DNA of 64,000 nt from an uncultured bacterium. GTDB taxonomy: Bacteria; Margulisbacteria; Marinamargulisbacteria; SXXA01. The stretch is from positions 25,693 through 89,692 of the forward strand of contig CAIPHK010000041.1 in assembly GCA_903864835.1 (NCBI GenBank), in the 5' to 3' direction. How positions within the stretch are numbered: the first letter of the stretch is position 1; each line of letters starts with the position of its first letter. The notes beneath the pieces were generated by a model that worked only from the letters and a program-made list of their open reading frames with translations, was not told the DNA's origin and did not search any database. The translations under genes were made by a program, and so were the position numbers. Shown piece by piece: positions 1 through 64,000 of the stretch.

Positions 1-3000
1 ATTCTGCCGGTATCAAAATCAGCGATTTGTCCCATCCGTTCTTGGGCAATAAAGGAATCCACCATCGTCTTGGTCGAGTCAACCGTAGCCAATGTGTCCA
101 TCGACAACTCATCTGCACCCGACGCTGCTGAGGCCGCACCCAGTGCTTTCGACAATCCCATCAACCCTTGGGAATCCGACGGTGCCAAATTTTTGGTGAG
201 CCCGGTTAACAACGTATTTGCATAATTCGGCGCAACGGTGTCTAAGTCCTTGATTAAAATTGCCGCGCCATTCGGGTCGACTCTGGCAAAATCTTGAAAA
301 TCAGACCGCGCTTTATCGACCGCCGCCGGCCCACCCGTCAACATGATTTTGGCCGTCGTTTCCCTATCTTTTCTGGACATCGGGGCAAGGGGTCGGTCCC
401 CCTGGTAGCCTACCTTAATGGCGGTCACAAACCCTTCCTCCTTGCTCGACATTGCCGCTTTTACGTTGGGATCAGATTGGGCCGCGATCACCTGCTCGAT
501 AACTCTTTTGAACTCGTCCGGTGTATTAAGGGTGGGATCACTACTTCCTTCATCAATGCGAAGCCCCTCCGCACCGACTTTATACCCCAGTTTTTCAAGA
601 CTATGCATAACGGTGTCATCACCAGATTCCAATTTCAGCATGGTTTCGAGAAGGCGTTTTGCACCGGGCAAATACATTGCGGACCCTTCGGCTAATAATT
701 TAGCCAATAACCCGGCGCCCTCTGGGTCGGTCATTACCGCCGCCAACTTTGCGGGGGATCCCCCCAACTCGTTTGCCATAGATACCAACGCTTCGTCGCG
801 ATCCAGAGTCCCCCGCATCTCCGTCAAATGGTCGTCACTCATCTGATGCAGCTCGTCAGGTGCCGATTTCCCACTCAGCGCATCCGCGAAAATGGCCCTG
901 GCCTCTTGCTGCGCCTTTTTGTCCAATGACACCGTTTTGATAAATTGTTCGGACCGAACATCAGCTTGTCTCAAATATTGCTCAAACTCTTGCTGCTTAC
1001 CCAATCGACGCACTTCAAATCCCACCATCTGAATCACCATTGCGCCCGCTTCGCCACCGGTTCGTTTAATATTTCCCAGTAACTGGGTAATAGAGCCAAA
1101 ATCACCGGACGACGATAATTCAACGACCTGTCGCGCCACCGCATTCGCTCGCTTGGTCAGCTCAACATTGGCCGCCACTGGGTCGGTGTTGAATTTGCGA
1201 CTTAGGGAACTAAAATCGCTATTGAGGTGCATCTTGGTGTCTTTTGAATACGCCTCATACTGTTCTTTTCTAAGAATCATTCGGTCTTGCATTGTCTCCA
1301 CACGCAAGGGTTTTTCGATTCCGCGCTGAATCATTTCTTTGATTTCGATCACCATGTCGGCGACCCCATGGGTATCGCCGCGCTTCAATCGGGCCCGAAT
1401 TTCATCAGGAACTGCGGCTCCCGCCGCCGTCCTATCTGCGGATAAGGCTAAATTATGAAGGGCCAGCATCGATTCCCCTGACGTTGTTGCCAGAGTTGCT
1501 GGACGCCCTGCCCTCGAAATTCCAGAAACCATATCGCTTAGAAACTGACTCGGCAAATCGTTGCTGGCGTGGATCTGCCGCTCTGCAGCCTGATTATCAA
1601 TATGATCAAGCAAGGTATTCAGATCAGCCCCCGCAGAAACGTCGTCTGTTGCCCCTCCCATAGCCGTCGCCATACCCCTGATAAACGCCTCTCGCGACTC
1701 CGCGGTCATCGGCTTTTCTGATACAGAAAACTCCCTCACCTTAGCGGCGATCTGCACCAATTGTTCCCCGACCTGCGTCGCCTGCCCCGTCCCTAGTGTT
1801 CCAGTTTGAGTTTTAATCTCCTTAATTCGAGCAACAGCATCTTCGATTACGGTTGCCCCCCAATCTCTAGAACGACCATTTCCCTCAGCTCCCCCGGTTC
1901 CCACTTCACGCCCAACGATTTCAGCACCCGCAGTCACTGCAAACTTAGCAAAGTTTATTAACTGGGCATCCAATTTCTTCTCCGCCTCCGCTAACGCGTT
2001 TACTGCAAATAGTTGTTCAGCCCCCTTCAGCCGTGATGGAAGGTAGCGGCCCGACAACGTCGGGGCATCTACCCGGTCACGAGCCGCCTCAAACGCCGCA
2101 ACGGCTTTGTCTAACGAGACCTGCGCACGATCCATTCCACCCGCCCCCGTACCACCCGCAGCTACGGACTGCATCAACTGGGTCATTGCGCGTGGATCAA
2201 GCGCGCTGGTCATCCGGTCCATATCCGTTTCTTCCATATGCAGCGCTAATTTACCAAAGCCCTCAATACTACTGAGCTGGCTTGCAACCGCTCCGGCCAT
2301 TCGGGCTTCTACGGCTTGCACATTGGATGAATCGACGAATCCTTCACCATCAGTAACCGCTGACCGCTGAAAAACAAAATCGGCCACCTGACCACGCCAC
2401 CCTCTTCCCATAGCCGCCCGACGGACGTCCGATCCCCCCGACCCTAACGAATCCGCAAAAGTGTCCCCGACCTGTTTCGCGCTCACTCCAGGTCCTCCGC
2501 CAAATAAAACATCGGAAATCGAGTGTTTGATCCGAGTCCCTACATCAGCATCATCCGCGGTAACTTCAGATCCTCCGCCAAAAACAACATCGGAAATCGA
2601 GCGTTTGATCCGAGTCCCTACGCCAGCAGCCATCGTTAAGCCCGCAGTTCGGCCAACCTCCGCCCTCGGGTTGGCTTTTTCAACGGCAGTAGACACCGCT
2701 TCTCCCAAACCGCTCATTACCTCGTCATTACCGGAATATCGAGCAATCGTTACTTCCATCATCCGTTTAAACCTCGCGGACCCGTACGCCTTGTCTTGAA
2801 CCGCAAGATCTTGCATGACCCGAGACACCAATTCTCGTCCCGATTTGCCCGCACCCAAGGCTCCCTTGATCATCTCTGATGCCCGTTTTTCGTCGCGAGA
2901 CACAATTAAATTAGTTAGCTCTGCCCGGAACACGGTTTCCACGTGATTCATCATGTGCAAGTTGAGATCCCGACCTTTTTCCATCTCCTGGGTGGTGGTA

Positions 3001-6000
3001 TAGCGATTACCCTCCCCTAGAACCGATTCTGAATCCAGTCTAAACACCCCGCCATCACGGAATCCTTCCTTTAAGGTTCCGTCGAGCTTCCTTACCGCAT
3101 CCTGCGCGTCTGCAAATACAATCGCAAGATCCTTCCCACGCGCCTCGAATCGAGTGGTACCCAATGCAGAATCTTTAAAATCTAAAAAACCAATCGCCGC
3201 TCGCCGGCGATCAAACCCACGTCCTTCGGCGGCATATGCATCGTCGCGTTGTTTGCCAATCTCACGCCCATCATGGGCAAGAAAACGGAAGGCTACATTG
3301 GTCAAATCACTTCTCTGCAAGGCATTCTCTTTCAAAGAAAACGAATACGCTTCCAGTGCACTTTGGCGCACGGCTAACCCCGTATCTTCCACTTTTACGA
3401 GAAGTGCCAAAACGGACGCCGCCGCAGTTTCGTTTCCATGCGCCTTGGCAATCGCAAGCAGTTTCTCTCCCCGTTCCTTTTGAGCCGTCATCAAGTCCCC
3501 CTTGCTCACCGATACTTTCAGGCGGTCCATCAGATCTTGAGTCGCTTTTCCGGTTAAGACATCCATCACCCGTTGGGCTTTTGCACTATCCCCTTTAAAC
3601 TTGTCGTTCAACTGGGTCATGAGTGTGGCCTGAGCAGCCGCATCTCCTTTAAATTTTCCAAGCGCTCTCTCATCCAACGCATGGGTCCCAACATCAGAGT
3701 CCCCTTTATTTTTAAATTGAGCGCCTCGACCCCCTAAATTGCCAGTCGCTCGACCTACCCCCCGAACCGCCGATCCAACCGCCGATGCGACCGCCGAAAT
3801 AGGGCCACTGCCTACCCTAATATTGCCTCGAGAATCAGTGTCTGCCAGGTTCAAGGTCACTAGCGATAAAAATCCACGGCCGGCCGTCTGAACGCCTCTG
3901 AGGTCCGTAGGGACCACGCTGCGGGAATCGCCCAACCCGTTGGCATCGAGCACCGCCTGAGCACTTTTTAAATCAGCGCGAGACAATCCCGACTGATCCA
4001 AGGTTGTCCCCGCGAGCCGTGCACTCACAGCCAAACTCATGTTATAGCTCGACATCCCGATAAGGGTTTGCTCCAAACTACTCAACGCCACCGCAATATC
4101 TCGTTGAAGATTGAGTTTTGATTTGCTGTCCTGAAGGAACAACGCGTCCCCGGTTGTTTCAAATTTATTCCCCGCACCATTGGGCCCCAAAGCGGCCTGA
4201 ACCTTGGCATCTGCAAAATTTAAGGATGAGCCCTTCTCGATCAAAATGGTCCGTTCGCTCCCTGGGATATCGGCACCAGTATGATCTTTTTCTTTTACAG
4301 TATGGGCCTCAAAATTCGATAGGGATTCCCCTTCTAACCGTGCCCGAAGGACCGGATTACCCGTCGCATCCATGGTCAATACCTTGGCACGCTCCAAATT
4401 CTGCGTTGGGGCCAACGCAGCGGTACGGCGGTCCATCAAAACCTGGCTCTCCGGTGACAGCGAAAAACGTGCCGCCACGGGATCTTTTACATCAACGCCA
4501 AAGTGGGCCTGAACCTCATCCGACGCCAAGTCGACATGAACGCCCCGTTCCATCAATACCGTCCGAGAATCTCCTGGGGCTCCCCCTGGGCGGGCCATCG
4601 TCACCCCCACAAATTTACTCAAGTCACCATCCTTCTTGGGATCCAACGCACGCAGTATGGTTTTGCCATCTTTATCCACCGTCGCCACAACAAACGTCCC
4701 GGCGGTGGTATTTGCGACCCCCTGCAAATGGGACTCTGCGTGAGCGACCACCTCTTTTTCCAGAGCACGATCTTTCAAGAATCCACTAGCCCCATCCATT
4801 TCGTCATGAGCCGCCTGTACGTCAATTACGGCACTTCCACGAGAGAGGGCGACTGCAACCGATGAGAGACTACTGTCCGACCCCGCCTTGGTCGTCAGAG
4901 TTCGGTTGCCGGAGGCATCCTTACCCACAGTAACGATGAGATCCTCGGCCTCTCGACGAACAGGCAGCATCTGAGCGACTTGGCTGGCTGACCCAGTCAA
5001 GAACTTCATCGCGGTGCCCGTAGCAGCCGCAGCGGCCGCCGAATCGCTGGCCATTGAAACCTCTAATTGGCCGATCTTGGCGCCCAACTCCGCGGAACGA
5101 AGGTCCTTTTCCGTCGATTTATCAAAGAATGCCTCAGTCGCAATATGGAGACGTTGTTCTTTTTCTTTGAGCTCTTTTATTTCTTGGACTAACGTCTCCT
5201 GTTTGTCAATCCGGCGTTGAGCGTCCTTTGATGCATTCATCTCGAGTTTAGCGACACCCTCCAGCCTAAGCGCTTCCTCATTCCCGGCAGCACGATGTCC
5301 GTTTGCGGCAATAGTGAACTTCGCATCTTTACCCGCCTGTTCCTCTTTTTTAACAAGCTCCAACCTTACATAGCTAAGCTCTGCAGAAGTAGCATGTCCA
5401 CTATCCCAAGCAGCGTCGCCATCTGCGCGAACCACAGCTAGTTCCGCCCTTAATGCAGCCAGTCTGACAGCAGGGCTCGCAAGTTCCTCAGAGAGGGCGA
5501 CTGCAACCGATGAGAGACTACTGTCCGACCCCGCCTTGGTCGTCAGAGTTCGGTTGCCGGAGGCATCCTTACCCACAGTAACCGACATTCCTCGCAATTC
5601 TCTGTCGGCCGCAACCAATTGCGCTACTTGACTTGCGTGCCCCATTAAGAACGTACTTGCAGTACCTGTAGCGACAGCCAATGTCCTTGACTCTTTCTCC
5701 ATTTGAGACGCAACTACTTGCTTGGATAGATGAACTTCCTCGGCGGACAACTCCTCAATCCTAGATTTTAAGCTTAACTCCGTACTCGACGTTTTTTTGG
5801 AGTCTGCAGTCAATGTGTTTACCACGATCTGTTGTGAACGAATTTCCGCTTTTTTTTCCGCAATGGCCCTGGCCTCTGGGGAATTCTTATATTCTTGTAA
5901 CAACTCCTTGGATTTATCCAAGTGTGCCTGAGAACGCGCCGCTACATCCGCGATCCCTTCCGTTTTTGTAGAAATCTCATTCGTTTGCCTGGCAACTTTC

Positions 6001-9000
6001 GCTTCGAAATCTGATACAACTGCCCGTTGATCATTGGCGTTGGTACGATGCTGTGCAGCGTCACTCTCAGCCTTTTCTACCATTTGCAGCCTTAACCCTG
6101 CTCTAGCGACACCGTTGGCTTCTAAGTCTAACGCATCAGCCCTCATTTGGGTGGCTCTTGTGCCAGCATCGTCCGCCAGGCCTTGGGATTCAACTGCCTT
6201 GGCCAAAGAGTCTCGTTCTCTGCCTTGAAATTTCGATAATTTCGTCAGTTGTTTGCTTAACTCTAAGTTCGTTGTTTTTAATTCTTTATTTGTATCATCT
6301 AATATTTTTTTAACAGCAGAGACCTCTAATTCAGCCTTCTGCTTTAAGTAGGCAAGAACTGCCGTTGCTTTCGCAACCTCCCTCTCCCTGGTCTTACGTT
6401 CCTCGTAGCTACTTACGTCAAGATTTATGAGAACCCCACGAAGACGAATAACATGTTGCTCAGCTACTACGGCTGCCCTTTCCTTTTTAATAGCGCCGTT
6501 AACATCCGGTTTACCTTTAGTTCGTAATACGCTCGCTTCAATTCTGAGTTTAGCTTCCTCTGCCCTTTTTTCATCGAGTTGCCGGCGAAAGGTATCTGCA
6601 GGTGTTTTGGCGGCCTGTAGTGAACGCTCTGCCCGTTTTAATTCTATTTTGGCCGCATTAAGCCTTGTCTCAGAATCCGATTTTAACTGATTAAGCTCCT
6701 TCTTCTGTGCGACCTCCGCTTCGGAAAGGCCTCCGAATCTGACGTTGAGATCCGTAACCGCTTGCTGGTGAGTTTTGACGGCAGAACCATGCTTAAGGGC
6801 ATCGGCGCCATGCTCAGCGGCTTCGGCAAGATGTTGTCCCGCCTTTAAATCAGCCCCGTCCGCGTTTCTTCTCATCAATGCAACGAAGTCAACACTCGGG
6901 CGACCGGCTGTGACTTCTGCTCTAAGTTGTTTTGCTTTTTCGTCCTCCTGTGCTGCAATCGCCTCCAACTTCTCGGATTTCCTCTGAGCAAGTCTTAACT
7001 GTAATTTATCCTTCGCTAATTGTTGCGTCATCCCCTGTAACGTTTTATTGGCTGCGTTGGCCTCCATGGCGAGCGCCGTACCCAACGATTTTTCTTGAGC
7101 GCCACTTCCCCGGCCTCCGCTGCCCCCCGCAGGAAGCGCCGCTTCCAACGCTCTCAGTTCACCTTCCTTGGTCTTTAAAACACCCGATGCCGCCGTTAAG
7201 TTCGTATGTACCTCAGCCTCACGCCTTAACTGTGCCAGATCCCACCTAACCTCCCCCAATCGTTTACCTTGCGCTTCGGCAACGGCACTTGCCGAAGCGC
7301 CGCCAGGTACCGCCACACGAATCTGTTGGGCCGGATTATCGGGGTTAGTCACTAGGACTTCGGTATGAGTTGAGGGATCAACACGATCCACCAGTTGTGC
7401 CGTCATCTTGTCATTTGCACCTTGGACCATCTGCACGATCGGAGCATCGCCTACACCCGCCCCCGCCGCACCATGGGTTTGAGCAAATAGCCCCGCCAAC
7501 ACCCGCGGCCCCGCCTCCATATGAACTTCAGTAGCGGCAGCGGCAGCGGCCCCGCCCTTCGTTTGAGCATCCAAATCTACAACGGTTACTTTCGATCCAG
7601 TCGGTGATACCGTCGTCGCAGCATTTCCTCGTGCGATCGAGTCCTGGATTTTTGCACTCGCCCCCTGCACCTTCGCGAGCAATGCATCGGCTTTTGCTTG
7701 AAACCCTTTTCGATCCGCCGATTCCGCCATATTCGATGCCAAGGCTTTAAGCCCAGGAGACAACGTCCCCCCGCCAGCCTTTGTAAATTCGGCCTCCAAT
7801 AATTGGGTCCTCGCACCCGCATCCAGCCCCATGAAATAGGCGGTATACTTGCCATCTTTCATGATCGCAGTCGACGCCCCTGCTTGATTCTTTATCGCTC
7901 CGCCAACATAAGATGCGGCACTACCCATTCCCCCAACGACCGCCCCACTGCCACGCCACAGGCCCCCCGCAACAGACCCAAGACCATTTCGTATTCCGCC
8001 GATTGCCGACATCCCGGCATTCCTCATCGCACCCGGCGCAGTTATTGCACCGTACGCACGGCCCATTGCACCGGGAGCTGCGATCGCGCTAGCGGCCCCT
8101 CCTATTCCGCGAATGGCCGCGCCACCGAGGCTGAAGACCCCCCGACCCAGGCTCAATGCCCCCCGAACACCCGCCGTCACCGGCTTCAATTCCGGAAGCG
8201 CACTGGATCCCACCGCCATATTTTTTAAGGCAAGGGCAACTACGGTATCATCCGCGCCCAGCGTCGCCGCCGCGCGCATAATCCCTGATTTACTCCCGGT
8301 TGATGTATCTAATAGAACTTGAAGATCTTTTTTAGCATCCTTAAACGCCGCCAACGCCTCAGGTGCATCCAATTCCCGGCCCTTAATCGATTTTTCAAAT
8401 CCGTCCATCTTCTCCAATGCATCTCGGCCCTGGATAATCCCCACCAACCCCGCCTCAGCGGCACCCATCTGTCCCTCAGACCGGGTACTTCCATTGCGAA
8501 CATCCTGCGCTTTCGCACGGGTCATCACCCCGGCACGAAGATCATCGACCACGGCCTTGGCCGTAACTGAGCCCCCCGCCGTCTTATTCACCCAATTCGG
8601 GTCATAATTCTTCGTGTCCGTCTTATCGTTCTTCTGCTTGTTAAGGTTCGCGACTTCGATATGCTCTTTTGCGACTGAATCAGCCACCCCCATAATCAGC
8701 TTCTGAATCAACCGTCTTTCCGCGTTTGACTGACCCGAGGGACCGCCCTTCCCGCTCAAGACGTCAAACATATTCCGCCCCACGCTGGCACGCTCCCCAA
8801 GTCGAAGTCCTTGTCCACCCGGTTGGGGAGCAGGGGCCGCGGTCTGTGTCATTGCGTCCATCACCATTTTGGTTAACGCCTCTTCACCGTGCTCTTTTAC
8901 CAAGTTATCTGCCGCTTTATCCTCTTCTACTTTGGCATTCTTCTGCACATGATCTTGGATGGCTTTTTTTGCCATCCCTTTCAGTTTATTCGCAGTGGCA

Positions 9001-12000
9001 GCCCCCGCCTGGTCATATATTTGACCCAAGTCCAAAAGTTGCTGCTGCCGGACCTGATACCCAAACTGGAGCAATGAATTGGCAAACATGGCGGTTTCAA
9101 GCTGCCCAGTGTCCAAAAAGCCCAGGCTCCCTTCGGTCTTTCCTCCTTTGGCTGGCGCCCCTGATTTCTCTCCCCCCTGTTGTTGGATGTTACCCCCGTC
9201 ACTCAAATAATCCCCTTCTTGCAACCCAAAATCGGCCTCGTCCGTCGAAAACATGGGGGACTGCGCGCCCATCAGACTGTCAGGCGCTAGGGCTTGAGAC
9301 AGGGCTTCCACCATGATCAAGGCTAACGTTGGCCCCATTAATTCCAATACATCTGCGGCAATTTCCCAATTGCGTGCCTGCGCATTTAATTGCTCAGAAC
9401 TCGATTTTTTGGCATTTTGAGAAATATCTCCACTCGCCTTTTTATCGGTAGACGCCGGTTTCTCGGCAGGCTTTTCCGTGTCCTGAGATCCTTCTACATT
9501 GTCGTCAACCCCAGCCTCTTCCGTACTCCCACCGGTTTTCGTCGCCGTTTGCTGTTTGGCTTTTTGTTGCAGGTCACCGGCCTTGTTGGCCATTGCCTTC
9601 GCCCCCTCCTGCACCGCGGTGGTCATGACGCCCGTCACCCCTTTTACCATCATGTCGACGCCTCGGTTATACGACTCTACCTCAGCGCCTAGCGCTTTAA
9701 AAATAATGCCAACGGCTTGCTGTTCTAAGTTCGTTTGTTGACTCAGAATAGAATTCATCCCCCGGTACACATTTTTAGCCGACGGCCCGCCCCCCATATC
9801 CTCTGCAGCGTCCCCTTTTGCATCCGACATGGCCATAGAAATATCTCGCAATACCTGGATGGAGCGGGACTTTCGACTCACCAGTTTCTCCATTCGCACC
9901 TGATCTCCGGTGTTTACCTTTTGTTTAATCCCTTGGGATTCCTTGCTGCCAGACCCATCTAAGCCCAAATTGGGGGCCGCCCCCGTCTTTGTTCCGCCAT
10001 CCGCCGGGTTTTTGGCATCAAAATTAACCGAGCTATCCGCAGGGGTCCCCCTCAGCTTGGCATTTTTTTTCTGCTCCGCCTCAGAGTCATTGGGATTGAC
10101 TGGCGCCTCTTCCGGATCCTCTTCATAATTCAATAGTTCGGATGTAATTTGTGGATGGTTCGCAACAACGGATTTCATCATGGCAACGCCCACCGCAATT
10201 CTTGCAAAATTCGCAGCTAACCCCGCGATCATTGTGCCGCTGACCATCTTCCGTGCCATTTTCAAATAACTGGCATCGGACAACCCCCCTGACTTGGCCA
10301 ATTTCACCGCTTTGGTATACGTCCGAGCCCCCGCAACACCCGCAAAGATAAGGTTGGCCGCAATCAGACTCCCCTCAATCGAAGTATTAATCTCGCCCAA
10401 AGTCCGATCATTAATCGCGCCCATGCGGGACTCAGCTTCCGAAATAAAATCCTGAAATATGCCCGTTTGTCCGACCATCGAGCCCATGATCGACCCCACA
10501 TATCGATCAATCCCGGAGGCCATGACACTTAATGCCCCATGTCCCCCTCCCGCATTCCCCCCGAACATTGATCTCAGCGCATTCTGCTTCGCGTTATACA
10601 TTGCTTGATCAATCATCGTCATAAAGGTTCGGACTTGATTGATTTGGGTCATTTGTTTGTACGCATCAAGTACTTTTTCAAAATCTACTTGCTGAAAATT
10701 TCCCCCAATGCCCGCAAGACTACTCGAATCCGTCAAAATCGTATTAGGATCTTTAATACTATTGAGTATCTGAGCCTCTTCTTCGTCCATCTTGGCGTAC
10801 TTCCCATACTGAGAGGCAATCCGAGCGACCGTCCCGGACGCCACCGGAGACGGGAACAAATTGGGATCCATATTTAAATTTTCAAATATTTTTGCGTTCG
10901 AGGTCTTTTCTTGATCAAATTTATCGGGGTCTGCGTTCTCCAGCCGAGATACAAAATCCTTGTTCACCGCAGAATTCTTGTATGGGTCGGTGGAATCATA
11001 ATCAATGTTCGTGAATCCAAATTTCCCCCAAGTTCTATTGGCTAACATCGCAGCTTCTTCCGCAGCAAACCCAAATTTAAGGCCCTCTTCAACCGCAACA
11101 TACGTTGTAAACAACACGGCCTCTCCCAAAGGTACCGGGACAATGGAATAAAAAAATTCGCCGAGGGCCCTGGCGGTTTGAACCACTGCTTTTGCGGTGG
11201 CTCGTCCCATTTCAACCGTTTGGTTGTATTCCTTTTGTTCTTTGGCCCACTGGCTATTAATCGTCGCCACTCGGGTTTGGGTTTCATACCGAAATGTATC
11301 GATAATGCTCGATTCTTTACCAATAATCGCATCCACTTGGCCATCAAAATTGGATACGGTCGACGTTTTTCCACGACCAAACATTGTTGCTGTCACACCC
11401 TCCATTGCGTCCTGGAGGACCTTCAGGATACTCAGATAGATAGACACCCTCATATAGTTTGTCGACGTCGCTAACTGATGGGAGGCCATCGCATCCCCCT
11501 TTAGAACCGCCCTGCCATCCCCACGAGTCGCAATAAAGTCGGTGGTCGACATATTTGTTTCGCCATTTTTTCCGTCTTGCAACGAATACGTAAATCCGCC
11601 ACCTGCATCCAGGCTGCTAGCCCCTTTTGCGCTATCGTATTGGGTACGTGAGTCATATAACAACGAATCCATTTTTCCGATGTAATAGTCTGCGGTGGAT
11701 TCATCGTAAGGATTCACACTGTCCTGATTGAGCTTCGCTAGGTTCGCATCCTTAAGCAACTGCTCCGCATTAGCGCTATTTCCATAAAAATCGCCCTCTT
11801 GGACCATTAGATTGGTATTTCGTTCCTTTATCTTATTCAATTCCAAATCATAATAAATGCCTTGGGCAATCGCGCTCATACCTGCCGATGCCGCATCGGG
11901 AACCGCATTCGACCAATAATCGCCGTTTATTTCCCCGAACAACACCCAACCTACGGGATCAATAGGGACAAAGAGGGGGGGAGGGGCAAACACAATCAAG

Positions 12001-14561
12001 CTCGCCGCTTTCGCTGAAAGGGATGCAACGGGGGCATAAACTGCCGATGCAACTTGGAGAGCGATCTCCGCCACCGTCTGGATCTTGGCCGCGAGATCTT
12101 TGTACCACCGCGCGTATTTATATCGCCCATCAATGTACCCATTTGCCGCTTCGACAAATGGCCGAGTCGCAAAATCAATTTGGGACAATCCCGCGCTTTG
12201 TCGCTGTATTTCAGTCGACATTGCATTGACGACCACGCTCTTTGTCTGGGTAGTAGAACTGGTATTTTTGGCGCCTTCCTCCAACCCCGATGTCGCAGAA
12301 ATCTGTTCCGCAACTTGCCGTTTAGCGGAATTCTCAGCTTCTGTAATCATATACGTCGACCGTATAAAATTCTGATAATCCACCATATAATCGCGTAAAC
12401 GAAGAATGTAATTCATCCCCATTTCTGCGTATTGGCCTTGATCCCCAGCTCGCCCCAGTAAATTTAAATTATTAGCTGCAACCGACGCTGATTTACTGTT
12501 GGTATCATCCTGCCCAACCCCCAGAGACGCCCCGAAGTCCCCCGATGTTGAATCAAAATGGCTCTCCATAGCTTCTAATTGATCGAGCCCGCGTTGCAAC
12601 GTGTTCTGGATCTTGGTCTTGTTATTGATCGCCGAAAAGCCATCCATATTATCAACGGCATTGGATCCAAAATTTAAAAAACTATCGGTATTGGTCAGAT
12701 TAGATCTCTCCGTCGGATTCAACGCATCATTGTCCCACAGCGAAATACCCTCCCCAAATTTCATGGTATACCGAACATATGCCTGCGCGTTCTCTAAATT
12801 GACCTTCGCCATAGTCGCGTTCAGATCCAGCGACGCAGTGGCCCGAACAAACGAAAACGCCCCTGAAATTTCATCCGCAAGCCCTGACAAAATTCCGGTC
12901 GCCAGATTCTCCCGTCCGTATTCTTCCAGCTCGGCGCTAATTCGGGCCTGTTGGGCCCCATTCGTCCCGGAAATAAATATGAACATTTCGTTAACCACCG
13001 TCTCAATGGACGAACTAATTTTCCCCAAGGAATTGTTCATCGCGTTGACAAAGCGATTTTTGAATTTACCGGTGGACCCCATGGTCTCTAAAAGTTCTGA
13101 TTTTTGATAATCTTCGAACCCGGACACCGCAATCTCAGCCGCCTGGTGTTCGTCATATTCCAACACCATATTGATCACGTTAAACATCATCACCGCTCGG
13201 TTAATTAAATCCCGAGATTGGGTCATAAAGTCATAAAATGCCTGTTCATTCAGCGTCGTCACATACATGTCGGAATGCCAGGAATTTCCAAAATCTGCAA
13301 TTCTCGTCTTGGTCAGTGTATAAAACCCAAAATCCACCGAAGTCCCATCCCATCCGGGATGTTGGGTAATATTTTTTTCGACTCCGGTGACGGAATCGAG
13401 ATAGGTAAAGCCAGTCCCATCGGCATTGGCGAGGGGCACCTCCACCGGGTTCTCCAACAAGGCTTTTAAAGTCGTTAATTTCTCATTGATACTTTCAACG
13501 CCGTGCTCAACATCAAAATATTTGGCATTCGACGCCGTCTCAAAAAACTCATCAATCGCCTTATATTGTTTAAATGTCGTGTCGTTGCCTTCCAGCACCA
13601 ACAGCATATTTAAGGAATCAAAGGCAACGGGTGGCTTATCAGTAGTCGCGTCCAACGACAGAGATTTTCCATTATCCAATACAAATTTGACGGTTGCGTG
13701 GCCTTTGGCGGCCCCCGTTTTGTCCACCAAATATCCTGCGGCCAATGTTACTTTGCTATGGATATCCGCATCAGACACCCCTGATTTAGACAACGCCCCC
13801 ATCAGCAATGACGCAGTCAGAACCGACAAATCCTCGCAATCGCCTCCCCGAGCAGCCATCGTTTCGTTAATAGTGTTCCAGTGATCCGCCGGTTTCCCTT
13901 CCACCGCCACCCCATCTGAAATATATTTAAAATTGGTCTGAACGTAGGTTGTCACGGCCGCCGCGATATCCGATTCAGACATCCCTTTTTTAAGGGTGCC
14001 GGCGCGGGTCATTTCTTCTAAAATCGTTTGAATATTTGAGTCTTTCGGGGAAATAAGCCCCACGCCATTCCGATATTTAACCTCGGTGGGGGTATAGCCA
14101 TTCTCCGCCATGGATTCTTTTCGAAATTCATCTGCGGCTACCGTTAGTGGATCCGGCGTCGGGCTCATCGTGGTTACATGGGCCATCACCGTCTGGACCT
14201 CTGCAGACGAGATCCCTAATCGATTAATCGTCCCTGGAGTCGTCAGTTTTTTAAGCGCTTCGCAGACGAGGGCCTTAGCACCCGGTGTTGGCACCACACC
14301 TCGGGTTGCAAATTCGGTCACCGCGGCAGTTTGTGCTGTTGTTAAGCCCGATTCGGCCGTCCCGGCCCAATTCACAATTACTTTACGAAGCCACGAATCA
14401 GAAATTCCCGGGGTCGTCAGACCAGCGGAATCGCCTTTCGTCGGCGCTCCGGTTGTTGGCTCTACAAACGGCGAATACCCGGCATTGACGCCGGGTGTTG
14501 TTGCGGGAGAAACCCCGCCCTTTAGAACTCGAAATTGATCATCGAGATTGGGTGCCCACAC
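1..14561 (-). CDS. Giant protein, 5' partial in window (about 4,850 codons; 3' end lies beyond position 1); N-terminal transglutaminase-like Cys/His domain, central Lys/Glu/Ala-rich coiled-coil-like region, internal repeats
   Basis: Reverse-complement reading frame is open from GTG at 14561-14559 (in-frame TAA just upstream, AGGAAG 7 nt before the GTG) to position 1. All seven minus-strand ORFs the track lists inside this span share one other frame (end coordinate mod 3 = 1) and are 112 aa or shorter; plus-strand ORFs are short Arg/Pro-rich shadows. Hand translation gives protein-like sequence throughout. Absent from the ORF track because no stop lies inside the window. Confidence 0.8.
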   Translation of the reverse strand, partial: MWAPNLDDQFRVLKGGVSPATTPGVNAGYSPFVEPTTGAPTKGDSAGLTTPGISDSWLRKVIVNWAGTAESGLTTAQTAAVTEFATRGVVPTPGAKALVCEALKKLTTPGTINRLGISSAEVQTVMAHVTTMSPTPDPLTVAADEFRKESMAENGYTPTEVKYRNGVGLISPKDSNIQTILEEMTRAGTLKKGMSESDIAAAVTTYVQTNFKYISDGVAVEGKPADHWNTINETMAARGGDCEDLSVLTASLLMGALSKSGVSDADIHSKVTLAAGYLVDKTGAAKGHATVKFVLDNGKSLSLDATTDKPPVAFDSLNMLLVLEGNDTTFKQYKAIDEFFETASNAKYFDVEHGVESINEKLTTLKALLENPVEVPLANADGTGFTYLDSVTGVEKNITQHPGWDGTSVDFGFYTLTKTRIADFGNSWHSDMYVTTLNEQAFYDFMTQSRDLINRAVMMFNVINMVLEYDEHQAAEIAVSGFEDYQKSELLETMGSTGKFKNRFVNAMNNSLGKISSSIETVVNEMFIFISGTNGAQQARISAELEEYGRENLATGILSGLADEISGAFSFVRATASLDLNATMAKVNLENAQAYVRYTMKFGEGISLWDNDALNPTERSNLTNTDSFLNFGSNAVDNMDGFSAINNKTKIQNTLQRGLDQLEAMESHFDSTSGDFGASLGVGQDDTNSKSASVAANNLNLLGRAGDQGQYAEMGMNYILRLRDYMVDYQNFIRSTYMITEAENSAKRQVAEQISATSGLEEGAKNTSSTTQTKSVVVNAMSTEIQRQSAGLSQIDFATRPFVEAANGYIDGRYKYARWYKDLAAKIQTVAEIALQVASAVYAPVASLSAKAASLIVFAPPPLFVPIDPVGWVLFGEINGDYWSNAVPDAASAGMSAIAQGIYYDLELNKIKERNTNLMVQEGDFYGNSANAEQLLKDANLAKLNQDSVNPYDESTADYYIGKMDSLLYDSRTQYDSAKGASSLDAGGGFTYSLQDGKNGETNMSTTDFIATRGDGRAVLKGDAMASHQLATSTNYMRVSIYLSILKVLQDAMEGVTATMFGRGKTSTVSNFDGQVDAIIGKESSIIDTFRYETQTRVATINSQWAKEQKEYNQTVEMGRATAKAVVQTARALGEFFYSIVPVPLGEAVLFTTYVAVEEGLKFGFAAEEAAMLANRTWGKFGFTNIDYDSTDPYKNSAVNKDFVSRLENADPDKFDQEKTSNAKIFENLNMDPNLFPSPVASGTVARIASQYGKYAKMDEEEAQILNSIKDPNTILTDSSSLAGIGGNFQQVDFEKVLDAYKQMTQINQVRTFMTMIDQAMYNAKQNALRSMFGGNAGGGHGALSVMASGIDRYVGSIMGSMVGQTGIFQDFISEAESRMGAINDRTLGEINTSIEGSLIAANLIFAGVAGARTYTKAVKLAKSGGLSDASYLKMARKMVSGTMIAGLAANFARIAVGVAMMKSVVANHPQITSELLNYEEDPEEAPVNPNDSEAEQKKNAKLRGTPADSSVNFDAKNPADGGTKTGAAPNLGLDGSGSKESQGIKQKVNTGDQVRMEKLVSRKSRSIQVLRDISMAMSDAKGDAAEDMGGGPSAKNVYRGMNSILSQQTNLEQQAVGIIFKALGAEVESYNRGVDMMVKGVTGVMTTAVQEGAKAMANKAGDLQQKAKQQTATKTGGSTEEAGVDDNVEGSQDTEKPAEKPASTDKKASGDISQNAKKSSSEQLNAQARNWEIAADVLELMGPTLALIMVEALSQALAPDSLMGAQSPMFSTDEADFGLQEGDYLSDGGNIQQQGGEKSGAPAKGGKTEGSLGFLDTGQLETAMFANSLLQFGYQVRQQQLLDLGQIYDQAGAATANKLKGMAKKAIQDHVQKNAKVEEDKAADNLVKEHGEEALTKMVMDAMTQTAAPAPQPGGQGLRLGERASVGRNMFDVLSGKGGPSGQSNAERRLIQKLIMGVADSVAKEHIEVANLNKQKNDKTDTKNYDPNWVNKTAGGSVTAKAVVDDLRAGVMTRAKAQDVRNGSTRSEGQMGAAEAGLVGIIQGRDALEKMDGFEKSIKGRELDAPEALAAFKDAKKDLQVLLDTSTGSKSGIMRAAATLGADDTVVALALKNMAVGSSALPELKPVTAGVRGALSLGRGVFSLGGAAIRGIGGAASAIAAPGAMGRAYGAITAPGAMRNAGMSAIGGIRNGLGSVAGGLWRGSGAVVGGMGSAASYVGGAIKNQAGASTAIMKDGKYTAYFMGLDAGARTQLLEAEFTKAGGGTLSPGLKALASNMAESADRKGFQAKADALLAKVQGASAKIQDSIARGNAATTVSPTGSKVTVVDLDAQTKGGAAAAAATEVHMEAGPRVLAGLFAQTHGAAGAGVGDAPIVQMVQGANDKMTAQLVDRVDPSTHTEVLVTNPDNPAQQIRVAVPGGASASAVAEAQGKRLGEVRWDLAQLRREAEVHTNLTAASGVLKTKEGELRALEAALPAGGSGGRGSGAQEKSLGTALAMEANAANKTLQGMTQQLAKDKLQLRLAQRKSEKLEAIAAQEDEKAKQLRAEVTAGRPSVDFVALMRRNADGADLKAGQHLAEAAEHGADALKHGSAVKTHQQAVTDLNVRFGGLSEAEVAQKKELNQLKSDSETRLNAAKIELKRAERSLQAAKTPADTFRRQLDEKRAEEAKLRIEASVLRTKGKPDVNGAIKKERAAVVAEQHVIRLRGVLINLDVSSYEERKTREREVAKATAVLAYLKQKAELEVSAVKKILDDTNKELKTTNLELSKQLTKLSKFQGRERDSLAKAVESQGLADDAGTRATQMRADALDLEANGVARAGLRLQMVEKAESDAAQHRTNANDQRAVVSDFEAKVARQTNEISTKTEGIADVAARSQAHLDKSKELLQEYKNSPEARAIAEKKAEIRSQQIVVNTLTADSKKTSSTELSLKSRIEELSAEEVHLSKQVVASQMEKESRTLAVATGTASTFLMGHASQVAQLVAADRELRGMSVTVGKDASGNRTLTTKAGSDSSLSSVAVALSEELASPAVRLAALRAELAVVRADGDAAWDSGHATSAELSYVRLELVKKEEQAGKDAKFTIAANGHRAAGNEEALRLEGVAKLEMNASKDAQRRIDKQETLVQEIKELKEKEQRLHIATEAFFDKSTEKDLRSAELGAKIGQLEVSMASDSAAAAAATGTAMKFLTGSASQVAQMLPVRREAEDLIVTVGKDASGNRTLTTKAGSDSSLSSVAVALSRGSAVIDVQAAHDEMDGASGFLKDRALEKEVVAHAESHLQGVANTTAGTFVVATVDKDGKTILRALDPKKDGDLSKFVGVTMARPGGAPGDSRTVLMERGVHVDLASDEVQAHFGVDVKDPVAARFSLSPESQVLMDRRTAALAPTQNLERAKVLTMDATGNPVLRARLEGESLSNFEAHTVKEKDHTGADIPGSERTILIEKGSSLNFADAKVQAALGPNGAGNKFETTGDALFLQDSKSKLNLQRDIAVALSSLEQTLIGMSSYNMSLAVSARLAGTTLDQSGLSRADLKSAQAVLDANGLGDSRSVVPTDLRGVQTAGRGFLSLVTLNLADTDSRGNIRVGSGPISAVASAVGSAVRGVGRATGNLGGRGAQFKNKGDSDVGTHALDERALGKFKGDAAAQATLMTQLNDKFKGDSAKAQRVMDVLTGKATQDLMDRLKVSVSKGDLMTAQKERGEKLLAIAKAHGNETAAASVLALLVKVEDTGLAVRQSALEAYSFSLKENALQRSDLTNVAFRFLAHDGREIGKQRDDAYAAEGRGFDRRRAAIGFLDFKDSALGTTRFEARGKDLAIVFADAQDAVRKLDGTLKEGFRDGGVFRLDSESVLGEGNRYTTTQEMEKGRDLNLHMMNHVETVFRAELTNLIVSRDEKRASEMIKGALGAGKSGRELVSRVMQDLAVQDKAYGSARFKRMMEVTIARYSGNDEVMSGLGEAVSTAVEKANPRAEVGRTAGLTMAAGVGTRIKRSISDVVFGGGSEVTADDADVGTRIKHSISDVLFGGGPGVSAKQVGDTFADSLGSGGSDVRRAAMGRGWRGQVADFVFQRSAVTDGEGFVDSSNVQAVEARMAGAVASQLSSIEGFGKLALHMEETDMDRMTSALDPRAMTQLMQSVAAGGTGAGGMDRAQVSLDKAVAAFEAARDRVDAPTLSGRYLPSRLKGAEQLFAVNALAEAEKKLDAQLINFAKFAVTAGAEIVGREVGTGGAEGNGRSRDWGATVIEDAVARIKEIKTQTGTLGTGQATQVGEQLVQIAAKVREFSVSEKPMTAESREAFIRGMATAMGGATDDVSAGADLNTLLDHIDNQAAERQIHASNDLPSQFLSDMVSGISRAGRPATLATTSGESMLALHNLALSADRTAAGAAVPDEIRARLKRGDTHGVADMVIEIKEMIQRGIEKPLRVETMQDRMILRKEQYEAYSKDTKMHLNSDFSSLSRKFNTDPVAANVELTKRANAVARQVVELSSSGDFGSITQLLGNIKRTGGEAGAMVIQMVGFEVRRLGKQQEFEQYLRQADVRSEQFIKTVSLDKKAQQEARAIFADALSGKSAPDELHQMSDDHLTEMRGTLDRDEALVSMANELGGSPAKLAAVMTDPEGAGLLAKLLAEGSAMYLPGAKRLLETMLKLESGDDTVMHSLEKLGYKVGAEGLRIDEGSSDPTLNTPDEFKRVIEQVIAAQSDPNVKAAMSSKEEGFVTAIKVGYQGDRPLAPMSRKDRETTAKIMLTGGPAAVDKARSDFQDFARVDPNGAAILIKDLDTVAPNYANTLLTGLTKNLAPSDSQGLMGLSKALGAASAASGADELSMDTLATVDSTKTMVDSFIAQERMGQIADFDTGR
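2493..2621. repeat. Imperfect tandem duplication (two ~51-nt copies, 78-nt period) inside the giant gene, encoding repeated GTRIK(R/H)SISDV(V/L)FGGG
   Basis: tcctccgccaaa..atcggaaatcgag(t/c)gtttgatccgagtccctac occurs at 2493-2543 and 2571-2621. Confidence 0.7.
4843..4934. repeat. Copy 1 of a perfect 92-nt direct repeat inside the giant gene
   Basis: gagagggcgactgcaaccgatgagagactactgtccgaccccgccttggtcgtcagagttcggttgccggaggcatccttacccacagtaac is identical at 4843-4934 and 5491-5582; encodes VTVGKDASGNRTLTTKAGSDSSLSSVAVALS twice. Confidence 0.85.
5491..5582. repeat. Copy 2 of the perfect 92-nt direct repeat inside the giant gene
   Basis: Identical to 4843-4934; flanks are related but diverged, so the identical core sits within a diverged ~650-nt repeat unit. 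Confidence 0.85.
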
Positions 14562-14585
14562 GATGCCACTTCCTTTCAGAAATTT

Positions 14586-14614
14586 TTAAAAAAACCCACC
14601 TGAATTTATTCAGT
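14586..14614 (-). terminator. Weak hairpin plus T7 tract between gatB and the giant gene (possible attenuator or terminator)
   Basis: Minus-strand sequence ctgaataaattcag (palindromic) followed by gtggg and ttttttt, located just upstream of the giant gene SD. Stem is AT-rich, so weak. Confidence 0.2.
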
Positions 14615-14707
14615 AAATTGGGACGCGTAACAGATACACGTATAGCGGTCAGGTCCAACGCCCCATGGGGTTATTCCCGGATCGGAACACCCCAAAACAT
14701 ATTAAAA

Positions 14708-16240
14708 TCACCGGCGCGCAATACACTCCAATATCAAACTCCGGACCAAATCCGGCTTGGCACGTCCCTTGGTCTCTTTCATCACTTGGCCCATCAAAAA
14801 ATCAGCTGAATTTGTTTTACCATTTTTTACTTTTTCCACTACATCCGGATTCGCATCTAAAATCCGATCCACGACGACCACCAACTCACCGGTATCCGAA
14901 ATCTGGGTGGCCCCGGATGCCGACACAATCGCGTCCGGAGATTGGCCCGTTTGGACACATTTCTCAAGCACTTCTTTGGCCATTTTTCCTGACAATTTCC
15001 CCGACTGAATCAACCCCAATAACTGAACCAAACCGTCCGGCGTGACCTTGGATTCCTTAAACGACTGCTTCGTCTCTTTTAACAACGAATTCAGATCACC
15101 GACCACCCATTTCGCCGCATCTTTAGGTACCGCGCCGGCACCAATACACTGGTCTAAATACTGGCTCGTCTCCGGCTCGTTCAACACGACATCAATTTCA
15201 AAATCCGACAGCCCCGCGTCACGATATCGGGTCGCCTTGGCTTCCGGAAGTTCGGGCAACGCGGCTCGAATGGTGTCAATCCACTCGCTCGTCACCACCA
15301 AAGGGTACAAATCCGGTTCTGGAAAATATCGGTAATCGTGAGACTCTTCTTTGTCACGCAACACCCGTGTGGTTTGAGTTGCTTCGTCATACTGACGGGT
15401 TTGCTGAACAATCCGCTCACCCGCGGTAAGCAACTGGGTTTGTCTCGCAATTTCCGAATGGATGGCCCGCTCAATACTTCGAAATGAATTCACATTTTTG
15501 GTTTCCGTCCGGGTCCCGAACGGTTCCGTTCCGACGGGCCGGAGCGACACATTGATATCCGCCCGCAAACTGCCTTCATCCATATTTCCGTCACAAATCC
15601 CCAAATAGACCAATCGCTGCCGAAGGCCTTCGACGTATAATCGGGCTTCCTGGGCGGTTCGGATGTCGGGTTCGGACACAATTTCGATCAAGGGGGTACA
15701 CGCCCGGTTTAAATCGACGTGGGAATGGGTCGCCCCCGCAATAGTATCCGAGCCTTGGTGAATCAATTTCCCCGCATCTTCTTCCATATGAATCCGAGTG
15801 ATCCCAATTCGCTTTTTGACGCCATCCACCACAATATCCAAATGCCCGCCCAAACAAATGGGCTGATCGAACTGGCTAATTTGATACCCCTTGGGTAAAT
15901 CCGGATAAAAATAATTTTTTCTGGAGAATACCGAGGTGTTCCGCACGTCACAGTCCAAGGCCAATCCCGCCATAATGGCGTATTCCACCGCGCGACGATT
16001 CAGCACGGGAAGTGCACCTGGCATTCCCAAGCAGACGGGACACACGTTGGTGTTCGGTCGATCGCCAAACTGCGTGGAACACCCACAAAATAACTTCGTG
16101 TTGGTTTTAAGCTGAGCGTGAACTTCTATTCCTATCACTACTTCGTAGTGTATTTGTTTCACCGTTGCTTCGCCCGGATGAAACGCGGTCGAACTGGCCA
16201 AGCCAGATTCTCCCTTAGGCTCAGAGCTGTCTATAGTCAT
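14708..16240 (-). CDS. gatB: Asp-tRNA(Asn)/Glu-tRNA(Gln) amidotransferase subunit B
   Basis: ORF 14708-16387; GatB-like sequence (VIGIEVHAQL, CPVCLGMPGALPVLN). Start placed at internal ATG 16240, which overlaps the gatA stop as ATGA. Confidence 0.9.
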   Translation of the reverse strand: MTIDSSEPKGESGLASSTAFHPGEATVKQIHYEVVIGIEVHAQLKTNTKLFCGCSTQFGDRPNTNVCPVCLGMPGALPVLNRRAVEYAIMAGLALDCDVRNTSVFSRKNYFYPDLPKGYQISQFDQPICLGGHLDIVVDGVKKRIGITRIHMEEDAGKLIHQGSDTIAGATHSHVDLNRACTPLIEIVSEPDIRTAQEARLYVEGLRQRLVYLGICDGNMDEGSLRADINVSLRPVGTEPFGTRTETKNVNSFRSIERAIHSEIARQTQLLTAGERIVQQTRQYDEATQTTRVLRDKEESHDYRYFPEPDLYPLVVTSEWIDTIRAALPELPEAKATRYRDAGLSDFEIDVVLNEPETSQYLDQCIGAGAVPKDAAKWVVGDLNSLLKETKQSFKESKVTPDGLVQLLGLIQSGKLSGKMAKEVLEKCVQTGQSPDAIVSASGATQISDTGELVVVVDRILDANPDVVEKVKNGKTNSADFLMGQVMKETKGRAKPDLVRSLILECIARR

Positions 16241-17712
16241 TGTGTGCTCCTCATCAATGGGGACTGGAAACGAGTGGGAAATTGAGACAATTCTTGGAAT
16301 CCGGCGGCCACATTCAGAATCTGTTGATCCCCAAACGCGGGCCCGATGATTTGAAGCCCGACCGGCAACCCTTGATCCAGCCCACAAGGAACCGAAATCG
16401 CGGGAAGCCCCGCCATATTTACCGGAATGGTCGCAATATCGGCCAAATACATCGCCAACGGATTGGCCTCATGTTCCCCCAACTTAAACGCAACCGACGG
16501 TGTTGTAGGGGTCATAATGACATCATATTTTTGAAATGCGTGGGCAAAATCTCGGACAATCAACGAGCGCAATTTTTGGGCCTTGGTATAATACGCGTCG
16601 TAATATCCAGAGCTTAAAACGTAGGTTCCAATAATAATCCGCCGCTTTACCTCCGGTCCAAATCCGCCGCCACGCGACTGACGAAACATATCTCGCAAAT
16701 TATCCGCCCCGCCGTCACGGTAGCCATATCGAACCCCATCAAATCGGGACAGATTCGCCGAGGCTTCCGCCGGCGCAATAATGTAATACGTCGTGACCGC
16801 TTCCTTGAGAGACGGCATCGCGATTTCTTCCCACGTCGCCCCATTGGCTTTTAAAAGATCCAACGCGGCAACGACTTGCGCCTTCACTCCGGGGTCAATT
16901 TCGGACCCAAACAATTCTTTGGGAACCCCGATCTTGAGACCGGCAACCGTCGGTTTCAGACTTGAATAATACGACTCCGAGAGACGCGGCGATGACGTCG
17001 CATCATGGGCATCAAATCCTGAAATGGCCTCCAAGACCAACGCAGCGTCTTCGACCGTTCTCGAAAAGGGTCCGATTTGATCCAGAGAGGAGGCAAACGC
17101 CACCAATCCGTATCGAGACACCCGGCCATACGTCGGTTTCATCCCCACAACCCCACAAAAAGCAGCCGGTTGGCGGATCGATCCCCCCGTATCCGACCCC
17201 AAAGAGACCACCGCCTGCCCTGCCGCCACGGCAGCGGCGGATCCGCCCGACGATCCCCCGGGAACACGAGAGGTATCCCAAGGATTCAACGACGTGTGAA
17301 ACGACGAGTTTTCGGTGGAGGAGCCCATCGCAAATTCATCCAAATTGGTTTTGCCGGTTACGATCACCTGCTGCGCCTGGAGACGATCCGTTACCGTTGC
17401 ATTAAACGGAGGGATAAATCCTTTAAGAATCTGCGATGCACAGGTCGTTGGTACCCCTTGAACATGGATATTATCTTTGATCGCGATAGGAATTCCTGCC
17501 AATAGTGGCAATGTTTCTCCCCGATCAAACTGGGCATCCAACACCTGCGCTTGCGCCATGGTTTCCGATTGAAAGGTGGTCAAATACGACTTAACCGAGG
17601 GTTCCACTTGATCGTGATGTAACCACAATGAGGTGACAACATCGGCTACTTTTACAGATCGATTCCGAAACGCTTTTCCTAACTCTACTGCCGAACTGCG
17701 CCATGTGGTCAT
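16237..17712 (-). CDS. gatA: Glu-tRNA(Gln) amidotransferase subunit A (amidase family)
   Basis: ORF 16237-17751; amidase signature GGSSGGSAAAVAAG..GSDTGGSIRQPAAFCGVVGMKPTYGRVSRYG. Start placed at ATG 17712, which overlaps the gatC stop as TAATG. Confidence 0.9.
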   Translation of the reverse strand: MTTWRSSAVELGKAFRNRSVKVADVVTSLWLHHDQVEPSVKSYLTTFQSETMAQAQVLDAQFDRGETLPLLAGIPIAIKDNIHVQGVPTTCASQILKGFIPPFNATVTDRLQAQQVIVTGKTNLDEFAMGSSTENSSFHTSLNPWDTSRVPGGSSGGSAAAVAAGQAVVSLGSDTGGSIRQPAAFCGVVGMKPTYGRVSRYGLVAFASSLDQIGPFSRTVEDAALVLEAISGFDAHDATSSPRLSESYYSSLKPTVAGLKIGVPKELFGSEIDPGVKAQVVAALDLLKANGATWEEIAMPSLKEAVTTYYIIAPAEASANLSRFDGVRYGYRDGGADNLRDMFRQSRGGGFGPEVKRRIIIGTYVLSSGYYDAYYTKAQKLRSLIVRDFAHAFQKYDVIMTPTTPSVAFKLGEHEANPLAMYLADIATIPVNMAGLPAISVPCGLDQGLPVGLQIIGPAFGDQQILNVAAGFQELSQFPTRFQSPLMRSTQ

Positions 17713-17999
17713 TATAAAATCCTCGGAACGACGAAGGAGTGGTCGGCCCAAGCCGGCGCATTCGTCGCCAAGAGAAGGTCCGGCTGGGGTACCACAACGT
17801 CATCTCGCAACACCATGTCCACCGAAAAAGCGGTGGCGGCGGGCGCAACGTGGGTCAAATCAAACTGATTAATACTTTCCATATGTGTCAAAATCGACTG
17901 AATTTGGGGAAGGAATTTTTCCTTCAACGCCGTACTCACGTCCAGGTGGGCCAATTGAATGATGTGATCGAGGTCAGATTTGGAAAATGTCATGGTCAA
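17712..17999 (-). CDS. gatC: Glu-tRNA(Gln) amidotransferase subunit C
   Basis: 95-aa ORF immediately upstream of gatA with coupled stop/start; size and position typical of GatC. Confidence 0.75.
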   Translation of the reverse strand: MTMTFSKSDLDHIIQLAHLDVSTALKEKFLPQIQSILTHMESINQFDLTHVAPAATAFSVDMVLRDDVVVPQPDLLLATNAPAWADHSFVVPRIL

Positions 18000-18015
18000 A
18001 AGTATACCAGGAAAT

Positions 18016-19134
18016 TTAACTCACCGAACACCCGCATCCCTGTGGCTGAGTCAACGAATTTAACATGGCTTTTTTCCCTGCTTTTAGCGACGGATTCGAC
18101 CACAACTGTGTAATCGCGGGACGCAGCATAGTGCAGGATTCTTGCCATATCGGATTCCCCACCAATTTCATACCCGCATCCTTAAAAACGAAGACAAGAT
18201 CCGACTCCAACGGTTTTAATTGTGCGGCGTCGGAATCAAGGAAATAATTCTTCACCATATCCAAAATGTCGGCCGCATGGCCCACGCAACTCAATCGCTT
18301 ATTTTCCGATAAAACAGCCTGATTCTGCTTGTAAAACGTGGTCATATTCTTCAATGTCGTTACCACCAGGTTGGCGGCCTGCCCGTCCTCCATCCGAATC
18401 GACATTTCGACAAAAAGGGACCCTGCGGTCAATGCCGACTCTGTCCACCGTTTTGTCTGACCCATGCAACACACGACCTCCTGGGTCCGACTCCGCCAAT
18501 CCGGAAGACGCGAATCCGCAAACGGCTCGCCATACACAAGGTCTTGCCGAATCCCAAGATCCACCAATTTAAGCCGATAATGCGCCGAATACGGCGTCAA
18601 CATCACAAATCGGGAATCAACGGATGGGAGCTCAGCCAAAGAAATCGCCTGTTGGTAAAAATGCCGCGCAAAATCGTAAGACTGAGCAGCAATGGTTCGA
18701 TCCGACCTCATCGCCAAATCACCATACTCCGAATAATTTAAACCCAGTTCAAAATATACGTCGGTCTGTAGCTCTGAAGATGCCGACCCCCACATCGGGC
18801 CATTCACGACGGGCAACAAACACTCAATCGCAGCCGTGGGGTTACCTTGACCCCGAGACGTCCTCGCGCTCTCTAGCGATTCTGCCGGGGAAATCGACCT
18901 AAATACCGGGGGCGGTACCACCGTCGCATAGAGCGGCGGGTTTACTTCTATTGGAGTAATATACGACGCCTTACCGACAAGGTCCCCCGAGGTGGTATCT
19001 TGTATCGCAATGGCGGTCGGGACCGGGTACATCCATTCCATTGGAGGTGCAGACGGCTCCGGGCTTCCTGACCACGTGCACGCAACACTCCTCTTCATAA
19101 GGCAATTAATTCCCATAATGAACCCTCCCAACAA
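18016..19134 (-). CDS. Hypothetical protein (372 aa)
   Basis: Long ORF between the 1,835-aa gene and gatC, same strand; no motif recognised. Confidence 0.5.
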   Translation of the reverse strand: MLGGFIMGINCLMKRSVACTWSGSPEPSAPPMEWMYPVPTAIAIQDTTSGDLVGKASYITPIEVNPPLYATVVPPPVFRSISPAESLESARTSRGQGNPTAAIECLLPVVNGPMWGSASSELQTDVYFELGLNYSEYGDLAMRSDRTIAAQSYDFARHFYQQAISLAELPSVDSRFVMLTPYSAHYRLKLVDLGIRQDLVYGEPFADSRLPDWRSRTQEVVCCMGQTKRWTESALTAGSLFVEMSIRMEDGQAANLVVTTLKNMTTFYKQNQAVLSENKRLSCVGHAADILDMVKNYFLDSDAAQLKPLESDLVFVFKDAGMKLVGNPIWQESCTMLRPAITQLWSNPSLKAGKKAMLNSLTQPQGCGCSVS

Positions 19135-19192
19135 AAGTTAAATGAGCTCGAAGTGTAATGGCTATTGGGAGAGGAATCTAGGAGTGCTTGAT

Positions 19193-22100
19193 CTAGAAAT
19201 TAATCGTCGCCTTAAACACCACCCCTGAAATCTCATAGCCAATTTGTTGAACCCCCGCCGCTGCACGGTCTTTATCATACGCATCCGTCACCCGCTTGAT
19301 CTGACCTTCACCCGTGATCGTTACATTTTCCAGATAGGGGTTACCCTTAAATGGCAGAATGATATTCAAGGTCAAGGACCCCATTTCAACGGTATCTTTA
19401 CGATCCACTACCGAATACCGAATTTGATCCCCCGTTCCTTTTTGGGTCTCCGTTTGCTGCAGCGTATTCAACGATTTCCCCCAGTTATCATCTCGGGTAT
19501 ACGTCATCGACACCTTAAAAATATCGGTCTGGATCGGCGAATAGCTCACCGACATTCGTCCAGAATATCCTCTACTTGAATTGCCCCCCTGGGTGTCTGT
19601 CAACCGAATCGAATAGTCATAACCGGTCGACAACCCGGGAAGTGGCCTAAATTCCGCCCCCACCGATCCCACCTTTTCGGTATACACCGCGCCCGATGTA
19701 TTTACAGTCGTGGTGAACTGATCGTTCAATCTAGATAATGACGCTGATCCCCGAAAACTGATAAATGAAAAGGGCGTCAACGTGGCCCCCAACGACCCCG
19801 CATATTTTCTCTGAAATATATGATCGGTAAATAATGTCCCGTTGGTCCGAACCTCAGCGGACTGCAGCTCCTCAATATTTAAGTTTAAACTGGGGGATCG
19901 ATATTGGTTTGACTGGGTGAATGACGCATTTCCATTCAATGCCAAAAATGAAAATGGCGAATACCCTACCGCCACGTTCAAACTTTCTGAAATGCGGTGA
20001 GTCAGACCCGTATTAGCCTGCGACAAGTTTCGACTTAAGGTATCCCGGGTCATCCGTCCCGCCCCTGAAATACTGATCAAATTCAACGGGTTTAACGCCA
20101 CATCCAGGCCCAGAGAATATTGATCCGTATTGTCTTGGGACACACTGCGTGTCACGACGTCACCAAACACTTGATCCACTTGTTGAAAACTGACTGCACG
20201 ATAGATGCTTTCATCTACCCCCGCCCGAAAAGTCCCCAAATTCAGCATAAAAATTGTCGGTATTCCAATCATAATCGCGCCAGGATCAAACGATAGATTT
20301 TGAACTCGGCGATCAAAGGGACTCTCCATCAATGTTTTATTGCTCGTTGCCGAATCCGCAGTTATATCGAATCGTTGGGATTCCCTCTTATAATCCAAAC
20401 TAAGCCCGTAAGAAAATTTATCCAATAAAAAAATGGGCGGGCGAATATCCAATTTGCCTGACAATGACCGATAGGTCCGAGAGCTCGAATTTTGGGAGGC
20501 AGTCTGGGTTTGGGCATCATCCACGGAATTGTTGAGGTCCATCGTGTACCCGATTCGACTCAGAGACACCCCTGGCACTGGCGAAAACGCGTTATACGCC
20601 ACCGTTTGGCTATTGTTGTTGATCCGCTTTAAATCGTCGTTTTCTCGCGACTCTGTTTTCCCATAGCTGTAGGTCAAAAACGACCCCCTCAATACGCCGA
20701 CCAGCAGATTGTCGTCGCTCAACCCTAAATAAGTTAATAACCCCGGCGGTGAAAATGTACTCACTTGATATCGGACATCGTTCGACAGTTGCCCCTTTTG
20801 ACCCGACAGCGGGCTAAACCGTTCAGAATTGGACAACGACCCACCGATATTCAACCACCCATAGGGCCGATACGACGTATCCACCCGGTAATTCGTCACT
20901 CGATTCGGGGTGCCGGATACGTCGTTGGAAATCGAATTTTGTTCCTCTGTCGAAAAATCCATCCCGCCATCCATCATTGGAAGCGGTTGAAATCTCGATC
21001 CTACTCCGATCTTACGGGAAAACGAGCGGTTAATGGTTTGAAGATTCGTCGCCGACGTCAGCGCCCGGACGGTGGTCTGGGCATATTCAAAATTGGGGCG
21101 GACACTCGTATCCCCCAGCACCAACAACCGATTCAACTTCAACTCGGTCGACAATTGATAGGAATCGGTTTCTGTATTTCGACGATCAAATCCGTCCAAC
21201 ACCCCAGACACCGATTTTGAAAAACTACGATTAAACAAGTATCGAGCCCCCCCCGCCGAAAACCCAATACCCGTATCCCAGGACATGCTGGCGGCGTCAT
21301 CCACATAGATATTCCCCGTTGCGCCGTCTACCGACGGGTCGGAATAACTCATGTTGTATCGAAACGTTTGGCTAAAATCGATCGCATTAAACCAAAGCAT
21401 TTTGGCGCGAATCCCTAAGTCATCGGTGTGTTTATACAAATTGTCTTTGACGCCTGCGGGCGGTAAATATTGCTCAAATCGACGGTATTCCGCCGAAATC
21501 CATTGATTCTCCGCCCGCCGGTAGTCGATCCCCCCACCGAATGACACCGTCCCCCGTGGCGCTTGAATCGGCGAAATTGGAGAAAAATCTTTGTCCACCG
21601 CCTTGATATCCCCCCGAATCGTCCATGGCCCGTCCTGAAACTGCGTCGCCACTTTTGACGCAAAACGATACCCCTTCGACGCACCGGCCCGGGTCTGTCC
21701 ATTGGGATCAATATATTTAAACTGAACCCGAATTTTATCTGTTGCTACCGGATTTAAATTGATAAATCGAAACGTCCCATTCACATAGTTAATGGAGTAG
21801 TTTTGGTCTCGAGTTTGCGGTCTGTCATTCAAAAAAACCAGTTCTGAATTCTCGATAATATTGCGAAATCCCAAACTGTAGGTTGCCGCGCCGCCCTGGC
21901 CCGCCCCAACAAATTCGGTCTGTAATTGCTCCCGAGTCAGGTTGTTTTCAGCCCCAGATAATTCGGTATCCACTCGCCACGATTTGGACAACTGAGCCCC
22001 TAAGGTCAATCCAAATTGACGCTGCGAGATCGTACCGGCATCGGGCACAGATTCGGGGGCATGATCATACGTGATCATGATTCTTTGGCCGGACGCCGGA

Positions 22101-24700
22101 TAACTATCCAAATACCGCTGGGCGGTCCAGTTGGGGTCAATATCTCCCTTTTTGAAAAACTTGATACTCACAAGATCGTCGCCATCAGCCCCATAATTAA
22201 CGATATAGTCTCGGCTCACAGTTAACGGGACATACTCGCTGGTCACGCTATCAAAAAGTCGCACAGTCTTCATTCCATTAAATCGAATAGGCACATCGGT
22301 GGGATTAAACGCAGGCGAATGATTCACATATTCGCTCACCCCCACGCCTGCCCCTTGGAAAATGTAGGTCGTCTGATAACTTTTTCGGAATTGGTACGAT
22401 ACCGCCGCAGGGCTACTCCCCACCGTCGAATTAACCGTAAATAGGCCGGTGTACGAATCGACTGAAAAGGTATTGGGTTCGGTCACATTTCCAGACACGT
22501 AGGTAAACAGCTGCCCATTCACGGTCAAAATAATTTTATCCGGATTCGCAATCGGGTTATTGACCACAGTGAAGGAATTGCCGGAAAACGTGACATTTTC
22601 AGAACTCACCGAGACCAGAAGCTCATCTTCTTGGCCCTTAGCGTATTCATCGAGGTAGGTCACCCCAAAATTGATCGGCGAACCTGAGGTACTGCCTGAG
22701 GTACCAACGGTATCCATCCGAACTACCCGATATTTCACGGTGATAATCGTCGGATATTTAATCGGATAGAAAAATTCCAATTTACCTTCGGCATCGTTCA
22801 ACGTGTAGTCCACCGTTGAGTTCAACACATTTCGGTCGTAAATGACGACTTCCGAATCGTCCAACACGTCGGTATTACTCAATGAATACGGGCCCCTGGA
22901 ATCCTGCCCAATCAAATCGTCAGTGACTTCGAACGTGTCATAGCTGGAGTAATTTACCGTCACCGAATCCCCCACCCCCAATGGCCGCTTAACAAAAACC
23001 AACTTTCCTTTCCGGGCCCGAACCACATAGTCCAAATTGCGCCGCAACGTCACTCCGTTCAAAATCACCTCATCGGATCCCAGCACGATCGCGTTCGACT
23101 TCAGGTCGATATTCATCGTACCGATCCAACTCTGATTCGATGATGCCGTCACATTAAAGGGCTCGGTGGTTCTTACCAACCGTGGCACTTTCTCCAGCAC
23201 TTCGGTGGCTTTCCAGACGTATTGAGCTCCCAAAAAATTCTTTCGTGACAACACCGGAATAAAGTCTTCAATGGGGTTTGTAAATTCATACACAATTTCA
23301 ATGTGATCCGACGGGCCCTTCACCGTATTGAACTTCACGACCCCATCAAAATAGTTGACGACATAGTCTCGCCCTTCAGATTGGGGGGCATTGTTCACCC
23401 ATACTCTGACCGAATCGTTCAGGAGGGATCGAACCCCCACGTTATAGTCGCGCAGTCCATTTCCATCCGACTCAAATTTTTTGGGTTCCGACCGTTGCTT
23501 TCCTGCGGCAAAAATAATATTCCAATTGGGATCCGAATTGGTGTACCGAACCCCGTTTAATGATTTCCGATAGTTAATGAACTCCCCATTTTTAAACTCC
23601 GCATCCAAGTGAAAAAAGGTGAGATCCTGCTTTTGATATTTCACTGCAACATCGTATTTTCCCGGGAAATCCGGCTCTTGTTCGATGTCATAATGAACCG
23701 ACAAATCATCCGCCAACTTCCCGTCGATATTAAACCGAAACCTCATGTCAAATTTGGGACTCCCTAACAATACGTCGCTCGGCAATTTGGTATACACCGG
23801 GTCCCGCTGAATCATTCCCCACCGGTTATCCGTCGCCGACAATTCTCCCAATTTGGGGCTGTAATCTCGTCCGCTAATCTTCATTTCATAAAACCCATCC
23901 ACGTCCAATTGGGGATACCGACTACTGGGCCGTGGGGGGAACCGAAATACCTCATCAATCGAGGGGCGATAGGTATATACCGGGCGGGTCCGAAATAGAT
24001 GCCGACTCACTGTTGGCGAGCCGGGGCCAGCCGATGCCGTCGGTAATTTCATTGAGTCGATCGTCTCTGAACGCGGGATATCCGTGTCCAAAAATTGGCG
24101 GATTTTAGATGATGCAAAGTTAGTCGTCGTCACGGAGGTTTCCGTTGGGACTTGAGGACTCGGCGTCGCCACCAACATATCCAACTTTGGAACGGGAGTG
24201 AGTGTCGGTGTTGCTGTCGGAACCTCGACGGTATTTTCAGTCACTAATACCGGGCCACTGGTCGGAATCTCCGCCGCCACAATTGCATTTTCTGTCGGCA
24301 ATAAGGAATTGGGCGTCACGTCAACTCGGTTGATCTCCGCTATTTCCGCCACGACATCAAGCACCGGTTCAAGAACCGCTGCCGGAACCACCATTCCCAA
24401 CAATGTAATCGGCGGCGGAATAACACCCTCGTACGGTACGGTTGCCGACCTAAGTACCCACACCCGAAAATCGTCATAGGTTATGACCTGAAAAAAAGTT
24501 TCGTTCCCAGTTACCACTTCAAATATCGTGCCAGAAAATGCCGAATATTTAATCGCCGCAGTTTCGTCCGGTGCCACTCGAAATACAGCGGATTGACTCC
24601 CAATTTGGACATACGTGGTCGCCGCGATGCTAACGGCGAAAACGCCAACCAGAAGAACAGTCATCAGGGCAACGATGGTTCGGACTATTGGGGAACCCAT
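19193..24700 (-). CDS. Large beta-rich envelope protein (1,835 aa) with N-terminal hydrophobic signal/anchor; outer-membrane barrel-like or TamB/SprA-class, function unknown
   Basis: N-terminus IVRTIVALMTVLLVGVFAVSIAA is hydrophobic; long Ser/Thr/Asn/Tyr/Gly-rich body with alternating patterns; C-terminal residue Phe (..KATINF). Start may be at 24664 instead. Confidence 0.6.
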   Translation of the reverse strand: MGSPIVRTIVALMTVLLVGVFAVSIAATTYVQIGSQSAVFRVAPDETAAIKYSAFSGTIFEVVTGNETFFQVITYDDFRVWVLRSATVPYEGVIPPPITLLGMVVPAAVLEPVLDVVAEIAEINRVDVTPNSLLPTENAIVAAEIPTSGPVLVTENTVEVPTATPTLTPVPKLDMLVATPSPQVPTETSVTTTNFASSKIRQFLDTDIPRSETIDSMKLPTASAGPGSPTVSRHLFRTRPVYTYRPSIDEVFRFPPRPSSRYPQLDVDGFYEMKISGRDYSPKLGELSATDNRWGMIQRDPVYTKLPSDVLLGSPKFDMRFRFNIDGKLADDLSVHYDIEQEPDFPGKYDVAVKYQKQDLTFFHLDAEFKNGEFINYRKSLNGVRYTNSDPNWNIIFAAGKQRSEPKKFESDGNGLRDYNVGVRSLLNDSVRVWVNNAPQSEGRDYVVNYFDGVVKFNTVKGPSDHIEIVYEFTNPIEDFIPVLSRKNFLGAQYVWKATEVLEKVPRLVRTTEPFNVTASSNQSWIGTMNIDLKSNAIVLGSDEVILNGVTLRRNLDYVVRARKGKLVFVKRPLGVGDSVTVNYSSYDTFEVTDDLIGQDSRGPYSLSNTDVLDDSEVVIYDRNVLNSTVDYTLNDAEGKLEFFYPIKYPTIITVKYRVVRMDTVGTSGSTSGSPINFGVTYLDEYAKGQEDELLVSVSSENVTFSGNSFTVVNNPIANPDKIILTVNGQLFTYVSGNVTEPNTFSVDSYTGLFTVNSTVGSSPAAVSYQFRKSYQTTYIFQGAGVGVSEYVNHSPAFNPTDVPIRFNGMKTVRLFDSVTSEYVPLTVSRDYIVNYGADGDDLVSIKFFKKGDIDPNWTAQRYLDSYPASGQRIMITYDHAPESVPDAGTISQRQFGLTLGAQLSKSWRVDTELSGAENNLTREQLQTEFVGAGQGGAATYSLGFRNIIENSELVFLNDRPQTRDQNYSINYVNGTFRFINLNPVATDKIRVQFKYIDPNGQTRAGASKGYRFASKVATQFQDGPWTIRGDIKAVDKDFSPISPIQAPRGTVSFGGGIDYRRAENQWISAEYRRFEQYLPPAGVKDNLYKHTDDLGIRAKMLWFNAIDFSQTFRYNMSYSDPSVDGATGNIYVDDAASMSWDTGIGFSAGGARYLFNRSFSKSVSGVLDGFDRRNTETDSYQLSTELKLNRLLVLGDTSVRPNFEYAQTTVRALTSATNLQTINRSFSRKIGVGSRFQPLPMMDGGMDFSTEEQNSISNDVSGTPNRVTNYRVDTSYRPYGWLNIGGSLSNSERFSPLSGQKGQLSNDVRYQVSTFSPPGLLTYLGLSDDNLLVGVLRGSFLTYSYGKTESRENDDLKRINNNSQTVAYNAFSPVPGVSLSRIGYTMDLNNSVDDAQTQTASQNSSSRTYRSLSGKLDIRPPIFLLDKFSYGLSLDYKRESQRFDITADSATSNKTLMESPFDRRVQNLSFDPGAIMIGIPTIFMLNLGTFRAGVDESIYRAVSFQQVDQVFGDVVTRSVSQDNTDQYSLGLDVALNPLNLISISGAGRMTRDTLSRNLSQANTGLTHRISESLNVAVGYSPFSFLALNGNASFTQSNQYRSPSLNLNIEELQSAEVRTNGTLFTDHIFQRKYAGSLGATLTPFSFISFRGSASLSRLNDQFTTTVNTSGAVYTEKVGSVGAEFRPLPGLSTGYDYSIRLTDTQGGNSSRGYSGRMSVSYSPIQTDIFKVSMTYTRDDNWGKSLNTLQQTETQKGTGDQIRYSVVDRKDTVEMGSLTLNIILPFKGNPYLENVTITGEGQIKRVTDAYDKDRAAAGVQQIGYEISGVVFKATINF

Positions 24701-25788
24701 AACAGCATTGCGTCTCCGTAACTGTAGAATCGGTACCCCCGGGAAATCGCCTCTGCATAGCCAGACTTGATCCGTTCAATTCCCATTAACGCCGAAACCA
24801 AAACCAAAAGAGACGACCGTGGCAGGTGGAAATTGGTAATCAACCCGTCAATAACATGGACCGTCGACCCGGGTCGCAAAAATAACGCCGTCGACCCCGC
24901 CCCCGCGCGAATCTCGTTAGAGGCCCACGCCGACTCCAAGCACCGCGTCACCGTTGTCCCCACCGCAATGACCCGACGGCCCTCTTTTTTCGCCCGCGTC
25001 ACACAGGCCGCCGTGTCCTCTGATATGAAGTACGACTCCTCATGCATCCGGTGATCGTCCAAATTAGTGACCGAAATCGGCTTAAACGTTCCATATCCAA
25101 CGTGAAGCGTAATGGTGCAAAGTGTCACCCCCATCGCGCGGAGCCGGTCGAGCAATTCGTCTGTAAAATGCAACCCCGCTGTGGGCGCAGCCACTGCGCC
25201 CGGCATCCGCGCAACCACAGTTTGATAGCGTTCCAAATCACTGGCATGGGCCACCCCATTTCGAATATATGGAGGAAGGGGCACCTGACCTACCCTTTCG
25301 AGGGCCTCTGCCCACGGAAGCGACGTCATGACCCGTACCCGATGCAAGGGCGCTGAGTGATCCGATGAGCTCACCATATTTTTTTGAATAATTCGTACCG
25401 ATACCTCGGACGAAATGACCACGTCGTCTCCTTCCGATACCCGTTTTGCGGGTCGAAGCAAGGCCAACCAATCGTCATCCGGCAGCCGCTCAACCAATAA
25501 AATTTCCACCCGCCCGCCACTGGGCCGAGTCCCCATCAAGCGGGCATTAATTACTCGGGTGTCATTCATCACAATCACATCTCCCGCCTGCACGAGGTCG
25601 GGCAAATCATAAAAATGCCGATGGAATTGCCCCTCATTAGACAAGACCATTAAGCGGCTATGATCCCTCGGCACAACAGGGACTTGTGCAATTGCATGGT
25701 CCGGGAGTTCAAATTCAAAATCAGAGAGTTGCAGCCACCGTCTCCTGGATAATCGTGCCCATCGCTGCCACCCACTCGGGGCCATCAT
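24685..25788 (-). CDS. queA: S-adenosylmethionine:tRNA ribosyltransferase-isomerase
   Basis: QueA-like sequence (LSDFEFELPD, LPPYI). The listed start overlaps the hemH 3' end by 68 nt, so the true start may be internal. Confidence 0.85.
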   Translation of the reverse strand: MMAPSGWQRWARLSRRRWLQLSDFEFELPDHAIAQVPVVPRDHSRLMVLSNEGQFHRHFYDLPDLVQAGDVIVMNDTRVINARLMGTRPSGGRVEILLVERLPDDDWLALLRPAKRVSEGDDVVISSEVSVRIIQKNMVSSSDHSAPLHRVRVMTSLPWAEALERVGQVPLPPYIRNGVAHASDLERYQTVVARMPGAVAAPTAGLHFTDELLDRLRAMGVTLCTITLHVGYGTFKPISVTNLDDHRMHEESYFISEDTAACVTRAKKEGRRVIAVGTTVTRCLESAWASNEIRAGAGSTALFLRPGSTVHVIDGLITNFHLPRSSLLVLVSALMGIERIKSGYAEAISRGYRFYSYGDAMLLWVPQ

Positions 25789-26737
25789 TCAAACACGGAA
25801 TCATTTGCAATTCAGTGCCACCTGCCACCAAAAATTGAGCGCGCCCGCGATCTCCGATTTCTTCGATGGTTTCTAAACAATCCGCAACAAATGCCGGACA
25901 CACCACCCCCAACCGCTTTACCCCACGCGCCGCCAATTCGGGAATCACCGCATCCGTAAATGGGGTCAGCCACGGGTCTTTACCCAATCGCGATTGAAAC
26001 GACAAGGACCATTGATCACTCGAAAGACCCAAGGTATCGACCACACGTTGCGTGGTGATTCGTACTTGATGCCGATAACAGGTGTCATGCGCCACCGACT
26101 TCCGGTCACAGCAGCCCTCGGTCATACAATGGCTCCCGGTAGGATCTGTTTTTTTAAGGTGGCGCTCAGGAAGCCCATGATAACTAAATAAGACATGGTC
26201 CACGTCCAATAGAACCGGCCGAATCTGATCCGCCAACGCCGCAATATATAGGGGATGCGAAAAAAATGGTGGAACAACGGATTTCCCCACCCCTGGGGCC
26301 AGTCGGGCCATCACGGATTCAAATTCAACCACGACAGTCGTGACGCTGGACATCGCGTAATGTGGATACATCGGAACCAGAACAATTCGATCGACTCCCA
26401 TCGCCACTAGTTCGGCGACACCCGACTCAATCGATGGACTCCCATACCGCATCGCCAACGCGATCGGACCCGTCATACTGTCCTTTAATGCGGCACAAAA
26501 TCGACGACTAATTGTTACTAAAGGCGATCCCTCTGCCGTCCAAATACTCCGATACGCCTCTGCGGAGGCATGGGGACGCGAGGGCAAAATTCCGAATTCC
26601 ACGACCAAAAAACGAAGCCACACGGGGATATCCAAGACAAATGGATCCATCAAAAATTGGCGTAAATACCGCCGCACATCTTTGACGGCAGGCGAGTCTG
26701 GCGACCCTAAATTGGCGATTAAAATACCGGTTGTCAT
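25721..26737 (-). CDS. hemH: Ferrochelatase
   Basis: Ferrochelatase motifs LFSYHGLPE and VVCPAFVADCLETIEEI; 338 aa. Confidence 0.85.
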   Translation of the reverse strand: MTTGILIANLGSPDSPAVKDVRRYLRQFLMDPFVLDIPVWLRFLVVEFGILPSRPHASAEAYRSIWTAEGSPLVTISRRFCAALKDSMTGPIALAMRYGSPSIESGVAELVAMGVDRIVLVPMYPHYAMSSVTTVVVEFESVMARLAPGVGKSVVPPFFSHPLYIAALADQIRPVLLDVDHVLFSYHGLPERHLKKTDPTGSHCMTEGCCDRKSVAHDTCYRHQVRITTQRVVDTLGLSSDQWSLSFQSRLGKDPWLTPFTDAVIPELAARGVKRLGVVCPAFVADCLETIEEIGDRGRAQFLVAGGTELQMIPCLNDGPEWVAAMGTIIQETVAATL

Positions 26738-26820
26738 AGGGGTAATTTACCAGAGTATCCACGACCCAACCAATTCAATTATTTAATCAATGTCACATTT
26801 AATGTAATTTAAATAATACA

Positions 26821-27405
26821 ATGACAAAAAAAACGCTATTAATATGGGGGACGGTTGCCATCTTGGGGCTTGGAATAGGGATTCGACTCGCCTTGCCTCC
26901 CCAGTCACCGTCCCCCCTATCGACGCGCCCCATTTCACGGGTATCCCTCACCCCCAAGCTCACCCCCGCACCGGTCATGATCCAAGTACAAGTGTCCGGC
27001 GAAGTCGCTAAGCCGGGAGTATTTTCGGTCCCCAAAGGAACCCGGGTTCAAGAAGTCATTGCGCTGGCCGGCGGATCATTTTCCGGCGCCGACGACCGCG
27101 CCATCAACTATTCAGGGAAGCTCCGTGACGGCCAGCACATCCATATTCCCCCGCGTAAGACCCCGCGTCTTTCCCGACATAAAACCGAGCGTCCCAGTCC
27201 CTCGGACTTCAATATCAACACAGCGTCGGCTCGGGATCTGGTGGACCATTTTGATATTTCAAAAAAAAGCGCCACCACGATTGTCCGCTATCGTTCCCGA
27301 ATGGGGTGGATCCAAAGTGAGGACGAACTTGCCTCACTCTCGGATCTCCCCACGAAGGACCGGTCGAAATTTAGTTCTGGTTCCCCAACCAGTTTCCGAC
27401 GCTAA
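26821..27405 (+). CDS. comEA: ComEA-like DNA-binding protein (helix-hairpin-helix)
   Basis: N-terminal membrane anchor, SLBB-like segment, then C-terminal INTASARDL helix-hairpin-helix typical of ComEA. Confidence 0.6.
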   Translation: MTKKTLLIWGTVAILGLGIGIRLALPPQSPSPLSTRPISRVSLTPKLTPAPVMIQVQVSGEVAKPGVFSVPKGTRVQEVIALAGGSFSGADDRAINYSGKLRDGQHIHIPPRKTPRLSRHKTERPSPSDFNINTASARDLVDHFDISKKSATTIVRYRSRMGWIQSEDELASLSDLPTKDRSKFSSGSPTSFRR

Positions 27406-28123
27406 GATCGATTTGCTGCGACGCATCCCGATCTGTAAGCATCATCCAATTTCCCTGAGCGGAATAACTCATCCCACGTTGGTCCACCCAGAAATCTCCG
27501 CCGCCCATATCGAAGAACTCCAGAAATGAGGTCCGAGAAAAGTCCAACTTTCCCGTTACCGCCGTCATATCCGCTTGAGTCCAATTCGACGCATTGGGGG
27601 TCTCTGTCACGTCGTACCAGACGGTCAACCGATAATTTGAGTTCTTCTCAACATCGGCCTTCAAAAGTGTCGGAAGACGATAGCTCGCGATGTAGCCCCG
27701 GTCCGTGATCTCCTCCGTTGTCCCCAACGTCGCGATCATTGTCCCATTGGTTCCCTCTACCGGTGTTTTATGGCCGCTACTGTTAAAAAACAAATCATTC
27801 CATCCATTTCGGGTCGGTTTCCCAACTTGAAACAATCCAATTTTCCAAGTTCCAGGAACGATATTGCCATTCCCATCCCGAGGAACAACCTGTGCAATAC
27901 GACCTGAAAGAGTGACCCGTCCATTCAACAGCACTGTCCAAGGGGACACTGTTCCCACCTTAAAACTGGTTCTGCTGTCTTTGCCTTGCCACACAACCTG
28001 ACCCGTTTTCTTATCGACCAACAACGGCGCTACATTGATTTCGTAACTGCCGTCATAATTGTCATCCGACGTCCCATGAATCGTTGCAGAAAGCGCGGAC
28101 CTTAACTGAACTGAGTTTGCCAC
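27371..28123 (-). CDS. Hypothetical beta-rich protein (250 aa)
   Basis: ORF only; no motif recognised. Confidence 0.45.
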   Translation of the reverse strand: MANSVQLRSALSATIHGTSDDNYDGSYEINVAPLLVDKKTGQVVWQGKDSRTSFKVGTVSPWTVLLNGRVTLSGRIAQVVPRDGNGNIVPGTWKIGLFQVGKPTRNGWNDLFFNSSGHKTPVEGTNGTMIATLGTTEEITDRGYIASYRLPTLLKADVEKNSNYRLTVWYDVTETPNASNWTQADMTAVTGKLDFSRTSFLEFFDMGGGDFWVDQRGMSYSAQGNWMMLTDRDASQQIDLSVGNWLGNQN

Positions 28124-28193
28124 AATAAACCGTCCTTCTTGCCAGCTGCTCCAAAGATTTTTGTATTTGTATCCTTCTCCCTCATGATCCCAA

Positions 28194-28910
28194 CTAATTC
28201 CACGCGATGATGGGTCGAACCGTCGCTCTTCCGGGTTCCAACGGAAATACTTGCGGTTCGAATTCCCGATCCCAGCCCTGAGTCGCGACCGCCTTCATAT
28301 CCATCCCTTTAGGCGACACGAACTCAATTTCCGACGGTGAAAATTTAATAATCCGAATTTGCTGTGACGCTAAAATTCCGCCCGACCCGTTCAATACCCG
28401 AATGGTCGCAAGCCCCGATACATAGTCGGTCACATAGGTGCCACTCATATCTCCCGAGTTGGACCAAGGCGAAATTCGCCAACGGGCATCCGATCCGGGC
28501 TGAAACGGTTCGTCACTCTTAATCGACGATTTGATCGCCGAATTAAACGATCGAATACCGGCCGTCACCGAGCCCATAATACGGGCCATTACACTTTGCT
28601 TCGCGCTCGCAATAGACGCTCCAGAATCCGGTATACTTTGCGGAGAAGAGCCCCCTCGATCCCCACCATTTTCTTCTCTTACAAAATCAACCGTATGAAA
28701 TTCACCGCCCCCAATGGGATAAACAAGCACCACCCGAGCCGCTTGGGAAAGATCCGTTCCATAAATCCCAACCTCGGCGTCAATCGCTGATACCAACTCA
28801 TAGTGGGCGCTCGTCTGAACCGGCCGATACGTGGTCATCGAGTTCAATCGTGTTTCGGTGATGTACACCACGTTACTTCGGAGATCGACAAACTTGATCC
28901 GGCTCAACAT
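28194..28910 (-). CDS. Hypothetical protein (238 aa)
   Basis: ORF only; start overlaps the stop of the upstream 128-aa gene. Confidence 0.45.
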   Translation of the reverse strand: MLSRIKFVDLRSNVVYITETRLNSMTTYRPVQTSAHYELVSAIDAEVGIYGTDLSQAARVVLVYPIGGGEFHTVDFVREENGGDRGGSSPQSIPDSGASIASAKQSVMARIMGSVTAGIRSFNSAIKSSIKSDEPFQPGSDARWRISPWSNSGDMSGTYVTDYVSGLATIRVLNGSGGILASQQIRIIKFSPSEIEFVSPKGMDMKAVATQGWDREFEPQVFPLEPGRATVRPIIAWN

Positions 28911-29290
28911 TTATACGGATCAAATGGGGGTCCGTTATTAGACCTCATCGATTGCTGTACATCTGAGGGCAACCCACTCCCATCGATGAGGCCAATTTTA
29001 TTCACTAAATACAACGTTTGGAATACGGTTAATTTCTGTTTGACTCCTAATGTATTCAGCGGCAACTGCGCGGATTTCGGGAACACAGCCGTCATGTACG
29101 GATCTACGGATATGTTCTCCGTCGCACCCCCATATTTCCGGTACAGCGCCCGTACATCCGATGTAGGTGATGCCAACGCCTCAATCATTAATCGCTCCAA
29201 TTCCGGGACGGTCCAATAAATATTTTTTAGATCCGAGTTCGAGATAGAATCATTCAATGCGATTGCAAAATCCTCAATGGTGACCCCCAC
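28904..29290 (-). CDS. Hypothetical protein (128 aa)
   Basis: ORF only. Confidence 0.4.
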   Translation of the reverse strand: MGVTIEDFAIALNDSISNSDLKNIYWTVPELERLMIEALASPTSDVRALYRKYGGATENISVDPYMTAVFPKSAQLPLNTLGVKQKLTVFQTLYLVNKIGLIDGSGLPSDVQQSMRSNNGPPFDPYKC

Positions 29291-29383
29291 TCGACGTAAC
29301 GCGGCATCTCCAAATTGTTGAATAAAAAATTCAGGTGGCCCATTATCACCCCCACCATTTTTACTGGAATCATTCGAGGCACT

Positions 29384-30247
29384 CTACACATTCACCCCAA
29401 AAATCTGCCGGACAATAAACTTGGCATCTTCAATCGACCCCGACGACGACTCAATTTCCTTCGCTTTGGATTCCGCCACCGTCTGATTTTTTAACTTACG
29501 AACATCGGAGCTATCGTCGACCGCCTCGACAATCGTTCGCGCCCCCGACGCCATTTGCCATTCTTTCTTTTCGCCGACGACCCCCGATGTTATTTGGTCC
29601 GCATCCACGACTGGGGACACCCGATTAATATCTCCGTCGCCCAATTTTTGGATGTACGTATCCACAACCTCTTTTTGAAGGGACTCAGACGCGTCGCTGG
29701 TCATCCCCGAACCACCCCCACCCACCACTCTACTGAGTACGTAGTCCGCTGCAACTTTTGTTGTTTCAGATACCGTAATTGTGGCTTTTCCCTCCGCATC
29801 AAACACAATGACTGCTTTTAAAACGATGGCCTTTTCTTGCCCTGCGCTATTGGTTCCCACTGCTTTTACTTGCGCCACATACATTTTGGTTGGATCCAGA
29901 CCGGTGACGTCAAAATGACCATCGGTCACCGTAAACGTTTTTCCTGTATATTCCACCGTTCCATCGGAATTAACGATATAAATCTCTCCGGTGCCGCTGG
30001 GCAACTGGGTGGCGTTACGAATCCCAACCGTGTCGAGGGATGAAATATGGGCCGACGAAATCGACGAAATATTGGAGGTCACCCCAATTTGGGATAAGTC
30101 CGCCTCAGACACCAAGACCGTCCCGCTCACTACCGCCGACCCTGCGCTGCCCCCTGAGTTCGTCGTCAACCCGGTGGTACACCCCACCAACACCACACAA
30201 AGCCAAACCCCACACCACCGAAAGGCAGTTTGATTGAGCCTCATCAT
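29384..30247 (-). CDS. Putative lipoprotein
   Basis: Start placed at ATGATG 30247 with AGGGAG 8 nt upstream; N-terminus MMRLNQTAFRWCGVWLCVVLVGCTTG has a signal peptide and LVGC lipobox. The longer track ORF (to 30340) is probably an artefact. Confidence 0.55.
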   Translation of the reverse strand: MMRLNQTAFRWCGVWLCVVLVGCTTGLTTNSGGSAGSAVVSGTVLVSEADLSQIGVTSNISSISSAHISSLDTVGIRNATQLPSGTGEIYIVNSDGTVEYTGKTFTVTDGHFDVTGLDPTKMYVAQVKAVGTNSAGQEKAIVLKAVIVFDAEGKATITVSETTKVAADYVLSRVVGGGGSGMTSDASESLQKEVVDTYIQKLGDGDINRVSPVVDADQITSGVVGEKKEWQMASGARTIVEAVDDSSDVRKLKNQTVAESKAKEIESSSGSIEDAKFIVRQIFGVNV

Positions 30248-30409
30248 TTTAATACTCCCTTTTTTCGATCCAAAATACCGCCCCATTAGACACAGATCGC
30301 CGATAAGCCGAGACCTATTCCGCGAATCCCTCGCACTCATGTATTACAAAATTTCGATTGATTAATCTTAAAAACACGCCCCCCCGAACGCTTTTATCGA
30401 ACCAAGCCG

Positions 30410-30420
30410 TATGTTATAGT
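30410..30420 (+). promoter_or_regulatory. Possible extended -10 element (TGtTATAGT) for tRNA-Gly
   Basis: tgttatagt ends 11 nt upstream of the tRNA 5' end; no convincing -35. Confidence 0.25.
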
Positions 30421-30431
30421 CTCCGAACCTT

Positions 30432-30507
30432 GCGGGATTAGCTCAGTTGGTAGAGCGTCTGCTTGCCAAGCAGAAGGTCGCCAGTTCGAATCTGGTATCC
30501 CGCTCCA
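30432..30507 (+). tRNA. tRNA-Gly (anticodon GCC)
   Basis: 76 nt: acceptor stem gcgggat/atcccgc, D-arm gctcagttggtagagc, anticodon stem tctgc/gcaga with loop ttGCCaa, T-arm ggtcgccagttcgaatctggt, encoded CCA. Confidence 0.85.
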
Positions 30508-30582
30508 TTATTACTTTTTCCTTAAAATTATCGCCCTAAAAAATACGGTGCCGACAAAATTCTGGAATAACCAGGTGGATCT

Positions 30583-31872
30583 ATGAAAATTTTAAACTCT
30601 ACAAAACAAGGAAATGTCATTTTCCTCGAGCTCGAACAGCCCCATGAAGCGATTCAGTCCAATTTGGATAAGGCTTTCAAAAAGGTCGTCAAAGACGTCC
30701 GAATCCCCGGATTTCGGAAAGGCAAAATCACCCGATCCATGTACGAAAAATACTTTGGAACCGATACCATCGTCCGAGAAGGTATTATGGACGCAGTCAA
30801 TGCCGCCTATGCCGAAGCGGTTCAGTTACTTGACCTTCGCGTGATTGATTTCCCTAGAAATATTAAAATCGGCGAATATAAAGAAAACGAAGCCATTCAG
30901 TTTTCCTGTGAAGTCGATATCCTTCCCGAAGCTAAATTGGGCACCTACAAAGGACTGGAAATCACCGTCACCAAAGACGAAGTTACTGATGACGCAGTCA
31001 ATGAGCAGATCAACAGACTCCGTGACAGCTACGCCACCTACGAACCCGTAGATCGCCCCGCCAAAGCAGACGACGTTGTCCGCGCCACCATCTCAGCCAC
31101 CGTCGATGGGGAGCCCTATGCCCCGTGGACACGAGACGGCGCCGGAATTCGGCTCGGACTCGGAAGCTTTGGTCCCGAATTTGACGAACAAGTCATCGGA
31201 ATGACCCAATCGGAATCCAAGACATTCAGCACCGTGTTGCCGGATGATTTTTCAAACAAAGAAACCGCAGGCAAATCGGCAGAATTTAGCGTCACAATCG
31301 ACGAAGTTCGTGAAAAACGACTTCCAGAAATAACCGATGAATTTGCCGCAAAAGTATCTGGACAATCTACCGCGGATGAATTCGTGACTCAAACCCGTAT
31401 CAAATTAGAAACCCAATCTACCGAAAAATACGACGGCGAAATCCGCAACGCCCTGATCACGGCTGTAATTAACGCCACGGAAATTGAAGTACAACCGGTA
31501 TTGGTCCAACGCGAAGTAACACAATTGGTATCCGAGTTTGAATCCAACGTTAAACGCATCGGTTACACGCTTGAACAATATCTAAAAACCACCGACGGTA
31601 GTATCGAAAAGCTTCGAGAGACTTATCTTGAGACCGCCGAACAACGGGTCAAGGCCGATCTCATTTTGGCAGCCATTGCGGAGCAAGAAAAAATTGAAGT
31701 CAGCGACGATGATCTCCGAGCTGAAATTAAGGACTGGAATGAACCTGAGTTGTCGACGGATAGCCAAATTAATGGGTATCTCCGCCATATTGATCAAGAG
31801 CGGCTACGATATTCCGTACGACGTCAAAAAACACTCGATTTCCTAGTCAGCCAAGCTGTAATTAAAAACTAA
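30583..31872 (+). CDS. tig: Trigger factor (ribosome-associated chaperone)
   Basis: 429 aa; N-terminal trigger-factor segment GFRKGK; conserved position upstream of clpP-clpX; AGGTGG SD 6 nt upstream. Confidence 0.9.
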   Translation: MKILNSTKQGNVIFLELEQPHEAIQSNLDKAFKKVVKDVRIPGFRKGKITRSMYEKYFGTDTIVREGIMDAVNAAYAEAVQLLDLRVIDFPRNIKIGEYKENEAIQFSCEVDILPEAKLGTYKGLEITVTKDEVTDDAVNEQINRLRDSYATYEPVDRPAKADDVVRATISATVDGEPYAPWTRDGAGIRLGLGSFGPEFDEQVIGMTQSESKTFSTVLPDDFSNKETAGKSAEFSVTIDEVREKRLPEITDEFAAKVSGQSTADEFVTQTRIKLETQSTEKYDGEIRNALITAVINATEIEVQPVLVQREVTQLVSEFESNVKRIGYTLEQYLKTTDGSIEKLRETYLETAEQRVKADLILAAIAEQEKIEVSDDDLRAEIKDWNEPELSTDSQINGYLRHIDQERLRYSVRRQKTLDFLVSQAVIKN

Positions 31873-31896
31873 TATTAAGTAAAAAGGGGTAACACC

Positions 31897-32502
31897 ATGG
31901 GCTTAGTTCCAATTGTTGTTGAACAGACCGGTCGTGGAGAACGATCCTATGATATTTATTCACGCCTTCTAAAAGAACGGATTATATTTTTATCCGAAGC
32001 CATCGATGACCATACTGCCAACCTCATTATCGCTCAGCTTCTGTTTTTAGACGCCGAAGATAGCGATAAAGAATGTTACATGTATATCAACAGTCCGGGT
32101 GGTGTAGTCACTGCCGGACTCGCTATTTATGACACCATGCAATATATCAAGACCAAAGTATCGACCATCTGTTTGGGGCAAGCGGCCTCAATGGGCGCGG
32201 TACTATTGGCGGCGGGGGAACCTGGACGTCGTTTTGCACTCCCTAACGCTCGAATCATGATTCACCAACCATTGGGTGGGGCTCAAGGACAAGCGACCGA
32301 CATCGAAATTCAAACACAAGAGATCTTGCGGTTAAAACTGAGCTTGAACACCATTTTGGCGAAACACACCAAACAAACCATCAAGACTATTGAAAAAGAT
32401 ACGGATCGCGACAACTTCAAGAGTGCGGAAGAAGCCGTTAAGTACGGCCTCATTGATTCCGTCATTACATACAACCAAGCCGCAAAAATAACTAAAAAAT
32501 AA
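31897..32502 (+). CDS. clpP: ATP-dependent Clp protease proteolytic subunit
   Basis: ClpP motifs [44 protein letters not shown]. Confidence 0.92.
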
Positions 32503-33821
32503 TGACCAATGCCGCTACGCCCACCTGTTCATTTTGCGGAAAACCCCAACCAATGGTGACCACGTTAGTCATTGGTCCAGATGCCAACATTTGCGACCAA
32601 TGTGTACGTGTGTGTTTGGATATCTCTGGAGGGACAACTGAACCCGGTGCGACTACCCCGAAAGAAACCGCCACACCTGCTGGGGAGAGTCCGTTAAAAG
32701 TAGCGGAGGCCCCTGTCCCTCAAGAATCGACTCCCATCGACCCTCCTAAACCGGCTGAAATCTATGCATTTCTCGATCAGTACATCATCGGGCAATCCCA
32801 GGCCAAGCGGATTTTATCCGTGTCGGTATACAACCATTACAAACGGTTGTTTGGTGCAGAGCCAGAAGGCTTCGACGGTGTCGAAATTCAAAAAAGCAAC
32901 GTTTTATTAGTTGGCGCAACGGGAACCGGAAAAACGTTATTTGCCCAAACCTTGGCGAGACTCCTCAATGTACCGTTTACCATCGCAGATGCCACCACAA
33001 TTACCGAAGCAGGGTATGTCGGGGAAGACGTTGAGAGCATGTTATTTCGGCTACTTCAGGTCGCCAACCATGACGTCAAACTCGCAGAATCCGGAATTAT
33101 CTATATCGATGAAATTGATAAAATTTCCCGAAAATCCGAGAACCCCTCGATTACCAGGGATGTCTCTGGGGAAGGCGTTCAACAAGCCCTGTTAAAAATG
33201 CTCGAAGGGTCGTTAGTCAACGTACCCGTTCGTGGCGGACGAAAAAATCCGCAAGGCGAATTTATGACAGTGAATACTCAAAATATTCTATTTATTACGG
33301 GCGGCGCGTTTCATGGAATTGAGTCGATCGTTCGCCAACGACTCAACGAAAAACAAATTGGATTTTTATCGGAAACTGAAAAAGTCAAAGTCTCGGAAAC
33401 CGACATTTTTGAGCATATACAAGTGGAAGATCTTCAAAAATTCGGATTGATCCCCGAATTGATCGGACGGCTCCCAATTGTTGCTCCCTTAAAAGAACTC
33501 GACGAAGACGCATTGGTCAAAATTTTGACCGAGCCCAAAAATGCCATTACTAAACAATACGCAAAACTCTTGGCCATGGATAACGTCTCGATCCATTTCG
33601 AACCCAAAGCGCTTCGCAAAGTGGCTCAAATTGCGGTCCTGAAAAAAATGGGAGCCCGAGCGCTCCGTGCGATTATGGAAACTATCATGTTGGACACGAT
33701 GTTTGCCGCTCCAGGAACACCCGGAACCAGCGTGACCATTTCCGTGGCCGATGTCGACCGTTACGCGGACGAAAAACTCTCAAAAACCCTTCGAAAGAAG
33801 CTGGCAACCAAGGATCATTAA
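32502..33821 (+). CDS. clpX: ATP-dependent Clp protease ATP-binding subunit ClpX
   Basis: N-terminal zinc-binding CSFCGK..CDQC, Walker [12 protein letters not shown]; start overlaps the clpP stop as TAATG. Confidence 0.92.
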
Positions 33822-34717
33822 TGGTTAGCCAAACAATTCCCGCATCCGTAACTCTCCTTCAGACAGTGTCTGAAACGTTAGCGGGATGGATTGATTGGAT
33901 CCAATCGGAAGGCCCAGAGTGGACGGCCGTTCGGTCGGGCCTAACGGGCACACCCACCCCTGAATCCACGCGGGTTCTACAAACCATGCTTCTGGCCACC
34001 TTAACGATGTTTGAAGGTGTGGGCACACCCTCGATCGCTGGGATCACGCCGACCGACAACGGGATCACCGTCCATTGGGTGGGAGGATCCTCTGACACCC
34101 TAACCTGGGGTGCCAACGACGCTCACTTTATTCGATTTTCCCATTACGTCGCGCACCGGGTACTGGGCCTCCCCGCCCAAGGCAAAAAAACAGCGGTATA
34201 TCCCAATGTGATCCCTGGGGTCAAAACCAAATTGTCCTATTACTTGTCGGCCCTTACGACCACCCACTCCCGAGTGACCGGCTTGATCCAGTCCGATATC
34301 AGTCATAGTTTTGATGGCAATGTGGACCCCGTTTTTTTGTTTGTGGTGTTGGGTTGCCTTCCCTTGGATCAGCTCAATGCATTGTTCTTGTATATTCAGC
34401 GATTTCTTCCCGACGGGCTCAGTATCAAAAATGCCACGGGCAAATCGGTCATGGTATCTCAACTGTTTCAACCGGCCACCGACGTTCGGTTTATGGTCGA
34501 AAAAACAAATTTATACCTCGATCTCTTTACGACCCCCCATTTGCCCATCATTCGGGAAATTACACGGGCGAAAACGATTGCATACTTTCAGAAGCTGATG
34601 GCGACACCTGCGGTAAAAGACGGGGTATTAGAGAACCTTAAGGGCATCATTACGTATCAAATTACCCCCAGGACTCAACTCTATAGCTTGCTGAACCGAA
34701 TTATAGATCGGATTTAA
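33821..34717 (+). CDS. Hypothetical protein (298 aa)
   Basis: ORF whose start overlaps the clpX stop as TAATG. Confidence 0.5.
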   Translation: MVSQTIPASVTLLQTVSETLAGWIDWIQSEGPEWTAVRSGLTGTPTPESTRVLQTMLLATLTMFEGVGTPSIAGITPTDNGITVHWVGGSSDTLTWGANDAHFIRFSHYVAHRVLGLPAQGKKTAVYPNVIPGVKTKLSYYLSALTTTHSRVTGLIQSDISHSFDGNVDPVFLFVVLGCLPLDQLNALFLYIQRFLPDGLSIKNATGKSVMVSQLFQPATDVRFMVEKTNLYLDLFTTPHLPIIREITRAKTIAYFQKLMATPAVKDGVLENLKGIITYQITPRTQLYSLLNRIIDRI

Positions 34718-34725
34718 CGACAATT

Positions 34726-34995
34726 ATGACCAGTATCGACGCCATTCGTGGAATCCTTGAAACCGCGCTCTCTCCATCAACACTCGATATTCTCGACGAA
34801 AGCCACCCTCATCGGGGACATTACCATTCGGACAGCGTCGACCCTAGCCATCTCAAAATTCGGATTGTTTCCGCTGCGTTTGACGGATTATCTCGGGTCA
34901 AACAGCACCAGTTGGTGAATCGGTTATTGAAGCCGGCGTTTGATGATGGGTTACATGCCTTGGCGTTGGAGACGATCGTGGCTGGACAAGATTAA
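34726..34995 (+). CDS. BolA-family protein
   Basis: 89 aa with the BolA-like pattern [37 protein letters not shown]. Confidence 0.6.
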
Positions 34996-35017
34996 CGGTG
35001 AAAAGGAAATTCAACGA

Positions 35018-35794
35018 ATGAAAGCGGTGATTTTAGCGGGTGGGTTGGGCACCCGAATTTCAGAAGAAACCCATCTCAAACCGAAACCGATGATCGAAAT
35101 CGGGGGTCGCCCGATTTTATGGCACATCATGAAAGGGTACTCCGAACACGGTATCCGAGAATTTATTATCTGCTGCGGGTACAAGGGGTACCTCATCAAA
35201 GAATATTTCGCGAACTACTTTCTTCATATGTCCGATGTCACTTTCAACATGCGTGATAACACAATGGAAGTCCACCAACAAAATGCGGAAGATTGGAAGG
35301 TCACTCTCGTTGACACCGGGGAAGCAACAATGACTGGCGGGCGGTTGAAACGGGTGGCCAGTTTCCTTTCTGGCGAAGACGCATTTTGCTTTACGTACGG
35401 CGATGGCGTTAGTGATGTCGACATTACCGCGTCCATTAATTTTCACCGTCAGCACGGGAAATGGGCGACGCTCACGGCAGTATGTCCACCGGGTCGATTC
35501 GGGGCTCTTGATATCCGTCAAGATAGCCTAATCTCGGCCTTCAAAGAAAAACCACAAGGCGACGGAACTCGCATAAACGGCGGTTTTTTTGTCCTATCTC
35601 CCAAGGTTATCGATTTAATTCATTCTGACGACACCTTGTGGGAGCGCGAGCCCTTAGAATCATTGGCGGCACAGGAACAATTGAGAGCCTTTTTGCACGA
35701 CGGATTTTGGCAACCAATGGATACGTTGCGCGATAAAACCGTGCTTGAGGGCCTATGGGAAGAGGGCCGCGCGCCCTGGAAGATATGGGCGTAA
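35018..35794 (+). CDS. rfbF: Glucose-1-phosphate cytidylyltransferase (CDP-glucose synthase)
   Basis: [45 protein letters not shown]; start at ATG 35018 with AAGGAA upstream. Confidence 0.85.
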
Positions 35795-36840
35795 CACCGT
35801 CGTTTTGGAAAGGTAAACGCGTCTTCCTGACCGGCCACACTGGGTTTAAGGGGAGTTGGCTCTCGATTTGGCTCACTCACATGGGGGCAACGGTCACAGG
35901 ATACGCATTACCCGCACCCACTAATCCCAGTCTTTTTGAACTTGCCTCGATCGCAAACCATATTCACCACGTCGAGGGGGATATTCGAAACGCGGATGGG
36001 CTGATTGAAGCCATGCAAACCGCTGGTCCGGATATCGTGATTCACATGGCGGCACAACCCCTCGTCCGATACTCGTACGACCATCCAGTGGAAACCTTTT
36101 CGGTCAACGTATTAGGGTCTGTAAACCTCTTTGAAGCCATCCGGAAAACGCCCTCGGTTCGCGCCGTCGTTAACGTCACCACCGATAAATGTTACGACAA
36201 CCGAGAATGGATTTGGGGCTACCGCGAAAATGAAGCCCTTGGCGGGGCTGACCCATATAGCAGTAGTAAAGCCTGTTCCGAATTGGTGACAGCCTCCTAC
36301 CGACGGTCATTTTTTGAGCCAGAAGGCCGGGTATTTCTGGCGTCGGCCCGAGCGGGCAACGTGATTGGCGGAGGCGACTGGGCGTCAGACCGATTGATCC
36401 CCGACGCGATTCGAGCCCTGCAGACCGATTCCGTCGTTCGAATTCGAAATCCCCATGCCATACGGCCGTGGCAACACGTGCTGGAGCCCCTTTCCGGATA
36501 TTTAATGGTCGCGGAACGGTTGTTTGAACACGGATCCGCATTTGCCGACGCATGGAATTTTGGCCCGCGCGATCAGGACGCTCGCCCGGTTTCGTGGGTG
36601 GTGAGCCAGGTGGTAACCGCATGGGGAAGTGGCCGTTGGGTCATTGACGAGGGCACCCATCCCCACGAAGCGCACTATTTAAAATTGGATTCATCGAAGG
36701 CGGGCCACCAACTGGGGTGGCAGCCGCGGTTGTCGTTATCCGACGCCCTGACGCTGACGGTGGATTGGTACCGAATAGTCCAAAACCAGGTCCCCGCATG
36801 GGATGCCGTAATTAATAATATTCAAAAATTTTCAGAGTAG
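35785..36840 (+). CDS. rfbG: CDP-glucose 4,6-dehydratase
   Basis: Start placed at ATG 35785 (10-nt overlap with rfbF); [20 protein letters not shown]ossmann N-terminus and extended-SDR architecture. Confidence 0.8.
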
Positions 36841-36851
36841 GACACCCCATC

Positions 36852-38168
36852 ATGACCGAAAAAATGAATCAGTTACGCAATGAAATTCGAGGCTTGGTCC
36901 ATCAGTATTCAATCCATAAGTATTCTCACCAAGAATTTTCACCAGGGGTCACCCCGGTTCCGCCATCCGGCAAGCTATTAGACGGTCATGAACTTGAAAT
37001 GATGGTGGATGCCGCATTAGACGGATGGTTAACCACCGGACGGTTTAACGATGAGTTTGAGGAGCGTTTAGCTCAGTTTTTGGGTGTTAAACACCTCATT
37101 ACGGTCAATTCTGGATCATCTGCAAACTTAGTGGCATTTTCAACATTAACGTCCCCCATGCTAAAAGAGCGGGCCATTTTGCCCGGCGACGAAGTGATCG
37201 GAGTCGCTGCTGGATTTCCGACCACCGTAAACCCCATTATCCATTACGGTGCAGTCCCCGTATTTGTGGATGTTGAAATTGGAACGTATAACATCGACGT
37301 CACCCAACTTGAGGCGGCCATTAGCCCAAAAACCAAAGCGATTATGCTGGCCCACACCTTAGGTAATCCCTACAACTTGGAGGTGGTGACTACCCTGTGT
37401 AAAAAATACAACTTATGGCTCATTGAAGATTGCTGCGATGCACTGGGATCGACATACAACGGTCAAACCGTCGGAACATTTGGGGACATTGGCACGCTTA
37501 GTTTTTATCCCGCCCACCATATTACGATGGGGGAAGGCGGTGCCGTATTTACTAACAATCTCAAACTGAAGCGAATTGCAGAGAGTTTTCGGGATTGGGG
37601 GCGTGATTGTTTCTGCCCACCGGGTAAAGACGATACGTGTGGTAAACGCTTTTGTTGGAAATTGGGGGAACTCCCCGAAGGCTATGACCATAAATATATT
37701 TATAGCCATCTGGGATACAACCTCAAAATCACCGACATGCAAGCGGCTTGTGGCTTAGCACAGTTGGATAAAGCCCCCTCATTCATCGAAAAACGAAAAG
37801 CCAATTTTGCGTATTTAAAATCTCAACTGACCCCGTTGTCCGAATTTCTAATTTTACCTGAAGCCACCACGAATAGTGACCCGTCATGGTTTGGATTTCC
37901 GATCACACTCCGAGACTCAGCGCCTGTATCTCGTCTGGAGTTAACCCGGTACTTGGATTCAACAAAAGTAGGTACGAGACTGCTGTTTGCCGGCAATTTA
38001 CTGCGCCAGCCCTACATGAAAGACCGGCCCGTTCGCGTGGTGGGTGAATTAAAAAATACCGATGTGGTCATGAATCAAACATTCTGGATCGGAGTGCAGC
38101 CGGCATTGACTGAGTCGATGTTGGACCATGTTACGGCGTCGATTCGATCTGGATTAATGAGCCGATAG
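36852..38168 (+). CDS. rfbH: CDP-4-keto-6-deoxy-D-glucose 3-dehydrase-like PLP/PMP enzyme (DegT/DnrJ/EryC1 family)
   Basis: 438 aa; aminotransferase-fold features and a Cys-rich segment [23 protein letters not shown] typical of RfbH/E1. Confidence 0.75.
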
Positions 38169-38860
38169 TGCACCCCAAATTATTATTGTTCGGGGCAACA
38201 GGCGCCATCGGGGGCGAGATTTCTCGCCGATTTACCGATGCAGGGTGGGCCGTTATCGCGATTACCCGATCACCGGGTCATGCCGATGCCGTGGTATGGA
38301 ACCCACTCGACGCGAATGACAACGGCTCCCACGTGATGACTCAGGGTCCGTTTGACGCAATATGTTGGGCGCAAGGGCAAAATTGTAACGATTCGATTGA
38401 TTCGTTTGATCTTGAGTTGCACCGCCAACTCTATGACTCTAACGTTGGATATATTTTACAATCGTTGGCCCAAGTGCGCCGCGCAAACGTCCTCAAATCC
38501 GGCGCAAAACTGGTGGTAATCAGCTCCATTTGGCAAGAGATCGCACGACAAAACAAGTTGTCGTACACCGTTACTAAGGCCGCGTTAAAGGGTCTCATTC
38601 ACTCCCTTGCCGCCGACTTGGCCGCAGACGGCATTCTGGTTAACGCCGTTTTGCCCGGTGTCTTGGATACCCCCATGACCCGAAGCAACTTAGGCCCAGA
38701 TCAAGTCTCGACGGTCGAATCGGCAACCTTGTTTAATCGATTGCCGACCCTATACGATGTGTCGGGGGCCGTGCTGGCGTTGTGTGGGCCCACCAATTCG
38801 GGGATAACAGGACAATTTATTCAAGTAGATTTGGGGTATTCAAATGTCCGAATTATTTAA
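38168..38860 (+). CDS. Short-chain dehydrogenase/reductase (SDR)
   Basis: GTG start; N-terminal LLFGATGAIGGEI nucleotide-binding motif; SDR-like YTVTK segment. Confidence 0.65.
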   Translation: MHPKLLLFGATGAIGGEISRRFTDAGWAVIAITRSPGHADAVVWNPLDANDNGSHVMTQGPFDAICWAQGQNCNDSIDSFDLELHRQLYDSNVGYILQSLAQVRRANVLKSGAKLVVISSIWQEIARQNKLSYTVTKAALKGLIHSLAADLAADGILVNAVLPGVLDTPMTRSNLGPDQVSTVESATLFNRLPTLYDVSGAVLALCGPTNSGITGQFIQVDLGYSNVRII

Positions 38861-39929
38861 TATTAAGATTTCATCCAATTCAAAGTCTTATTCGGTGATC
38901 GTTGGTCCTGACATTGTCCAATCCCGATTGGAAAATCAGCCGATGTTTCGAATTGTCGATGATCGACTGAGCGCCCTTTTTCCGTTTACAAATCATGAGC
39001 CTGTAGTTCACGTTTCCGCCACCGAAGACAAAAAGACGTTGGAATCCGTTGCAACAATCATTGAAACCCTGCGATCCAAAGGGGCCACCCGAAATGCCCA
39101 TATCGTGGCCCTTGGCGGTGGGATCATTCAAGACGTAGCCACATTCGCTGCATCCAGCTATATGAGAGGCATTCCTTGGATCTATTGCCCAACCACATTG
39201 TTGGGAATGGTCGATTCGTGTATTGGGGGTAAATCATCGATTAACGTGGGCCAGTATAAAAACATTGCTGGCAATTTTTATCCCCCCGATGAAATTTGGA
39301 TCGATACCGTTTTTTGCGACACGTTATCGAGCGTTCAAAAAGCAGAAGGATTATGTGAGGCCGTCAAAATTTGTTTCGCTGGTGGGGAGCCCTTTAACGA
39401 CTATCTTATGTGGGTGGATACCTATCCCGACTATTTGACTGATCCCTCCGCGTTAGCCCCCATCATTGGGATTGCGTTATCTACTAAAAAGCGGTTTATC
39501 GAAGAAGACGAATTCGATAACGGAATTCGTCGCCTCCTCAATTTTGGACACACATTCGGCCACGCCATCGAGGGGGCCACTCACTATGAGATTAGCCATG
39601 GAATAGCGGTCGGATTAGGTGTCATTGCCGCCATACATATTTCCGTTCAATTGGGGCGAGTATCAGCGGATCATCCCCGTGTCCAAGCGCTCTTAAACCA
39701 GGTTCAAAATCTCCTACGAACAGTGCCATCGTTATCGTCTACCATTCAAGAATTAGATACCCATGCCGCAATGACCTGTTTTAGATCCGACAAAAAACAT
39801 TCATCCACCCATTTTGCGATGATTTTGTTAAATGAGGCGGCGGAACTCGAATTTAGTCAACATCCCCGAACTGACGCGATCGAAGCCCTGATTCAAACCA
39901 CATTTGGCCACATAAAGGAGCAAACATGA
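38844..39929 (+). CDS. 3-dehydroquinate synthase-like enzyme (sugar phosphate cyclase superfamily)
   Basis: ALGGGIIQDVATFAAS nucleotide-binding motif and NFGHTFGHAIE metal-binding motif. Confidence 0.7.
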   Translation: MSELFNIKISSNSKSYSVIVGPDIVQSRLENQPMFRIVDDRLSALFPFTNHEPVVHVSATEDKKTLESVATIIETLRSKGATRNAHIVALGGGIIQDVATFAASSYMRGIPWIYCPTTLLGMVDSCIGGKSSINVGQYKNIAGNFYPPDEIWIDTVFCDTLSSVQKAEGLCEAVKICFAGGEPFNDYLMWVDTYPDYLTDPSALAPIIGIALSTKKRFIEEDEFDNGIRRLLNFGHTFGHAIEGATHYEISHGIAVGLGVIAAIHISVQLGRVSADHPRVQALLNQVQNLLRTVPSLSSTIQELDTHAAMTCFRSDKKHSSTHFAMILLNEAAELEFSQHPRTDAIEALIQTTFGHIKEQT

Positions 39930-41680
39930 TCAAGTATAGTGATTGTTTGGCGGAGTGGCTCTGTCAACTCGGATATACCCATTGCTTTTATGTGGGTGGC
40001 GGAAACATTATGCACCTGGTCGAAAGTTTAAGCCGACAAATGCCTTGTATACCGGTCATCCATGAAGTCGCGGCCGGAATTGCAGCCGAGTACTTTAATG
40101 CGTTACACCCTGACAAAAAAGCACTGGCATTGGTAACCGCTGGTCCGGGGCTAAGTAATATCGTCACCGCTATTGCGGGCGCCTTTGCCGAAAGCAGAGA
40201 ACTACTCGTCATCGGCGGACAAGTTAAAACGGCGGATTTATCCCGAGGGAAATTGCGCCAACGCGGCATCCAAGAAATTGATGGGGTATCCTTGGTTCAA
40301 TCGATCACCAAATGTGCCGAGCGTTGGGATGCGCCGGTCGACTACGACACGTTTTACAGCCGTATTTCCCAATCATGGGAAGGGCGAAAAGGCCCCGTCT
40401 TTATCGAAATCCCCATTGATGTACAGGGTATAAAAGTAGAATTCATCAGCAAATTAGACCAAATCACCCCGACTCCCCATAGTGGCATTTCGGAAGGGGA
40501 CTGGACCCAACTACGCCATTACCTCTCCCAAGCGACGCGTCCATTGATCTTAGTTGGTGGCGGAGTTGATCAACGCGTTGCGCAGTCACTATTTCCGTCG
40601 TGGACCACGATTCCGATTGCTACGACATGGAACGGTGCGGATCGCATTTCGGCGGATCACCCCCTGTATGTGGGACGTCCGAATACCTGGGGACAACGAT
40701 CTGCGAACTTAATTTTGCAACAATCGGATTGCGTTATTGCACTAGGAACCCGATTAGGAATGCAACAAACCGGATTTAATTGGCAAGAATTTGTGCCCCA
40801 TGGGGTGGTCATTCATGTTGATATTGATCCTGCCGAATTGGAAAAAGGTCACCCGCGGATCGATCTTCCGATATGTGCCGACGCCAATGACATCTTGCGT
40901 CGATTAGCGACGATCTCTGATATTGACTGCAGTGATTGGATTCAATACTGCCGGATGATTCGGTCCGAAATTCCGGTATTTGAGCCCGTAAATACAACCG
41001 GAGGCGACTTTATTTCCCCATATCATGTTGTTGAAACACTATCGACGCTCAGCGGAAACGACGATGTGGTTGTTCCTTGCAGTAGCGGCAGTGCATTCAC
41101 CATCATGATGCAAGTGTTTACGCAAAGGGGCGCTCAACGGATTATCACAAACAAGGGCATGGCATCGATGGGATACGGATTGTCAGGCGCCATCGGTGCG
41201 GCATTCGCTGCGCCAGGCCAGCGGGTGATATTGGTCGAGGGAGATGGCGGATTTGCCCAAAATCTACAAGAAATCGGAACCGCTGCAATTAATCAACTTA
41301 ATCTCAAAATTTTTATTTTTGATGATTCAGGATACGCGTCCATTCGAATGACCCAGCGCAACTATTTTGGCGGCCGTTATGTGGGGTGTGATCGGGAAAC
41401 AGGGTTAGGTCTTCCGAACTGGCAGAAATTATTCGATGCATGGGGCGTTCCTGCAATGAGAGTAAATCGTGGATTTGAGTTGACGGAATCGTTTCAGTCG
41501 CTTTTTAATTCAACAGGACCCGCCGCATTTATAGTTTCTGTGGATCCAGATCAAACTTATTTTCCAAAAATTACAAGCCGCATCCTTGAGAATGGGCAGA
41601 TAGTCTCAAACCCGCTACATCTGATGACCCCTGAATTGGACGAAACCCGCTGGCACCGCGTCGCAAAATATATAAAATAA
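39926..41680 (+). CDS. Thiamine-diphosphate-dependent enzyme, acetolactate-synthase-like (YerE-like candidate)
   Basis: 584 aa; ThDP-binding GDGGF..N motif (VEGDGGFAQNLQEIGTAAINQLNLKIFIFDDSGYASI); AAGGAG SD; start overlaps upstream stop as ATGA. Confidence 0.75.
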   Translation: MIKYSDCLAEWLCQLGYTHCFYVGGGNIMHLVESLSRQMPCIPVIHEVAAGIAAEYFNALHPDKKALALVTAGPGLSNIVTAIAGAFAESRELLVIGGQVKTADLSRGKLRQRGIQEIDGVSLVQSITKCAERWDAPVDYDTFYSRISQSWEGRKGPVFIEIPIDVQGIKVEFISKLDQITPTPHSGISEGDWTQLRHYLSQATRPLILVGGGVDQRVAQSLFPSWTTIPIATTWNGADRISADHPLYVGRPNTWGQRSANLILQQSDCVIALGTRLGMQQTGFNWQEFVPHGVVIHVDIDPAELEKGHPRIDLPICADANDILRRLATISDIDCSDWIQYCRMIRSEIPVFEPVNTTGGDFISPYHVVETLSTLSGNDDVVVPCSSGSAFTIMMQVFTQRGAQRIITNKGMASMGYGLSGAIGAAFAAPGQRVILVEGDGGFAQNLQEIGTAAINQLNLKIFIFDDSGYASIRMTQRNYFGGRYVGCDRETGLGLPNWQKLFDAWGVPAMRVNRGFELTESFQSLFNSTGPAAFIVSVDPDQTYFPKITSRILENGQIVSNPLHLMTPELDETRWHRVAKYIK

Positions 41681-41695
41681 AAGAGGGTTATTAAT

Positions 41696-42493
41696 ATGAA
41701 CAGTCGCGAAAGAAAAATGTTGGATATATTAAAACGCCTTAAGACTGAATTTGGCGTAGTGTCCGTCAAGGCAGAATTTGAAGCGGAAGGAACCCGAACG
41801 GACGAATTACTTCGTTTAATCGAAATTGCACGCCGCGCTGATTTGGGTGTCGCGCTCAAAATTGGTGGCTGCGAAGCGATTCGGGATTTGATTGAAAGCA
41901 AACAAATCGGCGTCGAATTTATTATCGCCCCGATGGTTGAAACCCCTTATGCACTCTCAAAATTTATTGAGGCTAAAAACAAAATATATTCGGTTGAAGA
42001 ACAGCAAGATACCCAATTTTTGTTTAACCTGGAAACAATCACCGCGTTCAATCATTTGGACAAAATGATTAAAATCGCAACTCAAGCCGACGGCGTGGAC
42101 GGGGTAGTATTTGGCCGAGTCGACTTTTCGGGTTCATTGGGCTGGAGCCGCGACAACATTAACACCGATGAAATTACCGATTATTGCATCCAGACCGGCA
42201 CTGCATGTAAACAGGCAGGGATCGACTTGGTCGTCGGTGGGGCGGTGTCGATGGATGCCATTTCGATGTTAAGTAAAATGTATGCAAACTATCTCACTCG
42301 ATTCGAAACCAGAAAGATTATTTTCCCCGGTCAGTCGGTTGAAATTGGAAACCTGGATCAAGCCTTATTATTAGCGGTACATTTTGAATTATTGTGGCTT
42401 CAAAATAAACGGGATTATTATAACCTCATTGCCTCCGAAGATGACCGACGCATCGAAATGTTAGATAGCCGATGGAAAATTCTGTCTAACTAG
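41696..42493 (+). CDS. HpcH/HpaI aldolase / citrate-lyase-beta-like protein (putative)
   Basis: [12 protein letters not shown] resembles the (I/V)PK(V/I)E(S/T) motif of the HpcH/CitE family; weak. Confidence 0.4.
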
Positions 42494-42496
42494 CAA

Positions 42497-43450
42497 GTGC
42501 CTATCCCTCATTTATTTTTTACGGGCGGAACCGGATTTTTTGGGAAAGCGTTACTTCGGTACTGGACCGCAACCACGGTAGATCGCCCCAAGCAGGTTTC
42601 TATTTTGACGCGATCGCCCAGTGGTTTTTTGGACCGCTATCCCGAGTTCAAAACTCTCGACTGGGTAACCTTTTACGAAGGGGACATCACCCGTAAGGAC
42701 ACTTTTCCGGATATTTCCTGTAGCCACGTATTACATGCGGCAACCGATTCAACGGTTGGCCCCAACTTACCCCCAATCGAACGCTATGATCAGATCGTGT
42801 CTGGCACTCGAAACGTTTTAGACTTTTCAGTGCAGGCAGGGGCCAAACGATTTTTACTCACCAGCACTGGCGGCGTCTATGGCCAGCAGCCTCAAGAGAT
42901 GGATAAAATCCCAGAAACGTACTGCGGATTCCCCGATCCCCTCCGCCCCCAGAATGCACATTCCATTGCCAAGCGAGCGGCAGAACATCTCTGTATCTTA
43001 TACGGCCACCAATTCGGGATCGAACCCGTCATCGCGCGATGTTTCGCATTTATAGGCAGTGATCTCCCGCTCGATGTCCATTTTGCAATCGGCAATTTTA
43101 TTCGGGATGCAACTCGGGGCCAAGATATCATCATTCAAGGTGATGGCACGTCGGTTCGATCCTATCTCGATCAACACGACCTGTCGGTATGGCTCACCCG
43201 GTTATTACAGACCGAACACCCTGAAACCGCCTACAACGTCGGTTCAGAAACTGCAATTTCAATCAAAGACCTGGCGACCTTGGTCAGAGACTTGGTACAC
43301 CCCGCGGGATCCGTTCAAATTTTGGGCCAGCAGGGCAATAAAGCCGGAACACGCTACGTTCCCGATACCCGGCTTGCCAGGGAAACCTTAGGGTTGTCGG
43401 AAACGGTGTCATTACCCGATGCCATCCGCAGGGCATTGCCGCCATGCTAA
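42497..43450 (+). CDS. NAD-dependent epimerase/dehydratase family protein
   Basis: GTG start; N-terminal FFTGGTGFFG Rossmann motif; extended-SDR length. Confidence 0.7.
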   Translation: MPIPHLFFTGGTGFFGKALLRYWTATTVDRPKQVSILTRSPSGFLDRYPEFKTLDWVTFYEGDITRKDTFPDISCSHVLHAATDSTVGPNLPPIERYDQIVSGTRNVLDFSVQAGAKRFLLTSTGGVYGQQPQEMDKIPETYCGFPDPLRPQNAHSIAKRAAEHLCILYGHQFGIEPVIARCFAFIGSDLPLDVHFAIGNFIRDATRGQDIIIQGDGTSVRSYLDQHDLSVWLTRLLQTEHPETAYNVGSETAISIKDLATLVRDLVHPAGSVQILGQQGNKAGTRYVPDTRLARETLGLSETVSLPDAIRRALPPC

Positions 43451-44610
43451 CCATTTTGGTTCCGACCATCGGGCGCATCCAAAAATTAACGAGGGGAATA
43501 GACTCGTGGATTCGCTGTATTCAATCCGCAAAAGCCGTCGATAAGGTCACGATACTCATTGCCGACAACCATTCGACCGATGGAACCGCAGCCTACGCCC
43601 AATCAATGGCACTACAGCACTCTTTTATTAGGTATGAACGCCAACTCGCATTTTGTCCGTCGGCAGAGGACTCTATCAAGGCCGCATCGCAATTTTGTAC
43701 GACACAGTATGTGTGGACCTTTGGGGACGACGACGAAGTCTCGGAAAATGCACTCACCGTCGTATTAGAGGCCTTACAATCCCACCCCCGCTTCTTAGTC
43801 GTGAATATGAATTGCCGCGATGGCGACCGAAGCATCCCCGGGTTCGACGTCGATTCGAAAATCATTCAATATCCCACCGGATGGCCGTTGTTTCAGAATT
43901 TTGGGGTCACTTCCGGTACGACATGCGTCAGTTCCATTTGCGTCCCACTCGACTTTTATAAAGACCCGATATTAAAAAATTTAAATACCGTATCTCCCAT
44001 TTATAGCCTGTCATGTGCGCTGCTCGTGTGGAGTTACAACCAACCAGTGACACTGGTTGGGAATCGACTATTCGATTATTTTTACAACGTTCCCACGGAA
44101 GAATTAGGTCGAATAACAGGGCTAGCACAATCGAACCAACAACTTCCCCACTACTATTGGCATTTGGGGCTACTGAACTTACTTCGTTCTGTATCCCAAC
44201 ATACCGGAATCTCGCTATCGGAGTTGCTATTGATGAGAGAACCCATATCCCGTGGCGTCGGTGCCCCGGAGCCGCTGGGCAGAGAGTACAAACCGTGCAT
44301 CGAGTTTATCGCGTTGTATGTTGATAAAGAGATGAACGCCTCGTTCGTTGAAATTCAGAATCGTCGTACATCGTTGCATGAATTGATTGTCAATATTCAG
44401 TCTGCTTTTTCAGAATGGACCGGAGTCGATCACTCAAAATCGTTTCAAACCATACACCGATATCTTTGTCAGTTGGAACACGCGCTTGCCGCATTGCCGA
44501 GTCGTTCTATGGCAGGAACTTGGGCGAGACTCAGATTGCGGTGGGGAAAACCGTTTTCTAAGTTAGACGAATTGACTAAATCCTGGATCAAAGAATCCAA
44601 TCGGACCTAA
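43444..44610 (+). CDS. Putative glycosyltransferase (GT2-like)
   Basis: N-terminal ILVPT...D(N)HSTDGT pattern resembling GT2 and an FGDDD acidic motif; divergent. Confidence 0.4.
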   Translation: MLTILVPTIGRIQKLTRGIDSWIRCIQSAKAVDKVTILIADNHSTDGTAAYAQSMALQHSFIRYERQLAFCPSAEDSIKAASQFCTTQYVWTFGDDDEVSENALTVVLEALQSHPRFLVVNMNCRDGDRSIPGFDVDSKIIQYPTGWPLFQNFGVTSGTTCVSSICVPLDFYKDPILKNLNTVSPIYSLSCALLVWSYNQPVTLVGNRLFDYFYNVPTEELGRITGLAQSNQQLPHYYWHLGLLNLLRSVSQHTGISLSELLLMREPISRGVGAPEPLGREYKPCIEFIALYVDKEMNASFVEIQNRRTSLHELIVNIQSAFSEWTGVDHSKSFQTIHRYLCQLEHALAALPSRSMAGTWARLRLRWGKPFSKLDELTKSWIKESNRT

Positions 44611-44613
44611 TTG

Positions 44614-45675
44614 ATGGAATCAGCACTTCATTTAGAAACCCCGTCTGGCCCGGTTCCTCAATTGGCGATCTCAATTCCCACGTGTAACCACCCTGAATTG
44701 GTGGACCAGTTCATACGCGCAATTCTACCGAGTTTAGGTCGCTTCCAAATCCCGGTGTACGTTACCGACAATAGTGATAACGACGAAACCGAACGCATTG
44801 TACAAAATCTCATAAAAGAACATTCGGCTATTTTCTATAGAAGAAACGCCCAGAACCTGCGGTTTGATGCCAATTGCGCACAAGCCATTACGTGGCCCCA
44901 CGCCGAGTACGTCTGGCCCGTTGGCGATGGGATGTTAATCAATGAGCCGATGATTGAGACCATTCTTAACTCTCTCGAAAAAAAACCGGATTTAGTCTTT
45001 TTAAATTATCGGGTTCCTGATTTAGGACAACGCGTCATTGAGCCATCACATCAGCACGAATGGATCGTCAGTCACGCGTGGCATTTGACGTCATTGGGGG
45101 CCACAATCTTCGGGACAAAACCGAGAGAAGTCGCCCGAAAGGCCACCACTAAAGAGTTTGGTCGTTGGAAAAACTTTTTTCATCTGGGCCTCATTTTGCG
45201 CTGTTCAACAACCGAAAAGGCCCGCTGTCTATGGATTGGGCCCCACGCGGTGCGGGGGAATCCGAATAAAACGGGGAGTGGTTGGGTCGGGATTGCGATC
45301 CAAGTGTTTGCCGGAGATTGGGCACGGTTAATTCTAAGCTTCTCGGATGTTTTCTCTCCTAATGAAACTCAGGATCTTATCCGGTCACATGGGGTAAAAA
45401 CCCGTATATTTGGGTGGCGAGATCTGCTGCAATTCAGAAAAGATGGCCGATTCTCCAAACCGATTTTTGACGCGTATCAAACCGAAATAAAATTAGCGGT
45501 ACCGCTGCCAATCCGTTGGTTGCAATTGCTCGCCGAAGCACCCGATGCACGCGTCCATTGGCCTTCAATGGGGTGGGGATTGATGCTCCGACTTTGCTGG
45601 CTTTTGGAGAAAGCCCAACAACTCGGGCAATTATTCGTTAAAAAATCCGCCCAGTCCGACTCGCTTCCAAAATAG
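44614..45675 (+). CDS. Putative glycosyltransferase (GT2-like), paralog of the preceding gene
   Basis: ISIPTCNHPELVDQFIRAI..VYVTDNSDNDETERIV pattern; ATG at 44614. Confidence 0.4.
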   Translation: MESALHLETPSGPVPQLAISIPTCNHPELVDQFIRAILPSLGRFQIPVYVTDNSDNDETERIVQNLIKEHSAIFYRRNAQNLRFDANCAQAITWPHAEYVWPVGDGMLINEPMIETILNSLEKKPDLVFLNYRVPDLGQRVIEPSHQHEWIVSHAWHLTSLGATIFGTKPREVARKATTKEFGRWKNFFHLGLILRCSTTEKARCLWIGPHAVRGNPNKTGSGWVGIAIQVFAGDWARLILSFSDVFSPNETQDLIRSHGVKTRIFGWRDLLQFRKDGRFSKPIFDAYQTEIKLAVPLPIRWLQLLAEAPDARVHWPSMGWGLMLRLCWLLEKAQQLGQLFVKKSAQSDSLPK

Positions 45676-46579
45676 CCAAATCCGACAATCGAGACGGTGG
45701 TCGGTCCCAGCGATACATTATTACAATCCCGATATAACGAAGCGCGGAAAAAATTGCGCCGATATCGGCCCGCTGCAGAGTCAATATCTTCAGTGCTATC
45801 GTGGCAAAATGACTGACGAGTAACCGAGGCGACGTTAAATTCCGCCACATAAACAAATAATGATTTCGTCGATGGATCTTGGCCACGTGCGCGGACGAAA
45901 ATAAGCGCCCAATGGTCGCCTGATGGTCGTGCAAAATGGTGCCCAACGGCATGTACCATGACGCCCACCCGCGTTGCCACGCGCGATAGGACAAATCCAA
46001 GTCTTCGAAATAAAAGGGCGAAAAGAGTGGGTCAAAGCCACCTAAGGTAAAGTACCGATCTCGACGTACCGCCATTGCACCGCCACAGGCCCACAAAACA
46101 GGACGTGCTTGGGTAATGTCTACCGACTCCGGGGGATACGACTCGGGGGTAAGCCATCCGCCTTTAAAATATCCCCATGTAATCGATTCAAAGGCATTGT
46201 CTTTACTCGGCCGAATAATCGTCGGGACGATGGCAAATATATCCGGACAAGCCAACTCATCCACCAAACGCGATAGATCCAGGTCCGATATCTTCATGTC
46301 GTTGTTTAAAAAAAACAAAATTTCGGATGTCGCCGCTAAGGCACCTCGGTGGGCCGTAACCGAAAATCCTCGATTCTGGGGACTCGTGACCACTTTGACA
46401 CTGGGGAAGTGCTCCGCCAACCACTCAGCAGTCTTGTCGTCGCTACCATCATCCGAGACGATCCATTCAATCGTAGGAGACGCCAAGACTTGAAGATTAT
46501 GGGCCAATGTCCGGTCCAACAAATGGCGACCGTTATAGGTTGGGATAATGATTGAAATCGATGGGACAGTCATCGTCAT
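45638..46579 (-). CDS. Glycosyltransferase family 2
   Basis: ISIIIPTYNGRHLLDRTL..WIVSDDGSDDKT; start placed at internal ATG 46579, which overlaps the upstream stop; converges on the plus-strand GT gene (38-nt overlap). Confidence 0.7.
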   Translation of the reverse strand: MTMTVPSISIIIPTYNGRHLLDRTLAHNLQVLASPTIEWIVSDDGSDDKTAEWLAEHFPSVKVVTSPQNRGFSVTAHRGALAATSEILFFLNNDMKISDLDLSRLVDELACPDIFAIVPTIIRPSKDNAFESITWGYFKGGWLTPESYPPESVDITQARPVLWACGGAMAVRRDRYFTLGGFDPLFSPFYFEDLDLSYRAWQRGWASWYMPLGTILHDHQATIGRLFSSAHVAKIHRRNHYLFMWRNLTSPRLLVSHFATIALKILTLQRADIGAIFSALRYIGIVIMYRWDRPPSRLSDLAILEASRTGRIF

Positions 46580-47901
46580 CAATTTAACCCTCGTACTGCT
46601 GGCAAAAAATGAATCAAATTGGATGTCCAAATTCGAGCGATCCATAATTTCAACGACCACCGACGATGAGGTACCACGACCACATTTATATTCCCCGCCA
46701 CCATTCGATTTTTAAGTTCAGTAATCGACGCCTTCGGATCTAAATGAATTGCATTCCATGCAAATGGCACTTGGGCACGCACCCCCTCAAATATGGACGC
46801 ATCACAATAGATGCCGGCTTGATGCCCGACCAAGTCCCAATACGCACGTTGGCCTGCCAGCGTCCCGGTGGTCGTGCGGTCCAATTCACGAATTAAGGCC
46901 ACCACCCGATCGGGGGAAATAAACTCCCGCCCGGGGCACGGACAGTGTAAGGGGACACACGAATCACGGCAGGCATTTTGCTGTTTATAAATCACATGGG
47001 GACTTAACCACGGCGCCCAATGAAAACAGTTTTGCGTTCGAGTGCGATAGATCACCACGGCCGGGCATTGCAACGCCGCCGCAATATGCGACAACCCCGA
47101 GTCTGGCCCCACAAAATAAGTGGCCTTTTTGATTACAGCACTCACATCTACTAGCGATGTCTTGCCGGCCAAGTTAATGATCCGACCTTCGGTATTTATC
47201 CAGTCTAAAGTGGTCTCAGTCGCGTTAGCCACCACTCCGCCGAGCAACACAAGTGGTGAGGGACAGAGGTCCAACATCGCCGTTAAAACCGGTTTAATTT
47301 CAGAATCAACCCAGCACTTCACCTTAGCGCCAGCATCCACCGCAACGACCCGATACGGCGAGTTCATGAAGGGATACTTTTCTGCCACCTCTTCCATCAA
47401 GGGGCCCGATATCTGAAGCTGCAATCGGGAATCGGGTGCGCTAACGCCCAATGGCGCTAATAATGCCAAATTCATCTGGACTTTATGGCGATGATAATCC
47501 TGATAGTCCAACCGGACGCAATGGGTATGGTAGAGCCAATTTCTCCACCCAATGGCATGCCCAATGCGCACTTTAATCTCCGCTGCTTTGGCCAAAACCG
47601 CATATCGGGGGTGCTCCCAAAGATTAATCATGACATCAAATTGATGAAATTTAAGGGCGGCTAAAACCTGAGTAAATTCGGGGGATCGCGTCGTGCCATC
47701 ATACGGCTGAGTATCGGGTATAACGCCGGCTACATCCGGAATTTCAGTCAATAAGGCCACAAACGCAGGTCGTGCCAGAAAAAAAATTTGGGCCTCCGGA
47801 TACTGGCGTTTAATGGGCTGAATTAATGCCGTTGCGGTAATTAAATCCCCCAACATATCCCCCCGAGCAATAAGGATTTTGGGCGACGGCGGAAGGGGCA
47901 C
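46579..47901 (-). CDS. ADP-heptose:LPS heptosyltransferase-like glycosyltransferase (GT9) with C-terminal extension
   Basis: KILIARGDMLGDLITATA..VDAGA..LLGG..LAGKTSL..FVGPDSGLSHIAAAL pattern of RfaF/WaaC-type enzymes; about 95 extra C-terminal residues. Confidence 0.7.
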   Translation of the reverse strand: MPLPPSPKILIARGDMLGDLITATALIQPIKRQYPEAQIFFLARPAFVALLTEIPDVAGVIPDTQPYDGTTRSPEFTQVLAALKFHQFDVMINLWEHPRYAVLAKAAEIKVRIGHAIGWRNWLYHTHCVRLDYQDYHRHKVQMNLALLAPLGVSAPDSRLQLQISGPLMEEVAEKYPFMNSPYRVVAVDAGAKVKCWVDSEIKPVLTAMLDLCPSPLVLLGGVVANATETTLDWINTEGRIINLAGKTSLVDVSAVIKKATYFVGPDSGLSHIAAALQCPAVVIYRTRTQNCFHWAPWLSPHVIYKQQNACRDSCVPLHCPCPGREFISPDRVVALIRELDRTTTGTLAGQRAYWDLVGHQAGIYCDASIFEGVRAQVPFAWNAIHLDPKASITELKNRMVAGNINVVVVPHRRWSLKLWIARIWTSNLIHFLPAVRGLN

Positions 47902-47902
47902 T

Positions 47903-49501
47903 TTATACCTTGCCCGAATCCGCTCGCAACGGAATCTCAGGCATAAACATCACCACGATCACCGCCACAACCATGATTGACGTTCCCACCCAGAATACCT
48001 GATCGATCGCCCCACTGTACCCCAAACGAACCGAGACCAAATAATCGGGGAATGTATTTAACAACGTCTCCCTAGTAAAAATAGACACCGTCTGAAACTG
48101 CCCAATCAGTTCGGACTGCCGAGCGCCCGTCAATGTGCTTTGCAACAAATTGCTATCGAGATGATCGAACCCCGCATCGGGAAAGGCGCGGCGCATGGTC
48201 AGCACAAACGGATGCCGCCCTAACAAATCCACCAGTCCCGTCATTTTAATATTCAAAACCCCACCCAAAATCGCTGTGCCGATTGTCCCCCCTAAACTAC
48301 GGAATAACTGGACCCCCGCCGTTACCTCCCCCATACGCCCACGATCAAAAGCGCTTTGTACGACCAGATTTATAATCGGAAAGGTCGTCCCCAACCCTGT
48401 GCCCAACATTGCCATAAAACAGACCAGTTCAACCGGACGGGTATCGACTCCAATGTGGGTACACAACCACAAGGCGATGGTGGCCGTCACCACACCAAAC
48501 ACCAATATCGGCTTATATCGCCCCGTACGACTGGTGATTTGACCACCAATAATTGATGAGGCCACCAATCCCAGCATCATGGGCATCATCATCAACCCCG
48601 ATCGCGCAGGAGACACCCCTAGAACCCCTTGTGCAAAAAAAGGAATAAACATAATGGCCGAATACATCGCCATCGCCGTCAAAAAAGCAATGGCAATCGA
48701 CACCAAATAGGCCCGATTTTTAAATAGGGCTAACGTCATAATAGGGTCTGATACCGCCCGTTCCACCCGGATAAATAGAACCAGTGACGTAATGGCCATC
48801 GCTAGCAATCCAAGAATGGGGGTCGATATCCAAGGAAACTGACTTCCCCCCGACACCAACGCCAACAAAAACGGCAAAATCGCCATGGTTAATAACGCCG
48901 CACCTTTATAATCCACCGTTCGACGCGCCACCCTCGCAATTTTGGGCAGGCCCATCGCCAATACAAAAAAAGCCAACCCACCCAGCGGAATATTGATATA
49001 AAAAATCCATCGCCATGAGAAATAATTGGAAATCCATCCCCCTAACAAAGGTCCCATCACCGATGAAATACCAAAGGCCCCACCGATCCACCCTTGGTAT
49101 CGGCCCCGTTGCGCTGGAGGGATAATATCCCCAATGGTAGCCATCGCACTCACCATCATGGCCCCTCCACCAATCCCTTGGATACCTCGAAATAGGATCA
49201 ATTGGCCCATGGACAAGGCCATCCCGGACAACACCGAGCCGATGAGAAAAACAATAATTGCGAGCAAATACATGCCCCGCCGCCCCATCAAATCGGATAG
49301 TTTTCCAAACACCGGGACCGTAATGGTGGACGCCAACATATAGGCTGTAAATACCCAACTCAGGTGGGATACGCCATTCAGATCCGCCACAATTTGAGGC
49401 ATCGCGGCGGAAACAATCGTCTGATCTAGCGACGAAAGTATGATAGCCAACATGACCCCAAATAAAATTTGATTACGATTAACCGGTGCGTGAGTATTCA
49501 T
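47903..49501 (-). CDS. MFS transporter (DHA2/EmrB-like)
   Basis: 532 aa, multiple hydrophobic helices, MFS motif GKLSDLMGRRG. Confidence 0.85.
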   Translation of the reverse strand: MNTHAPVNRNQILFGVMLAIILSSLDQTIVSAAMPQIVADLNGVSHLSWVFTAYMLASTITVPVFGKLSDLMGRRGMYLLAIIVFLIGSVLSGMALSMGQLILFRGIQGIGGGAMMVSAMATIGDIIPPAQRGRYQGWIGGAFGISSVMGPLLGGWISNYFSWRWIFYINIPLGGLAFFVLAMGLPKIARVARRTVDYKGAALLTMAILPFLLALVSGGSQFPWISTPILGLLAMAITSLVLFIRVERAVSDPIMTLALFKNRAYLVSIAIAFLTAMAMYSAIMFIPFFAQGVLGVSPARSGLMMMPMMLGLVASSIIGGQITSRTGRYKPILVFGVVTATIALWLCTHIGVDTRPVELVCFMAMLGTGLGTTFPIINLVVQSAFDRGRMGEVTAGVQLFRSLGGTIGTAILGGVLNIKMTGLVDLLGRHPFVLTMRRAFPDAGFDHLDSNLLQSTLTGARQSELIGQFQTVSIFTRETLLNTFPDYLVSVRLGYSGAIDQVFWVGTSIMVVAVIVVMFMPEIPLRADSGKV

Positions 49502-49520
49502 TTAATTAAGCGTCTGATGA

Positions 49521-64000: not shown

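What the first reader, a model, noticed from the sequence alone, without database searches (positions are those of the whole stretch)
1..14561. Single giant gene (over 14.5 kb in window, still incomplete) hidden from the ORF track
The whole left quarter of the window is one minus-strand reading frame of about 4,850 codons that starts at GTG 14561 and has no stop before position 1. The ORF track shows only short shadow ORFs here because the gene runs off the edge. The protein has no obvious signal peptide, an N-terminal papain-fold-like motif, a Lys/Glu/Ala/Leu-rich coiled-coil-like stretch (roughly plus-strand 5200-7100), Gly/Ala-rich segments and internal repeats. Proteins of this size are rare and usually surface adhesins, toxins or effectors; this one does not look like a textbook RTX, NRPS/PKS or Ig-repeat adhesin.
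Basis: seen in the sequence. Interest (0 to 1): 0.8.

Follow-up and report, generated by a model that had tools for sequence, protein, structure and literature searches.

The report
Giant protein with LapG-like protease head
The left quarter of the window really is one enormous gene (5,320 codons in full, 4,853 of them in the window) from an uncultured freshwater bacterium. It belongs to an undescribed family of 4,000-7,800-residue proteins that start with a LapG-type cysteine protease and otherwise resemble nothing known.

Summary
Observation confirmed. The minus-strand frame from GTG 14561 to the left edge holds 4,853 codons with no stop. An identical database protein shows the full length is 5,320 aa, ending 467 codons beyond the window. 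The gene is real: codon usage is native, three related lineages carry an ortholog at the same place after gatCAB, and dN/dS is below 1.

Only one part is recognisable. Residues about 50-340 form a transglutaminase-fold cysteine protease closest to LapG, the calcium-dependent periplasmic protease that releases giant adhesins. Its Cys-His-Asp triad and Asp-Cys-Glu calcium motif do not vary among orthologs.

Next come four or five cryptic helical modules of about 285 aa, each with a conserved hydrophobic hairpin. This roughly 1,700-aa head is shared by at least 23 other giants, one of them labelled Margulisiibacteriota. The 3,600-aa tail (Gly/Ala-rich stretch, about 750-aa coiled coil) is lineage-specific and fast-evolving. 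A sister lineage with 95% identical GatB lacks about 1,200 aa of it.

In relatives the giant heads a conserved operon of orphan genes, two with membrane anchors.

Most likely it is an exported, envelope-anchored surface fibre with a processing protease. That mechanism is inferred, not shown. It is not an RTX, Ig-repeat or NRPS/PKS protein, and not a misassembly.

The parts
1..14561 (-). Giant ORF, codons 1-4853 of 5320. The last 467 codons and the stop lie beyond the left edge of the window.
   Evidence: 0 stops in 4,853 codons. Identical to P0033, 5,320 aa. P0032 ends at the same residue on a second contig.
14562..14707 (-). Conserved 146-nt gatB-giant intergenic leader, including AGGAAG (14569-14574) 7 nt before GTG 14561-14559. 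Probably a promoter or 5' UTR element.
   Evidence: Alignment of four lineages shows invariant boxes, conserved better than the coding sequence that follows. No sigma-70-like site was found. RNAalifold pairs CCGCU with AGUGG next to the SD, but nearly all pairs are invariant, so covariation gives no support.
14415..14561 (-). aa 1-49: predicted disordered N-terminal leader with a conserved MWA(P/S).. start. No hydrophobic signal peptide.
   Evidence: pLDDT 31-41. The MWA motif recurs in many family members.
13542..14414 (-). aa 50-340: helical subdomain plus a LapG/BTLCP-like transglutaminase-fold cysteine protease core. Cys242 = 13836-13838, His288 = 13698-13700, Asp304 = 13650-13652. Asp241 and Glu243 flank the Cys as in the BTLCP calcium motif.
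   Evidence: Family profile against PDB: LapG 4fgo E 5e-14, 4u65 E 2e-12. The AF2 model has pLDDT mostly above 85 here. Foldseek top hits are LapG, prob 1.0, TM 0.57-0.61. G240, D241, C242 and D244 are invariant and E243 and H288 nearly invariant in 38 sequences. dN is 0.063 against 0.26 for the whole head.
9162..13301 (-). aa 421 to ~1800: four to five cryptic tandem ~285-aa alpha-helical modules (about 421-699, 700-982, 983-1275, 1276-1550, 1551 to ~1800). Each has a small beta-hairpin, very long helices and a hydrophobic helical hairpin (aa ~828-880, 1118-1167, 1395-1466, 1733-1751). This is the conserved family 'head'.
   Evidence: hhalign of family sub-profiles: M2-M3 94% (E 1e-7), M3-M4 92.5%, M1-M2 85%, M2-M4 78%. 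AF2 secondary structure (mean pLDDT only 58). Hydropathy of the protein itself and family-averaged. About 20 distant giants align across aa 400-1700.
7662..8261 (-). aa 2101-2300: Gly/Ala-rich segment (A 20-22%, G 17-22%).
   Evidence: Composition table.
4104..7667 (-). aa ~2299-3486: lineage-specific insertion holding the coiled-coil-like stalk (aa ~2440-3200, window ~4962-7244) and the short repeats. It is absent from the complete 3,987-aa ortholog P0155.
   Evidence: blastp of P0155 against P0033: 1-2235>1-2298, 2257-2890>3487-4110, 2873-3984>4181-5316. Charged residues 37-42% and G+P at or below 7% over aa 2501-2900.
4842..5582 (.). Exact 93-nt direct repeat (4842-4934 and 5490-5582, 648 nt apart), encoding aa ~3210-3240 and ~2994-3024.
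   Evidence: the repeat finder. blastp of tiles.
2478..2628 (.). 78-nt tandem duplication, 1.9 copies, 87% matches (aa ~3978-4028, GTRIK.SISDV.FGGG).
   Evidence: Tandem Repeats Finder.
1..1220 (-). aa 4448-4853: start of the conserved C-terminal region, which continues to aa 5320 outside the window.
   Evidence: P0158 and P0159 align to aa 4448-4800. The C-terminal fragment in L099 aligns to aa 4741-5320 and ends at the same residue. P0155 is 48% identical over 4181-5316.

Best explanation
SHOWN. This is a genuine, native gene under selection, encoding a 5,320-aa protein. It comes from an uncultured diderm bacterium of oxygen-stratified freshwater lakes, probably Margulisiibacteriota or a close relative. 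It belongs to an undescribed family of giant proteins (about 4,000-7,800 aa).

The family is defined by a conserved ~1,700-aa 'head'. The head consists of a short disordered leader without a signal peptide, a LapG/BTLCP-type transglutaminase-fold cysteine protease with an intact Cys-His-Asp triad and Asp-Cys-Glu calcium motif, and four to five cryptic ~285-aa helical modules, each with a hydrophobic hairpin.

The remaining ~3,600 aa form a lineage-specific 'tail' that evolves fast and changes by large insertions and deletions. In relatives the gene is the first of a translationally coupled operon. In the closest lineages this is a second large orphan (1,282-1,732 aa), then four small orphans of ~312, ~90, ~210 and ~270 aa. 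The ~90-aa and ~270-aa proteins carry an N-terminal membrane anchor.

INFERRED. The protein is exported by a route other than a Sec signal peptide and held at the cell envelope through its head. The hydrophobic hairpins would insert into or dock on a membrane, and the small operon partners would act as export or anchoring factors. The variable tail, with its coiled-coil stalk, would project from the cell as a surface fibre that contacts other cells or particles.

The calcium-type protease would be inactive in the low-calcium cytoplasm and switch on outside it. There it would process the giant itself or a partner, for maturation or release, much as LapG releases LapA. Its cleavage specificity must differ from LapG's.
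For: Real gene:
- 0 stops in 4,853 codons.
- GC3 is 0.52, as in the housekeeping genes, and RSCU correlates at r 0.69-0.75.
- Orthologs sit right after gatB in L090, L094 and L097, with a conserved start and leader.
- NG86 dN/dS is about 0.2 for the head, 0.04 for the protease and 0.3 for the C-terminal part, with dS about 1.0-1.7.

Family:
- The exhaustive HMMER search gave 87 hits at E <= 1e-3 and 27 at E <= 1e-30, including 23 proteins of 4,057-7,805 aa.
- About 20 distant members are colinear with aa ~400-1700; others share only the protease core.

Protease. The defining BTLCP features are taken from PMC13090378.

Modules and hydrophobic hairpins.

Extracytoplasmic or surface role:
- Characterised BTLCP enzymes are calcium-dependent periplasmic proteases (PMC13090378, PMC3032545).
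- The tail diverges much faster than housekeeping genes. GatB is 95% identical to the L097 lineage, but the giant is 58/51/48% identical in its three aligned blocks and differs by a ~1,200-aa indel. This pattern is typical of surface-exposed or conflict proteins.
- The coiled-coil stalk composition fits a projecting fibre.

Operon:
- L097: giant > 1282 > 312 > 88 > 214 > 274, with overlapping stops and starts.
- L099 and L100 show the same order. In L099 the upstream ORF matches our aa 4741-5320.
- L098 (Margulisiibacteriota MAG) and a JGI contig: giant > 312/315 > 98/113 > 194/218 > 267/275.
- Homology between L097 and L098: E 8e-25 for the 312-aa protein and E 5e-12 for the 274/267-aa protein.

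Taxon:
- Family member P0167 is labelled Candidatus Margulisiibacteriota.
- GatB relatives with that label are 60-63% identical.
- LPS and O-antigen genes in the window point to a diderm envelope.
- Margulisbacteria are reported to be enriched in huge, unannotated proteins.
Against: - No export signal or secretion machinery was identified. There is no signal peptide, no RTX or T1SS signature, no T9SS or other sorting domain, and no secretion genes in the window or in the related loci examined.
- The operon partners match nothing known, so their role is a guess.
- The downstream operon was seen only in relatives. The same region of this genome lies outside the window.
- One family member (L096, P0161) has no such genes downstream.
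- The hydrophobic hairpins are only borderline for transmembrane helices (KD19 1.3-1.7). They could be buried cores.
- The AF2 model of the modules is low confidence (mean pLDDT 58) and matches no PDB fold.
- No Ala-Ala dipeptide is conserved among the three orthologs in aa 1-2100, so canonical LapG-type [T/A/P]AAG self-cleavage in the head is unlikely.
- The window protein itself falls just below Pfam thresholds and does not hit PF06035 directly.
- There are no expression data.
Confidence: 0.45

Rival explanations
1. Self-releasing LapA-type adhesin. The giant would be a type 1 secretion substrate exported C-terminus first. Its folded N-terminal head would stay in the periplasm as the retention plug. 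The built-in LapG-like domain would cut the protein free, fusing the LapG and LapA roles in one polypeptide.
For: The N-terminal domain is closest, by profile and by fold, to LapG. There is no Sec signal. The protein is giant, like LapA-type adhesins. The calcium motif is kept.
Against: There are no RTX nonapeptides, no Ig-like/BIg repeats and no vWA domain. No T1SS ABC, MFP or TolC genes and no LapD-like gene appear in the window or in L096-L100. The only [TAP]AA[GV] sites (aa 78, 200, 4378, 4745) are not conserved in orthologs, and no Ala-Ala is conserved in aa 1-2100.
Confidence: 0.12
2. Delivered toxin or effector built like the large clostridial and MARTX toxins. A cofactor found only outside the producer would switch on the cysteine protease for autoprocessing. 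The helical modules with hydrophobic hairpins would form a membrane-translocation device, and the variable tail would carry payloads into a prey, host or competitor cell.
For: The general layout fits: a cysteine protease next to a ~1,300-aa helical region with conserved hydrophobic hairpins. The tail is lineage-specific and fast-evolving. There is no signal peptide.
Against: No toxin, effector, C80 CPD or receptor-binding domain is detectable. The tail looks structural (coiled coil, Gly/Ala-rich), not enzymatic. The downstream genes are conserved rather than variable, so they are not immunity genes. No target organism is known.
Confidence: 0.15
3. Intracellular giant scaffold or cytoskeleton-like protein, or an inner-membrane-anchored organiser, that is never exported. 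The transglutaminase-fold domain would act in the cytoplasm.
For: There is no signal peptide or recognised secretion signal. The gene sits among housekeeping genes (gatCAB, queA, tig-clpPX; nusA-infB in L096). It has long helices and coiled coil. Many transglutaminase-fold proteases are cytoplasmic.
Against: The closest relatives of the protease are periplasmic, calcium-dependent enzymes, and the calcium motif does not vary. Very fast divergence and a 1,200-aa indel between lineages with 95% identical GatB are unusual for a core cytoplasmic scaffold. One related lineage (L093) lacks the gene at this locus.
Confidence: 0.2
4. Not a functional gene: a misassembly of repeated units, a chimeric contig or a decaying pseudogene.
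For: Short-read contigs of this species repeatedly end inside the gene, and one carries a chimeric GGAGAC-repeat tail.
Against: The reading frame is intact for 5,320 codons on independent contigs. The sequence is almost repeat-free. Orthologs are under purifying selection. Codon usage is native.
Confidence: 0.01

Closest known systems
LapG / BTLCP proteases (Peptidase C93): P. fluorescens and L. pneumophila LapG, D. vulgaris DvhG
   Same: Transglutaminase-like fold. Cys-His-Asp triad. Asp-Cys-Glu calcium-binding motif around the catalytic Cys (GDCED). LapG is the best profile hit (E 5e-14) and the best fold hit.
   Different: LapG is a ~200-aa soluble periplasmic enzyme with a signal peptide. 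It is partnered with LapD and cuts a separate adhesin at [T/A/P]AAG. Here the domain is residues ~50-340 of a 5,320-aa protein without a signal peptide. No LapD or LapA partner is nearby and no conserved di-alanine site exists. The window protein does not reach the Pfam PF06035 threshold.
LapA-type giant RTX adhesins (type 1 secreted, BTLCP-linked)
   Same: Very large, no Sec signal, functionally linked to a LapG-type protease.
   Different: No Ig-like repeat array, no vWA domain, no RTX repeats, no N-terminal retention module with TAAG, and no adjacent T1SS genes.
Large clostridial toxins and MARTX toxins
   Same: Giant single polypeptides that combine a cysteine protease activated by a compartment-specific cofactor with a long helical region carrying hydrophobic membrane-insertion segments.
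   Different: The protease fold is different (C80 CPD there, transglutaminase/BTLCP here). No glucosyltransferase or effector domains, no CROPs or RTX-like repeats, no sequence or fold match. The resemblance is architectural only and comes from my own knowledge.
Giant proteins of Omnitrophota and other candidate phyla (bioRxiv 10.1101/2023.11.21.568195; PMC11573180)
   Same: Giant genes from uncultured bacteria, fragmented in short-read assemblies. Margulisbacteria are explicitly listed as enriched in proteins above 5,000 aa that have no COG assignment.
   Different: Those papers do not describe this family, its LapG-like head, its modules or its operon. 'Transglutaminase' does not occur in the main text of either paper.
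HvyA (Caulobacter BTLCP homolog that restricts capsulation; PMC4241560)
   Same: A BTLCP-family enzyme that acts on the cell envelope rather than on a LapA adhesin, which shows the family's roles extend beyond the Lap system (title and abstract seen).
   Different: A small stand-alone protein, not part of a giant. I did not compare it directly.

Membership tests
BTLCP / LapG family (Peptidase C93) | Cys-His-Asp catalytic triad in a transglutaminase-like core | tested here: met
   C242, H288 and D304 are invariant in the three orthologs. C242 is invariant and H288 nearly invariant in 38 family sequences. The profile aligns to the LapG core.
BTLCP / LapG family (Peptidase C93) | Calcium-binding motif next to the active site (Asp-Cys-Glu; DvhG D316/C317/E318) | tested here: met
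   The sequence is G240-D241-C242-E243-D244. D241 is invariant and E243 nearly invariant. The motif definition comes from PMC13090378. Calcium binding itself was not tested.
BTLCP / LapG family (Peptidase C93) | LapG-like three-dimensional fold | tested here: met
   The AF2 model has pLDDT mostly above 85 over aa 50-340. The six best Foldseek PDB hits are LapG chains, prob 1.00, target-normalised TM 0.57-0.61.
BTLCP / LapG family (Peptidase C93) | Match to the curated Pfam model PF06035 above threshold | tested here: not met
   The window protein gives only DUF553 at 19.8-20.2 bits (cut-off 20.5) and Transglut_core at 15-19 bits (cut-off 23). Of 38 family sequences, 6 hit PF06035 (best 1.8e-18) and 23 hit Transglut_core.
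BTLCP / LapG family (Peptidase C93) | Small periplasmic enzyme with signal peptide, LapD/DvhD-type receptor partner, substrate with [T/A/P]AAG site | tested here: not met
   There is no signal peptide. The domain sits inside a 5,320-aa protein. No LapD-like gene is in the window or related loci. No Ala-Ala is conserved in aa 1-2100.
LapA-type T1SS RTX adhesins | C-terminal RTX nonapeptide repeats and T1SS signal, with adjacent ABC/MFP/OMP genes | tested here: not met
   There is no GG.G.D motif anywhere in the 5,320 aa and no Pfam RTX hit. No T1SS genes appear in any locus examined.
LapA-type T1SS RTX adhesins | Long array of Ig-like/BIg or cadherin-like repeats | tested here: not met
   No such Pfam hits, even at E <= 1 on 640-aa tiles. 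Self-comparison finds only three short repeats.
NRPS / PKS megasynthases | Condensation, adenylation, KS, AT or carrier-protein domains | tested here: not met
   No Pfam or NCBIfam hits on the whole protein or on tiles.
Large clostridial / MARTX toxins | C80 cysteine protease domain, glucosyltransferase or effector domains, repeat regions | tested here: not met
   No Pfam hit, no PDB sequence hit, and no fold hit for aa 421-1620.
Undescribed family of giants with a LapG-like head (defined here) | Colinear head of ~1,700 aa: leader, LapG-like protease, ~285-aa helical modules | tested here: met
   This protein was the query, so the test is that about 20 distant giants align colinearly to aa ~1-1700 at 20-30% identity. 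The modules are supported by hhalign.
Undescribed family of giants with a LapG-like head (defined here) | Downstream cassette of ~312, ~90 (TM), ~210 (Pro-rich) and ~270 aa orphan genes | not testable with these tools
   The cassette lies beyond the left edge of the window. It is present after the orthologs in L097 and L099/L100 and after the distant members in L098 and a JGI contig, but absent in L096. The contigs of this species that span the gene's 3' end could not be fetched.

The most novel reading that the evidence does not exclude
The giant, the second large orphan and the four small orphan proteins would together form a previously unknown, Margulisiibacteriota-specific cell-surface apparatus. 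It would include its own dedicated export and anchoring machinery for a Sec-independent 5,000-8,000-aa fibre. The fibre's helical-module head would insert into a membrane. Its calcium-switched LapG-like domain would cut it for maturation or release. The hypervariable tail would mediate contact with partner, host or prey cells.
Probability: 0.2. Interest if true: 0.85.

Novelty: new variant of a known kind. Interest (0 to 1): 0.62.

Why it matters
Giant genes are among the least understood parts of microbial genomes. Margulisbacteria have been flagged as unusually rich in proteins above 5,000 aa that have no functional assignment at all.

This window gives a concrete handle on one such family:
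- a complete 5,320-aa sequence;
- a testable enzymatic domain, a calcium-type LapG-like cysteine protease with a known catalytic Cys;
- a defined repeat architecture;
- a conserved set of operon partners;
- evidence that the tail is a hotspot of rapid change between near-identical genomes.

If the protein is a surface fibre or delivery device, it would bear on how these uncultured relatives of Cyanobacteria interact with other cells. It would also extend the LapG protease paradigm from a separate regulator of adhesins to a built-in module of a giant protein.

On the practical side, the gene breaks short-read assemblies. It is therefore mostly invisible in MAG catalogues and missing from word-indexed protein searches.

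Tried and rejected
- Searching the whole 4,853-aa protein in the word-indexed database timed out.
- The N-terminal 1,500 aa found only the protein's own fragment, and the last 1,000 aa found nothing. That database is searched through cluster representatives, and the representative here is a 2,059-aa fragment. The apparent 'orphan' status was therefore an artefact, corrected by the exhaustive HMMER search.
- The genome-contig scan with the C-terminal 500 aa found nothing.
- A degenerate DNA pattern from the C-terminal region found nothing in JGI metagenomes.
- PHROGs, NCBIfam, PADLOC and PDB-sequence searches of the giant and of the cassette proteins were empty. This rejects phage tail/tape-measure, defence-system and known-family readings.
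A 27-sequence alignment was too large.
- The ortholog profile A1 against PDB gave only a weak LapG hit.
- A conserved di-alanine self-cleavage site was looked for and not found.
- The weak Pfam hits (Glyco_hydro_46, Hia Trp-ring, Mga, DUF7794, BibA_N and others, E 0.001-0.4) are all far below their cut-offs, and I treat them as noise.
- The 1,282-aa operon partner is not a split-off piece of the longer giants: phmmer against the family gave no hit.
Full report
1. THE OBSERVATION

The reverse complement of window 1-14561, read from GTG 14561, gives 4,853 sense codons and no stop. The other two minus-strand frames contain 273 and 299 stops. For a sequence of about 50% G+C this is far beyond chance, roughly (61/64)^4853 or about 1e-101 by my own arithmetic.

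An in-frame stop lies eight codons upstream. AGGAAG (14569-14574) sits 7 nt before the GTG. The ORF lister shows only short plus-strand shadows in this region, because ORFs that run off the source are not listed.

2. FULL LENGTH AND AUTHENTICITY

An exact-sequence look-up of neighbouring proteins and of the only database hit (P0001, a 2,059-aa fragment) gave a cluster member, P0033, of 5,320 aa on a 92-kb contig. P0033 is identical to the window protein over all 4,853 residues except V/M at the start codon, and continues for 467 residues.

P0032 is a strain variant with two substitutions. It comes from a different 14.6-kb contig, begins at an internal Met (aa 3376) and ends at the same residue. 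Its gene fragment takes only 5.8 kb of that contig, so the stop is genuine.

Short-read metagenome contigs of this species match the window at 99.96-100% identity. They repeatedly end inside the gene, near window 13914, 10536, 10483, 9129 and 8400. Contig L084 ends in a chimeric GGAGAC-repeat tail, and L001 carries the same 2,059-aa product. That explains why the gene is mostly seen as fragments.

The sequence itself is almost free of repeats:
- one exact 93-nt direct repeat, at 4842-4934 and 5490-5582;
- a 78-nt tandem of 1.9 copies at 2478-2628;
- one weak ~68-aa protein repeat.

Codon usage is native. GC3 is 0.52 against 0.52 for ten housekeeping genes of the window, and RSCU correlates at r 0.69-0.75. 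Misassembly and pseudogene readings are rejected.

3. ORGANISM AND SURROUNDINGS

Upstream on the same strand lie gatB, gatA and gatC, a 366-aa orphan, a 1,835-aa orphan with a signal peptide, queA and hemH. Then come tRNA-Gly, tig, clpP and clpX on the other strand. Further on are a CDP-sugar (O-antigen-type) cluster, an LPS heptosyltransferase and PEP carboxylase. The host is therefore a diderm bacterium, and the gene sits in a housekeeping neighbourhood.

The contigs come from assemblies labelled BUCK21-1. Two of the runs (ERR4195923, ERR4195039) are cited in a paper on Swedish lakes. From memory, this is the stratified-lakes data set of Buck et al. 2021.

GatB homologs form a graded series (94, 90, 85, 79, 76, 73, then about 65% identity). 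The nearest named ones are labelled just 'bacterium'. Several at 60-63% are labelled Candidatus Margulisbacteria or Margulisiibacteriota. One distant member of the giant's family is annotated as Candidatus Margulisiibacteriota.

The genome-contig scans did not help. I take the organism to be a Margulisiibacteriota-related lineage. That assignment is probable, not proven.

4. ORTHOLOGS AND EVOLUTIONARY RATE

The same position, directly after gatB, holds an ortholog in three related lineages.

| Locus | Identity of GatB to the window's | Giant at the same place |
|---|---|---|
| L097 | 95% | P0155, complete, 3,987 aa |
| L090 | 85% | at least 3,518 aa, cut by the contig end |
| L094 | 76% | at least 2,593 aa, cut by the contig end |
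| L093 | 73% | none; hemH-queA-orphan-orphan-gatCAB is kept |

Identity of the giant to its orthologs:
- P0155: 58%, 51% and 48% in three blocks;
- L090: 55% over aa 1-2100 and 38% over aa 3127-3583;
- L094: 38% over aa 1-2100.

P0155 lacks our aa ~2299-3486, which is the coiled-coil stalk and the short repeats. This region is therefore a lineage-specific insertion.

Nei-Gojobori estimates against L097:

| Region | dN | dS |
|---|---|---|
| gatB | 0.034 | 1.04 |
| gatA | 0.033 | 0.93 |
| giant head, aa 1-1700 | 0.26 | 1.29 |
| protease, aa 151-340 | 0.063 | 1.68 |
| C-terminal part | 0.44 | 1.40 |

(dS is near saturation, so the ratios are rough)

The gene is under purifying selection, so it is functional. 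Outside the protease domain it evolves 8-13 times faster than housekeeping genes.

5. THE FAMILY

Word-indexed searches suggested an orphan. This was an artefact: clusters are searched through their representative, here a fragment, and cut products are largely absent.

The exhaustive HMMER search with aa 1-1200 found 87 proteins at E <= 1e-3 and 27 at E <= 1e-30. Twenty-three of them are 4,057-7,805 aa long.

blastp shows about 20 of these giants are colinear with our aa ~1-1700 at 20-30% identity. Nothing beyond aa ~1800 is shared, except a block at aa 4448-4800 with P0158 and P0159. A second tier of ~2,000-3,700-aa proteins shares only the protease core.

All the giants looked up (20) are unnamed or 'hypothetical'. 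The one exception is an IMG label, 'predicted transglutaminase-like cysteine proteinase'. One 7,732-aa member has no Pfam domain at all.

The literature library holds no description of this family. It does report that Margulisbacteria are enriched in very large or huge proteins (above 5,000 aa in PMC11573180) without COG assignment.

6. THE ONE RECOGNISABLE DOMAIN

On the window protein, Pfam gives only sub-threshold transglutaminase-like hits at aa 190-260.

A 38-sequence family alignment of aa 1-420 shows G240, D241, C242 and D244 invariant, and Y213, W228, E243 and H288 nearly invariant. Its profile matches L. pneumophila LapG (4fgo, E 5e-14) and P. fluorescens LapG (4u65, E 2e-12).

AlphaFold2 with this alignment gives mean pLDDT 80.7. 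Most of aa 50-340 is above 85, and aa 1-49 is disordered. The six best Foldseek PDB hits are LapG chains (prob 1.00, target-normalised TM 0.57-0.61). Other transglutaminase-fold cysteine proteases follow (3isr, PeiP/PeiW, vasohibins).

According to PMC13090378, BTLCP activity depends on the C-H-D triad and an adjacent calcium site formed by the residues flanking the Cys. In DvhG these are D316 and E318 around C317. Substrates are cut at [T/A/P]AAG. Here the motif is D241-C242-E243, with H288 and D304, all invariant among orthologs.

Among the 38 family sequences, 23 hit Transglut_core, 16 hit DUF553 and 6 hit Peptidase_C93. The domain works like a LapG-type calcium-dependent cysteine protease. 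It is not a LapG ortholog, because:
- it has no signal peptide;
- it is embedded in a giant;
- it has no LapD or LapA partner nearby;
- no Ala-Ala dipeptide is conserved in aa 1-2100 of the orthologs.

7. THE REST OF THE HEAD

AF2 on aa 421-1620 used a 19-sequence alignment and is of low confidence (mean pLDDT 58, pTM 0.56). It predicts very long helices (40-70 residues) punctuated by small beta-hairpins at aa ~702, ~983-1020 and ~1276. Foldseek finds no significant PDB match; the best E is 0.066.

Profile-profile comparison of family sub-alignments shows the region is a cryptic tandem repeat of ~285 aa:

| Pair | Residues | Probability | E-value |
|---|---|---|---|
| M2-M3 | 700-982 vs 983-1275 | 94% | 1e-7 |
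| M3-M4 | 983-1275 vs 1276-1550 | 92.5% | 5e-7 |
| M1-M2 | 421-699 vs 700-982 | 85% | 7e-6 |
| M2-M4 | 700-982 vs 1276-1550 | 78% | 2e-5 |

The signal for a fifth unit is weaker.

For three of the modules (M2-M4), a hydrophobic hairpin lies about 120-150 residues after the module start, at aa ~828-880, 1118-1167 and 1395-1466; a fourth segment lies at aa 1733-1751. The first three are conserved in family-averaged hydropathy. Their hydrophobicity is borderline for transmembrane helices.

8. THE TAIL

From aa ~1700 onward there are low-complexity charged stretches, a Gly/Ala-rich block (aa 2101-2300), and a ~750-aa region with 37-42% charged residues (peak, aa 2501-2900) and few Gly or Pro (aa ~2440-3200). 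Then come mixed helical-looking sequence and a C-terminal region conserved among the closer relatives. There are no RTX motifs and no domain hits.

9. THE OPERON SEEN IN RELATIVES

Genes that follow the giant:

| Locus | Giant | Downstream genes (aa) |
|---|---|---|
| L097 | P0155, 3,987 aa | 1,282, 312, 88, 214, 274, with overlapping stops and starts |
| L099, L100 (JGI) | C-terminal fragment, 35% identical to our aa 4741-5320, same end (L099) | 1,732, 315, 88, 209, 274 |
| L098 (MAG labelled Margulisiibacteriota) | P0167, 6,902 aa | 312, 98, 194, 267 |
| JGI contig (metagenome 3300072015) | P0169, 7,055 aa | 315, 113, 218, 275, then tig-clpP-clpX |

The 312-aa and 270-aa proteins of L097 and L098 are homologous (E 8e-25 and 5e-12). 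The ~90-aa proteins share an N-terminal transmembrane helix followed by a coiled-coil-like segment. The ~210-aa proteins are Pro-rich with similar ends; L097 and L099 share conserved ends, and L098's is recognised only by position and shared features.

None of these proteins matches Pfam, NCBIfam, PADLOC or PDB sequences. One family member (L096) lacks the cassette.

For the window's own genome the cassette is inferred from orthology only, because it lies beyond the left edge.

10. INTERPRETATION

Shown:
- a real 5,320-aa gene;
- membership of an undescribed family of giants;
- a LapG-type protease head;
- cryptic helical modules with hydrophobic hairpins;
- a variable, fast-evolving tail;
- conserved operon partners in relatives.

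Inferred: export without a Sec signal, anchoring at the envelope through the head and the small membrane proteins, projection of the tail as a surface fibre for cell-cell or cell-particle contact, and calcium-gated proteolytic maturation or release. I put this at about 0.45.

Rivals:
- a cytoplasmic scaffold (0.2);
- a delivered toxin with the architecture of large clostridial or MARTX toxins (0.15);
- a self-releasing LapA-type T1SS adhesin (0.12);
- an artefact (0.01).

The main weaknesses are the absence of any identified secretion route, the low-confidence model of the modules, and the lack of expression data.

11. NOVELTY AND SCORE

The protease fold and the existence of giant genes in this phylum are both known. 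The following appear undescribed in the literature library I searched:
- the fusion of a LapG-type domain to the N-terminus of a giant;
- the ~285-aa module;
- the conserved orphan operon;
- the extreme divergence of the tail between near-identical genomes.

I rate it a new variant of a known kind, interest 0.62. There is roughly a 0.2 chance that the operon represents a new kind of surface or export apparatus, which would deserve about 0.85.

Noticed in passing
window 19193-24700 (-): A second large orphan gene (1,835 aa). It has a classic N-terminal signal peptide or anchor (MGSPIVRTIVALMTVLLVGVFAVSIAATTY) and an S/T/V/G/N-rich composition, and it overlaps the queA stop by 16 nt. It is conserved in the block hemH-queA-orphan-orphan-gatCAB in L090, L097 and L093 (81/72/50% identity where GatB is 95/85/73%). 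The only domain signal is a faint DUF2460 hit. Probably a large secreted surface protein.
   Followed up: partly
window 18016-19116 (-): A 366-aa orphan between the 1,835-aa gene and gatC. It evolves extremely fast: 65% identity to the lineage with 95% identical GatB, 35% to the 85% lineage, and barely detectable in the 73% lineage. No family hits.
   Followed up: partly
window 14562-14707: The gatB-giant intergenic region is better conserved across four lineages than the giant's coding sequence. The invariant boxes are GGGGCG..CCT.ACCGCTATACGTGTATCTG and AAGGAAGTGGCATCGTG. No sigma-70-like promoter was found. RNAalifold suggests the upstream box pairs next to the Shine-Dalgarno sequence, but nearly all pairs are invariant, so covariation gives no support.
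   Followed up: partly
window ~8400, ~9129, ~10483-10536, ~13914 (contig ends in L001/L084, L003/L086, L085/L087, L002): Independent short-read assemblies of this species break at recurrent points inside the giant gene. Contig L084 ends in a GGAGAC-repeat chimeric tail (L001 carries the same 2,059-aa product), and L002's last ~100 bases diverge. The cause is unknown: it could be strain-level variation or a coverage problem.
   Followed up: partly
L093 (GCA_013572995.1 JACCDX011265389.1), 11563-16465: In the lineage with 73% GatB identity the giant gene is absent after gatB. In its place are an S4-like protein, an alcohol-dehydrogenase-like protein and an 899-aa orphan on the opposite strand that shows no similarity to the giant.
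   Followed up: partly
window 34940-45675 and 46579-47901: A CDP-glucose pathway (cytidylyltransferase, 4,6-dehydratase, RfbH-like) with glycosyltransferases, plus an LPS heptosyltransferase-like gene. Together these are an O-antigen/LPS-type cluster, which indicates a diderm envelope.
   Followed up: no
JGI metagenome 3300072015 contig (no DNA held); window 30583-33821: In a distant family member the giant and its four-gene cassette are followed directly by tig-clpP-clpX. In the window the same trio lies 16 kb upstream of the giant's start, on the opposite strand. This may be a remnant of deep synteny.
   Followed up: no
P0163 (MFC1751961.1) and P0080: A 6,680-aa family member, and a GatB 61% identical to the window's, are both labelled 'Thermoproteota archaeon' in NCBI. 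That is probably a mis-binned or mislabelled bacterial contig.
   Followed up: no

What the first reader, a model, noticed from the sequence alone, without database searches (positions are those of the whole stretch)
4843..5582. Perfect 92-nt direct repeat embedded in diverged repeat units of the giant gene
Two copies of a 92-nt segment are 100 percent identical 648 nt apart (4843-4934 and 5491-5582), while the surrounding sequence of each unit is only loosely similar. Identity confined to a core suggests recent gene conversion or recombination between repeat units, or an assembly collapse. Such repeats can drive length variation of giant surface or effector proteins.
Basis: seen in the sequence. 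Interest (0 to 1): 0.5.

Follow-up and report, generated by a model that had tools for sequence, protein, structure and literature searches.

The report
Perfect 31-codon repeat in giant gene
Two exactly identical 93-base stretches lie 216 codons apart inside a roughly 5,300-codon gene of an uncultured freshwater bacterium; one was most likely copied over the other recently, which is an ordinary kind of event but could let the protein gain or lose a 216-residue module.

Summary
Window 4842-4934 and 5490-5582 are a 93-nt (not 92) perfect direct repeat, 648 nt (216 codons) apart. Both copies lie on the coding (minus) strand of one ORF of at least 4,861 codons (3-14561; about 5,300 codons by comparison with relatives).

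Each copy is exactly 31 codons (VTVGKDASGNRTLTTKAGSDSSLSSVAVALS). The 40 codons N-terminal of each copy are paralogous in register, but anciently so: 19/40 residues match, only 5 with the same codon, and third-position identity is 22%. C-terminal of the copies nothing aligns. The identity is therefore recent and confined to the core (P about 1e-17).

Only two such units exist. They sit in a ~1,190-codon insert that is absent from the sister-clade orthologues (three distinct versions) and has no homologue among 1.84 billion protein representatives. I found no RNA family, fold, promoter, terminator, mobile-element or DGR signature.

Best reading: recent short-tract, non-reciprocal copying (gene conversion or template switching) between two old helix-hairpin modules. 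The resulting repeat is a plausible substrate for in-frame loss or gain of a 216-residue module. Assembly error cannot be excluded without reads but looks unlikely. This is a known kind of feature in an unusual orphan gene, and length variation is untested.

The parts
5490..5582 (-). Core copy 1 (upstream in the gene): 31 codons, giant-protein aa 3002-3032 (numbering from window 14585), VTVGKDASGNRTLTTKAGSDSSLSSVAVALS
   Evidence: It is 100% identical to copy 2 and starts and ends exactly on codon boundaries.
4842..4934 (-). Core copy 2 (downstream in the gene): the same 31 codons, aa 3218-3248
   Evidence: GC3 of the core (0.61) is nearer to the surroundings of copy 2 (0.45-0.68) than to those of copy 1 (0.35-0.48). 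This is a weak, non-significant hint that copy 2 was the donor.
5583..5702 (-). Anciently diverged paralogous N-terminal flank of copy 1 (aa 2962-3001, includes ATGTASTFLMGHASQVAQL)
   Evidence: in register with 4935-5054; 19/40 residues identical, 5 with the same codon, 51% nt identity, 22.5% third-position identity.
4935..5054 (-). Anciently diverged paralogous N-terminal flank of copy 2 (aa 3178-3217, includes ATGTAMKFLTGSASQVAQM)
4935..5489 (-). The 555 nt between the two cores. Together with one core it forms the 648-nt (216-codon) segment that recombination between the cores would delete or duplicate in frame. It is predicted to be mostly alpha-helical.
   Evidence: Spacing. Secondary structure from a low-confidence single-sequence AlphaFold2 model (helices at model residues 179-202 and 208-344).
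5457..5933 (-). Full extent of paralogous unit 1 as detectable at protein level (aa 2885-3043)
   Evidence: BLASTP of protein chunks: 2885-2996 vs 3122-3212 at 35%; 2965-3043 vs 3181-3259 at 66%
4809..5222 (-). Full extent of paralogous unit 2 (aa 3122-3259)
4104..7667 (-). Insert of about 1,188 codons (aa ~2307-3494) that contains both units. It is absent from all sister-clade orthologues examined and has no detectable homologue elsewhere.
   Evidence: tblastn against L007-L010, L017 and L018 aligns aa 1-2306 and 3495 onwards with only about 21 codons between them. phmmer of the insert against 1.84 billion representatives gave 0 hits at E<=1e-3. No relatives were found in GTDB genomes or JGI metagenomes. 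An independent contig (cev-rQZo) runs from gatB 3,040 codons into the gene, across the proximal junction of the insert and core copy 1.
3..14561 (-). Giant ORF (at least 4,853 codons from GTG 14561; C-terminus beyond the window start; about 5,300 codons estimated from the 4,061-aa orthologue). It has an N-terminal transglutaminase-like Cys-His-Asp region.
   Evidence: start. Orthologues show 58% identity over aa 1-2306 and 43-51% (38% in L017) over aa 3495 onwards. PF01841 scores 19.2 bits, below its cut-off of 23. C250/H296/D312 are invariant in P0001.

Best explanation
The repeat is real. It is the product of a recent, non-reciprocal copying event inside one gene.

Two modules of the giant protein arose long ago by duplication and have since diverged to saturation at silent sites. 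Each module is a long helical stretch, then a conserved ATGTAxxFLxGxASQVAQ block, then a short predicted beta-hairpin. Recently the 31-codon hairpin segment of one module was overwritten with, or copied from, the other. The mechanism would be short-tract gene conversion or replication template switching between sites 648 nt apart on the same or the sister chromosome. This erased every difference, synonymous ones included.

What is shown:
- the identity and its exact in-frame limits;
- the ancient divergence of the adjoining paralogous flank;
- that there are only two copies;
- that the segment is coding and carries no RNA, regulatory or mobile-element signature;
- that the units lie in an insert specific to this lineage.

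What is inferred:
- that the event is recent;
- that it was a templated copy rather than a cassette insertion;
- the direction (copy 2 to copy 1, weakly).

Consequence (inferred): a 93-bp perfect direct repeat with 555 bp between its copies is a substrate for RecA-independent and RecA-dependent recombination. Every product stays in frame, removing or adding one 216-residue helix-plus-hairpin module of a probably elongated protein.
For: - Perfect 93-nt identity with sharp edges.
- 31/31 identical codons in the core, against 5 shared codons among 19 conserved residues and 22.5% third-position identity in the adjacent in-register flank.
- Clustering probability about 1e-17.
- Both copies are in frame in one ORF that is conserved in relatives.
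- No Rfam family, no excess RNA folding (z = -1.2 and -0.3), and no promoter or terminator matches.
- No further copies in the window, the relatives, JGI metagenomes, viral contigs or plasmids.
- A second case of homogenisation in the same gene: the two 26-codon units at 2478-2628 are 88% identical here but far more diverged from each other in the orthologue.
- For the consequence: spacing 648 = 3 x 216. Direct repeats under 200 bp within a few kb give RecA-independent deletions accompanied by expansions in E. coli (PMC7145654, read). In-frame repeat-mediated deletions and duplications are documented in cagY (PMC2194252).
Against: - Present-day flanks offer no homology to start RecA-mediated exchange. 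The 30 nt next to the core on the alignable side are 27% identical, and the longest identical run in the flank is 6 nt. A classical conversion therefore requires that the two cores were already much more alike than their flanks, or that a mechanism needing little homology acted.
- Both tract ends fall exactly on codon boundaries, which is mildly more expected for an added cassette than for a replacement tract.
- No orthologue carries the insert, so the usual phylogenetic proof (paralogues closer to each other than to their orthologues) cannot be made.
- No reads or second assembly with DNA cross the region.
- No length variant was seen.
Confidence: 0.6

Rival explanations
1. Assembly or consensus artefact. 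The true genome has a different sequence at one copy, or a different number of 648-nt units (collapse), and the contig path through a repeat node is wrong.
For: The window appears to come from a metagenome assembly; the same species is known only from metagenome contigs. Every same-species short-read contig with DNA ends inside the giant gene before the repeat. One contig without DNA ends 49 nt past copy 1, about 141 nt from the start of that copy, which equals MEGAHIT's largest k. Repeats are a known cause of fragmentation in giant genes (10.1101/2023.11.21.568195).
Against: An assembler cannot create the four distinct core/flank junctions without reads that contain them. The repeat (93 nt) is shorter than the 150-nt reads and the k=141 used for the datasets that contain this organism, so single reads and k-mers can span a core with both flanks. 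The other contig ends (window 14211, 12570, 10536, 10483, 9129, 8400) are unrelated to the repeat. A collapse of extra identical units would create a branch at the core and break the contig, yet the window is continuous. The assembler and read length of the window's own contig are not known to me.
Confidence: 0.1
2. A recent 648-nt tandem duplication (or unequal exchange) created the two cores, and the flanks then diverged very fast or were replaced by recombination with foreign alleles.
For: The distal part of the giant gene evolves much faster than its neighbours in the sister clade: 97.8% identity over the first 14.8 kb, against 80-94% further into the gene.
Against: Silent sites in the alignable flank are saturated, which positive selection does not produce. 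The C-terminal flanks show no similarity at all. A duplication would leave 648 nt, not 93 nt, of identity.
Confidence: 0.06
3. A small in-frame cassette was inserted independently at both sites, either as a miniature mobile element like the in-frame palindromic elements of Rickettsia (own knowledge) or by illegitimate copy-and-paste.
For: Both boundaries are exactly codon-aligned and the length is a multiple of 3. There is no homology at the tract edges.
Against: There are only two copies in 64 kb, and none in relatives, JGI metagenomes, viral contigs or plasmids. There is no palindromic or stable fold, no terminal inverted repeats or target duplication in the flanks, and no transposase, integrase or reverse transcriptase in the window. 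Both copies sit at the same position relative to an old paralogous block, as expected for a part of the unit rather than for an insertion.
Confidence: 0.05
4. The identity is maintained by selection on the nucleotide sequence itself, as an embedded RNA, a binding site, or the template/variable repeat pair of a diversity-generating retroelement (DGR).
For: None positive. It is listed only because perfect identity could in principle reflect constraint.
Against: No Rfam match, no significant fold on either strand, and no promoter or terminator. DGR pairs differ at adenines and need a nearby reverse transcriptase. Here there are zero differences, both copies are mid-ORF, and the window holds no reverse transcriptase. 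Even strongly constrained elements rarely keep 93/93 identity while neighbouring conserved protein blocks are saturated at silent sites.
Confidence: 0.02

Closest known systems
Direct DNA repeats in Helicobacter pylori cagY (Aras et al. 2003, PMC2194252)
   Same: Direct repeats lie inside a large ORF, and their recombination products are always in frame, giving deletions or duplications of protein modules. Here the single possible event (648 nt) is also in frame.
   Different: cagY has an extraordinary number of repeats in two regions, and size variants were demonstrated within hosts. Here there is one pair (plus one 78-nt tandem), no variant has been observed, and there is no evidence that the protein is surface-exposed or under immune or predator pressure.
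Intragenic homogenisation (concerted evolution) of repeats and short-tract recombination in very large bacterial proteins, e.g. the Giant1-5 genes of Apilactobacillus kunkeei (PMC12863079)
   Same: A very large gene without known domains that evolves fast and shows patches of near-identity attributed to recent recombination.
   Different: In A. kunkeei the tracts are mostly allelic exchanges between strains or between gene subtypes, and many exceed 1 kb. Here the tract is 93 nt, between two paralogous modules of one gene, with no usable flanking homology.
Experimental 101-bp direct-repeat deletion substrates in E. coli (Lovett-type tetA assays; PMC7145654)
   Same: Repeat length (about 100 bp) and spacing (under a few kb) fall in the range where RecA-independent template switching yields deletions, crossovers and expansions.
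   Different: Those are engineered plasmid or chromosomal reporters in E. coli. Nothing is known about recombination functions or rates in this uncultured lineage.
DGR template/variable repeat pairs
   Same: Two copies of about 100 nt of near-identical sequence close together, one or both in a coding region.
   Different: There are no adenine-specific mismatches (zero mismatches), both copies are in the middle of the same ORF, and the window holds no reverse transcriptase. This is not a DGR.

Membership tests
Intragenic (non-allelic) gene conversion between paralogous repeats | Two paralogous segments in one genome | tested here: met
   Units at aa 2885-3043 and 3122-3259 align (35-66% aa); a gap-free in-register flank of 40 codons adjoins the core.
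Intragenic (non-allelic) gene conversion between paralogous repeats | A tract whose identity, silent sites included, is significantly higher than that of the flanking paralogous sequence | tested here: met
   31/31 identical codons in the core against 5/19 in the flank; third-position identity 100% against 22.5%; P about 1e-17.
Intragenic (non-allelic) gene conversion between paralogous repeats | Paralogues closer to each other than to their orthologues in a related genome | not testable with these tools
   No available relative carries the insert.
Intragenic (non-allelic) gene conversion between paralogous repeats | Tract ends lie in sequence similar enough for homologous strand exchange | tested here: not met
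   Identity falls to 27-30% within 30 nt on both sides, and the longest identical run in the alignable flank is 6 nt. This weakens classical RecA-mediated conversion but not templated copying as such.
Contingency-type in-frame repeat recombination (cagY-like) | Direct DNA repeats within the ORF whose recombination keeps the reading frame | tested here: met
   Spacing 648 = 216 x 3, and both copies are in the same frame.
Contingency-type in-frame repeat recombination (cagY-like) | Size variants of the gene or protein within or between populations, caused by these repeats | not testable with these tools
   No second assembly with DNA crosses the region.
Contingency-type in-frame repeat recombination (cagY-like) | Many repeats forming a repeat region | tested here: not met
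   The gene has only this pair and one 78-nt tandem.
Diversity-generating retroelement (TR/VR pair) | TR and VR differ mainly at adenines of TR | tested here: not met
   Zero differences.
Diversity-generating retroelement (TR/VR pair) | Reverse transcriptase gene nearby | tested here: not met
   Pfam scans of the giant ORF and of 42 of the other 47 listed ORFs of at least 150 aa found no RT. The five unscanned ORFs overlap scanned genes. The DNA downstream of the gene end lies outside the window and was not seen.
Miniature in-frame mobile elements (RPE/MITE-like) | Multiple dispersed copies | tested here: not met
   Two copies in 64 kb and none elsewhere searched. The rest of the genome was not available.
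Miniature in-frame mobile elements (RPE/MITE-like) | Palindromic or terminal-inverted-repeat structure | tested here: not met
   Fold z-scores of -1.17 and -0.33.
Assembly artefact at a repeat | Coverage anomaly, or missing or extra junction reads | not testable with these tools
   No reads were accessible.

The most novel reading that the evidence does not exclude
The core pair may be more than a passive scar. It could be a working in-frame recombination switch that adds or removes a 216-residue helix-plus-hairpin module, changing the length of a rod-like segment by up to about 20 nm if the helix is straight. The protein is a ~5,300-residue orphan of a deep-branching, Margulisiibacteriota-like freshwater bacterium. 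The identical core would have been installed by a copying mechanism that needs essentially no flanking homology. The ~1,190-codon insert would then be a lineage-specific, expandable spacer built by such events.
Probability: 0.1. Interest if true: 0.5.

Novelty: new member of a known kind. Interest (0 to 1): 0.27.

Why it matters
The repeat itself matters little. Short identical repeats produced by intragenic copying, and their potential for in-frame length change, are well known. Three things make it somewhat useful.

- It is a clean, datable event. The tract is perfect and codon-aligned, in flanks saturated at silent sites, so there is no visible homology to prime the exchange. That is of some interest for how short-tract copying works in bacteria.
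- It flags a practical hazard. This giant gene is broken in every short-read assembly of the species that could be inspected.
- It drew attention to a ~1,190-codon orphan insert in a giant gene of an almost unstudied lineage, which is the more unusual object here.

If population data showed 216-residue length variants, the locus would become a simple natural model of modular length variation in a giant protein.

Tried and rejected
**Homologue searches of the repeat region**
- The search for homologous proteins on the 612-aa repeat region gave no hit.
- GTDB genome contigs with the same query gave none.
- JGI metagenome contigs gave none, with the protein or with a wobble-degenerate DNA pattern of the core.
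- Viral contigs and plasmids gave none.
- phmmer of the whole insert against 1.84 billion representatives gave 0 hits. The giant proteins of this species and its sisters seem not to be indexed in the protein collections: an N-terminal query returned only one partial relative, P0001. 'No hit' therefore says nothing about other strains of the same species.

**Independent assemblies**
- I looked for assemblies crossing the repeat through exact look-ups of GatB and its cluster variants. Same-species contigs stop short of the repeat. Sister-clade contigs lack the insert.

**Further copies of the unit**
- I suspected a third, degenerate copy ('GNxxxTT ... (V/I)AVALS' near aa 3470-3502, and the 102-residue repeats at aa 3300-3467). 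A profile of the unit finds no further significant copy, so I dropped this.

**False leads in other loci**
- The apparent indel between L008 and L009 is a 100-N scaffold gap.
- The non-matching tail of L001 is a (GACGGA)n artefact.

**Structure prediction**
- The two-unit region gave only secondary-structure hints (mean pLDDT 59, cores about 40).
- The N-terminal domain model was too poor (pLDDT 45) to justify a fold search, so none was run.
- The PDB sequence search gave only non-significant hits to LapG-type cysteine proteases (E about 0.2).

**Other readings considered and rejected**
- RNA and regulatory readings, DGR, and a mobile cassette: see the rival explanations.
Full report
**1. The observation**

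The sequence, the repeat finder, a direct comparison and self-BLASTN agree. Window 4842-4934 and 5490-5582 are identical over 93 nt, with starts 648 nt apart, and the next base differs on each side. An exact 93-mer cannot recur by chance in 64 kb. Within the alignable part of the two units (219 positions, 63 mismatches), a mismatch-free 93-nt window has probability about 1e-17. The longest identical run outside the core is 6 nt.

**2. Where it lies**

The only long open frame across the first 14.6 kb is on the minus strand, 3..14585: 4,861 codons running off the window start.
- Gene callers on independent contigs of the same species start it at GTG 14561, 147 nt after gatB.
- Upstream lie gatCAB, a 1,835-codon ORF without domains, queA and hemH.
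- Orthologues in a sister clade are 3,987, 4,061 and 4,114 residues long. By alignment, this protein should be about 5,300 residues.
- Each core is exactly 31 codons, VTVGKDASGNRTLTTKAGSDSSLSSVAVALS, at aa 3002-3032 and 3218-3248, numbering from window 14585.

**3. Anatomy of the two units**

Protein self-comparison finds one pair of paralogous units, aa 2885-3043 and 3122-3259.
- N-terminal to each core, 40 codons align in register without gaps and include a conserved block, ATGTA..FL.G.ASQVAQ. Of these, 19/40 residues are identical but only 5 use the same codon (one of them ATG). Nucleotide identity is 51% and third-position identity 22.5%, which is saturated.
- The 30 nt immediately next to the core are only 27% identical.
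- C-terminal to the cores, nothing aligns (30% identity).
- In the core, all 31 codons are identical.
- A profile of the 84-residue unit finds just these two copies in the giant protein and none in the orthologues.
- A single-sequence AlphaFold2 model has low confidence (mean pLDDT 59, about 40 at the cores). It predicts long helices interrupted at each core by a beta-hairpin, VTVGK / RTLTTK. I use this only as a hint.

**4. Context: a lineage-specific orphan insert**

The one related genome in GTDB is L007 (MAG 'bacterium isolate RE-9nov16-181'). Further sister-clade contigs are L008-L010, L017 and L018.
- They align to aa 1-2306 (57-58% identity) and to aa 3495 onward (38-51%), with only about 21 codons in between.
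- About 1,188 codons (window 4104-7667), including both units, are therefore present only in this lineage among those that can be inspected. Without an outgroup, gain here and loss in the sister clade cannot be told apart.
- The insert is open in frame and enriched in A, E, K, L and R.
- It has no homologue at E<=1e-3 among 1.84 billion protein representatives, none in GTDB genomes and none in JGI metagenomes.
- An independent contig (no DNA available) runs from gatB 3,040 codons into the gene. It crosses the proximal insert junction and core copy 1 and ends at window ~5441. The insert is therefore not a chimera peculiar to the window's contig.

**5. What the repeat is not**

- There is no Rfam family anywhere in the gene.
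- Neither strand of the core folds better than shuffles (z = -1.17 and -0.33).
- There are no promoter-like or terminator-like sites in 4600-5800.
- The core has no other copy in the window or in any fetched locus. A wobble-degenerate pattern of it occurs nowhere in JGI metagenomes or IMG/VR. The region has no plasmid match.
- Pfam scans of the giant ORF and of 42 of the other 47 listed ORFs of at least 150 aa found no reverse transcriptase, transposase or integrase. The five unscanned ORFs overlap scanned genes.

A DGR pair, a miniature mobile element and an embedded RNA or regulatory element are therefore each contradicted by at least one defining feature.

**6. Most likely origin**

Protein-level selection cannot hold 31 codons identical at silent sites while a neighbouring conserved block is saturated. 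The identity must be recent.
- A recent 648-nt duplication would leave 648 nt of identity, not 93.
- The simplest history is an old duplication of a helix-hairpin module, long divergence, and then a recent non-reciprocal copy of the hairpin segment from one module to the other.
- The core's GC3 (0.61) resembles the surroundings of copy 2 more than those of copy 1. This is a weak, non-significant hint at direction.
- One difficulty remains. Today's flanks provide no homology for RecA-mediated exchange, and both tract ends are codon-aligned. Either the two hairpin segments were already much more similar than their flanks, so that heteroduplex formation was confined to them, or the copy arose by template switching that needs only microhomology.
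- The same gene shows a second sign of homogenisation. The two 26-codon units at 2478-2628 are 88% identical here, while the corresponding units of the orthologue are far more diverged from each other.

**7. Likely consequence**

A 93-bp perfect direct repeat with 555 bp between its copies lies in the range where E. coli shows RecA-independent, proximity-dependent deletion accompanied by crossovers and expansions (PMC7145654). Because 648 = 3 x 216, deletion or duplication keeps the frame and removes or adds one 216-residue module. This is the logic shown experimentally for cagY (PMC2194252). No such variant could be looked for here.

**8. Artefact?**

No reads were available and no second assembly with DNA spans the repeat.
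- For an artefact: the source is metagenomic; same-species contigs all end inside the gene (window 14211, 12570, 10536, 10483, 9129, 8400); and one contig ends about 141 nt after the start of copy 1.
- Against: the other break points are unrelated to the repeat, and the junctions must exist in reads. The datasets that hold this organism were sequenced at 2x150 and assembled with MEGAHIT defaults (contig names carry k141), so a 93-nt repeat can be spanned.

I put an artefact at about 10%.

**9. The organism and the gene**

- Neighbouring genes are ordinary bacterial housekeeping and LPS/sugar genes.
- The trigger factor's best named relative is a Candidatus Margulisiibacteriota MAG at 41% identity. 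Closer relatives (55-87%) are unnamed 'bacterium'.
- Sample labels point to stratified freshwater lakes (BUCK21 label; this is inference).
- The giant-gene preprint notes that Margulisbacteria have a high incidence of very large genes (10.1101/2023.11.21.568195).
- The N-terminus carries a sub-threshold transglutaminase-like match (PF01841, 19.2 bits against a cut-off of 23). Its Cys250/His296/Asp312 are invariant in the only database relative, and it gives non-significant PDB hits to LapG-type proteases.
- There is no N-terminal hydrophobic signal and only one hydrophobic peak.
- The function of the protein remains unknown. I treat it as a large elongated protein on weak evidence.

**10. Verdict**

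The feature is real and statistically unambiguous. It is best explained by a recent short-tract intragenic copying event and may destabilise the gene's length in frame. It is a new instance of a known kind of phenomenon. The more unusual object is the orphan insert that surrounds it.

Noticed in passing
window 4104-7667 (minus strand): About 1,188 codons of the giant gene are absent from the sister-clade orthologues (three distinct versions), which have about 21 codons there. The segment has no homologue among 1.84 billion protein representatives. Whether it was gained here or lost in the sister clade is unknown.
   Followed up: partly
window 2478-2628 (minus strand, aa ~3986-4036): A tandem pair of 78-nt (26-codon) units is 88% identical (VGTRIK.SISDV.FGGG). 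The two corresponding units in the orthologue L008 are much more diverged from each other, which suggests homogenisation or re-duplication in this lineage.
   Followed up: partly
window ~13650-13838 (minus strand, aa 250-312): Transglutaminase-like / cysteine-protease-like Cys-His-Asp motif near the N-terminus of the giant protein. PF01841 scores below its cut-off, the residues are invariant in P0001, and there are non-significant PDB hits to LapG proteases. The structure model was too poor to test the fold.
   Followed up: partly
window 8400-14561; loci L001-L006: Every same-species short-read contig that could be read ends inside the giant gene at a different place, although the sequences are 99.96-100% identical to the window. 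The cause is not established.
   Followed up: partly
L001:17842-17917: The last 76 nt of this contig do not match the window and consist of (GACGGA)n, probably an assembly or sequencing artefact at the contig end.
   Followed up: yes
L008 vs L010, locus positions 14850-21449: Two sister-clade strains are 97.8% identical over the first 14.8 kb (housekeeping genes and the start of the giant gene) but only 80-94% identical further into the giant gene. Total lengths differ (3,987, 4,061 and 4,114 aa), so the distal part of the gene evolves much faster than its surroundings.
   Followed up: partly
L008:16498-16599: A hexanucleotide microsatellite (ACGGCA)n lies inside the orthologous giant gene of the sister clade and is a potential in-frame length-variable tract.
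   Followed up: no
window 19193-24700 (minus strand): A second very large ORF (1,835 aa) just upstream of gatCAB has no Pfam domain above threshold. It is conserved in the sister clade (1,786 aa).
   Followed up: no
window 34940-47901: A cluster of nucleotide-sugar modification genes: nucleotidyltransferase, dehydratases/epimerases, DegT aminotransferase, a DHQ-synthase-like gene, a TPP enzyme and an aldolase. It also holds several glycosyltransferases, including a heptosyltransferase-family gene. It probably makes an unusual branched or amino sugar for LPS or another glycan.
   Followed up: no
window 49644-50630 and 54734-55921: Two AAA_14/DUF4143 ATPase genes flank a phosphoenolpyruvate carboxylase gene (52084-54858). 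The first is shorter and matches only the end of the AAA_14 model, so it may be truncated.
   Followed up: no
window 56643-57866 (minus strand): A eukaryotic-type protein kinase domain protein (PF00069).
   Followed up: no
window 14708-16240 (minus strand): GatB of this lineage is 510 aa, with a 28-residue N-terminal extension relative to the 482-aa GatB of the sister clade (95% identical otherwise). An intermediate 499-aa form (97% identical) exists in other metagenomes.
   Followed up: no

What the first reader, a model, noticed from the sequence alone, without database searches (positions are those of the whole stretch)
18016..25788. 1,835-aa beta-rich envelope protein adjoining queA, with a 372-aa unknown partner
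The 1,835-aa protein has an N-terminal hydrophobic anchor or signal, a long Ser/Thr/Asn/Tyr-rich body with beta-strand-like periodicity and a C-terminal Phe, consistent with a very large outer-membrane barrel or periplasm-spanning protein (SprA-like or TamB-like class), but no specific family could be assigned by eye. Its start lies within about 20 nt of the queA stop, and a 372-aa unknown follows. Together with the downstream giant gene this could be a secretion or export apparatus for the giant protein.
Basis: inference. Interest (0 to 1): 0.55.

Follow-up and report, generated by a model that had tools for sequence, protein, structure and literature searches.

The report
Giant SprA-like outer-membrane barrel, Margulisbacteria
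The 1,835-residue gene encodes a giant outer-membrane beta-barrel protein found throughout Margulisbacteria and Saganbacteria; it most resembles SprA, the protein-export pore of the type 9 secretion system so far reported only in Bacteroidota and their relatives, and nothing ties it to the neighbouring 366-residue gene or the giant gene.

Summary
ORF 19193-24700 (-) encodes 1,835 aa with a Sec-type signal peptide, no cysteine and a C-terminal beta-signal ending in Phe. Its start overlaps the queA stop by 16 nt.

Two AlphaFold2 half-models (pLDDT 87.6 and 78.1) give this layout: signal peptide, SH3b-like domain, ~140-aa disordered linker, then a beta-hairpin meander of about 59 strands from aa 264 to the end. 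At least four small beta-domains are inserted in it. Both halves match only outer-membrane barrels in the PDB; the top four Foldseek hits are SprA.

The family is confined to Margulisbacteria and Saganbacteria. The sequence link to SprA is local: one ~85-aa module, sub-threshold, and absent from the window protein itself. In Saganbacteria, all four loci examined have a convergent neighbour with a T9SS-type C-terminal sorting domain.

A TamB/AsmA-like reading is rejected. The "partner" is really 366 aa, looks cytoplasmic and has only three detectable homologues. gatCAB lies between it and the giant ORF, which has no N-terminal signal peptide. An export apparatus for the giant protein is therefore unsupported. 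queA adjacency is conserved in 25 of 35 loci and is unexplained.

Verdict: a real outer-membrane giant barrel, probably an SprA-like translocon. Function, cargo and barrel closure remain unproven.

The parts
19193..24700 (-). 1,835-aa giant outer-membrane beta-barrel protein (SprA-like family of Margulisbacteria/Saganbacteria)
24620..24700 (-). Sec-type signal peptide (about aa 1-27; likely cleavage after SIA or IAA)
   Evidence: The only N-terminal hydrophobic stretch. AF2 helix 4-21. Nearly all homologues start with a classical signal peptide.
24434..24616 (-). SH3b-like domain (aa 29-89), presumed periplasmic
23960..24376 (-). Disordered Pro/Thr/Val-rich linker (aa 109-247)
   Evidence: pLDDT below 50. 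Composition. Poorly conserved and variable in length.
19196..23917 (-). Beta-hairpin meander / barrel region (aa 262-1835), about 59 DSSP strands
   Evidence: DSSP of both models. Short-class homologues go straight from the signal peptide into the YPQxDISG motif, which corresponds to aa 262. 36 of 59 strands have a family-averaged hydrophobic face.
23261..23488 (-). Small inserted beta-domain, copy 1 (aa 405-480); the most conserved part of the family, with the EFTNPIEDF motif beginning at its C-terminal end (full motif YEFTNPIEDFIPVLSRKNF, aa 471-489, runs 9 residues past this copy)
   Evidence: Weak hits to DUF2460 and TIGR02217. In orthologues this is the module that matches TIGR04189 positions 591-676. 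Repeat HMM.
22946..23122 (-). Small inserted beta-domain, copy 2 (aa 527-585)
   Evidence: Repeat HMM i-E 1.2e-8.
22730..22912 (-). Small inserted beta-domain, copy 3 (aa 597-657)
   Evidence: Repeat HMM i-E 1.2e-10.
21704..21913 (-). Small inserted beta-domain, copy 4 (aa 930-999)
   Evidence: Repeat HMM i-E 2.4e-16. Short strands at residues 91-130 of the C-terminal model.
19196..19237 (-). C-terminal beta-signal strand (YEISGVVFKATINF)
   Evidence: Nearly all full-length homologues listed, and all 20 short-class ones, end in the pattern h-x-G-h-h-h-K-G-T-h-x-F.
24685..25788 (-). queA, overlapping the barrel gene's start by 16 nt; a conserved upstream neighbour
   Evidence: queA lies directly upstream on the same strand in 25 of 35 distinct long-class loci.
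18016..19116 (-).
   Evidence: GGAGG plus ATG 19116. Three homologues only. No family hit. Maximum KD19 0.89; 9 Cys.

Best explanation
The gene encodes a giant outer-membrane beta-barrel protein.

Shown or strongly supported: it is exported by Sec (cleavable signal peptide) and has the C-terminal beta-signal ending in Phe that BAM substrates carry. From aa 262 onward the chain is an uninterrupted antiparallel hairpin meander of about 59 strands, with at least four small beta-sandwich domains inserted in its N-terminal half.

Inferred: the N-terminal SH3b-like domain stays in the periplasm on a ~140-residue flexible tether and probably binds peptidoglycan. The barrel acts as a large gated protein-conducting pore in the outer membrane. 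It would be a distant functional counterpart, and possibly a homologue, of the type 9 secretion translocon SprA/Sov, passing Sec-exported cargo that carries a C-terminal sorting domain.

That role is inferred mainly from the shorter Saganbacteria orthologues, whose immediate neighbours carry T9SS-type sorting domains. The cargo in this organism is unknown. The 366-aa ORF and the giant ORF are not part of the system as far as the evidence goes.
For: OM barrel:
- Signal peptide, zero Cys and the beta-signal ...KATINF.
- AF2 pLDDT 87.6 (aa 850-1835) and 78.1 (aa 1-900), almost all beta.
- 36 of 59 strands show family-averaged dyad amphipathicity.

SprA-like:
- Foldseek ranks four SprA entries first (E 1.2e-5 to 2.2e-5, TMq 0.34-0.38, about 1,100 aligned columns, against about 0.2 for TBDTs).
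- 5 of 5 short-class and 7 of 15 long-class members hit TIGR04189 (E down to 2.6e-17).
- UniRef names WOR-1/Saganbacteria members 'Cell surface protein SprA'.

Translocon role:
- In 4 of 4 Saganbacteria loci the gene converging on the barrel gene ends in a T9SS-type CTD.
- Three are S8 peptidases that pass the TIGR04183 cutoff of 23 bits (23.5, 25.0 and 29.8 bits).
- The fourth is a 292-aa protein that matches the PorU C-terminal region (64 bits) and scores 22.3 bits on TIGR04183.

Core gene: the family runs across the whole phylum (161 hits at E<=1e-30; 37 GTDB species loci) with conserved synteny.
Against: - The window protein itself gives no TIGR04189 hit.
- In orthologues every TIGR04189 match maps to one profile segment (591-676). 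That segment is the repeated small domain, so the similarity is a shared module and not a colinear alignment.
- Family profiles do not find SprA in the PDB by sequence.
- Foldseek TM-scores are below 0.4, and TBDTs score E-values of the same order.
- No CTD-bearing protein was found in the window or in the flanks of 37 long-class loci.
- No other T9SS component was seen in the window genes that were scanned.
- Barrel closure, and whether there are one or two barrels, could not be determined. The models are halves with pTM 0.52-0.60, and the covariation test was underpowered.
Confidence: 0.45

Rival explanations
1. A structural giant porin and outer-membrane-to-peptidoglycan tether, analogous to Deinococcus SlpA or OmpM. 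The SH3b domain would bind the wall and the barrel would be a large, largely passive channel or scaffold with no role in protein secretion.
Against: The SH3 region is missing in about 40% of long-class members and in nearly all short-class members, so it is accessory. The phylum already has OmpM homologues (10.1101/2021.05.31.446380). This reading does not explain the CTD-protein neighbours in Saganbacteria. It is not mutually exclusive with the main explanation.
Confidence: 0.25
2. An envelope-biogenesis machine of the LptD, TamB or AsmA type that moves LPS or lipids to the outer membrane.
Against: No OstA_N, LptD, AsmA, TamB or DUF490 hit for the window protein. No beta-jellyroll or beta-taco appears in the models. 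A C-terminal beta-signal and hairpin meander do not fit TamB. Related contigs carry separate TamB_N- or AsmA-type genes.
Confidence: 0.08
3. One reading: the barrel and the 366-aa ORF form a dedicated export apparatus for the downstream giant protein.
For: All genes are on the same strand and tightly packed. The giant ORF also follows gatB in the 54%-identical relative L001. In Bacteroidota, giant adhesins are T9SS cargo (background knowledge, not checked here).
Against: The housekeeping genes gatC, gatA and gatB lie in between. In 30+ other loci the barrel gene has no giant neighbour within the flanks fetched. The giant ORF has no N-terminal signal peptide, no Pfam hit and one strongly hydrophobic internal segment. 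The 366-aa ORF looks cytoplasmic and is confined to one narrow lineage. The giant's C-terminus lies outside the window and could not be retrieved.
Confidence: 0.07

Closest known systems
SprA/Sov, the type 9 secretion system outer-membrane translocon (TIGR04189; PDB 6H3I, 6H3J, 8GL6)
   Same: A giant single-chain, Sec-exported OM beta-barrel with small domains inserted in the N-terminal part and long barrel strands in the C-terminal part. It is the best Foldseek match. The two share a ~85-residue module (TIGR04189 positions 591-676). Saganbacteria orthologues neighbour T9SS type A CTD proteins.
   Different: Shorter (1,835 aa here and 1,300-1,500 aa in Saganbacteria, against a 2,319-position TIGR04189 model). 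It fails the TIGR04189 cutoff by a wide margin, and the window protein has no hit at all. There is no colinear sequence alignment. About 59 predicted strands, against 36 in SprA. An extra N-terminal SH3b domain and linker. Found in Margulisbacteria, outside the FCB group to which T9SS is considered restricted (PMC4793230, PMC7463736). No PorV, PorK-N or PorU was seen in the sequence available.
Deinococcus SlpA / OmpM-type tethering barrels
   Same: A large OM barrel (30 strands in SlpA) preceded by a periplasmic wall-binding domain and a long connector. Typical of Terrabacteria diderms.
   Different: The wall-binding module here is SH3b-like, not SLH. The connector is disordered, not a coiled coil. 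There is no sequence relationship. The barrel is much larger, and the SH3 module is dispensable in many members.
TonB-dependent transporters and LptD (22-26-strand barrels)
   Different: No plug domain, TonB box or OstA_N jellyroll. Only about 350 of the 986 residues in the C-terminal model (aa 850-1835) align. No sequence similarity.

Membership tests
T9SS translocon SprA/Sov (TIGR04189) | Scores above the curated TIGR04189 cutoff (200 bits) with a match along the length of the model | tested here: not met
   The window protein has no hit at E<=0.1 (whole protein) or E<=1 (aa 255-1400). Orthologues score 35-55 bits, and all stretches map to profile 591-676. No PDB SprA hit by profile.
T9SS translocon SprA/Sov (TIGR04189) | Giant single-polypeptide OM beta-barrel (36 strands in SprA) with a signal peptide | tested here: inconclusive
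   A giant hairpin meander of about 59 strands, with SprA as the top Foldseek hit. TM-scores are below 0.4, and barrel closure and strand number could not be established from half-models.
T9SS translocon SprA/Sov (TIGR04189) | Cargo proteins with a T9SS C-terminal sorting domain (TIGR04183 / type B) | tested here: inconclusive
   Not found in the window or in 37 long-class loci with a CTD HMM or with NCBIfam on selected window ORFs. Found next to all four Saganbacteria orthologues examined.
T9SS translocon SprA/Sov (TIGR04189) | Co-occurrence with PorV, PorU, PorK/L/M/N (GldK-N) and SprE/SprT | not testable with these tools
   Only 64 kb of this genome and flanks of up to 10 kb around relatives are available. 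None of these was seen in the genes scanned.
BAM-dependent outer-membrane beta-barrel proteins (generic) | Sec signal peptide, C-terminal beta-signal ending in an aromatic residue, amphipathic antiparallel strands | tested here: met
TamB/AsmA-like periplasm-spanning proteins | N-terminal membrane anchor, a long beta-taco groove, and DUF490/AsmA/TamB domains | tested here: not met
   No Pfam or NCBIfam hit. The models are hairpin meanders that match barrels only. Related contigs carry separate TamB_N- and AsmA-type genes.
LptD | N-terminal OstA_N beta-jellyroll plus a 26-strand LptD barrel domain | tested here: not met
Bacterial SH3 domain (SH3b, PF08239) | SH3b fold or profile match | tested here: met

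The most novel reading that the evidence does not exclude
Margulisbacteria and Saganbacteria, relatives of Cyanobacteria well outside the Bacteroidota/FCB group, have a type-9-like outer-membrane protein-export route. It would be built on a divergent SprA-type translocon whose single chain forms a barrel of 50-60 strands, larger than the 36-strand SprA that is the largest solved single-chain barrel. It may work without the canonical PorKLMN machinery. In most Margulisbacteria it would be co-transcribed with the tRNA-modification gene queA.
Probability: 0.3. Interest if true: 0.8.

Novelty: new variant of a known kind. Interest (0 to 1): 0.62.

Why it matters
Type 9 secretion and its SprA translocon are treated as hallmarks of Bacteroidota and the FCB group (PMC4793230, PMC7463736). 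A related giant barrel paired with T9SS-type sorting signals in a cyanobacteria-related, uncultivated phylum would have two consequences. It would push back or widen the origin of this export route, and it would offer a stripped-down system for asking what the translocon needs in order to work.

It is also a candidate for the largest single-chain beta-barrel. That bears on how BAM can assemble such substrates.

Finally, it gives a first functional handle on a core envelope gene that NCBI and JGI label 'hypothetical protein' wherever they name it.

Tried and rejected
- Pfam, NCBIfam and PHROGs on the window protein gave only a weak DUF2460/TIGR02217 hit, which lies on the small inserted domain.
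- Sequence-profile searches of the PDB with three family alignments returned nothing meaningful.
- A full-length structure model was impossible: the limit is 1,200 aa and only two jobs were allowed.
- I ran my own mean-field covariation analysis (Neff about 100) to test which strand pairs with the C-terminal strand. Hairpin positive controls reached only z of about 1, so the closure test is uninformative.
- I tried to reach the C-terminus of the giant ORF through a metagenome scan and found no relatives.
- I tested whether the 305-aa gene at the partner's position in L001 is a diverged orthologue. Only a weak C-terminal alignment came out (hhalign E 0.008, probability 5%), although both proteins end C-x-V-S.
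- Rejected readings: TamB/AsmA, LptD, and a dedicated exporter for the giant protein. See the rival explanations.

Full report
**1. What is in the sequence**

On the minus strand the order is:
- hemH (25721-26737)
- queA (24685-25788)
- the 1,835-aa ORF (19193-24700)
- a 366/372-aa ORF (18016-19116/19134)
- gatC (17712-17999)
- gatA (16237-17751)
- gatB (14708-16387)
- an open frame of at least 4,861 codons (3-14585) that leaves the window

The ATG of the large ORF overlaps the queA stop by 16 nt. The next ORF has a GGAGG seven nt before ATG 19116, so it is 366 aa, which matches the public protein P0066.

The large protein begins with one hydrophobic stretch preceded by Arg7. It contains no cysteine and ends ...YEISGVVFKATINF.

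**2. The family**

A word-seeded search of 5.8 billion proteins returned 65 hits, almost all 1,600-1,830 aa and none with a functional name. The named sources are Candidatus Margulisbacteria, Margulisiibacteriota or Marinamargulisbacteria. A scan of GTDB species representatives gave 37 loci with the same taxonomy, apart from a few MAGs carrying other labels.

Nearly all members start with a classical signal peptide and end in h-x-G-h-h-h-K-G-T-h-x-F.

A profile of aa 255-1400 searched against 1.84 billion representatives found 161 proteins at E<=1e-30. These include a second size class of 1,300-1,500 aa from Saganbacteria/WOR-1 and other Margulisiibacteriota. In that class the signal peptide runs directly into the motif YPQxDISGYKK, which corresponds to aa 262 of the window protein. 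The class lacks the SH3 region and linker, and about 200 residues of the C-terminal half. The conserved core is therefore aa 262-1835.

**3. Structure**

Two AF2 models built with 62-sequence alignments cover aa 850-1835 (pLDDT 87.6, pTM 0.60) and aa 1-900 (pLDDT 78.1, pTM 0.52). Reading from the N-terminus:
- helix 4-21, the signal peptide
- a compact beta domain at 29-89 (pLDDT about 95)
- a disordered region at 109-247
- from 264 onward, only antiparallel hairpins

In the N-terminal half, long strands alternate with small beta domains. An HMM built from the first copy finds copies at 405-480, 527-585, 597-657 and 930-999, plus a weak one near 827. Combining the two DSSP strings gives 59 strands. 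Of these, 36 have a clearly hydrophobic face when averaged over the family.

Foldseek ranks four SprA structures first (E 1.2e-5 to 2.2e-5, TMq 0.34-0.38, about 1,100 aligned columns). TonB-dependent transporters follow at TMq of about 0.2.

Whether the meander closes into one barrel or more could not be settled. For comparison, the largest solved single-chain barrel is SprA with 36 strands, and a family of at least 38 strands has been predicted from sequence (10.1101/2022.10.09.511469; 10.64898/2026.03.07.710327).

**4. Relation to SprA**

The window protein has no TIGR04189 hit. However, 7 of 15 long-class orthologues and 5 of 5 short-class members tested do hit it (E 2e-9 to 2.6e-17, 35-55 bits, cutoff 200). 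UniRef names several WOR-1 members 'Cell surface protein SprA'.

Cutting P0285 into ten windows showed that every match maps to the same SprA profile segment, 591-676. That segment corresponds to the repeated small domain, together with the conserved motif that follows its first copy. Family profiles do not retrieve SprA from the PDB by sequence.

The sequence link is therefore a shared module and not a colinear alignment. The case for a relationship to SprA rests on four things taken together: that module, the overall architecture, the Foldseek ranking and the gene context described next.

**5. Gene context**

queA lies directly upstream on the same strand in 25 of 35 distinct long-class loci that have enough upstream sequence, down to 28% protein identity. 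This is unexplained.

The downstream gene varies. A peptidoglycan amidase (Amidase_3) follows in at least ten loci, and an HD protein or RuvC in others. The 366-aa ORF follows only in the closest relative, L005.

The 366-aa protein has three detectable homologues, no family assignment, no hydrophobic segment and nine Cys. The giant ORF follows gatB in L001 as well, but it is not linked to the barrel gene elsewhere. It has no Pfam hit, no N-terminal signal peptide and one strongly hydrophobic segment.

In Saganbacteria the orthologue follows the fatty-acid synthesis operon, and a gene converges on it from downstream. In three genomes that gene is an S8 peptidase whose extreme C-terminus passes the TIGR04183 (T9SS type A sorting domain) cutoff, at 23.5, 25.0 and 29.8 bits against a cutoff of 23.

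A second paralogue in one of these genomes is converged on by a 292-aa protein. That protein matches the C-terminal 200 residues of PorU (64 bits) and scores 22.3 bits on TIGR04183. Another protein with the same C-terminal domain lies 7 kb away.

An HMM built from these five CTDs finds nothing in the window or in the long-class loci.

**6. Interpretation**

That the protein is a Sec-exported, BAM-type outer-membrane barrel of exceptional size is well supported (about 0.9).

That it works as an SprA-like protein-conducting pore is the best available reading (about 0.45). It depends on orthologues in a sister class, and no cargo or accessory component is known in this lineage.

A tether or giant-porin role fits the SH3b domain and the amidase neighbour, and it may coexist with the pore role. 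However, the SH3 module is absent from about 40% of long-class members, and the phylum already has OmpM.

TamB/AsmA and LptD readings fail their defining features. The proposed link to the giant protein has no support beyond same-strand proximity.

**7. Novelty**

None of my four literature searches on these topics returned a paper linking SprA or T9SS to Margulisbacteria or Saganbacteria. T9SS is described as restricted to Bacteroidetes/FCB (PMC4793230). Automatic UniRef names already hint at SprA for some short-class proteins, so the lead is not entirely hidden. I rate this a new variant of a known kind.

Noticed in passing
window 3-14585 (-): An open reading frame of at least 4,861 codons that runs off the window start. 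It has no Pfam hit over its whole length, a transglutaminase-like GGDCEDLS motif near the N-terminus, no N-terminal signal peptide and one strongly hydrophobic segment (aa 1452-1471 of the frame). A related N-terminus also follows gatB in L001. Margulisbacteria are reported to be rich in giant genes (10.1101/2023.11.21.568195).
   Followed up: partly
window 24685-24700; loci L001-L037: queA and the barrel gene overlap (16 nt here, a few nt elsewhere). They stay adjacent in 25 of 35 Margulisbacteria loci, down to 28% identity, but not in Saganbacteria. No functional reason is apparent.
   Followed up: partly
window 18016-19116 (-); L001:15795-16712: The 366-aa ORFan ends in a conserved GCGCSVS. 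The unrelated-looking 305-aa gene at the same position in L001 ends in SCCAVS and aligns weakly over the last 88 residues (hhalign E 0.008). This may be a fast-evolving positional orthologue with a C-terminal Cys motif.
   Followed up: partly
window 17712-17999 (-): A 95-aa gatC-like ORF sits between the 366-aa ORF and gatA, so gatCAB is complete here. L001 has the same order.
   Followed up: yes
L010, L013, L016, L017, L018, L020, L023, L026, L027, L035; contigs of P0026 and P0056: In many marine and freshwater Margulisbacteria the gene after the barrel is a 600-700-aa peptidoglycan amidase (Amidase_3 with Cu_amine_oxidN1). In the P0026 and P0056 contigs a glutamate racemase gene lies further downstream, and the locus is within about 10-15 kb of dnaA-dnaN-recF.
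   Followed up: partly
L045:15-9118 (-): Next to the second Saganbacteria paralogue lies a run of six 390-480-aa proteins. Four of them show a DUF11-type repeat hit and one carries a PorU-C-terminus-like sorting domain. An F5/F8 type C protein follows. This may be a cargo cluster.
   Followed up: partly
protein P0179 (6,085 aa): A 6,085-aa protein matches the family profile in 31 separate stretches; the best maps to the small-domain segment (profile positions 695-732). This suggests the module also occurs as a repeat in giant proteins. Some family members also carry a precomputed PF27730 hit that the local Pfam copy could not identify.
   Followed up: no
window 30571-33818 (+) and 34931-47949: Trigger factor and ClpX (with a 201-aa ORF between them, probably ClpP as in L001) lie upstream. 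They are followed by a block of sugar-nucleotide and aminotransferase genes, a DHA2-family efflux MFS transporter (47906-49501) and an LPS heptosyltransferase-like gene (46582-47949). This fits an LPS-bearing diderm envelope.
   Followed up: partly

What the first reader, a model, noticed from the sequence alone, without database searches (positions are those of the whole stretch)
35018..47901. CDP-hexose branched or deoxy-sugar glycan cluster lacking an obvious E3 reductase
rfbF-rfbG-rfbH (CDP-glucose synthase, 4,6-dehydratase, PMP-dependent 3-dehydrase) are followed by an SDR, a DHQS-like cyclase, an ALS-like ThDP enzyme, an HpcH-type aldolase, an epimerase/dehydratase, three GT2-like and one GT9 transferase and an MFS exporter. 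In the known CDP-3,6-dideoxyhexose and yersiniose pathways the dehydrase needs the DdhD/E3 reductase, and YerE (an ALS-like ThDP enzyme) adds a two-carbon branch. Here no E3-like flavodoxin-reductase gene is visible, and a DHQS-like enzyme is present instead.
Basis: partly seen in the sequence, partly recalled or inferred. Interest (0 to 1): 0.6.

Follow-up and report, generated by a model that had tools for sequence, protein, structure and literature searches.

The report
Branched-sugar operon with AroB-like enzyme
This is a real ten-gene operon for a CDP-activated, carbon-branched deoxy sugar of the yersiniose/caryophyllose kind; its unusual part is a widely conserved but unstudied pair of enzymes (a dehydroquinate-synthase look-alike and a small reductase) that most likely helps build the side chain and does not replace the missing E3 reductase.

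Summary
The gene content is confirmed. rfbF, rfbG and rfbH all pass NCBI's equivalog cut-offs, and RfbH is a true E1 with the four-cysteine 2Fe-2S motif. They are followed, tightly packed, by a 230-aa SDR, an AroB-like protein, an ALS-like ThDP enzyme, a divergent HpcH-type aldolase, an extended SDR, three GT2 genes and one GT9 gene.

No E3 (DdhD/RfbI) homologue lies in the 64-kb window. None lies within 10 kb of 11 related rfbH-containing cassettes either.

The AroB-like gene is not there "instead of" E3. Together with the SDR (a conserved 17-nt overlap), and usually with the aldolase and the ThDP enzyme, it forms a module found in Acidobacteria, Proteobacteria and Actinobacteria, including loci that lack rfbH.

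The AroB-like protein keeps every AroB catalytic residue. The ThDP enzyme matches the YerE-like JanthE better than any acetolactate synthase.

My best reading is inferred, not shown. The aldolase, the AroB-like phosphate eliminase and the SDR make a deoxygenated 2-keto acid. The ThDP enzyme adds it to CDP-4-keto-3,6-dideoxyglucose, giving a caryophyllose-type sugar. The overall logic is published (Steitz 2022). I found no description of a role for the AroB-like/SDR pair.

Verdict: a new variant of a known kind, of moderate interest.

The parts
35018..35794 (+). rfbF/ddhA, glucose-1-phosphate cytidylyltransferase (258 aa from the ATG at 35018)
   Evidence: TIGR02623 equivalog, 462 bits against a cut-off of 300. 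Pfam NTP_transferase. Gene call in L002.
35755..36840 (+). rfbG/ddhB, CDP-glucose 4,6-dehydratase
   Evidence: TIGR02622 equivalog, 498 bits against a cut-off of 278.
36852..38168 (+). rfbH/ddhC (E1), PMP- and [2Fe-2S]-dependent CDP-4-keto-6-deoxyglucose 3-dehydrase
   Evidence: NF011936, 745 bits against a cut-off of 423. Motif C195-x57-C253-x-C255-x7-C263, and HH222/223 in place of the PLP lysine. These positions are invariant with Salmonella RfbH and four other homologues.
38168..38860 (+). Classical short-chain dehydrogenase/reductase, 230 aa, translationally coupled to the next gene (17-nt overlap). Proposed ketoreductase acting on the free side-chain precursor.
   Evidence: Pfam adh_short and adh_short_C2. 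No NCBIfam equivalog. Best solved relatives are carbonyl reductases and FabG. It lies directly upstream of the DHQS-like gene in every related locus that has enough flank. The same 17-nt overlap occurs in L003, L004, L005, L088 and L089.
38844..39929 (+). AroB-like (3-dehydroquinate-synthase-like) enzyme, 361 aa. Proposed NAD+/metal-dependent phosphate eliminase acting on a DAHP-like 3-deoxy-2-ulosonate phosphate.
   Evidence: Pfam DHQ_synthase plus DHQS_C. TIGR04425, 306 bits (cut-off 400), and aroB, 254 bits (cut-off 305), so both are below cut-off. The same holds for 10 homologues. All catalytic positions conserved in AroB are retained. Homologues at 41% identity or more always sit in the sugar cassette; hits without those neighbours (30-43% identity) are ordinary aroB.
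39926..41680 (+). ALS-like ThDP-dependent carboligase, 584 aa, proposed YerE-like branching enzyme
   Evidence: TPP_enzyme_N, _M and _C. The best AHAS models score 256-262 bits against cut-offs of 538-738. The best PDB match is JanthE, 8rph (YerE-like), at 272 bits; AHAS scores 194. It has a canonical GDG motif. It is 31% identical to JanthE.
41696..42493 (+). Divergent HpcH/HpaI-type class II (metal-dependent) pyruvate aldolase, 265 aa
   Evidence: Pfam HpcH_HpaI, 38.8 bits against a cut-off of 25. AlphaFold model with pLDDT 92.6. Best fold matches are HpaI, HpcH, SwHKA and YfaU, at TM about 0.6 and 13-18% identity. The metal-ligand positions E113 and D143 align with YfaU and are invariant in 19 homologues. 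Hundreds of database clusters are 67-80% identical.
42497..43450 (+). Extended SDR of the NDP-sugar epimerase/dehydratase/reductase type, 317 aa. Proposed YerF-like reductase of the branch ketone on the CDP-sugar.
   Evidence: Pfam Epimerase and GDP_Man_Dehyd. The best solved relatives are nucleotide-sugar enzymes such as UDP-glucuronate decarboxylase. Orthologues (39-61%) occur in about 13 related loci.
43444..44610 (+). GT2 glycosyltransferase a
   Evidence: Pfam Glycos_transf_2. 39% orthologue in the same position in L004.
44611..45675 (+). GT2 glycosyltransferase b
   Evidence: Pfam Glycos_transf_2. 42% orthologue in L004.
45638..46579 (-). GT2 glycosyltransferase c (313 aa by gene call; the longest ORF extends to 46660)
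   Evidence: Pfam Glycos_transf_2, 77 bits. 53% orthologue in L004. Gene call.
46579..47901 (-). GT9 (heptosyltransferase-family) glycosyltransferase
   Evidence: Pfam Glyco_transf_9, 97 bits. It scores below all heptosyltransferase equivalog cut-offs. A 31% homologue lies near the cassette in L004.

Best explanation
The operon makes a CDP-activated 3,6-dideoxyhexose that carries a long, hydroxylated, terminally deoxygenated carbon branch at C-4 (a caryophyllose/aurantose-type sugar). The adjacent GT2 and GT9 transferases then install it on a cell-envelope glycan.

Sugar half:
- RfbF makes CDP-glucose.
- RfbG makes CDP-4-keto-6-deoxyglucose.
- RfbH (E1) removes the 3-OH. Its electrons come from a reductase encoded outside the window, probably a general ferredoxin or flavodoxin reductase pair.

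Side-chain half (inferred):
- The HpcH-like aldolase condenses pyruvate with a phosphorylated aldose, most plausibly erythrose 4-phosphate. The product is a DAHP-like 3-deoxy-heptulosonate 7-phosphate.
- The AroB-like enzyme carries out the first half of the dehydroquinate-synthase reaction: transient NAD+ oxidation, beta-elimination of phosphate, then re-reduction. This gives a 7-deoxy-6-keto acid.
- The translationally coupled 230-aa SDR reduces the 6-ketone before the intermediate can cyclise. The product is a 3,7-dideoxy-heptulosonate.

Coupling:
- The YerE-like ThDP enzyme decarboxylates this 2-keto acid and adds the acyl anion to the C-4 ketone of the CDP-sugar.
- The extended SDR (YerF-like) reduces the new branch ketone.

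What is shown: the family identities, the E1 motif, the absence of E3, the conservation and independence of the module, and the AroB-type active site. What is inferred: the substrates, the order of steps, the lack of cyclisation and the final structure.
For: 1. The three CDP-sugar genes are equivalogs, and RfbH has the E1 cysteine/histidine signature.

2. The ThDP enzyme is not an AHAS. Its best solved relative is JanthE, a YerE-like enzyme that accepts long and 4-hydroxy 2-keto acids.

3. Published work shows the scheme. YerE-like enzymes (ErwE, MMAR_2332, MyGE) use aldolase-made functionalised 2-keto acids as donors for CDP-4-keto-3,6-dideoxyglucose. An HpcH/citrate-lyase-family aldolase (MMAR_2331) is required for caryophyllose (PMC9306805; PMC5706390).

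4. Caryophyllose is 3,6-dideoxy-4-C-(D-altro-1,3,4,5-tetrahydroxyhexyl)-D-xylo-hexose. Its branch is exactly a decarboxylated 3,7-dideoxy-heptulosonate. That branch needs one terminal deoxygenation and one adjacent carbinol, which matches what a phosphate-eliminating AroB-like enzyme plus a ketoreductase would deliver.

5. Across 27 related loci, SDR plus AroB-like are inseparable. They usually lie with the aldolase (22 loci) and a ThDP enzyme. In Serpentinimonas the aldolase is replaced by a NeuB-family enzyme, which also makes 3-deoxy-2-ulosonic acids.

6. The AroB-like family retains every position conserved in 59 true AroBs: R108, D124, K130, N140, E172, K175, K215, R229, N233, H236, H240 and H252. 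This argues for a DAHP-like substrate that carries both a carboxylate and a phosphate.

7. The small SDR resembles small-molecule carbonyl reductases, whereas the 317-aa SDR resembles nucleotide-sugar enzymes. This fits one acting on the free acid and the other on the CDP-sugar.

8. The SDR/AroB-like overlap of 17 nt is conserved across phyla, which fits a coupled pair handling a labile intermediate.
Against: - No enzyme of the module has been assayed, and every characterised DHQS homologue I know of is a cyclase. With an AroB-identical active site, the simplest prediction for the isolated enzyme is cyclisation to a dehydroquinate-like carbocycle, which cannot serve as a ThDP donor.
- I could not show that known caryophyllose, aurantose or ropiose producers carry the AroB-like/SDR pair. 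The published descriptions of the M. marinum and R. palustris clusters do not mention one. No Mycobacterium appeared among the best 120 homologues of an actinobacterial AroB-like protein.
- Trinickia acidisoli, Pseudomonas mosselii and contig L019 have the trio without a ThDP gene nearby.
- The window's ThDP enzyme is only 31% identical to JanthE. I could not compare it with YerE, ErwE or MMAR_2332.
- The electron donor for E1 is unidentified.
- Which DHQS residues bind the carboxylate rests on my memory of the A. nidulans DHQS structure, not on a tool result.
Confidence: 0.42

Rival explanations
1. The AroB-like enzyme is a true cyclase. The aldolase product is cyclised to a dehydroquinate-like carbocycle and then processed by the SDR. 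The final product is a carbocycle-containing unit, either a cyclitol attached to or fused with the CDP-sugar, or a separate cyclitol acid in the glycan. This would be comparable in spirit to caryose or bradyrhizose.
For: The active site cannot be told apart from AroB at all conserved positions; only six subtle family-specific changes exist (Q96, Y114, C126, S131, D225, G257). The nearest NCBIfam model is named a 'cyclizing' phospholyase. [quoted passage not shown] A Trinickia species carries the trio with rfbFGH.
Against: A dehydroquinate-type product has no 2-keto acid function, so it cannot be a decarboxylative ThDP donor. Yet a ThDP enzyme accompanies the module in most loci. From my memory of their structures, caryose (C9) and bradyrhizose (C10) do not match a C6 + C6 carbon count. 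No extra nucleotidyltransferase is present to activate a free cyclitol.
Confidence: 0.17
2. The order of steps is different. The ThDP enzyme first transfers the phosphorylated (DAHP-like) acyl unit onto the CDP-4-keto sugar. The AroB-like/SDR pair then deoxygenates or cyclises the side chain while it is attached to the nucleotide sugar.
For: The genes are contiguous and co-transcribed. YerE-like enzymes tolerate functionalised donors.
Against: The AroB-like protein keeps the AroB residues that, in DHQS, surround the small DAHP molecule including its carboxylate (residue roles from memory). The pocket shows no sign of enlargement for a CDP-sugar. The coupled SDR is of the small-molecule type. 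The trio also occurs without a nearby ThDP gene.
Confidence: 0.1
3. This is a plain yersiniose-type pathway. The ThDP enzyme adds a C2 unit from pyruvate. The aldolase/AroB-like/SDR trio makes an unrelated second component, for example a 3-deoxy-ulosonic acid, or performs an unrelated function.
For: The canonical YerE uses pyruvate. The trio can occur without a ThDP gene within 10 kb.
Against: The trio and a ThDP gene are adjacent, usually overlapping, in most of the related loci across several phyla. Canonical yersiniose clusters consist of ddhA-D, yerE and yerF only (PMC4509608). The window has no CMP-/NDP-activating enzyme for a second acid sugar.
Confidence: 0.12
4. The AroB-like enzyme, with the SDR, replaces E3 or provides an E3-independent route to 3-deoxygenation.
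For: E3 is absent from all 12 rfbH-containing cassettes. Canonical clusters do carry it: Salmonella L086 and Pseudomonas WCS417.
Against: The AroB-like/SDR pair is equally present where rfbF-rfbG are adjacent but rfbH is missing (L008, L010, L018, L026). The protein has no flavin, FNR or Fe-S features and an unchanged DHQS site. RfbH keeps its own 2Fe-2S motif, which needs one-electron donors. rfbH clusters without the trio also lack E3 (Azospirillum L087).
Confidence: 0.03

Closest known systems
Yersiniose A pathway of Yersinia pseudotuberculosis (DdhA-D, YerE, YerF); also predicted in Pseudomonas WCS417
   Same: The entry is the same: Glc-1-P cytidylyltransferase, CDP-glucose 4,6-dehydratase and an E1 3-dehydrase. 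An ALS-like ThDP enzyme and an NDP-sugar-type reductase are in the same operon (PMC9306805; PMC4509608).
   Different: There is no ddhD/E3 gene. Three extra genes are present (aldolase, AroB-like, small SDR). The donor is therefore unlikely to be pyruvate. The ThDP enzyme could not be compared with YerE itself.
Long-branched sugar scheme of Steitz et al. 2022: erwiniose (ErwE/ErwI/ErwJ), caryophyllose (MMAR_2331 aldolase, MMAR_2332 ThDP enzyme), gastriose (MyGE/MygI)
   Same: An aldolase sits next to a YerE-like ThDP enzyme and the CDP-4-keto-3,6-dideoxyglucose genes. The aldolase is of the aldolase/citrate-lyase (HpcH) family, as reported for MMAR_2331. A C7 donor would give exactly the tetrahydroxyhexyl branch of caryophyllose.
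   Different: The published descriptions do not mention a DHQS-like enzyme or a coupled small SDR. The source of the deoxy-aldehyde ('28') in that scheme is unexplained. Orthology of the window's aldolase and ThDP enzyme to the mycobacterial ones was not testable here.
3-Dehydroquinate synthase (AroB) and the sugar-phosphate cyclase superfamily; NCBIfam TIGR04425 'AroB-related putative sugar phosphate phospholyase (cyclizing)'
   Same: It has both Pfam domains. All catalytic, metal and substrate positions conserved in 59 AroBs are kept. It is 30-43% identical to true AroBs.
   Different: It scores below the aroB and TIGR04425 cut-offs, as do 10 other cassette members. It is never in a shikimate context and is always fused in an operon to an SDR and sugar genes. 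Six family-specific substitutions exist. Its product is unknown.
JanthE from Janthinobacterium sp. HH01 (PDB 8rph/8rpi/8rpj), a YerE-like carboligase
   Same: It is the best solved relative of the window's ThDP enzyme (272 bits, full length). JanthE accepts long and 4-hydroxy 2-keto acids and ketone acceptors.
   Different: Identity is only 31%. JanthE has a CDG rather than a GDG motif. It is closer (37-39%) to the second ThDP type found in the rfbH-less cassettes L008, L010 and L018. Its physiological substrates are also unknown.
SpnQ-type 3-dehydrases that work without a dedicated E3 (from memory: Hong, Zhao and Liu, spinosyn forosamine pathway)
   Same: An E1-like PMP/[2Fe-2S] 3-dehydrase is encoded without a partner reductase. 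General cellular ferredoxin or flavodoxin reductases can supply the electrons.
   Different: SpnQ acts on a TDP-2,6-dideoxy sugar in an actinomycete antibiotic cluster. Here the enzyme is a close RfbH equivalog (66% identical to Salmonella RfbH) acting on a CDP-sugar.

Membership tests
CDP-3,6-dideoxyhexose core pathway (DdhA/B/C/D = RfbF/G/H/I) | Glucose-1-phosphate cytidylyltransferase | tested here: met
   TIGR02623, 462 bits against a cut-off of 300.
CDP-3,6-dideoxyhexose core pathway (DdhA/B/C/D = RfbF/G/H/I) | CDP-glucose 4,6-dehydratase | tested here: met
   TIGR02622, 498 bits against a cut-off of 278.
CDP-3,6-dideoxyhexose core pathway (DdhA/B/C/D = RfbF/G/H/I) | E1 3-dehydrase: DegT-fold enzyme with His in place of the PLP lysine and a C-x57-C-x-C-x7-C 2Fe-2S motif (motif recalled from the E1 literature) | tested here: met
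   NF011936, 745 bits against a cut-off of 423. C195, C253, C255, C263 and H222/H223 are present and invariant with Salmonella RfbH.
CDP-3,6-dideoxyhexose core pathway (DdhA/B/C/D = RfbF/G/H/I) | E3 (DdhD/RfbI/AscD) 2Fe-2S flavoprotein reductase encoded with the pathway | tested here: not met
   tblastn with Salmonella RfbI (L086 4118-5092) gives no hit at E<=1 in the window or in any cassette locus. No FNR or Fer2 Pfam domains and no ferredoxin motifs were found. The rest of the genome could not be searched.
YerE-type C-4 branching pathway (yersiniose / erwiniose / caryophyllose scheme) | ThDP-dependent enzyme of the ALS-like decarboxylase superfamily that is not a biosynthetic or catabolic acetolactate synthase | tested here: met
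   Three TPP domains. The best AHAS and AlsS models score 168-262 bits against cut-offs of 510-1084. JanthE scores 272 bits, E. coli AHAS I 194 and PpYerE-type 5ahk 190. No AHAS small-subunit gene lies among the neighbours.
YerE-type C-4 branching pathway (yersiniose / erwiniose / caryophyllose scheme) | Orthology to characterised YerE, ErwE or MMAR_2332 | tested here: inconclusive
   Only JanthE could be compared (31% identity). Sequences of YerE, ErwE and MMAR_2332 were not obtainable with the tools.
YerE-type C-4 branching pathway (yersiniose / erwiniose / caryophyllose scheme) | Carboligation onto CDP-4-keto-3,6-dideoxyglucose | not testable with these tools
   This needs an enzyme assay. 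Only the co-operonic position with rfbFGH supports it.
YerE-type C-4 branching pathway (yersiniose / erwiniose / caryophyllose scheme) | Aldolase in the cluster that supplies a functionalised 2-keto acid donor (long-branch variants) | tested here: met
   Met at family level only. Pfam HpcH_HpaI, 38.8 bits against 25. The model (pLDDT 92.6) is closest to the class II pyruvate aldolases HpaI, HpcH and YfaU. Metal ligands E113 and D143 are conserved. The substrate is not tested.
YerE-type C-4 branching pathway (yersiniose / erwiniose / caryophyllose scheme) | YerF-like NAD(P)H reductase of the branch ketone | tested here: inconclusive
   A 317-aa extended SDR of nucleotide-sugar type is present. 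No YerF sequence was available for comparison.
3-Dehydroquinate synthase (AroB, shikimate pathway) | DHQ_synthase N- and C-terminal domains with the conserved metal, NAD and substrate residues | tested here: met
   PF01761 at 124 bits and PF24621 at 92 bits. 39 positions are conserved at 90% or more in both the cassette family and 59 AroBs. They include R108, D124, K130, N140, E172, K175, K215, R229, N233, H236, H240 and H252.
3-Dehydroquinate synthase (AroB, shikimate pathway) | Score above NCBI's aroB equivalog cut-off | tested here: not met
   TIGR01357, 253.8 bits against a cut-off of 305. Ten other cassette members score 231-259.
3-Dehydroquinate synthase (AroB, shikimate pathway) | Housekeeping or shikimate gene context | tested here: not met
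   In 27 of 27 related loci it lies in a sugar cassette next to the SDR. The true aroB loci L027-L085 lack those neighbours.
NCBIfam TIGR04425 (AroB-related putative sugar phosphate phospholyase, cyclizing) | Score above the curated cut-off | tested here: not met
   305.7 bits against a cut-off of 400. Ten other cassette members score 272-328. It is the nearest named model, but the cassette proteins form a separate, unnamed subfamily.

The most novel reading that the evidence does not exclude
The AroB-like enzyme really cyclises. On that reading, this widespread aldolase/AroB-like/SDR/ThDP module makes a previously unknown class of carbocycle-bearing branched nucleotide sugars. It would give a genetic entry point to the unsolved biosynthesis of carbocyclic LPS sugars of the caryose and bradyrhizose type, with a shikimate-pathway enzyme recruited into glycan synthesis.
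Probability: 0.15. Interest if true: 0.8.

Novelty: new variant of a known kind. Interest (0 to 1): 0.5.

Why it matters
Long-branched sugars such as caryophyllose, aurantose and ropiose decorate the envelopes of pathogens and symbionts. Their ThDP branching step is understood, but nobody has explained where the hydroxylated, terminally deoxygenated donor comes from.

This operon belongs to a very common cassette: thousands of database clusters, spread across Acidobacteria, Proteobacteria and Actinobacteria. In it, the branching enzyme is locked to an aldolase, a dehydroquinate-synthase paralogue and a reductase.

That gives a concrete hypothesis which can be tested in vitro. A shikimate-type phosphate elimination may have been borrowed to deoxygenate a sugar-acid side chain. 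Alternatively, it may build a carbocycle.

The cassette also offers new carboligases and aldolases for biocatalysis of tertiary alcohols. It shows, too, that E1-type 3-dehydrases routinely operate without a clustered E3.

Tried and rejected
- E3 hunt. I ran tblastn with Salmonella RfbI, regular expressions for plant-type, adrenodoxin-type and 4Fe-4S ferredoxin motifs, and Pfam on all ORFs of 150 aa or more. Nothing was found in the window or in the cassette loci.
- E3 adjacency on plasmids. Cross-listing RfbH and E3 hits showed adjacency only in two Salmonella records and one Sphingomonas record among the rows shown. Because 176 E3-like records were not listed, no frequency can be given.
- Prior work on the AroB-like gene. 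Full-text searches combining CDP-glucose, caryophyllose or yersiniose with dehydroquinate synthase found nothing relevant. The one hit, a B. pseudomallei paper, lists the genes in unrelated loci.
- Papers not held. The supplements of Steitz 2022, plus Krug 2024, Lanza 2024 and Sarkar 2011, are not held.
- Do caryophyllose producers carry the pair? A homologue search seeded with an actinobacterial AroB-like protein returned Gordonia, Propionicimonas and Nanopelagicaceae, but no named Mycobacterium in the top 120. The M. marinum papers I could read do not annotate the neighbouring genes. This remains unresolved.
- Bradyrhizose lead. The paper says the genes are unknown and gives no gene list, so the lead could not be followed.
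- Organism identity. Cluster look-ups of ClpX, ClpP and the cassette proteins carry no taxon names. The genome-collection scan found no relative above 48% identity.
- BolA, directly upstream, as an Fe-S helper for E1: rejected as a conserved partner, because it is absent from L004 and the other loci.
- MFS as the glycan exporter: rejected.

Full report
**Observation.**
The region holds a compact plus-strand operon of ten genes (35018-45675). It is followed by a convergent minus-strand set (45638-49501). Junctions in the operon are overlaps or gaps of at most 16 nt.

- RfbF: TIGR02623, 462 bits against a cut-off of 300.
- RfbG: TIGR02622, 498 against 278.
- RfbH: NF011936, 745 against 423.
- Next come a 230-aa classical SDR, a protein with both dehydroquinate-synthase domains, an ALS-like enzyme with all three ThDP domains, an HpcH/HpaI-family protein and an extended SDR.
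- Then come three GT2 genes and a GT9 gene.

The flanks are housekeeping genes: tig-clpP-clpX, a 298-aa ORF and bolA upstream; a DUF4143 ATPase and PEP carboxylase downstream. Base composition does not set the cluster apart from its surroundings.

The MFS gene just outside the stated coordinates is a DHA2/EmrB-type efflux pump. The closest related cassette lacks one, so I do not count it as part of the system.

**E1 and the missing E3.**
The window's RfbH carries C195-x57-C253-x-C255-x7-C263 and HH222/223 where aminotransferases have the PLP lysine. As I recall the E1 literature, this is the 2Fe-2S and PMP signature of the CDP-6-deoxy-4-hexulose 3-dehydrase.

These positions are invariant in an alignment with Salmonella RfbH and four other homologues. 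The enzyme is therefore a true E1 and not a ColD-like or ordinary aminotransferase.

I recovered an authentic E3 sequence, Salmonella RfbI, from the unannotated gap between rfbC and rfbF in a Salmonella record. I searched it by tblastn against the window and all fetched loci. There was no hit at E<=1. Pfam scans and ferredoxin-motif scans were also negative.

Canonical clusters do carry E3:
- the Salmonella record;
- Pseudomonas WCS417, with ddhA-D, yerE and yerF (PMC4509608);
- a Sphingomonas plasmid where the two genes are 2 kb apart.

By contrast, 0 of 12 rfbH-containing cassettes of the type described below have E3 within 10 kb. An Azospirillum rfbFGH cluster without the extra genes lacks it too. 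So the absence is real but is a shared trait. From memory, SpnQ shows that such dehydrases can draw electrons from general ferredoxin or flavodoxin reductases. The rest of this genome could not be searched.

**The AroB-like gene belongs to a conserved module.**
Homologues of the 361-aa protein split cleanly in two.
- Those at 41% identity or more (L003-L026, L088-L090) come from Acidobacteria, Alpha-, Beta- and Gammaproteobacteria and Actinobacteria, including Gordonia. They always lie in a sugar cassette.
- Hits without those neighbours (30-43% identity; L027-L085, mostly Xanthomonadales) are ordinary aroB genes.

Within the cassette loci:
- The 230-aa SDR lies directly upstream of the AroB-like gene wherever the flank exists. 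The 17-nt overlap is the same in the window, Serpentinimonas, Methyloradius, Trinickia, P. mosselii and L004 (8 nt in Gordonia).
- The HpcH-like aldolase is present in 22 of 27 loci.
- An ALS-like ThDP gene is present in all loci with enough flank except L019, L088 and L089.

Three variations are informative.
- In Serpentinimonas a NeuB-family gene takes the aldolase's place. Both enzyme types make 3-deoxy-2-ulosonic acids.
- L008, L010 and L018 have rfbF-rfbG joined directly to the module with no rfbH, and they use a different ThDP subfamily (33-34% identical). L026 also lacks rfbH nearby.
- Thirteen loci add a GtrB/ArnC-like polyprenyl-phosphate glycosyltransferase.

The module is therefore independent of 3-deoxygenation. 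That, together with the protein's chemistry, argues against the idea that it stands in for E3.

**What the module's proteins look like.**
*AroB-like protein.* The cassette family shares 39 positions that are conserved at 90% or more in both it and 59 true AroBs. These include R108, D124, K130, N140, E172, K175, K215, R229, N233, H236, H240 and H252. By motif these correspond to the Zn ligands and the DAHP phosphate and carboxylate contacts of A. nidulans DHQS; the residue roles are from memory.

Only six positions are family-specific: Q96, Y114, C126, S131, D225 and G257. The window protein and ten other members fall below both the aroB cut-off (231-259 bits against 305) and the TIGR04425 cut-off (272-328 against 400). 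They are therefore an unnamed sister subfamily.

*Aldolase.* It is highly conserved, with hundreds of database clusters at 67-80% identity. It is remote from characterised enzymes. A confident model (pLDDT 92.6) is closest to the class II pyruvate aldolases HpaI, HpcH, SwHKA and YfaU, at TM about 0.6 and 13-18% identity. The two metal-ligand positions are conserved.

*ThDP enzyme.* It scores far below every AHAS and AlsS cut-off. Its best solved relative is JanthE (8rph) at 272 bits, against 194 for E. coli AHAS I. JanthE is a YerE-like carboligase that accepts long and 4-hydroxy 2-keto acids, and its natural substrates are unknown. Identity to JanthE is only 31%, and JanthE is nearer to the second ThDP type.

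*The two SDRs.* The small SDR resembles carbonyl reductases and FabG. The 317-aa SDR resembles nucleotide-sugar enzymes.

**Published frame.**
Steitz et al. (PMC9306805) showed three things.
- YerE adds pyruvate-derived acetyl to CDP-4-keto-3,6-dideoxyglucose.
- ErwE, MMAR_2332 and MyGE instead use functionalised 2-keto acids made by aldolases encoded next to them.
- ErwE rejects pyruvate.

For caryophyllose they proposed pyruvate plus an unexplained deoxy-aldehyde. Caryophyllose is 3,6-dideoxy-4-C-(D-altro-1,3,4,5-tetrahydroxyhexyl)-D-xylo-hexose (PMC5706390).

A 2025 review states that more than 200 YerE-like clusters have been catalogued, mostly with unknown products (PMC12247030). None of the texts I could read mentions a dehydroquinate-synthase-like gene. 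Full-text searches pairing it with CDP-glucose, caryophyllose or related terms found nothing relevant.

**Proposed mechanism.**
*Shown:* the identities above, the operon structure, the conservation of the module and its independence from rfbH.

*Inferred:*
- The aldolase joins pyruvate to a phosphorylated aldose. Erythrose 4-phosphate is the obvious one, because it gives a DAHP-type C7 acid that fits an unchanged DHQS pocket.
- The AroB-like enzyme oxidises C5, eliminates phosphate and re-reduces, as DHQS does.
- The coupled SDR reduces the resulting 6-ketone, giving a 3,7-dideoxy-heptulosonate.
- The ThDP enzyme decarboxylates it and adds the C6 acyl unit to C-4 of CDP-4-keto-3,6-dideoxyglucose.
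- The extended SDR reduces the branch ketone.

The product would have the constitution of caryophyllose. Each of the three 'extra' genes then has a necessary role: C-C bond formation, terminal deoxygenation, and formation of the carbinol next to the methyl group.

By my own reading of the stereochemical descriptors, a D-altro side chain corresponds to a D-ribo acid, which is the 4-epimer of DAHP. That would explain why a dedicated aldolase is used rather than the shikimate pathway's DAHP.

There is no Wzx, Wzy or ABC transporter. Together with the three GT2 genes and the GT9 gene, this suggests decoration of a core or oligosaccharide rather than of a polymer.

**Main weakness and rivals.**
All characterised DHQS relatives that I know of are cyclases. 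From memory, the last steps of the DHQS reaction are largely spontaneous. The isolated enzyme may therefore well make a dehydroquinate-like carbocycle.

Such a product cannot be a decarboxylative ThDP donor, which is why I rank the acyclic route first. The cyclase reading is not excluded, and it is the most novel one.

Other rivals are:
- branching first, with tailoring carried out on the CDP-sugar;
- a plain C2 yersiniose, with the trio serving another purpose;
- E3 replacement, now very unlikely.

The trio without a nearby ThDP gene in Trinickia acidisoli, P. mosselii and L019 remains unexplained.

**Verdict.**
The specific suggestion that the DHQS-like enzyme compensates for the missing E3 is not supported.

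The cluster is a new variant of a known kind. It has the known CDP-3,6-dideoxyhexose and ThDP-branching logic, plus a widespread and uncharacterised aldolase/AroB-like/SDR donor module. The organism could not be identified.

Noticed in passing
window 3-14585 (- strand): An open reading frame of at least 4861 aa runs off the left end of the window. It matches no Pfam family at E<=0.001. The region has a strongly negative GC skew on the plus strand.
   Followed up: partly
window 19193-24700 (- strand): A second very large ORF (1835 aa) has no Pfam family above its cut-off. The only hit is a sub-threshold DUF2460 match. It is followed by a 372-aa ORF (18016-19134) that has no family either.
   Followed up: no
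window 34726-34995 (+): A BolA-family gene ends 23 nt before rfbF. BolA proteins take part in Fe-S cluster handling and E1 needs a 2Fe-2S cluster, but this adjacency is not seen in L004 or any other related locus. It is probably coincidental.
   Followed up: partly
window 49644-50630 (+) and 54734-55921 (-); L004 4266-5423 and 17879-19006: DUF4143/AAA_14 ATPase genes flank the sugar cassette both here and in the closest related contig. The copy at 49644-50630 matches only the C-terminal part of the AAA_14 domain. They may mark a variable or mobile region.
   Followed up: no
window 47903-49501 (-): The 'MFS exporter' is a DHA2/EmrB-type 14-TMS-class drug efflux pump by NCBIfam (TIGR00711, above cut-off). 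It is not conserved next to the cassette elsewhere.
   Followed up: yes
window 38844-38860; L003, L004, L005, L088, L089 (same junction): The stop of the SDR gene and the start of the AroB-like gene overlap by exactly 17 nt in distantly related bacteria (8 nt in Gordonia L090). This is an unusually well-conserved sign of translational coupling.
   Followed up: partly
L003 (Serpentinimonas maccroryi AP014569.1) 8221-13982: The SDR/AroB-like/ThDP module sits next to fliS, and a NeuB-family gene replaces the HpcH-like aldolase. This hints at flagellin glycosylation in that organism.
   Followed up: no
L088 (Trinickia acidisoli) 10001-20801; L089 (Pseudomonas mosselii) 10001-20801: These loci carry aldolase, SDR, AroB-like, extended SDR, two glycosyltransferases, rfbFGH and an ABC transporter, but no ThDP gene within 10 kb. 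From memory, Trinickia is the genus of the caryophyllose and caryose producer formerly named Burkholderia caryophylli.
   Followed up: partly
L008, L010, L018 (also L007 18738-20474 and L009 17767-19521): A second ThDP subfamily (33-34% identical to the window's enzyme, 34-39% to JanthE) goes with cassettes that have rfbF-rfbG but no rfbH. This suggests a 3-hydroxy (6-deoxy) acceptor sugar in those organisms.
   Followed up: partly
13 of 27 related loci, e.g. L006 12807-13736, L008 15241-16770: A GtrB/ArnC-like polyprenyl-phosphate GT2 accompanies the module, in four loci together with a GtrA-like membrane protein and a methyltransferase. This suggests that in those bacteria the branched sugar is carried on a lipid and added outside the cytoplasmic membrane. 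The window lacks these genes.
   Followed up: no
window 33821-34717 (+): A 298-aa ORF between clpX and bolA matches no Pfam or NCBIfam family.
   Followed up: no
protein P0268 (hit): A 61%-identical homologue of the actinobacterial AroB-like protein is labelled 'Candidatus Paceibacterota' on a 508-kb contig. This is an unexpected host for an envelope-sugar cassette, or possibly a binning error.
   Followed up: no

Follow-up and report, generated by a model that had tools for sequence, protein, structure and literature searches.

Gene content of the operon

The window, a stretch of 64,000 nucleotides of DNA from metagenome assemblies, contains a tightly packed operon at positions 35018-45675 on the + strand, with ten genes. 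It begins with rfbF (35018-35794), encoding a glucose-1-phosphate cytidylyltransferase that forms CDP-glucose (TIGR02623 equivalog, 462 bits, cut-off 300), followed by rfbG (35755-36840), encoding CDP-glucose 4,6-dehydratase (TIGR02622 equivalog, 498 bits, cut-off 278), and rfbH (36852-38168), encoding the E1 enzyme CDP-6-deoxy-D-xylo-4-hexulose 3-dehydrase (NF011936 RfbH, 745 bits, cut-off 423). The start of rfbF is that of the gene call on an identical contig, and the ORF listing offers an upstream TTG at 34940. The gene set for CDP-4-keto-3,6-dideoxy-D-glucose is complete for the cytidylyltransferase, the 4,6-dehydratase and the E1 3-dehydrase, all above the NCBIfam cut-offs, and the prediction that RfbH yields a 3,6-dideoxy-4-keto acceptor is well supported by family assignment. 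No E3/rfbI-like partner of RfbH was found in the operon or among the recurrent neighbours of related loci.

Downstream of rfbH lies a gene for a classical SDR of 230 aa (38168-38860; Pfam adh_short_C2 and adh_short, with GATGAIG and YTVTK motifs), which an earlier note on this DNA had overlooked. The next three genes encode a DHQS-like protein of 361 aa (38844-39929; Pfam PF01761 plus PF24621), a putative YerE-like ThDP-dependent carboligase of 584 aa (39926-41680; TPP_enzyme N, M and C domains) and an HpcH/HpaI-like class II aldolase-fold enzyme of 265 aa (41696-42493; Pfam HpcH_HpaI, 38.8 bits). The earlier note had described these three reading frames within a sugar cluster, and both their positions and Pfam families and the sugar-cluster context were confirmed. 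The operon ends with an extended-SDR reductase of the epimerase fold (42497-43450; Pfam Epimerase, E 2e-32) and two GT2-family glycosyltransferases (43444-44610 and 44614-45675; Pfam Glycos_transf_2, 40.7 bits each), the second starting where the gene call on the identical contig places it.

The DHQS-like protein and its SDR partner

The DHQS-like protein was matched by Pfam DHQ_synthase N (E 4e-36) and DHQS_C (E 3e-26) and carries the motifs LGGGIIQD and LLNFGHTFGHAIE, which the earlier note had rightly called intact. Its best NCBIfam model was TIGR04425, named as an AroB-related putative sugar phosphate phospholyase (cyclizing), at 305.7 bits against a cut-off of 400, and the aroB equivalog TIGR01357 gave 253.8 bits against a cut-off of 305. 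The phylogenetic placement that had been proposed as a check was carried out with 48 aroB sequences; the DHQS-like family was monophyletic and apart from aroB, with a median identity to aroB of about 31% (maximum 38%). Among matches in the PDB, DHQS structures scored 111-141 bits, DOIS 108 and EEVS 98. Assignment as AroB was rejected given the score below the TIGR01357 cut-off, the separate clade and the sugar-pathway neighbours, and assignment as a DOIS/EEVS/DDGS-type cyclase was rejected given these PDB scores and the retention of DHQS-type residues.

The catalytic positions that are at least 90% conserved in the 48 aroB sequences are identical in 33 members of the DHQS-like family and also invariant in A1, and the catalytic, metal, NAD and DAHP-binding residues of AroB are all kept in the family. 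We take the conserved set to include the phosphate- and carboxylate-binding residues of the A. nidulans structure. R229, K215/216 and N233, by which DHQS presumably binds DAHP at its C1 carboxylate and pyranose ring, are invariant across the family. Family-specific switches were found at Q96, Y114, C126, S131, A173 and D225, and the glutamate of the aroB HGE motif is lost.

The stop of the SDR gene and the start of the DHQS-like gene overlap by 17 nt, and this overlap is kept in six loci (L001, L003, L086-L089). That it is conserved suggests that the two enzymes are translated together and pass a labile intermediate from one to the other, and we infer that the SDR is a ketoreductase acting on the product of the DHQS-like protein. 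We put at a little under even the chance that the DHQS-like protein is a 3-deoxyheptulosonate-7-phosphate phospho-lyase which, together with the coupled SDR, would convert a DAHP-like acid into 3,7-dideoxyheptulosonate.

The predicted carboligase, the aldolase-like enzyme and the extended SDR

The TPP_enzyme N, M and C matches of the ThDP enzyme had E values from 1e-23 to 2e-30, and all acetolactate synthase equivalogs were far under their cut-offs (TIGR00118, 256 bits against 538). No ilvN-like small-subunit gene adjoins the ThDP gene, and on both grounds an acetohydroxyacid synthase (IlvB) was rejected. The best PDB match, over the full length, was JanthE from Janthinobacterium sp. HH01 (8rph, 272 bits; E. 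coli AHAS I, 194 bits), which is the closest solved relative and is itself a YerE-like enzyme, with ketones and long 2-oxo acids among its substrates (PMC12188165). The ThDP motif is CDG in JanthE and the canonical GDG in the window protein. The window enzyme is accordingly described here as YerE-like and as a predicted branching enzyme.

The HpcH_HpaI match (38.8 bits, cut-off 25) spans only residues 62-180. The AlphaFold model (pLDDT 92) gave 3qz6, HpaI, HpcH and GarL as the best folds in Foldseek, with TM scores of 0.55-0.61 at 12-18% identity, and pyruvate kinase barrels scored nearly as high as these aldolases. A profile search of the PDB with the family gave no match, and an equivalent of HpaI Arg70 was not identified in the protein. 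The family is 58-80% identical across phyla, and its invariant motifs NxET (E113) and GRVDF (D143), which resemble IE(T/S) and GPxDL of the HpcH/HpaI family, lie inside the stretch aligned to YfaU 144-200. The enzyme is the probable maker of the 2-oxo-acid donor.

In the extended SDR the YxxxK motif is replaced by NAHSIAK, so that the catalytic Tyr, present in 17/17 aligned homologues, is a His. Homologues of this protein adjoin the cassette in most related loci, and it is predicted to reduce the acyl carbonyl of the new branch, a YerF-like role.

Conservation of the cassette

Co-occurrence, which had been suggested as a further check, was examined across 34 related loci representing five or more phyla, with 48 true aroB loci as the comparison set. 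Of all the partners of the DHQS-like gene the SDR is the most constant: in 32 of the 33 loci with enough flank it immediately precedes that gene, on the same strand. An HpcH-like gene, in whose place a NeuB-like gene stands in Serpentinimonas, and a ThDP enzyme gene are each found nearby in 28/34 loci. None of these neighbours (SDR, HpcH/NeuB, ThDP) was present in any of the 48 aroB loci analysed, and the arrangement recurs far beyond chance. Two loci, in Trinickia acidisoli and Pseudomonas mosselii, have the cassette and rfbFGH with no ThDP gene within 10 kb. In 6/7 loci with a second-class ThDP enzyme, where rfbH is absent, the SDR and DHQS-like pair is retained; given that it is kept without rfbH and with a different ThDP class, the cassette behaves as a donor module independent of the acceptor.

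Methyloradius palustris and Methylotenera have their genes in the order seen in the window, and actinobacterial loci in the related set carry the same cassette. [quoted passage not shown] Knock-outs of MMAR_2331-2333 (aldolase, ThDP enzyme and glycosyltransferase) lose caryophyllose (PMC9306805, PMC5706390), whose branch is 1,3,4,5-tetrahydroxyhexyl and whose side chain in M. marinum is acyclic and methyl-terminated (PMC5706390). We read the cassette as a widespread and conserved one that serves a caryophyllose-type cell-surface sugar with a long branch.

The earlier note had read the trio as a candidate undescribed pathway to a branched-chain or carbocyclic unit. The branched-chain part held; the carbocyclic part was not positively supported, the product known for this gene set being acyclic. 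Nor is the pathway undescribed: a unifying scheme for acyl-branched sugars, with an aldolase, a YerE-like ThDP enzyme and a reductase acting on CDP-4-keto-3,6-dideoxyglucose, has been published (Steitz et al. 2022, PMC9306805), and with the same gene set, MMAR_2329 included, in the M. marinum caryophyllose locus, the pathway is therefore one to a branched sugar. By analogy, the published scheme explains the aldolase, the ThDP enzyme and the reductase of the window operon. No role for MMAR_2329 is assigned in the literature searched, and no account of an SDR and DHQS-like pair was found there.

Proposed pathway

We lean slightly towards the view that the operon supplies a surface glycan with a caryophyllose-type sugar, a CDP-activated 3,6-dideoxyhexose with a long branch, from a donor formed through DHQS-like deoxygenation. 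In the acceptor arm, RfbF, RfbG and RfbH would convert glucose-1-phosphate to CDP-4-keto-3,6-dideoxy-D-glucose. The donor arm would begin with the HpcH-like aldolase, joining pyruvate (or PEP) and erythrose 4-phosphate to a 3-deoxyheptulosonate 7-phosphate, probably the C4 epimer of DAHP; the exchange of HpcH-like for NeuB-like genes was counted in favour of this arm, since both enzyme types make 3-deoxy-2-ulosonic acids. The DHQS-like enzyme would then oxidise C5 with NAD+ and eliminate phosphate by beta-elimination without cyclising, so that C7 becomes a methyl group. The coupled SDR would reduce the carbonyl that remains. Re-reduction of C5 by the bound NADH would leave this carbonyl at C6, and hydride transfer to C7, of the kind that sugar 4,6-dehydratases carry out, would leave it at C5. 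The predicted product is 3,7-dideoxyheptulosonate, and our own derivation from the 1,3,4,5-tetrahydroxyhexyl branch likewise gives as the donor acid DAHP with H replacing the 7-phosphate. As YerE, ErwE and MMAR_2332 suggest by analogy, decarboxylation of this acid by the ThDP enzyme would leave a C6 acyl anion, which the enzyme would add to C4 of the CDP-keto sugar. Reduction of the acyl carbonyl by the extended SDR would complete the 1,3,4,5-tetrahydroxyhexyl branch, and the GT2 enzymes would transfer the branched sugar.

If true, the deoxygenation would follow a new route, the formal counterpart of an NDP-hexose 4,6-dehydratase plus 4-ketoreductase. The route would also be the missing source of the terminal methyl in caryophyllose-type sugars, both in mycobacterial LOS and in the surface glycans that many bacteria of soil and fresh water carry. 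Counted against the pathway were the His for Tyr in the window reductase, the failure to find an E3 for RfbH, the two loci lacking a nearby ThDP gene and the free aldehyde proposed in print as the aldolase substrate.

Alternative explanations

The DHQS-like enzyme and the SDR could act before the aldolase, converting erythrose 4-phosphate to a 4-deoxytetrose (2,3-dihydroxybutanal) by the same elimination and ketoreduction chemistry, after which the HpcH-like aldolase would join it to pyruvate. We regard this order as unlikely though credible. The invariant R229, K215/216 and N233, with the carboxylate- and ring-holding functions that we assume for them, speak against it, since a C4 aldose phosphate substrate gives no reason for their conservation. 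The Serpentinimonas replacement protein, however, falls in the NeuB family, whose usual substrates are unphosphorylated aldoses. The order also matches the published proposal for MMAR_2331, in which pyruvate is joined to a free aldehyde (compound 28) and not to erythrose 4-phosphate (PMC9306805), and would supply this otherwise unexplained deoxy-aldehyde.

It appears improbable that the aldolase, the DHQS-like enzyme and the SDR form a dehydroquinate/quinate-like carbocycle, or a caryose-like unit, in the glycan. The complete DHQS catalytic set and the cassettes with no ThDP gene in two loci are consistent with a true cyclase, and the enol-pyranose/2,6-diketone intermediate of DHQS cyclises spontaneously, which also counts against the non-cyclising route; the latter would work only if the SDR captured the intermediate rapidly or if a conjugate reduction took place. 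A dehydroquinate-type product, however, is not a 2-oxo acid and therefore no ThDP donor, whereas the ThDP enzyme is adjacent in 28/34 loci. Burkholderia caryophylli contains, besides caryophyllose, the carbocyclic sugar caryose, of unknown origin (PMC9092360), but caryose is a five-membered ring fused to a hexose and not a DHQS-type product, and M. marinum, the only organism with both the gene set and a known product, has the acyclic methyl-ended side chain (PMC5706390). That the pair acts on a CDP-sugar, for example as an E3 substitute for RfbH or as a CDP-sugar oxidoreductase, is very improbable. The missing E3/rfbI gene and the nature of DHQS-fold enzymes as NAD-dependent oxidoreductases would fit such a role, but the pair persists in 6/7 second-class loci, where rfbH is absent, its DAHP-type binding residues are unsuited to a CDP-hexose, and E3 is an iron-sulfur flavoprotein with a different chemistry. 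The chance that aroB, ilvB and citE paralogues merely happen to lie beside an O-antigen cluster is negligible: these are the nearest named families (aroB, acetolactate synthase, HpcH/CitE), but all three proteins score below the curated equivalog cut-offs, the DHQS-like clade is separate, the genes overlap in one operon, and the co-occurrence across phyla and absence from aroB loci refute this explanation, which bears out the earlier view that the trio is not primary metabolism.

Comparison with known systems

With AroB (EC 4.2.3.4) the DHQS-like protein shares a common fold, NAD and metal sites and all aroB-conserved active-site residues, whereas its proposed outcome is deoxygenation and that of AroB is cyclisation. 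In the yersiniose A pathway of Yersinia pseudotuberculosis (YerE/YerF), the acceptor is likewise CDP-4-keto-3,6-dideoxyglucose made by RfbF/G/H-type enzymes, a ThDP carboligase acylates C4 and an NAD(P)H reductase completes the branch. YerE, however, uses pyruvate to give a C2 branch, with no aldolase, SDR or DHQS-like enzyme, whereas the window operon has a four-enzyme donor module and a C6 branch is therefore predicted. In the erwiniose cluster of Pectobacterium atrosepticum (ErwE/F/I/J), the ThDP donor is also an aldolase-made 4-hydroxy-2-oxo acid (PMC9306805), but the aldolase there is of the BphI type and is paired with an acetaldehyde dehydrogenase, acetaldehyde supplies the terminal methyl, and a DHQS-like gene is not reported. 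An in vitro assay with CDP-4-keto-6-deoxyglucose and pyruvate, as proposed earlier, would use the wrong acceptor, since RfbH makes a 3,6-dideoxy-4-keto sugar, and probably the wrong donor, since the related ErwE rejects pyruvate (PMC9306805). The M. marinum caryophyllose LOS locus (MMAR_2329-MMAR_2336) has the same set of families in a single block as the window operon, and differs in gene order, in its actinobacterial host and in carrying the sugar on lipooligosaccharide rather than LPS.

Structure of the operon

The genes considered here form a single compact operon on the + strand, located 3' of tig-clpP-clpX-(unknown)-bolA, in which adjacent genes overlap or lie 0-15 nt apart. It includes rfbF (35018-35794), rfbG (35755-36840, overlapping rfbF by 40 nt), rfbH (36852-38168), an SDR gene (38168-38860, 230 aa), a DHQS-like gene (38844-39929, 361 aa), a gene for a ThDP enzyme (39926-41680, 584 aa), an HpcH-like aldolase gene (41696-42493, 265 aa) and an extended-SDR reductase gene (42497-43450), and its 3' end consists of two GT2 genes, the last of which ends at 45675. 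The earlier note had singled out the DHQS-like, ThDP and HpcH-like genes as a trio, and all three ORFs were confirmed in position and strand; in Pfam searches the DHQS-like protein has the N and C domains of DHQ_synthase, the ThDP enzyme has three TPP_enzyme domains and the HpcH-like protein has a weak but above-threshold HpcH_HpaI match (38.8 bits, residues 62-180). Both motifs quoted for the DHQS-like protein, GGG..D and NFGHTFGHAIE, were found. The SDR gene, absent from the earlier list, overlaps the start of the DHQS-like gene by 17 nt. No E3 gene was linked, neither in the operon nor as a recurrent neighbour across related loci.

In the reductase gene, 42959-42961 encodes a His (NAHSIAK) where the YxxxK motif of SDRs has its catalytic Tyr. 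The window sequence derives from metagenome assemblies; the same His was present in an independent assembly (contig L004), and 17/17 aligned homologues have Tyr. Judging from this residue, the organism may have an impaired or altered branch ketoreductase.

Several other features of the window were recorded. A giant ORF (1-14585, - strand; 4861 aa or more) runs past the left window end in a region of strongly negative GC skew, and its N-terminal 1500 aa had no Pfam match. An 1835-aa ORF (19193-24700, - strand) in which Pfam gave no significant domain is situated between queA and the gatA/gatB side, and a 298-aa ORF with no Pfam match (33821-34717, +) lies between clpX and bolA, a position conserved on identical contigs. 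Just downstream of the glycan region, two AAA_14/DUF4143 ATPase genes (49644-50630, +, and 54734-55921, -) are located on either side of ADH-like and PEP carboxylase genes.

Relationship of the trio to primary metabolism

The aroB equivalog model gave the DHQS-like protein 254 bits against a cut-off of 305, and the best model for this protein was TIGR04425, "AroB-related putative sugar phosphate phospholyase" (306 bits, below the cut-off of 400). On all acetolactate synthase models the ThDP enzyme scored below half the respective cut-off, and its nearest solved relative was JanthE (8rph, 272 bits), a YerE-like, ketone-accepting carboligase (PMC12188165). The HpcH-like protein matched no NCBIfam model. 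By these scores none of the three is a primary-metabolism orthologue.

An alignment of 33 DHQS-like family members with 48 aroB proteins placed the family in a separate monophyletic clade (neighbour joining), with a median identity to aroB of 31% and a maximum of 38%. Every catalytic position that is at least 90% conserved in aroB is identical in the family (window numbering: E61, K64, G91-93, D97, R108, D124, K130, N140, E172, K175, K215, D222, R229, N233, H236, H240, H252 and D316-K318). Going by the A. nidulans DHQS structure, we take these positions to comprise the ligands of NAD and Zn, the phosphate-binding set (presumably R130, K152, N162, N268, H275 and K356 in that enzyme) and the set binding carboxylate and ring (presumably K250 and R264). 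Given that the aroB-type binding sets are kept, the substrate should be a DAHP-like 3-deoxy-2-ulosonate phosphate and should not be glucose 6-phosphate or sedoheptulose 7-phosphate. The family also has fixed substitutions of its own (Q96, Y114, C126, S131, A173 and D225) and has lost the glutamate of the aroB HGE motif; we know of no link between these substitutions and cyclisation.

The HpcH-like family is unusually conserved (58-80% identity across phyla) and well delimited, comprising 396 clusters (50% identity, E <= 1e-30, 1.84 billion representatives). A PDB profile search with the family gave no match. The predicted structure (pLDDT 92) had its best fold matches among class II pyruvate aldolases of the HpcH/HpaI/GarL type (TM 0.55-0.61, 12-18% identity), with pyruvate kinase barrels scoring close behind, and the invariant NxET and GRVDF motifs agree with the metal-binding Glu and Asp of the aldolase family. 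The donor would be either pyruvate or PEP, an equivalent of the catalytic Arg not having been located.

Distribution of the cassette

Loci with a DHQS-like relative (34 in total, not including M. marinum, R. palustris and T. caryophylli) were gathered by a scan of GTDB species (at least 30 family loci and at least about 50 aroB loci) and by contig look-ups. Genes were counted from tblastn of the window proteins and ORF calls were set aside because of spurious antisense ORFs in high-GC loci. Among the 33 loci whose flanks were long enough, 32 had an SDR homologue immediately upstream on the same strand. An HpcH-like homologue (49-69% identity) occurred within 5 kb in 26/34, and a ThDP enzyme of the same class as the one encoded in the window (51-62% identical) adjoined in 21/34, with a second ThDP class (32-35% identical) in 7 further loci. 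About half of the loci had rfbF and rfbG, and 13 had rfbH. The hosts belong to Beta-, Gamma- and Alphaproteobacteria, Acidobacteriota and Actinomycetota and include at least one cyanobacterium; gene order is identical to the window in Methyloradius palustris and Methylotenera and permuted in Pararobbsia. The cassette was found in 0/48 analysed genuine aroB loci of the same scan, one of which (L046) had a weak ThDP-like match. The condition that would have counted against the earlier note, a trio that does not co-occur elsewhere and that groups with aroB, ilvB and citE, thus clearly does not hold. Metagenomes contain DHQS-like relatives at 40-60% identity in very large numbers. Among the named matches of a Pseudolabrys-seeded homologue search there was no Rhodopseudomonas, which is uninformative either way on R. 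palustris CGA009.

At about 9140-10860, an unclassified Gemmatimonadales locus (L036) and the aroB locus of Desulfosudis oleivorans (L038) have DHQS-family genes of 39-41% identity with a weakly similar SDR (26-30%) directly upstream and no other cassette genes; these two genes may form a related unit that serves in another context.

Variant loci were also found. In Serpentinimonas maccroryi (L001) a divergent NeuB-family gene occupies the position of the HpcH-like gene. HpcH-type aldolases (pyruvate plus aldehyde) and NeuB-type synthases (PEP plus aldehyde) both yield 4-hydroxy-2-oxo (3-deoxy-2-ulosonic) acids, and the exchange therefore points to this product class. When this region (L001, 12894-16834) is set against that of a related contig (L002, 4166-6566), the complete S. 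maccroryi genome has an IS element (rve transposase) where L002 has a methyltransferase gene.

Of the seven loci in which the second ThDP class occurs (L008, L009, L010, L017, L020, L027 and L032), six are without rfbH yet retain the HpcH-SDR-DHQS-like genes, and this unit therefore acts like a module that builds the donor independently of the acceptor sugar. These loci encode a GtrA-like small membrane protein and a putative methyltransferase of about 310 aa for which the family search gave no match, which suggests that the acceptor sugar is a different one and that glycosylation is periplasmic, with polyprenyl phosphate as the carrier. Trinickia acidisoli (L086, 10001-19443) and Pseudomonas mosselii (L087, 10001-19496) combine HpcH-SDR-DHQS-like-reductase genes with rfbF/G/H and an ABC transporter. 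No ThDP gene was found within 10 kb of the cassette in either, and these two loci are at odds with the donor-module model unless their carboligase gene lies elsewhere in the genome.

A proposed role for the DHQS-like/SDR pair

In the unifying scheme for acyl-branched sugars of Steitz et al., which was proposed and partly demonstrated, the functionalised 2-oxo acid yielded by an aldolase is decarboxylated by a YerE-like ThDP enzyme and added to C4 of CDP-4-keto-3,6-dideoxyglucose, and a YerF-like reductase completes the branch (PMC9306805). Caryophyllose is 3,6-dideoxy-4-C-(D-altro-1,3,4,5-tetrahydroxyhexyl)-D-xylo-hexose (PMC5706390). Traced back through the ThDP step, its donor must be 2-oxo-4,5,6-trihydroxyheptanoate (3,7-dideoxyheptulosonate), which is DAHP with hydrogen replacing the 7-phosphate; by our own derivation, the altro descriptor makes this donor D-ribo, the C4 epimer of DAHP. 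DHQS chemistry opens with NAD+ oxidation at C5 followed by beta-elimination of the C7 phosphate. As this opening chemistry is what would turn C7 into a methyl group, we propose that the DHQS-like enzyme is the phosphate eliminator. In M. gastri the side chain ends in CH2OH, and the model predicts that this species would be without the DHQS-like/SDR pair.

The family assignments and synteny behind the model are observed, and we infer the aldolase, DHQS-like and SDR steps. The aldolase (or NeuB) would condense its donor with erythrose 4-phosphate to give a 3-deoxyheptulosonate 7-phosphate, the DHQS-like enzyme would eliminate the phosphate, and the coupled SDR would reduce the remaining carbonyl, after which the ThDP enzyme, the reductase and the GTs would act according to the published scheme. 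The SDR target would be C6 if bound NADH re-reduces C5, as in DHQS, or C5 if hydride moves to C7 in the manner of NDP-hexose 4,6-dehydratases. The DHQS intermediate cyclises spontaneously by an aldol reaction, which the hydride-to-C7 route would escape by leaving the pyranose closed.

The alternative most worth weighing, although we consider it unlikely, is that the SDR/DHQS-like pair acts before the aldolase and converts erythrose 4-phosphate to a 4-deoxytetrose; this order agrees with the published drawing but clashes with the conserved carboxylate site of the DHQS-like protein. We are more doubtful still that the enzyme is a true cyclase, given that the known product is acyclic and the ThDP donor has to be a 2-oxo acid, and the carbocyclic product envisaged in the earlier note accordingly lacks support. 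A role for the pair as an E3 substitute for RfbH, or as a CDP-sugar enzyme, is very improbable, since the pair is kept in the loci without rfbH. With the cassette recurring as it does and the DHQS-like clade lying apart from aroB, coincidental assembly of primary-metabolism paralogues is scarcely credible. A phosphonate pathway was rejected because PEP mutase is absent.

Phosphate elimination by the DHQS-like enzyme, if true, would add a reaction type, that of a non-cyclising phospho-lyase, to a well-studied superfamily, and would open biocatalytic access to 7-deoxy-ulosonic acids for use as ThDP carboligase donors. The cassette isolates a compact and testable question, namely what part a DHQS homologue whose DAHP site is complete plays in a sugar pathway. 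Rare branched sugars shape O-antigen recognition, and in M. marinum, lipooligosaccharides that bear caryophyllose modulate how macrophages respond; the caryophyllose-type cassette is common across phyla and not a mycobacterial or Burkholderia curiosity.

Comparison with known branched-sugar systems

The commonest extra neighbour of the cassette was an ArnC/PgfS-like polyprenyl-phosphate GT2 of about 320 aa, present in 20/34 loci (e.g. L025, 14542-15513); it is absent from the window, which instead carries two GT2 genes of the soluble type.

The unusual carbon-carbon chemistry that the earlier note had expected for a branched sugar agrees with a caryophyllose-type gene set, but its description of the pathway as undescribed does not hold, given the published scheme (PMC9306805) and a known locus with the same genes. 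In the literature within our reach, several relevant papers lying outside it, no function was assigned to MMAR_2329 of the M. marinum caryophyllose locus (MMAR_2329-MMAR_2336), to the adjoining MMAR_2328 and MMAR_2330, or to a DHQS homologue of any branched-sugar pathway. What the cluster leaves to explain is how the DHQS-like enzyme and its SDR act, and here the data yield a specific, testable hypothesis. The RefSeq product names of the M. marinum locus are tabulated in the supplement of PMC12395582, with MMAR_2333 as GT2, MMAR_2335 as RfbH and MMAR_2336 as CDP-glucose 4,6-dehydratase, and knock-outs of MMAR_2331, 2332 and 2333 lose caryophyllose (PMC9306805, PMC5706390). These mutants accumulate LOS-II*. 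By these names its gene set is the same as that of the window, and the window operon is therefore, from annotation and literature, best read as a further caryophyllose-type branched-sugar cluster.
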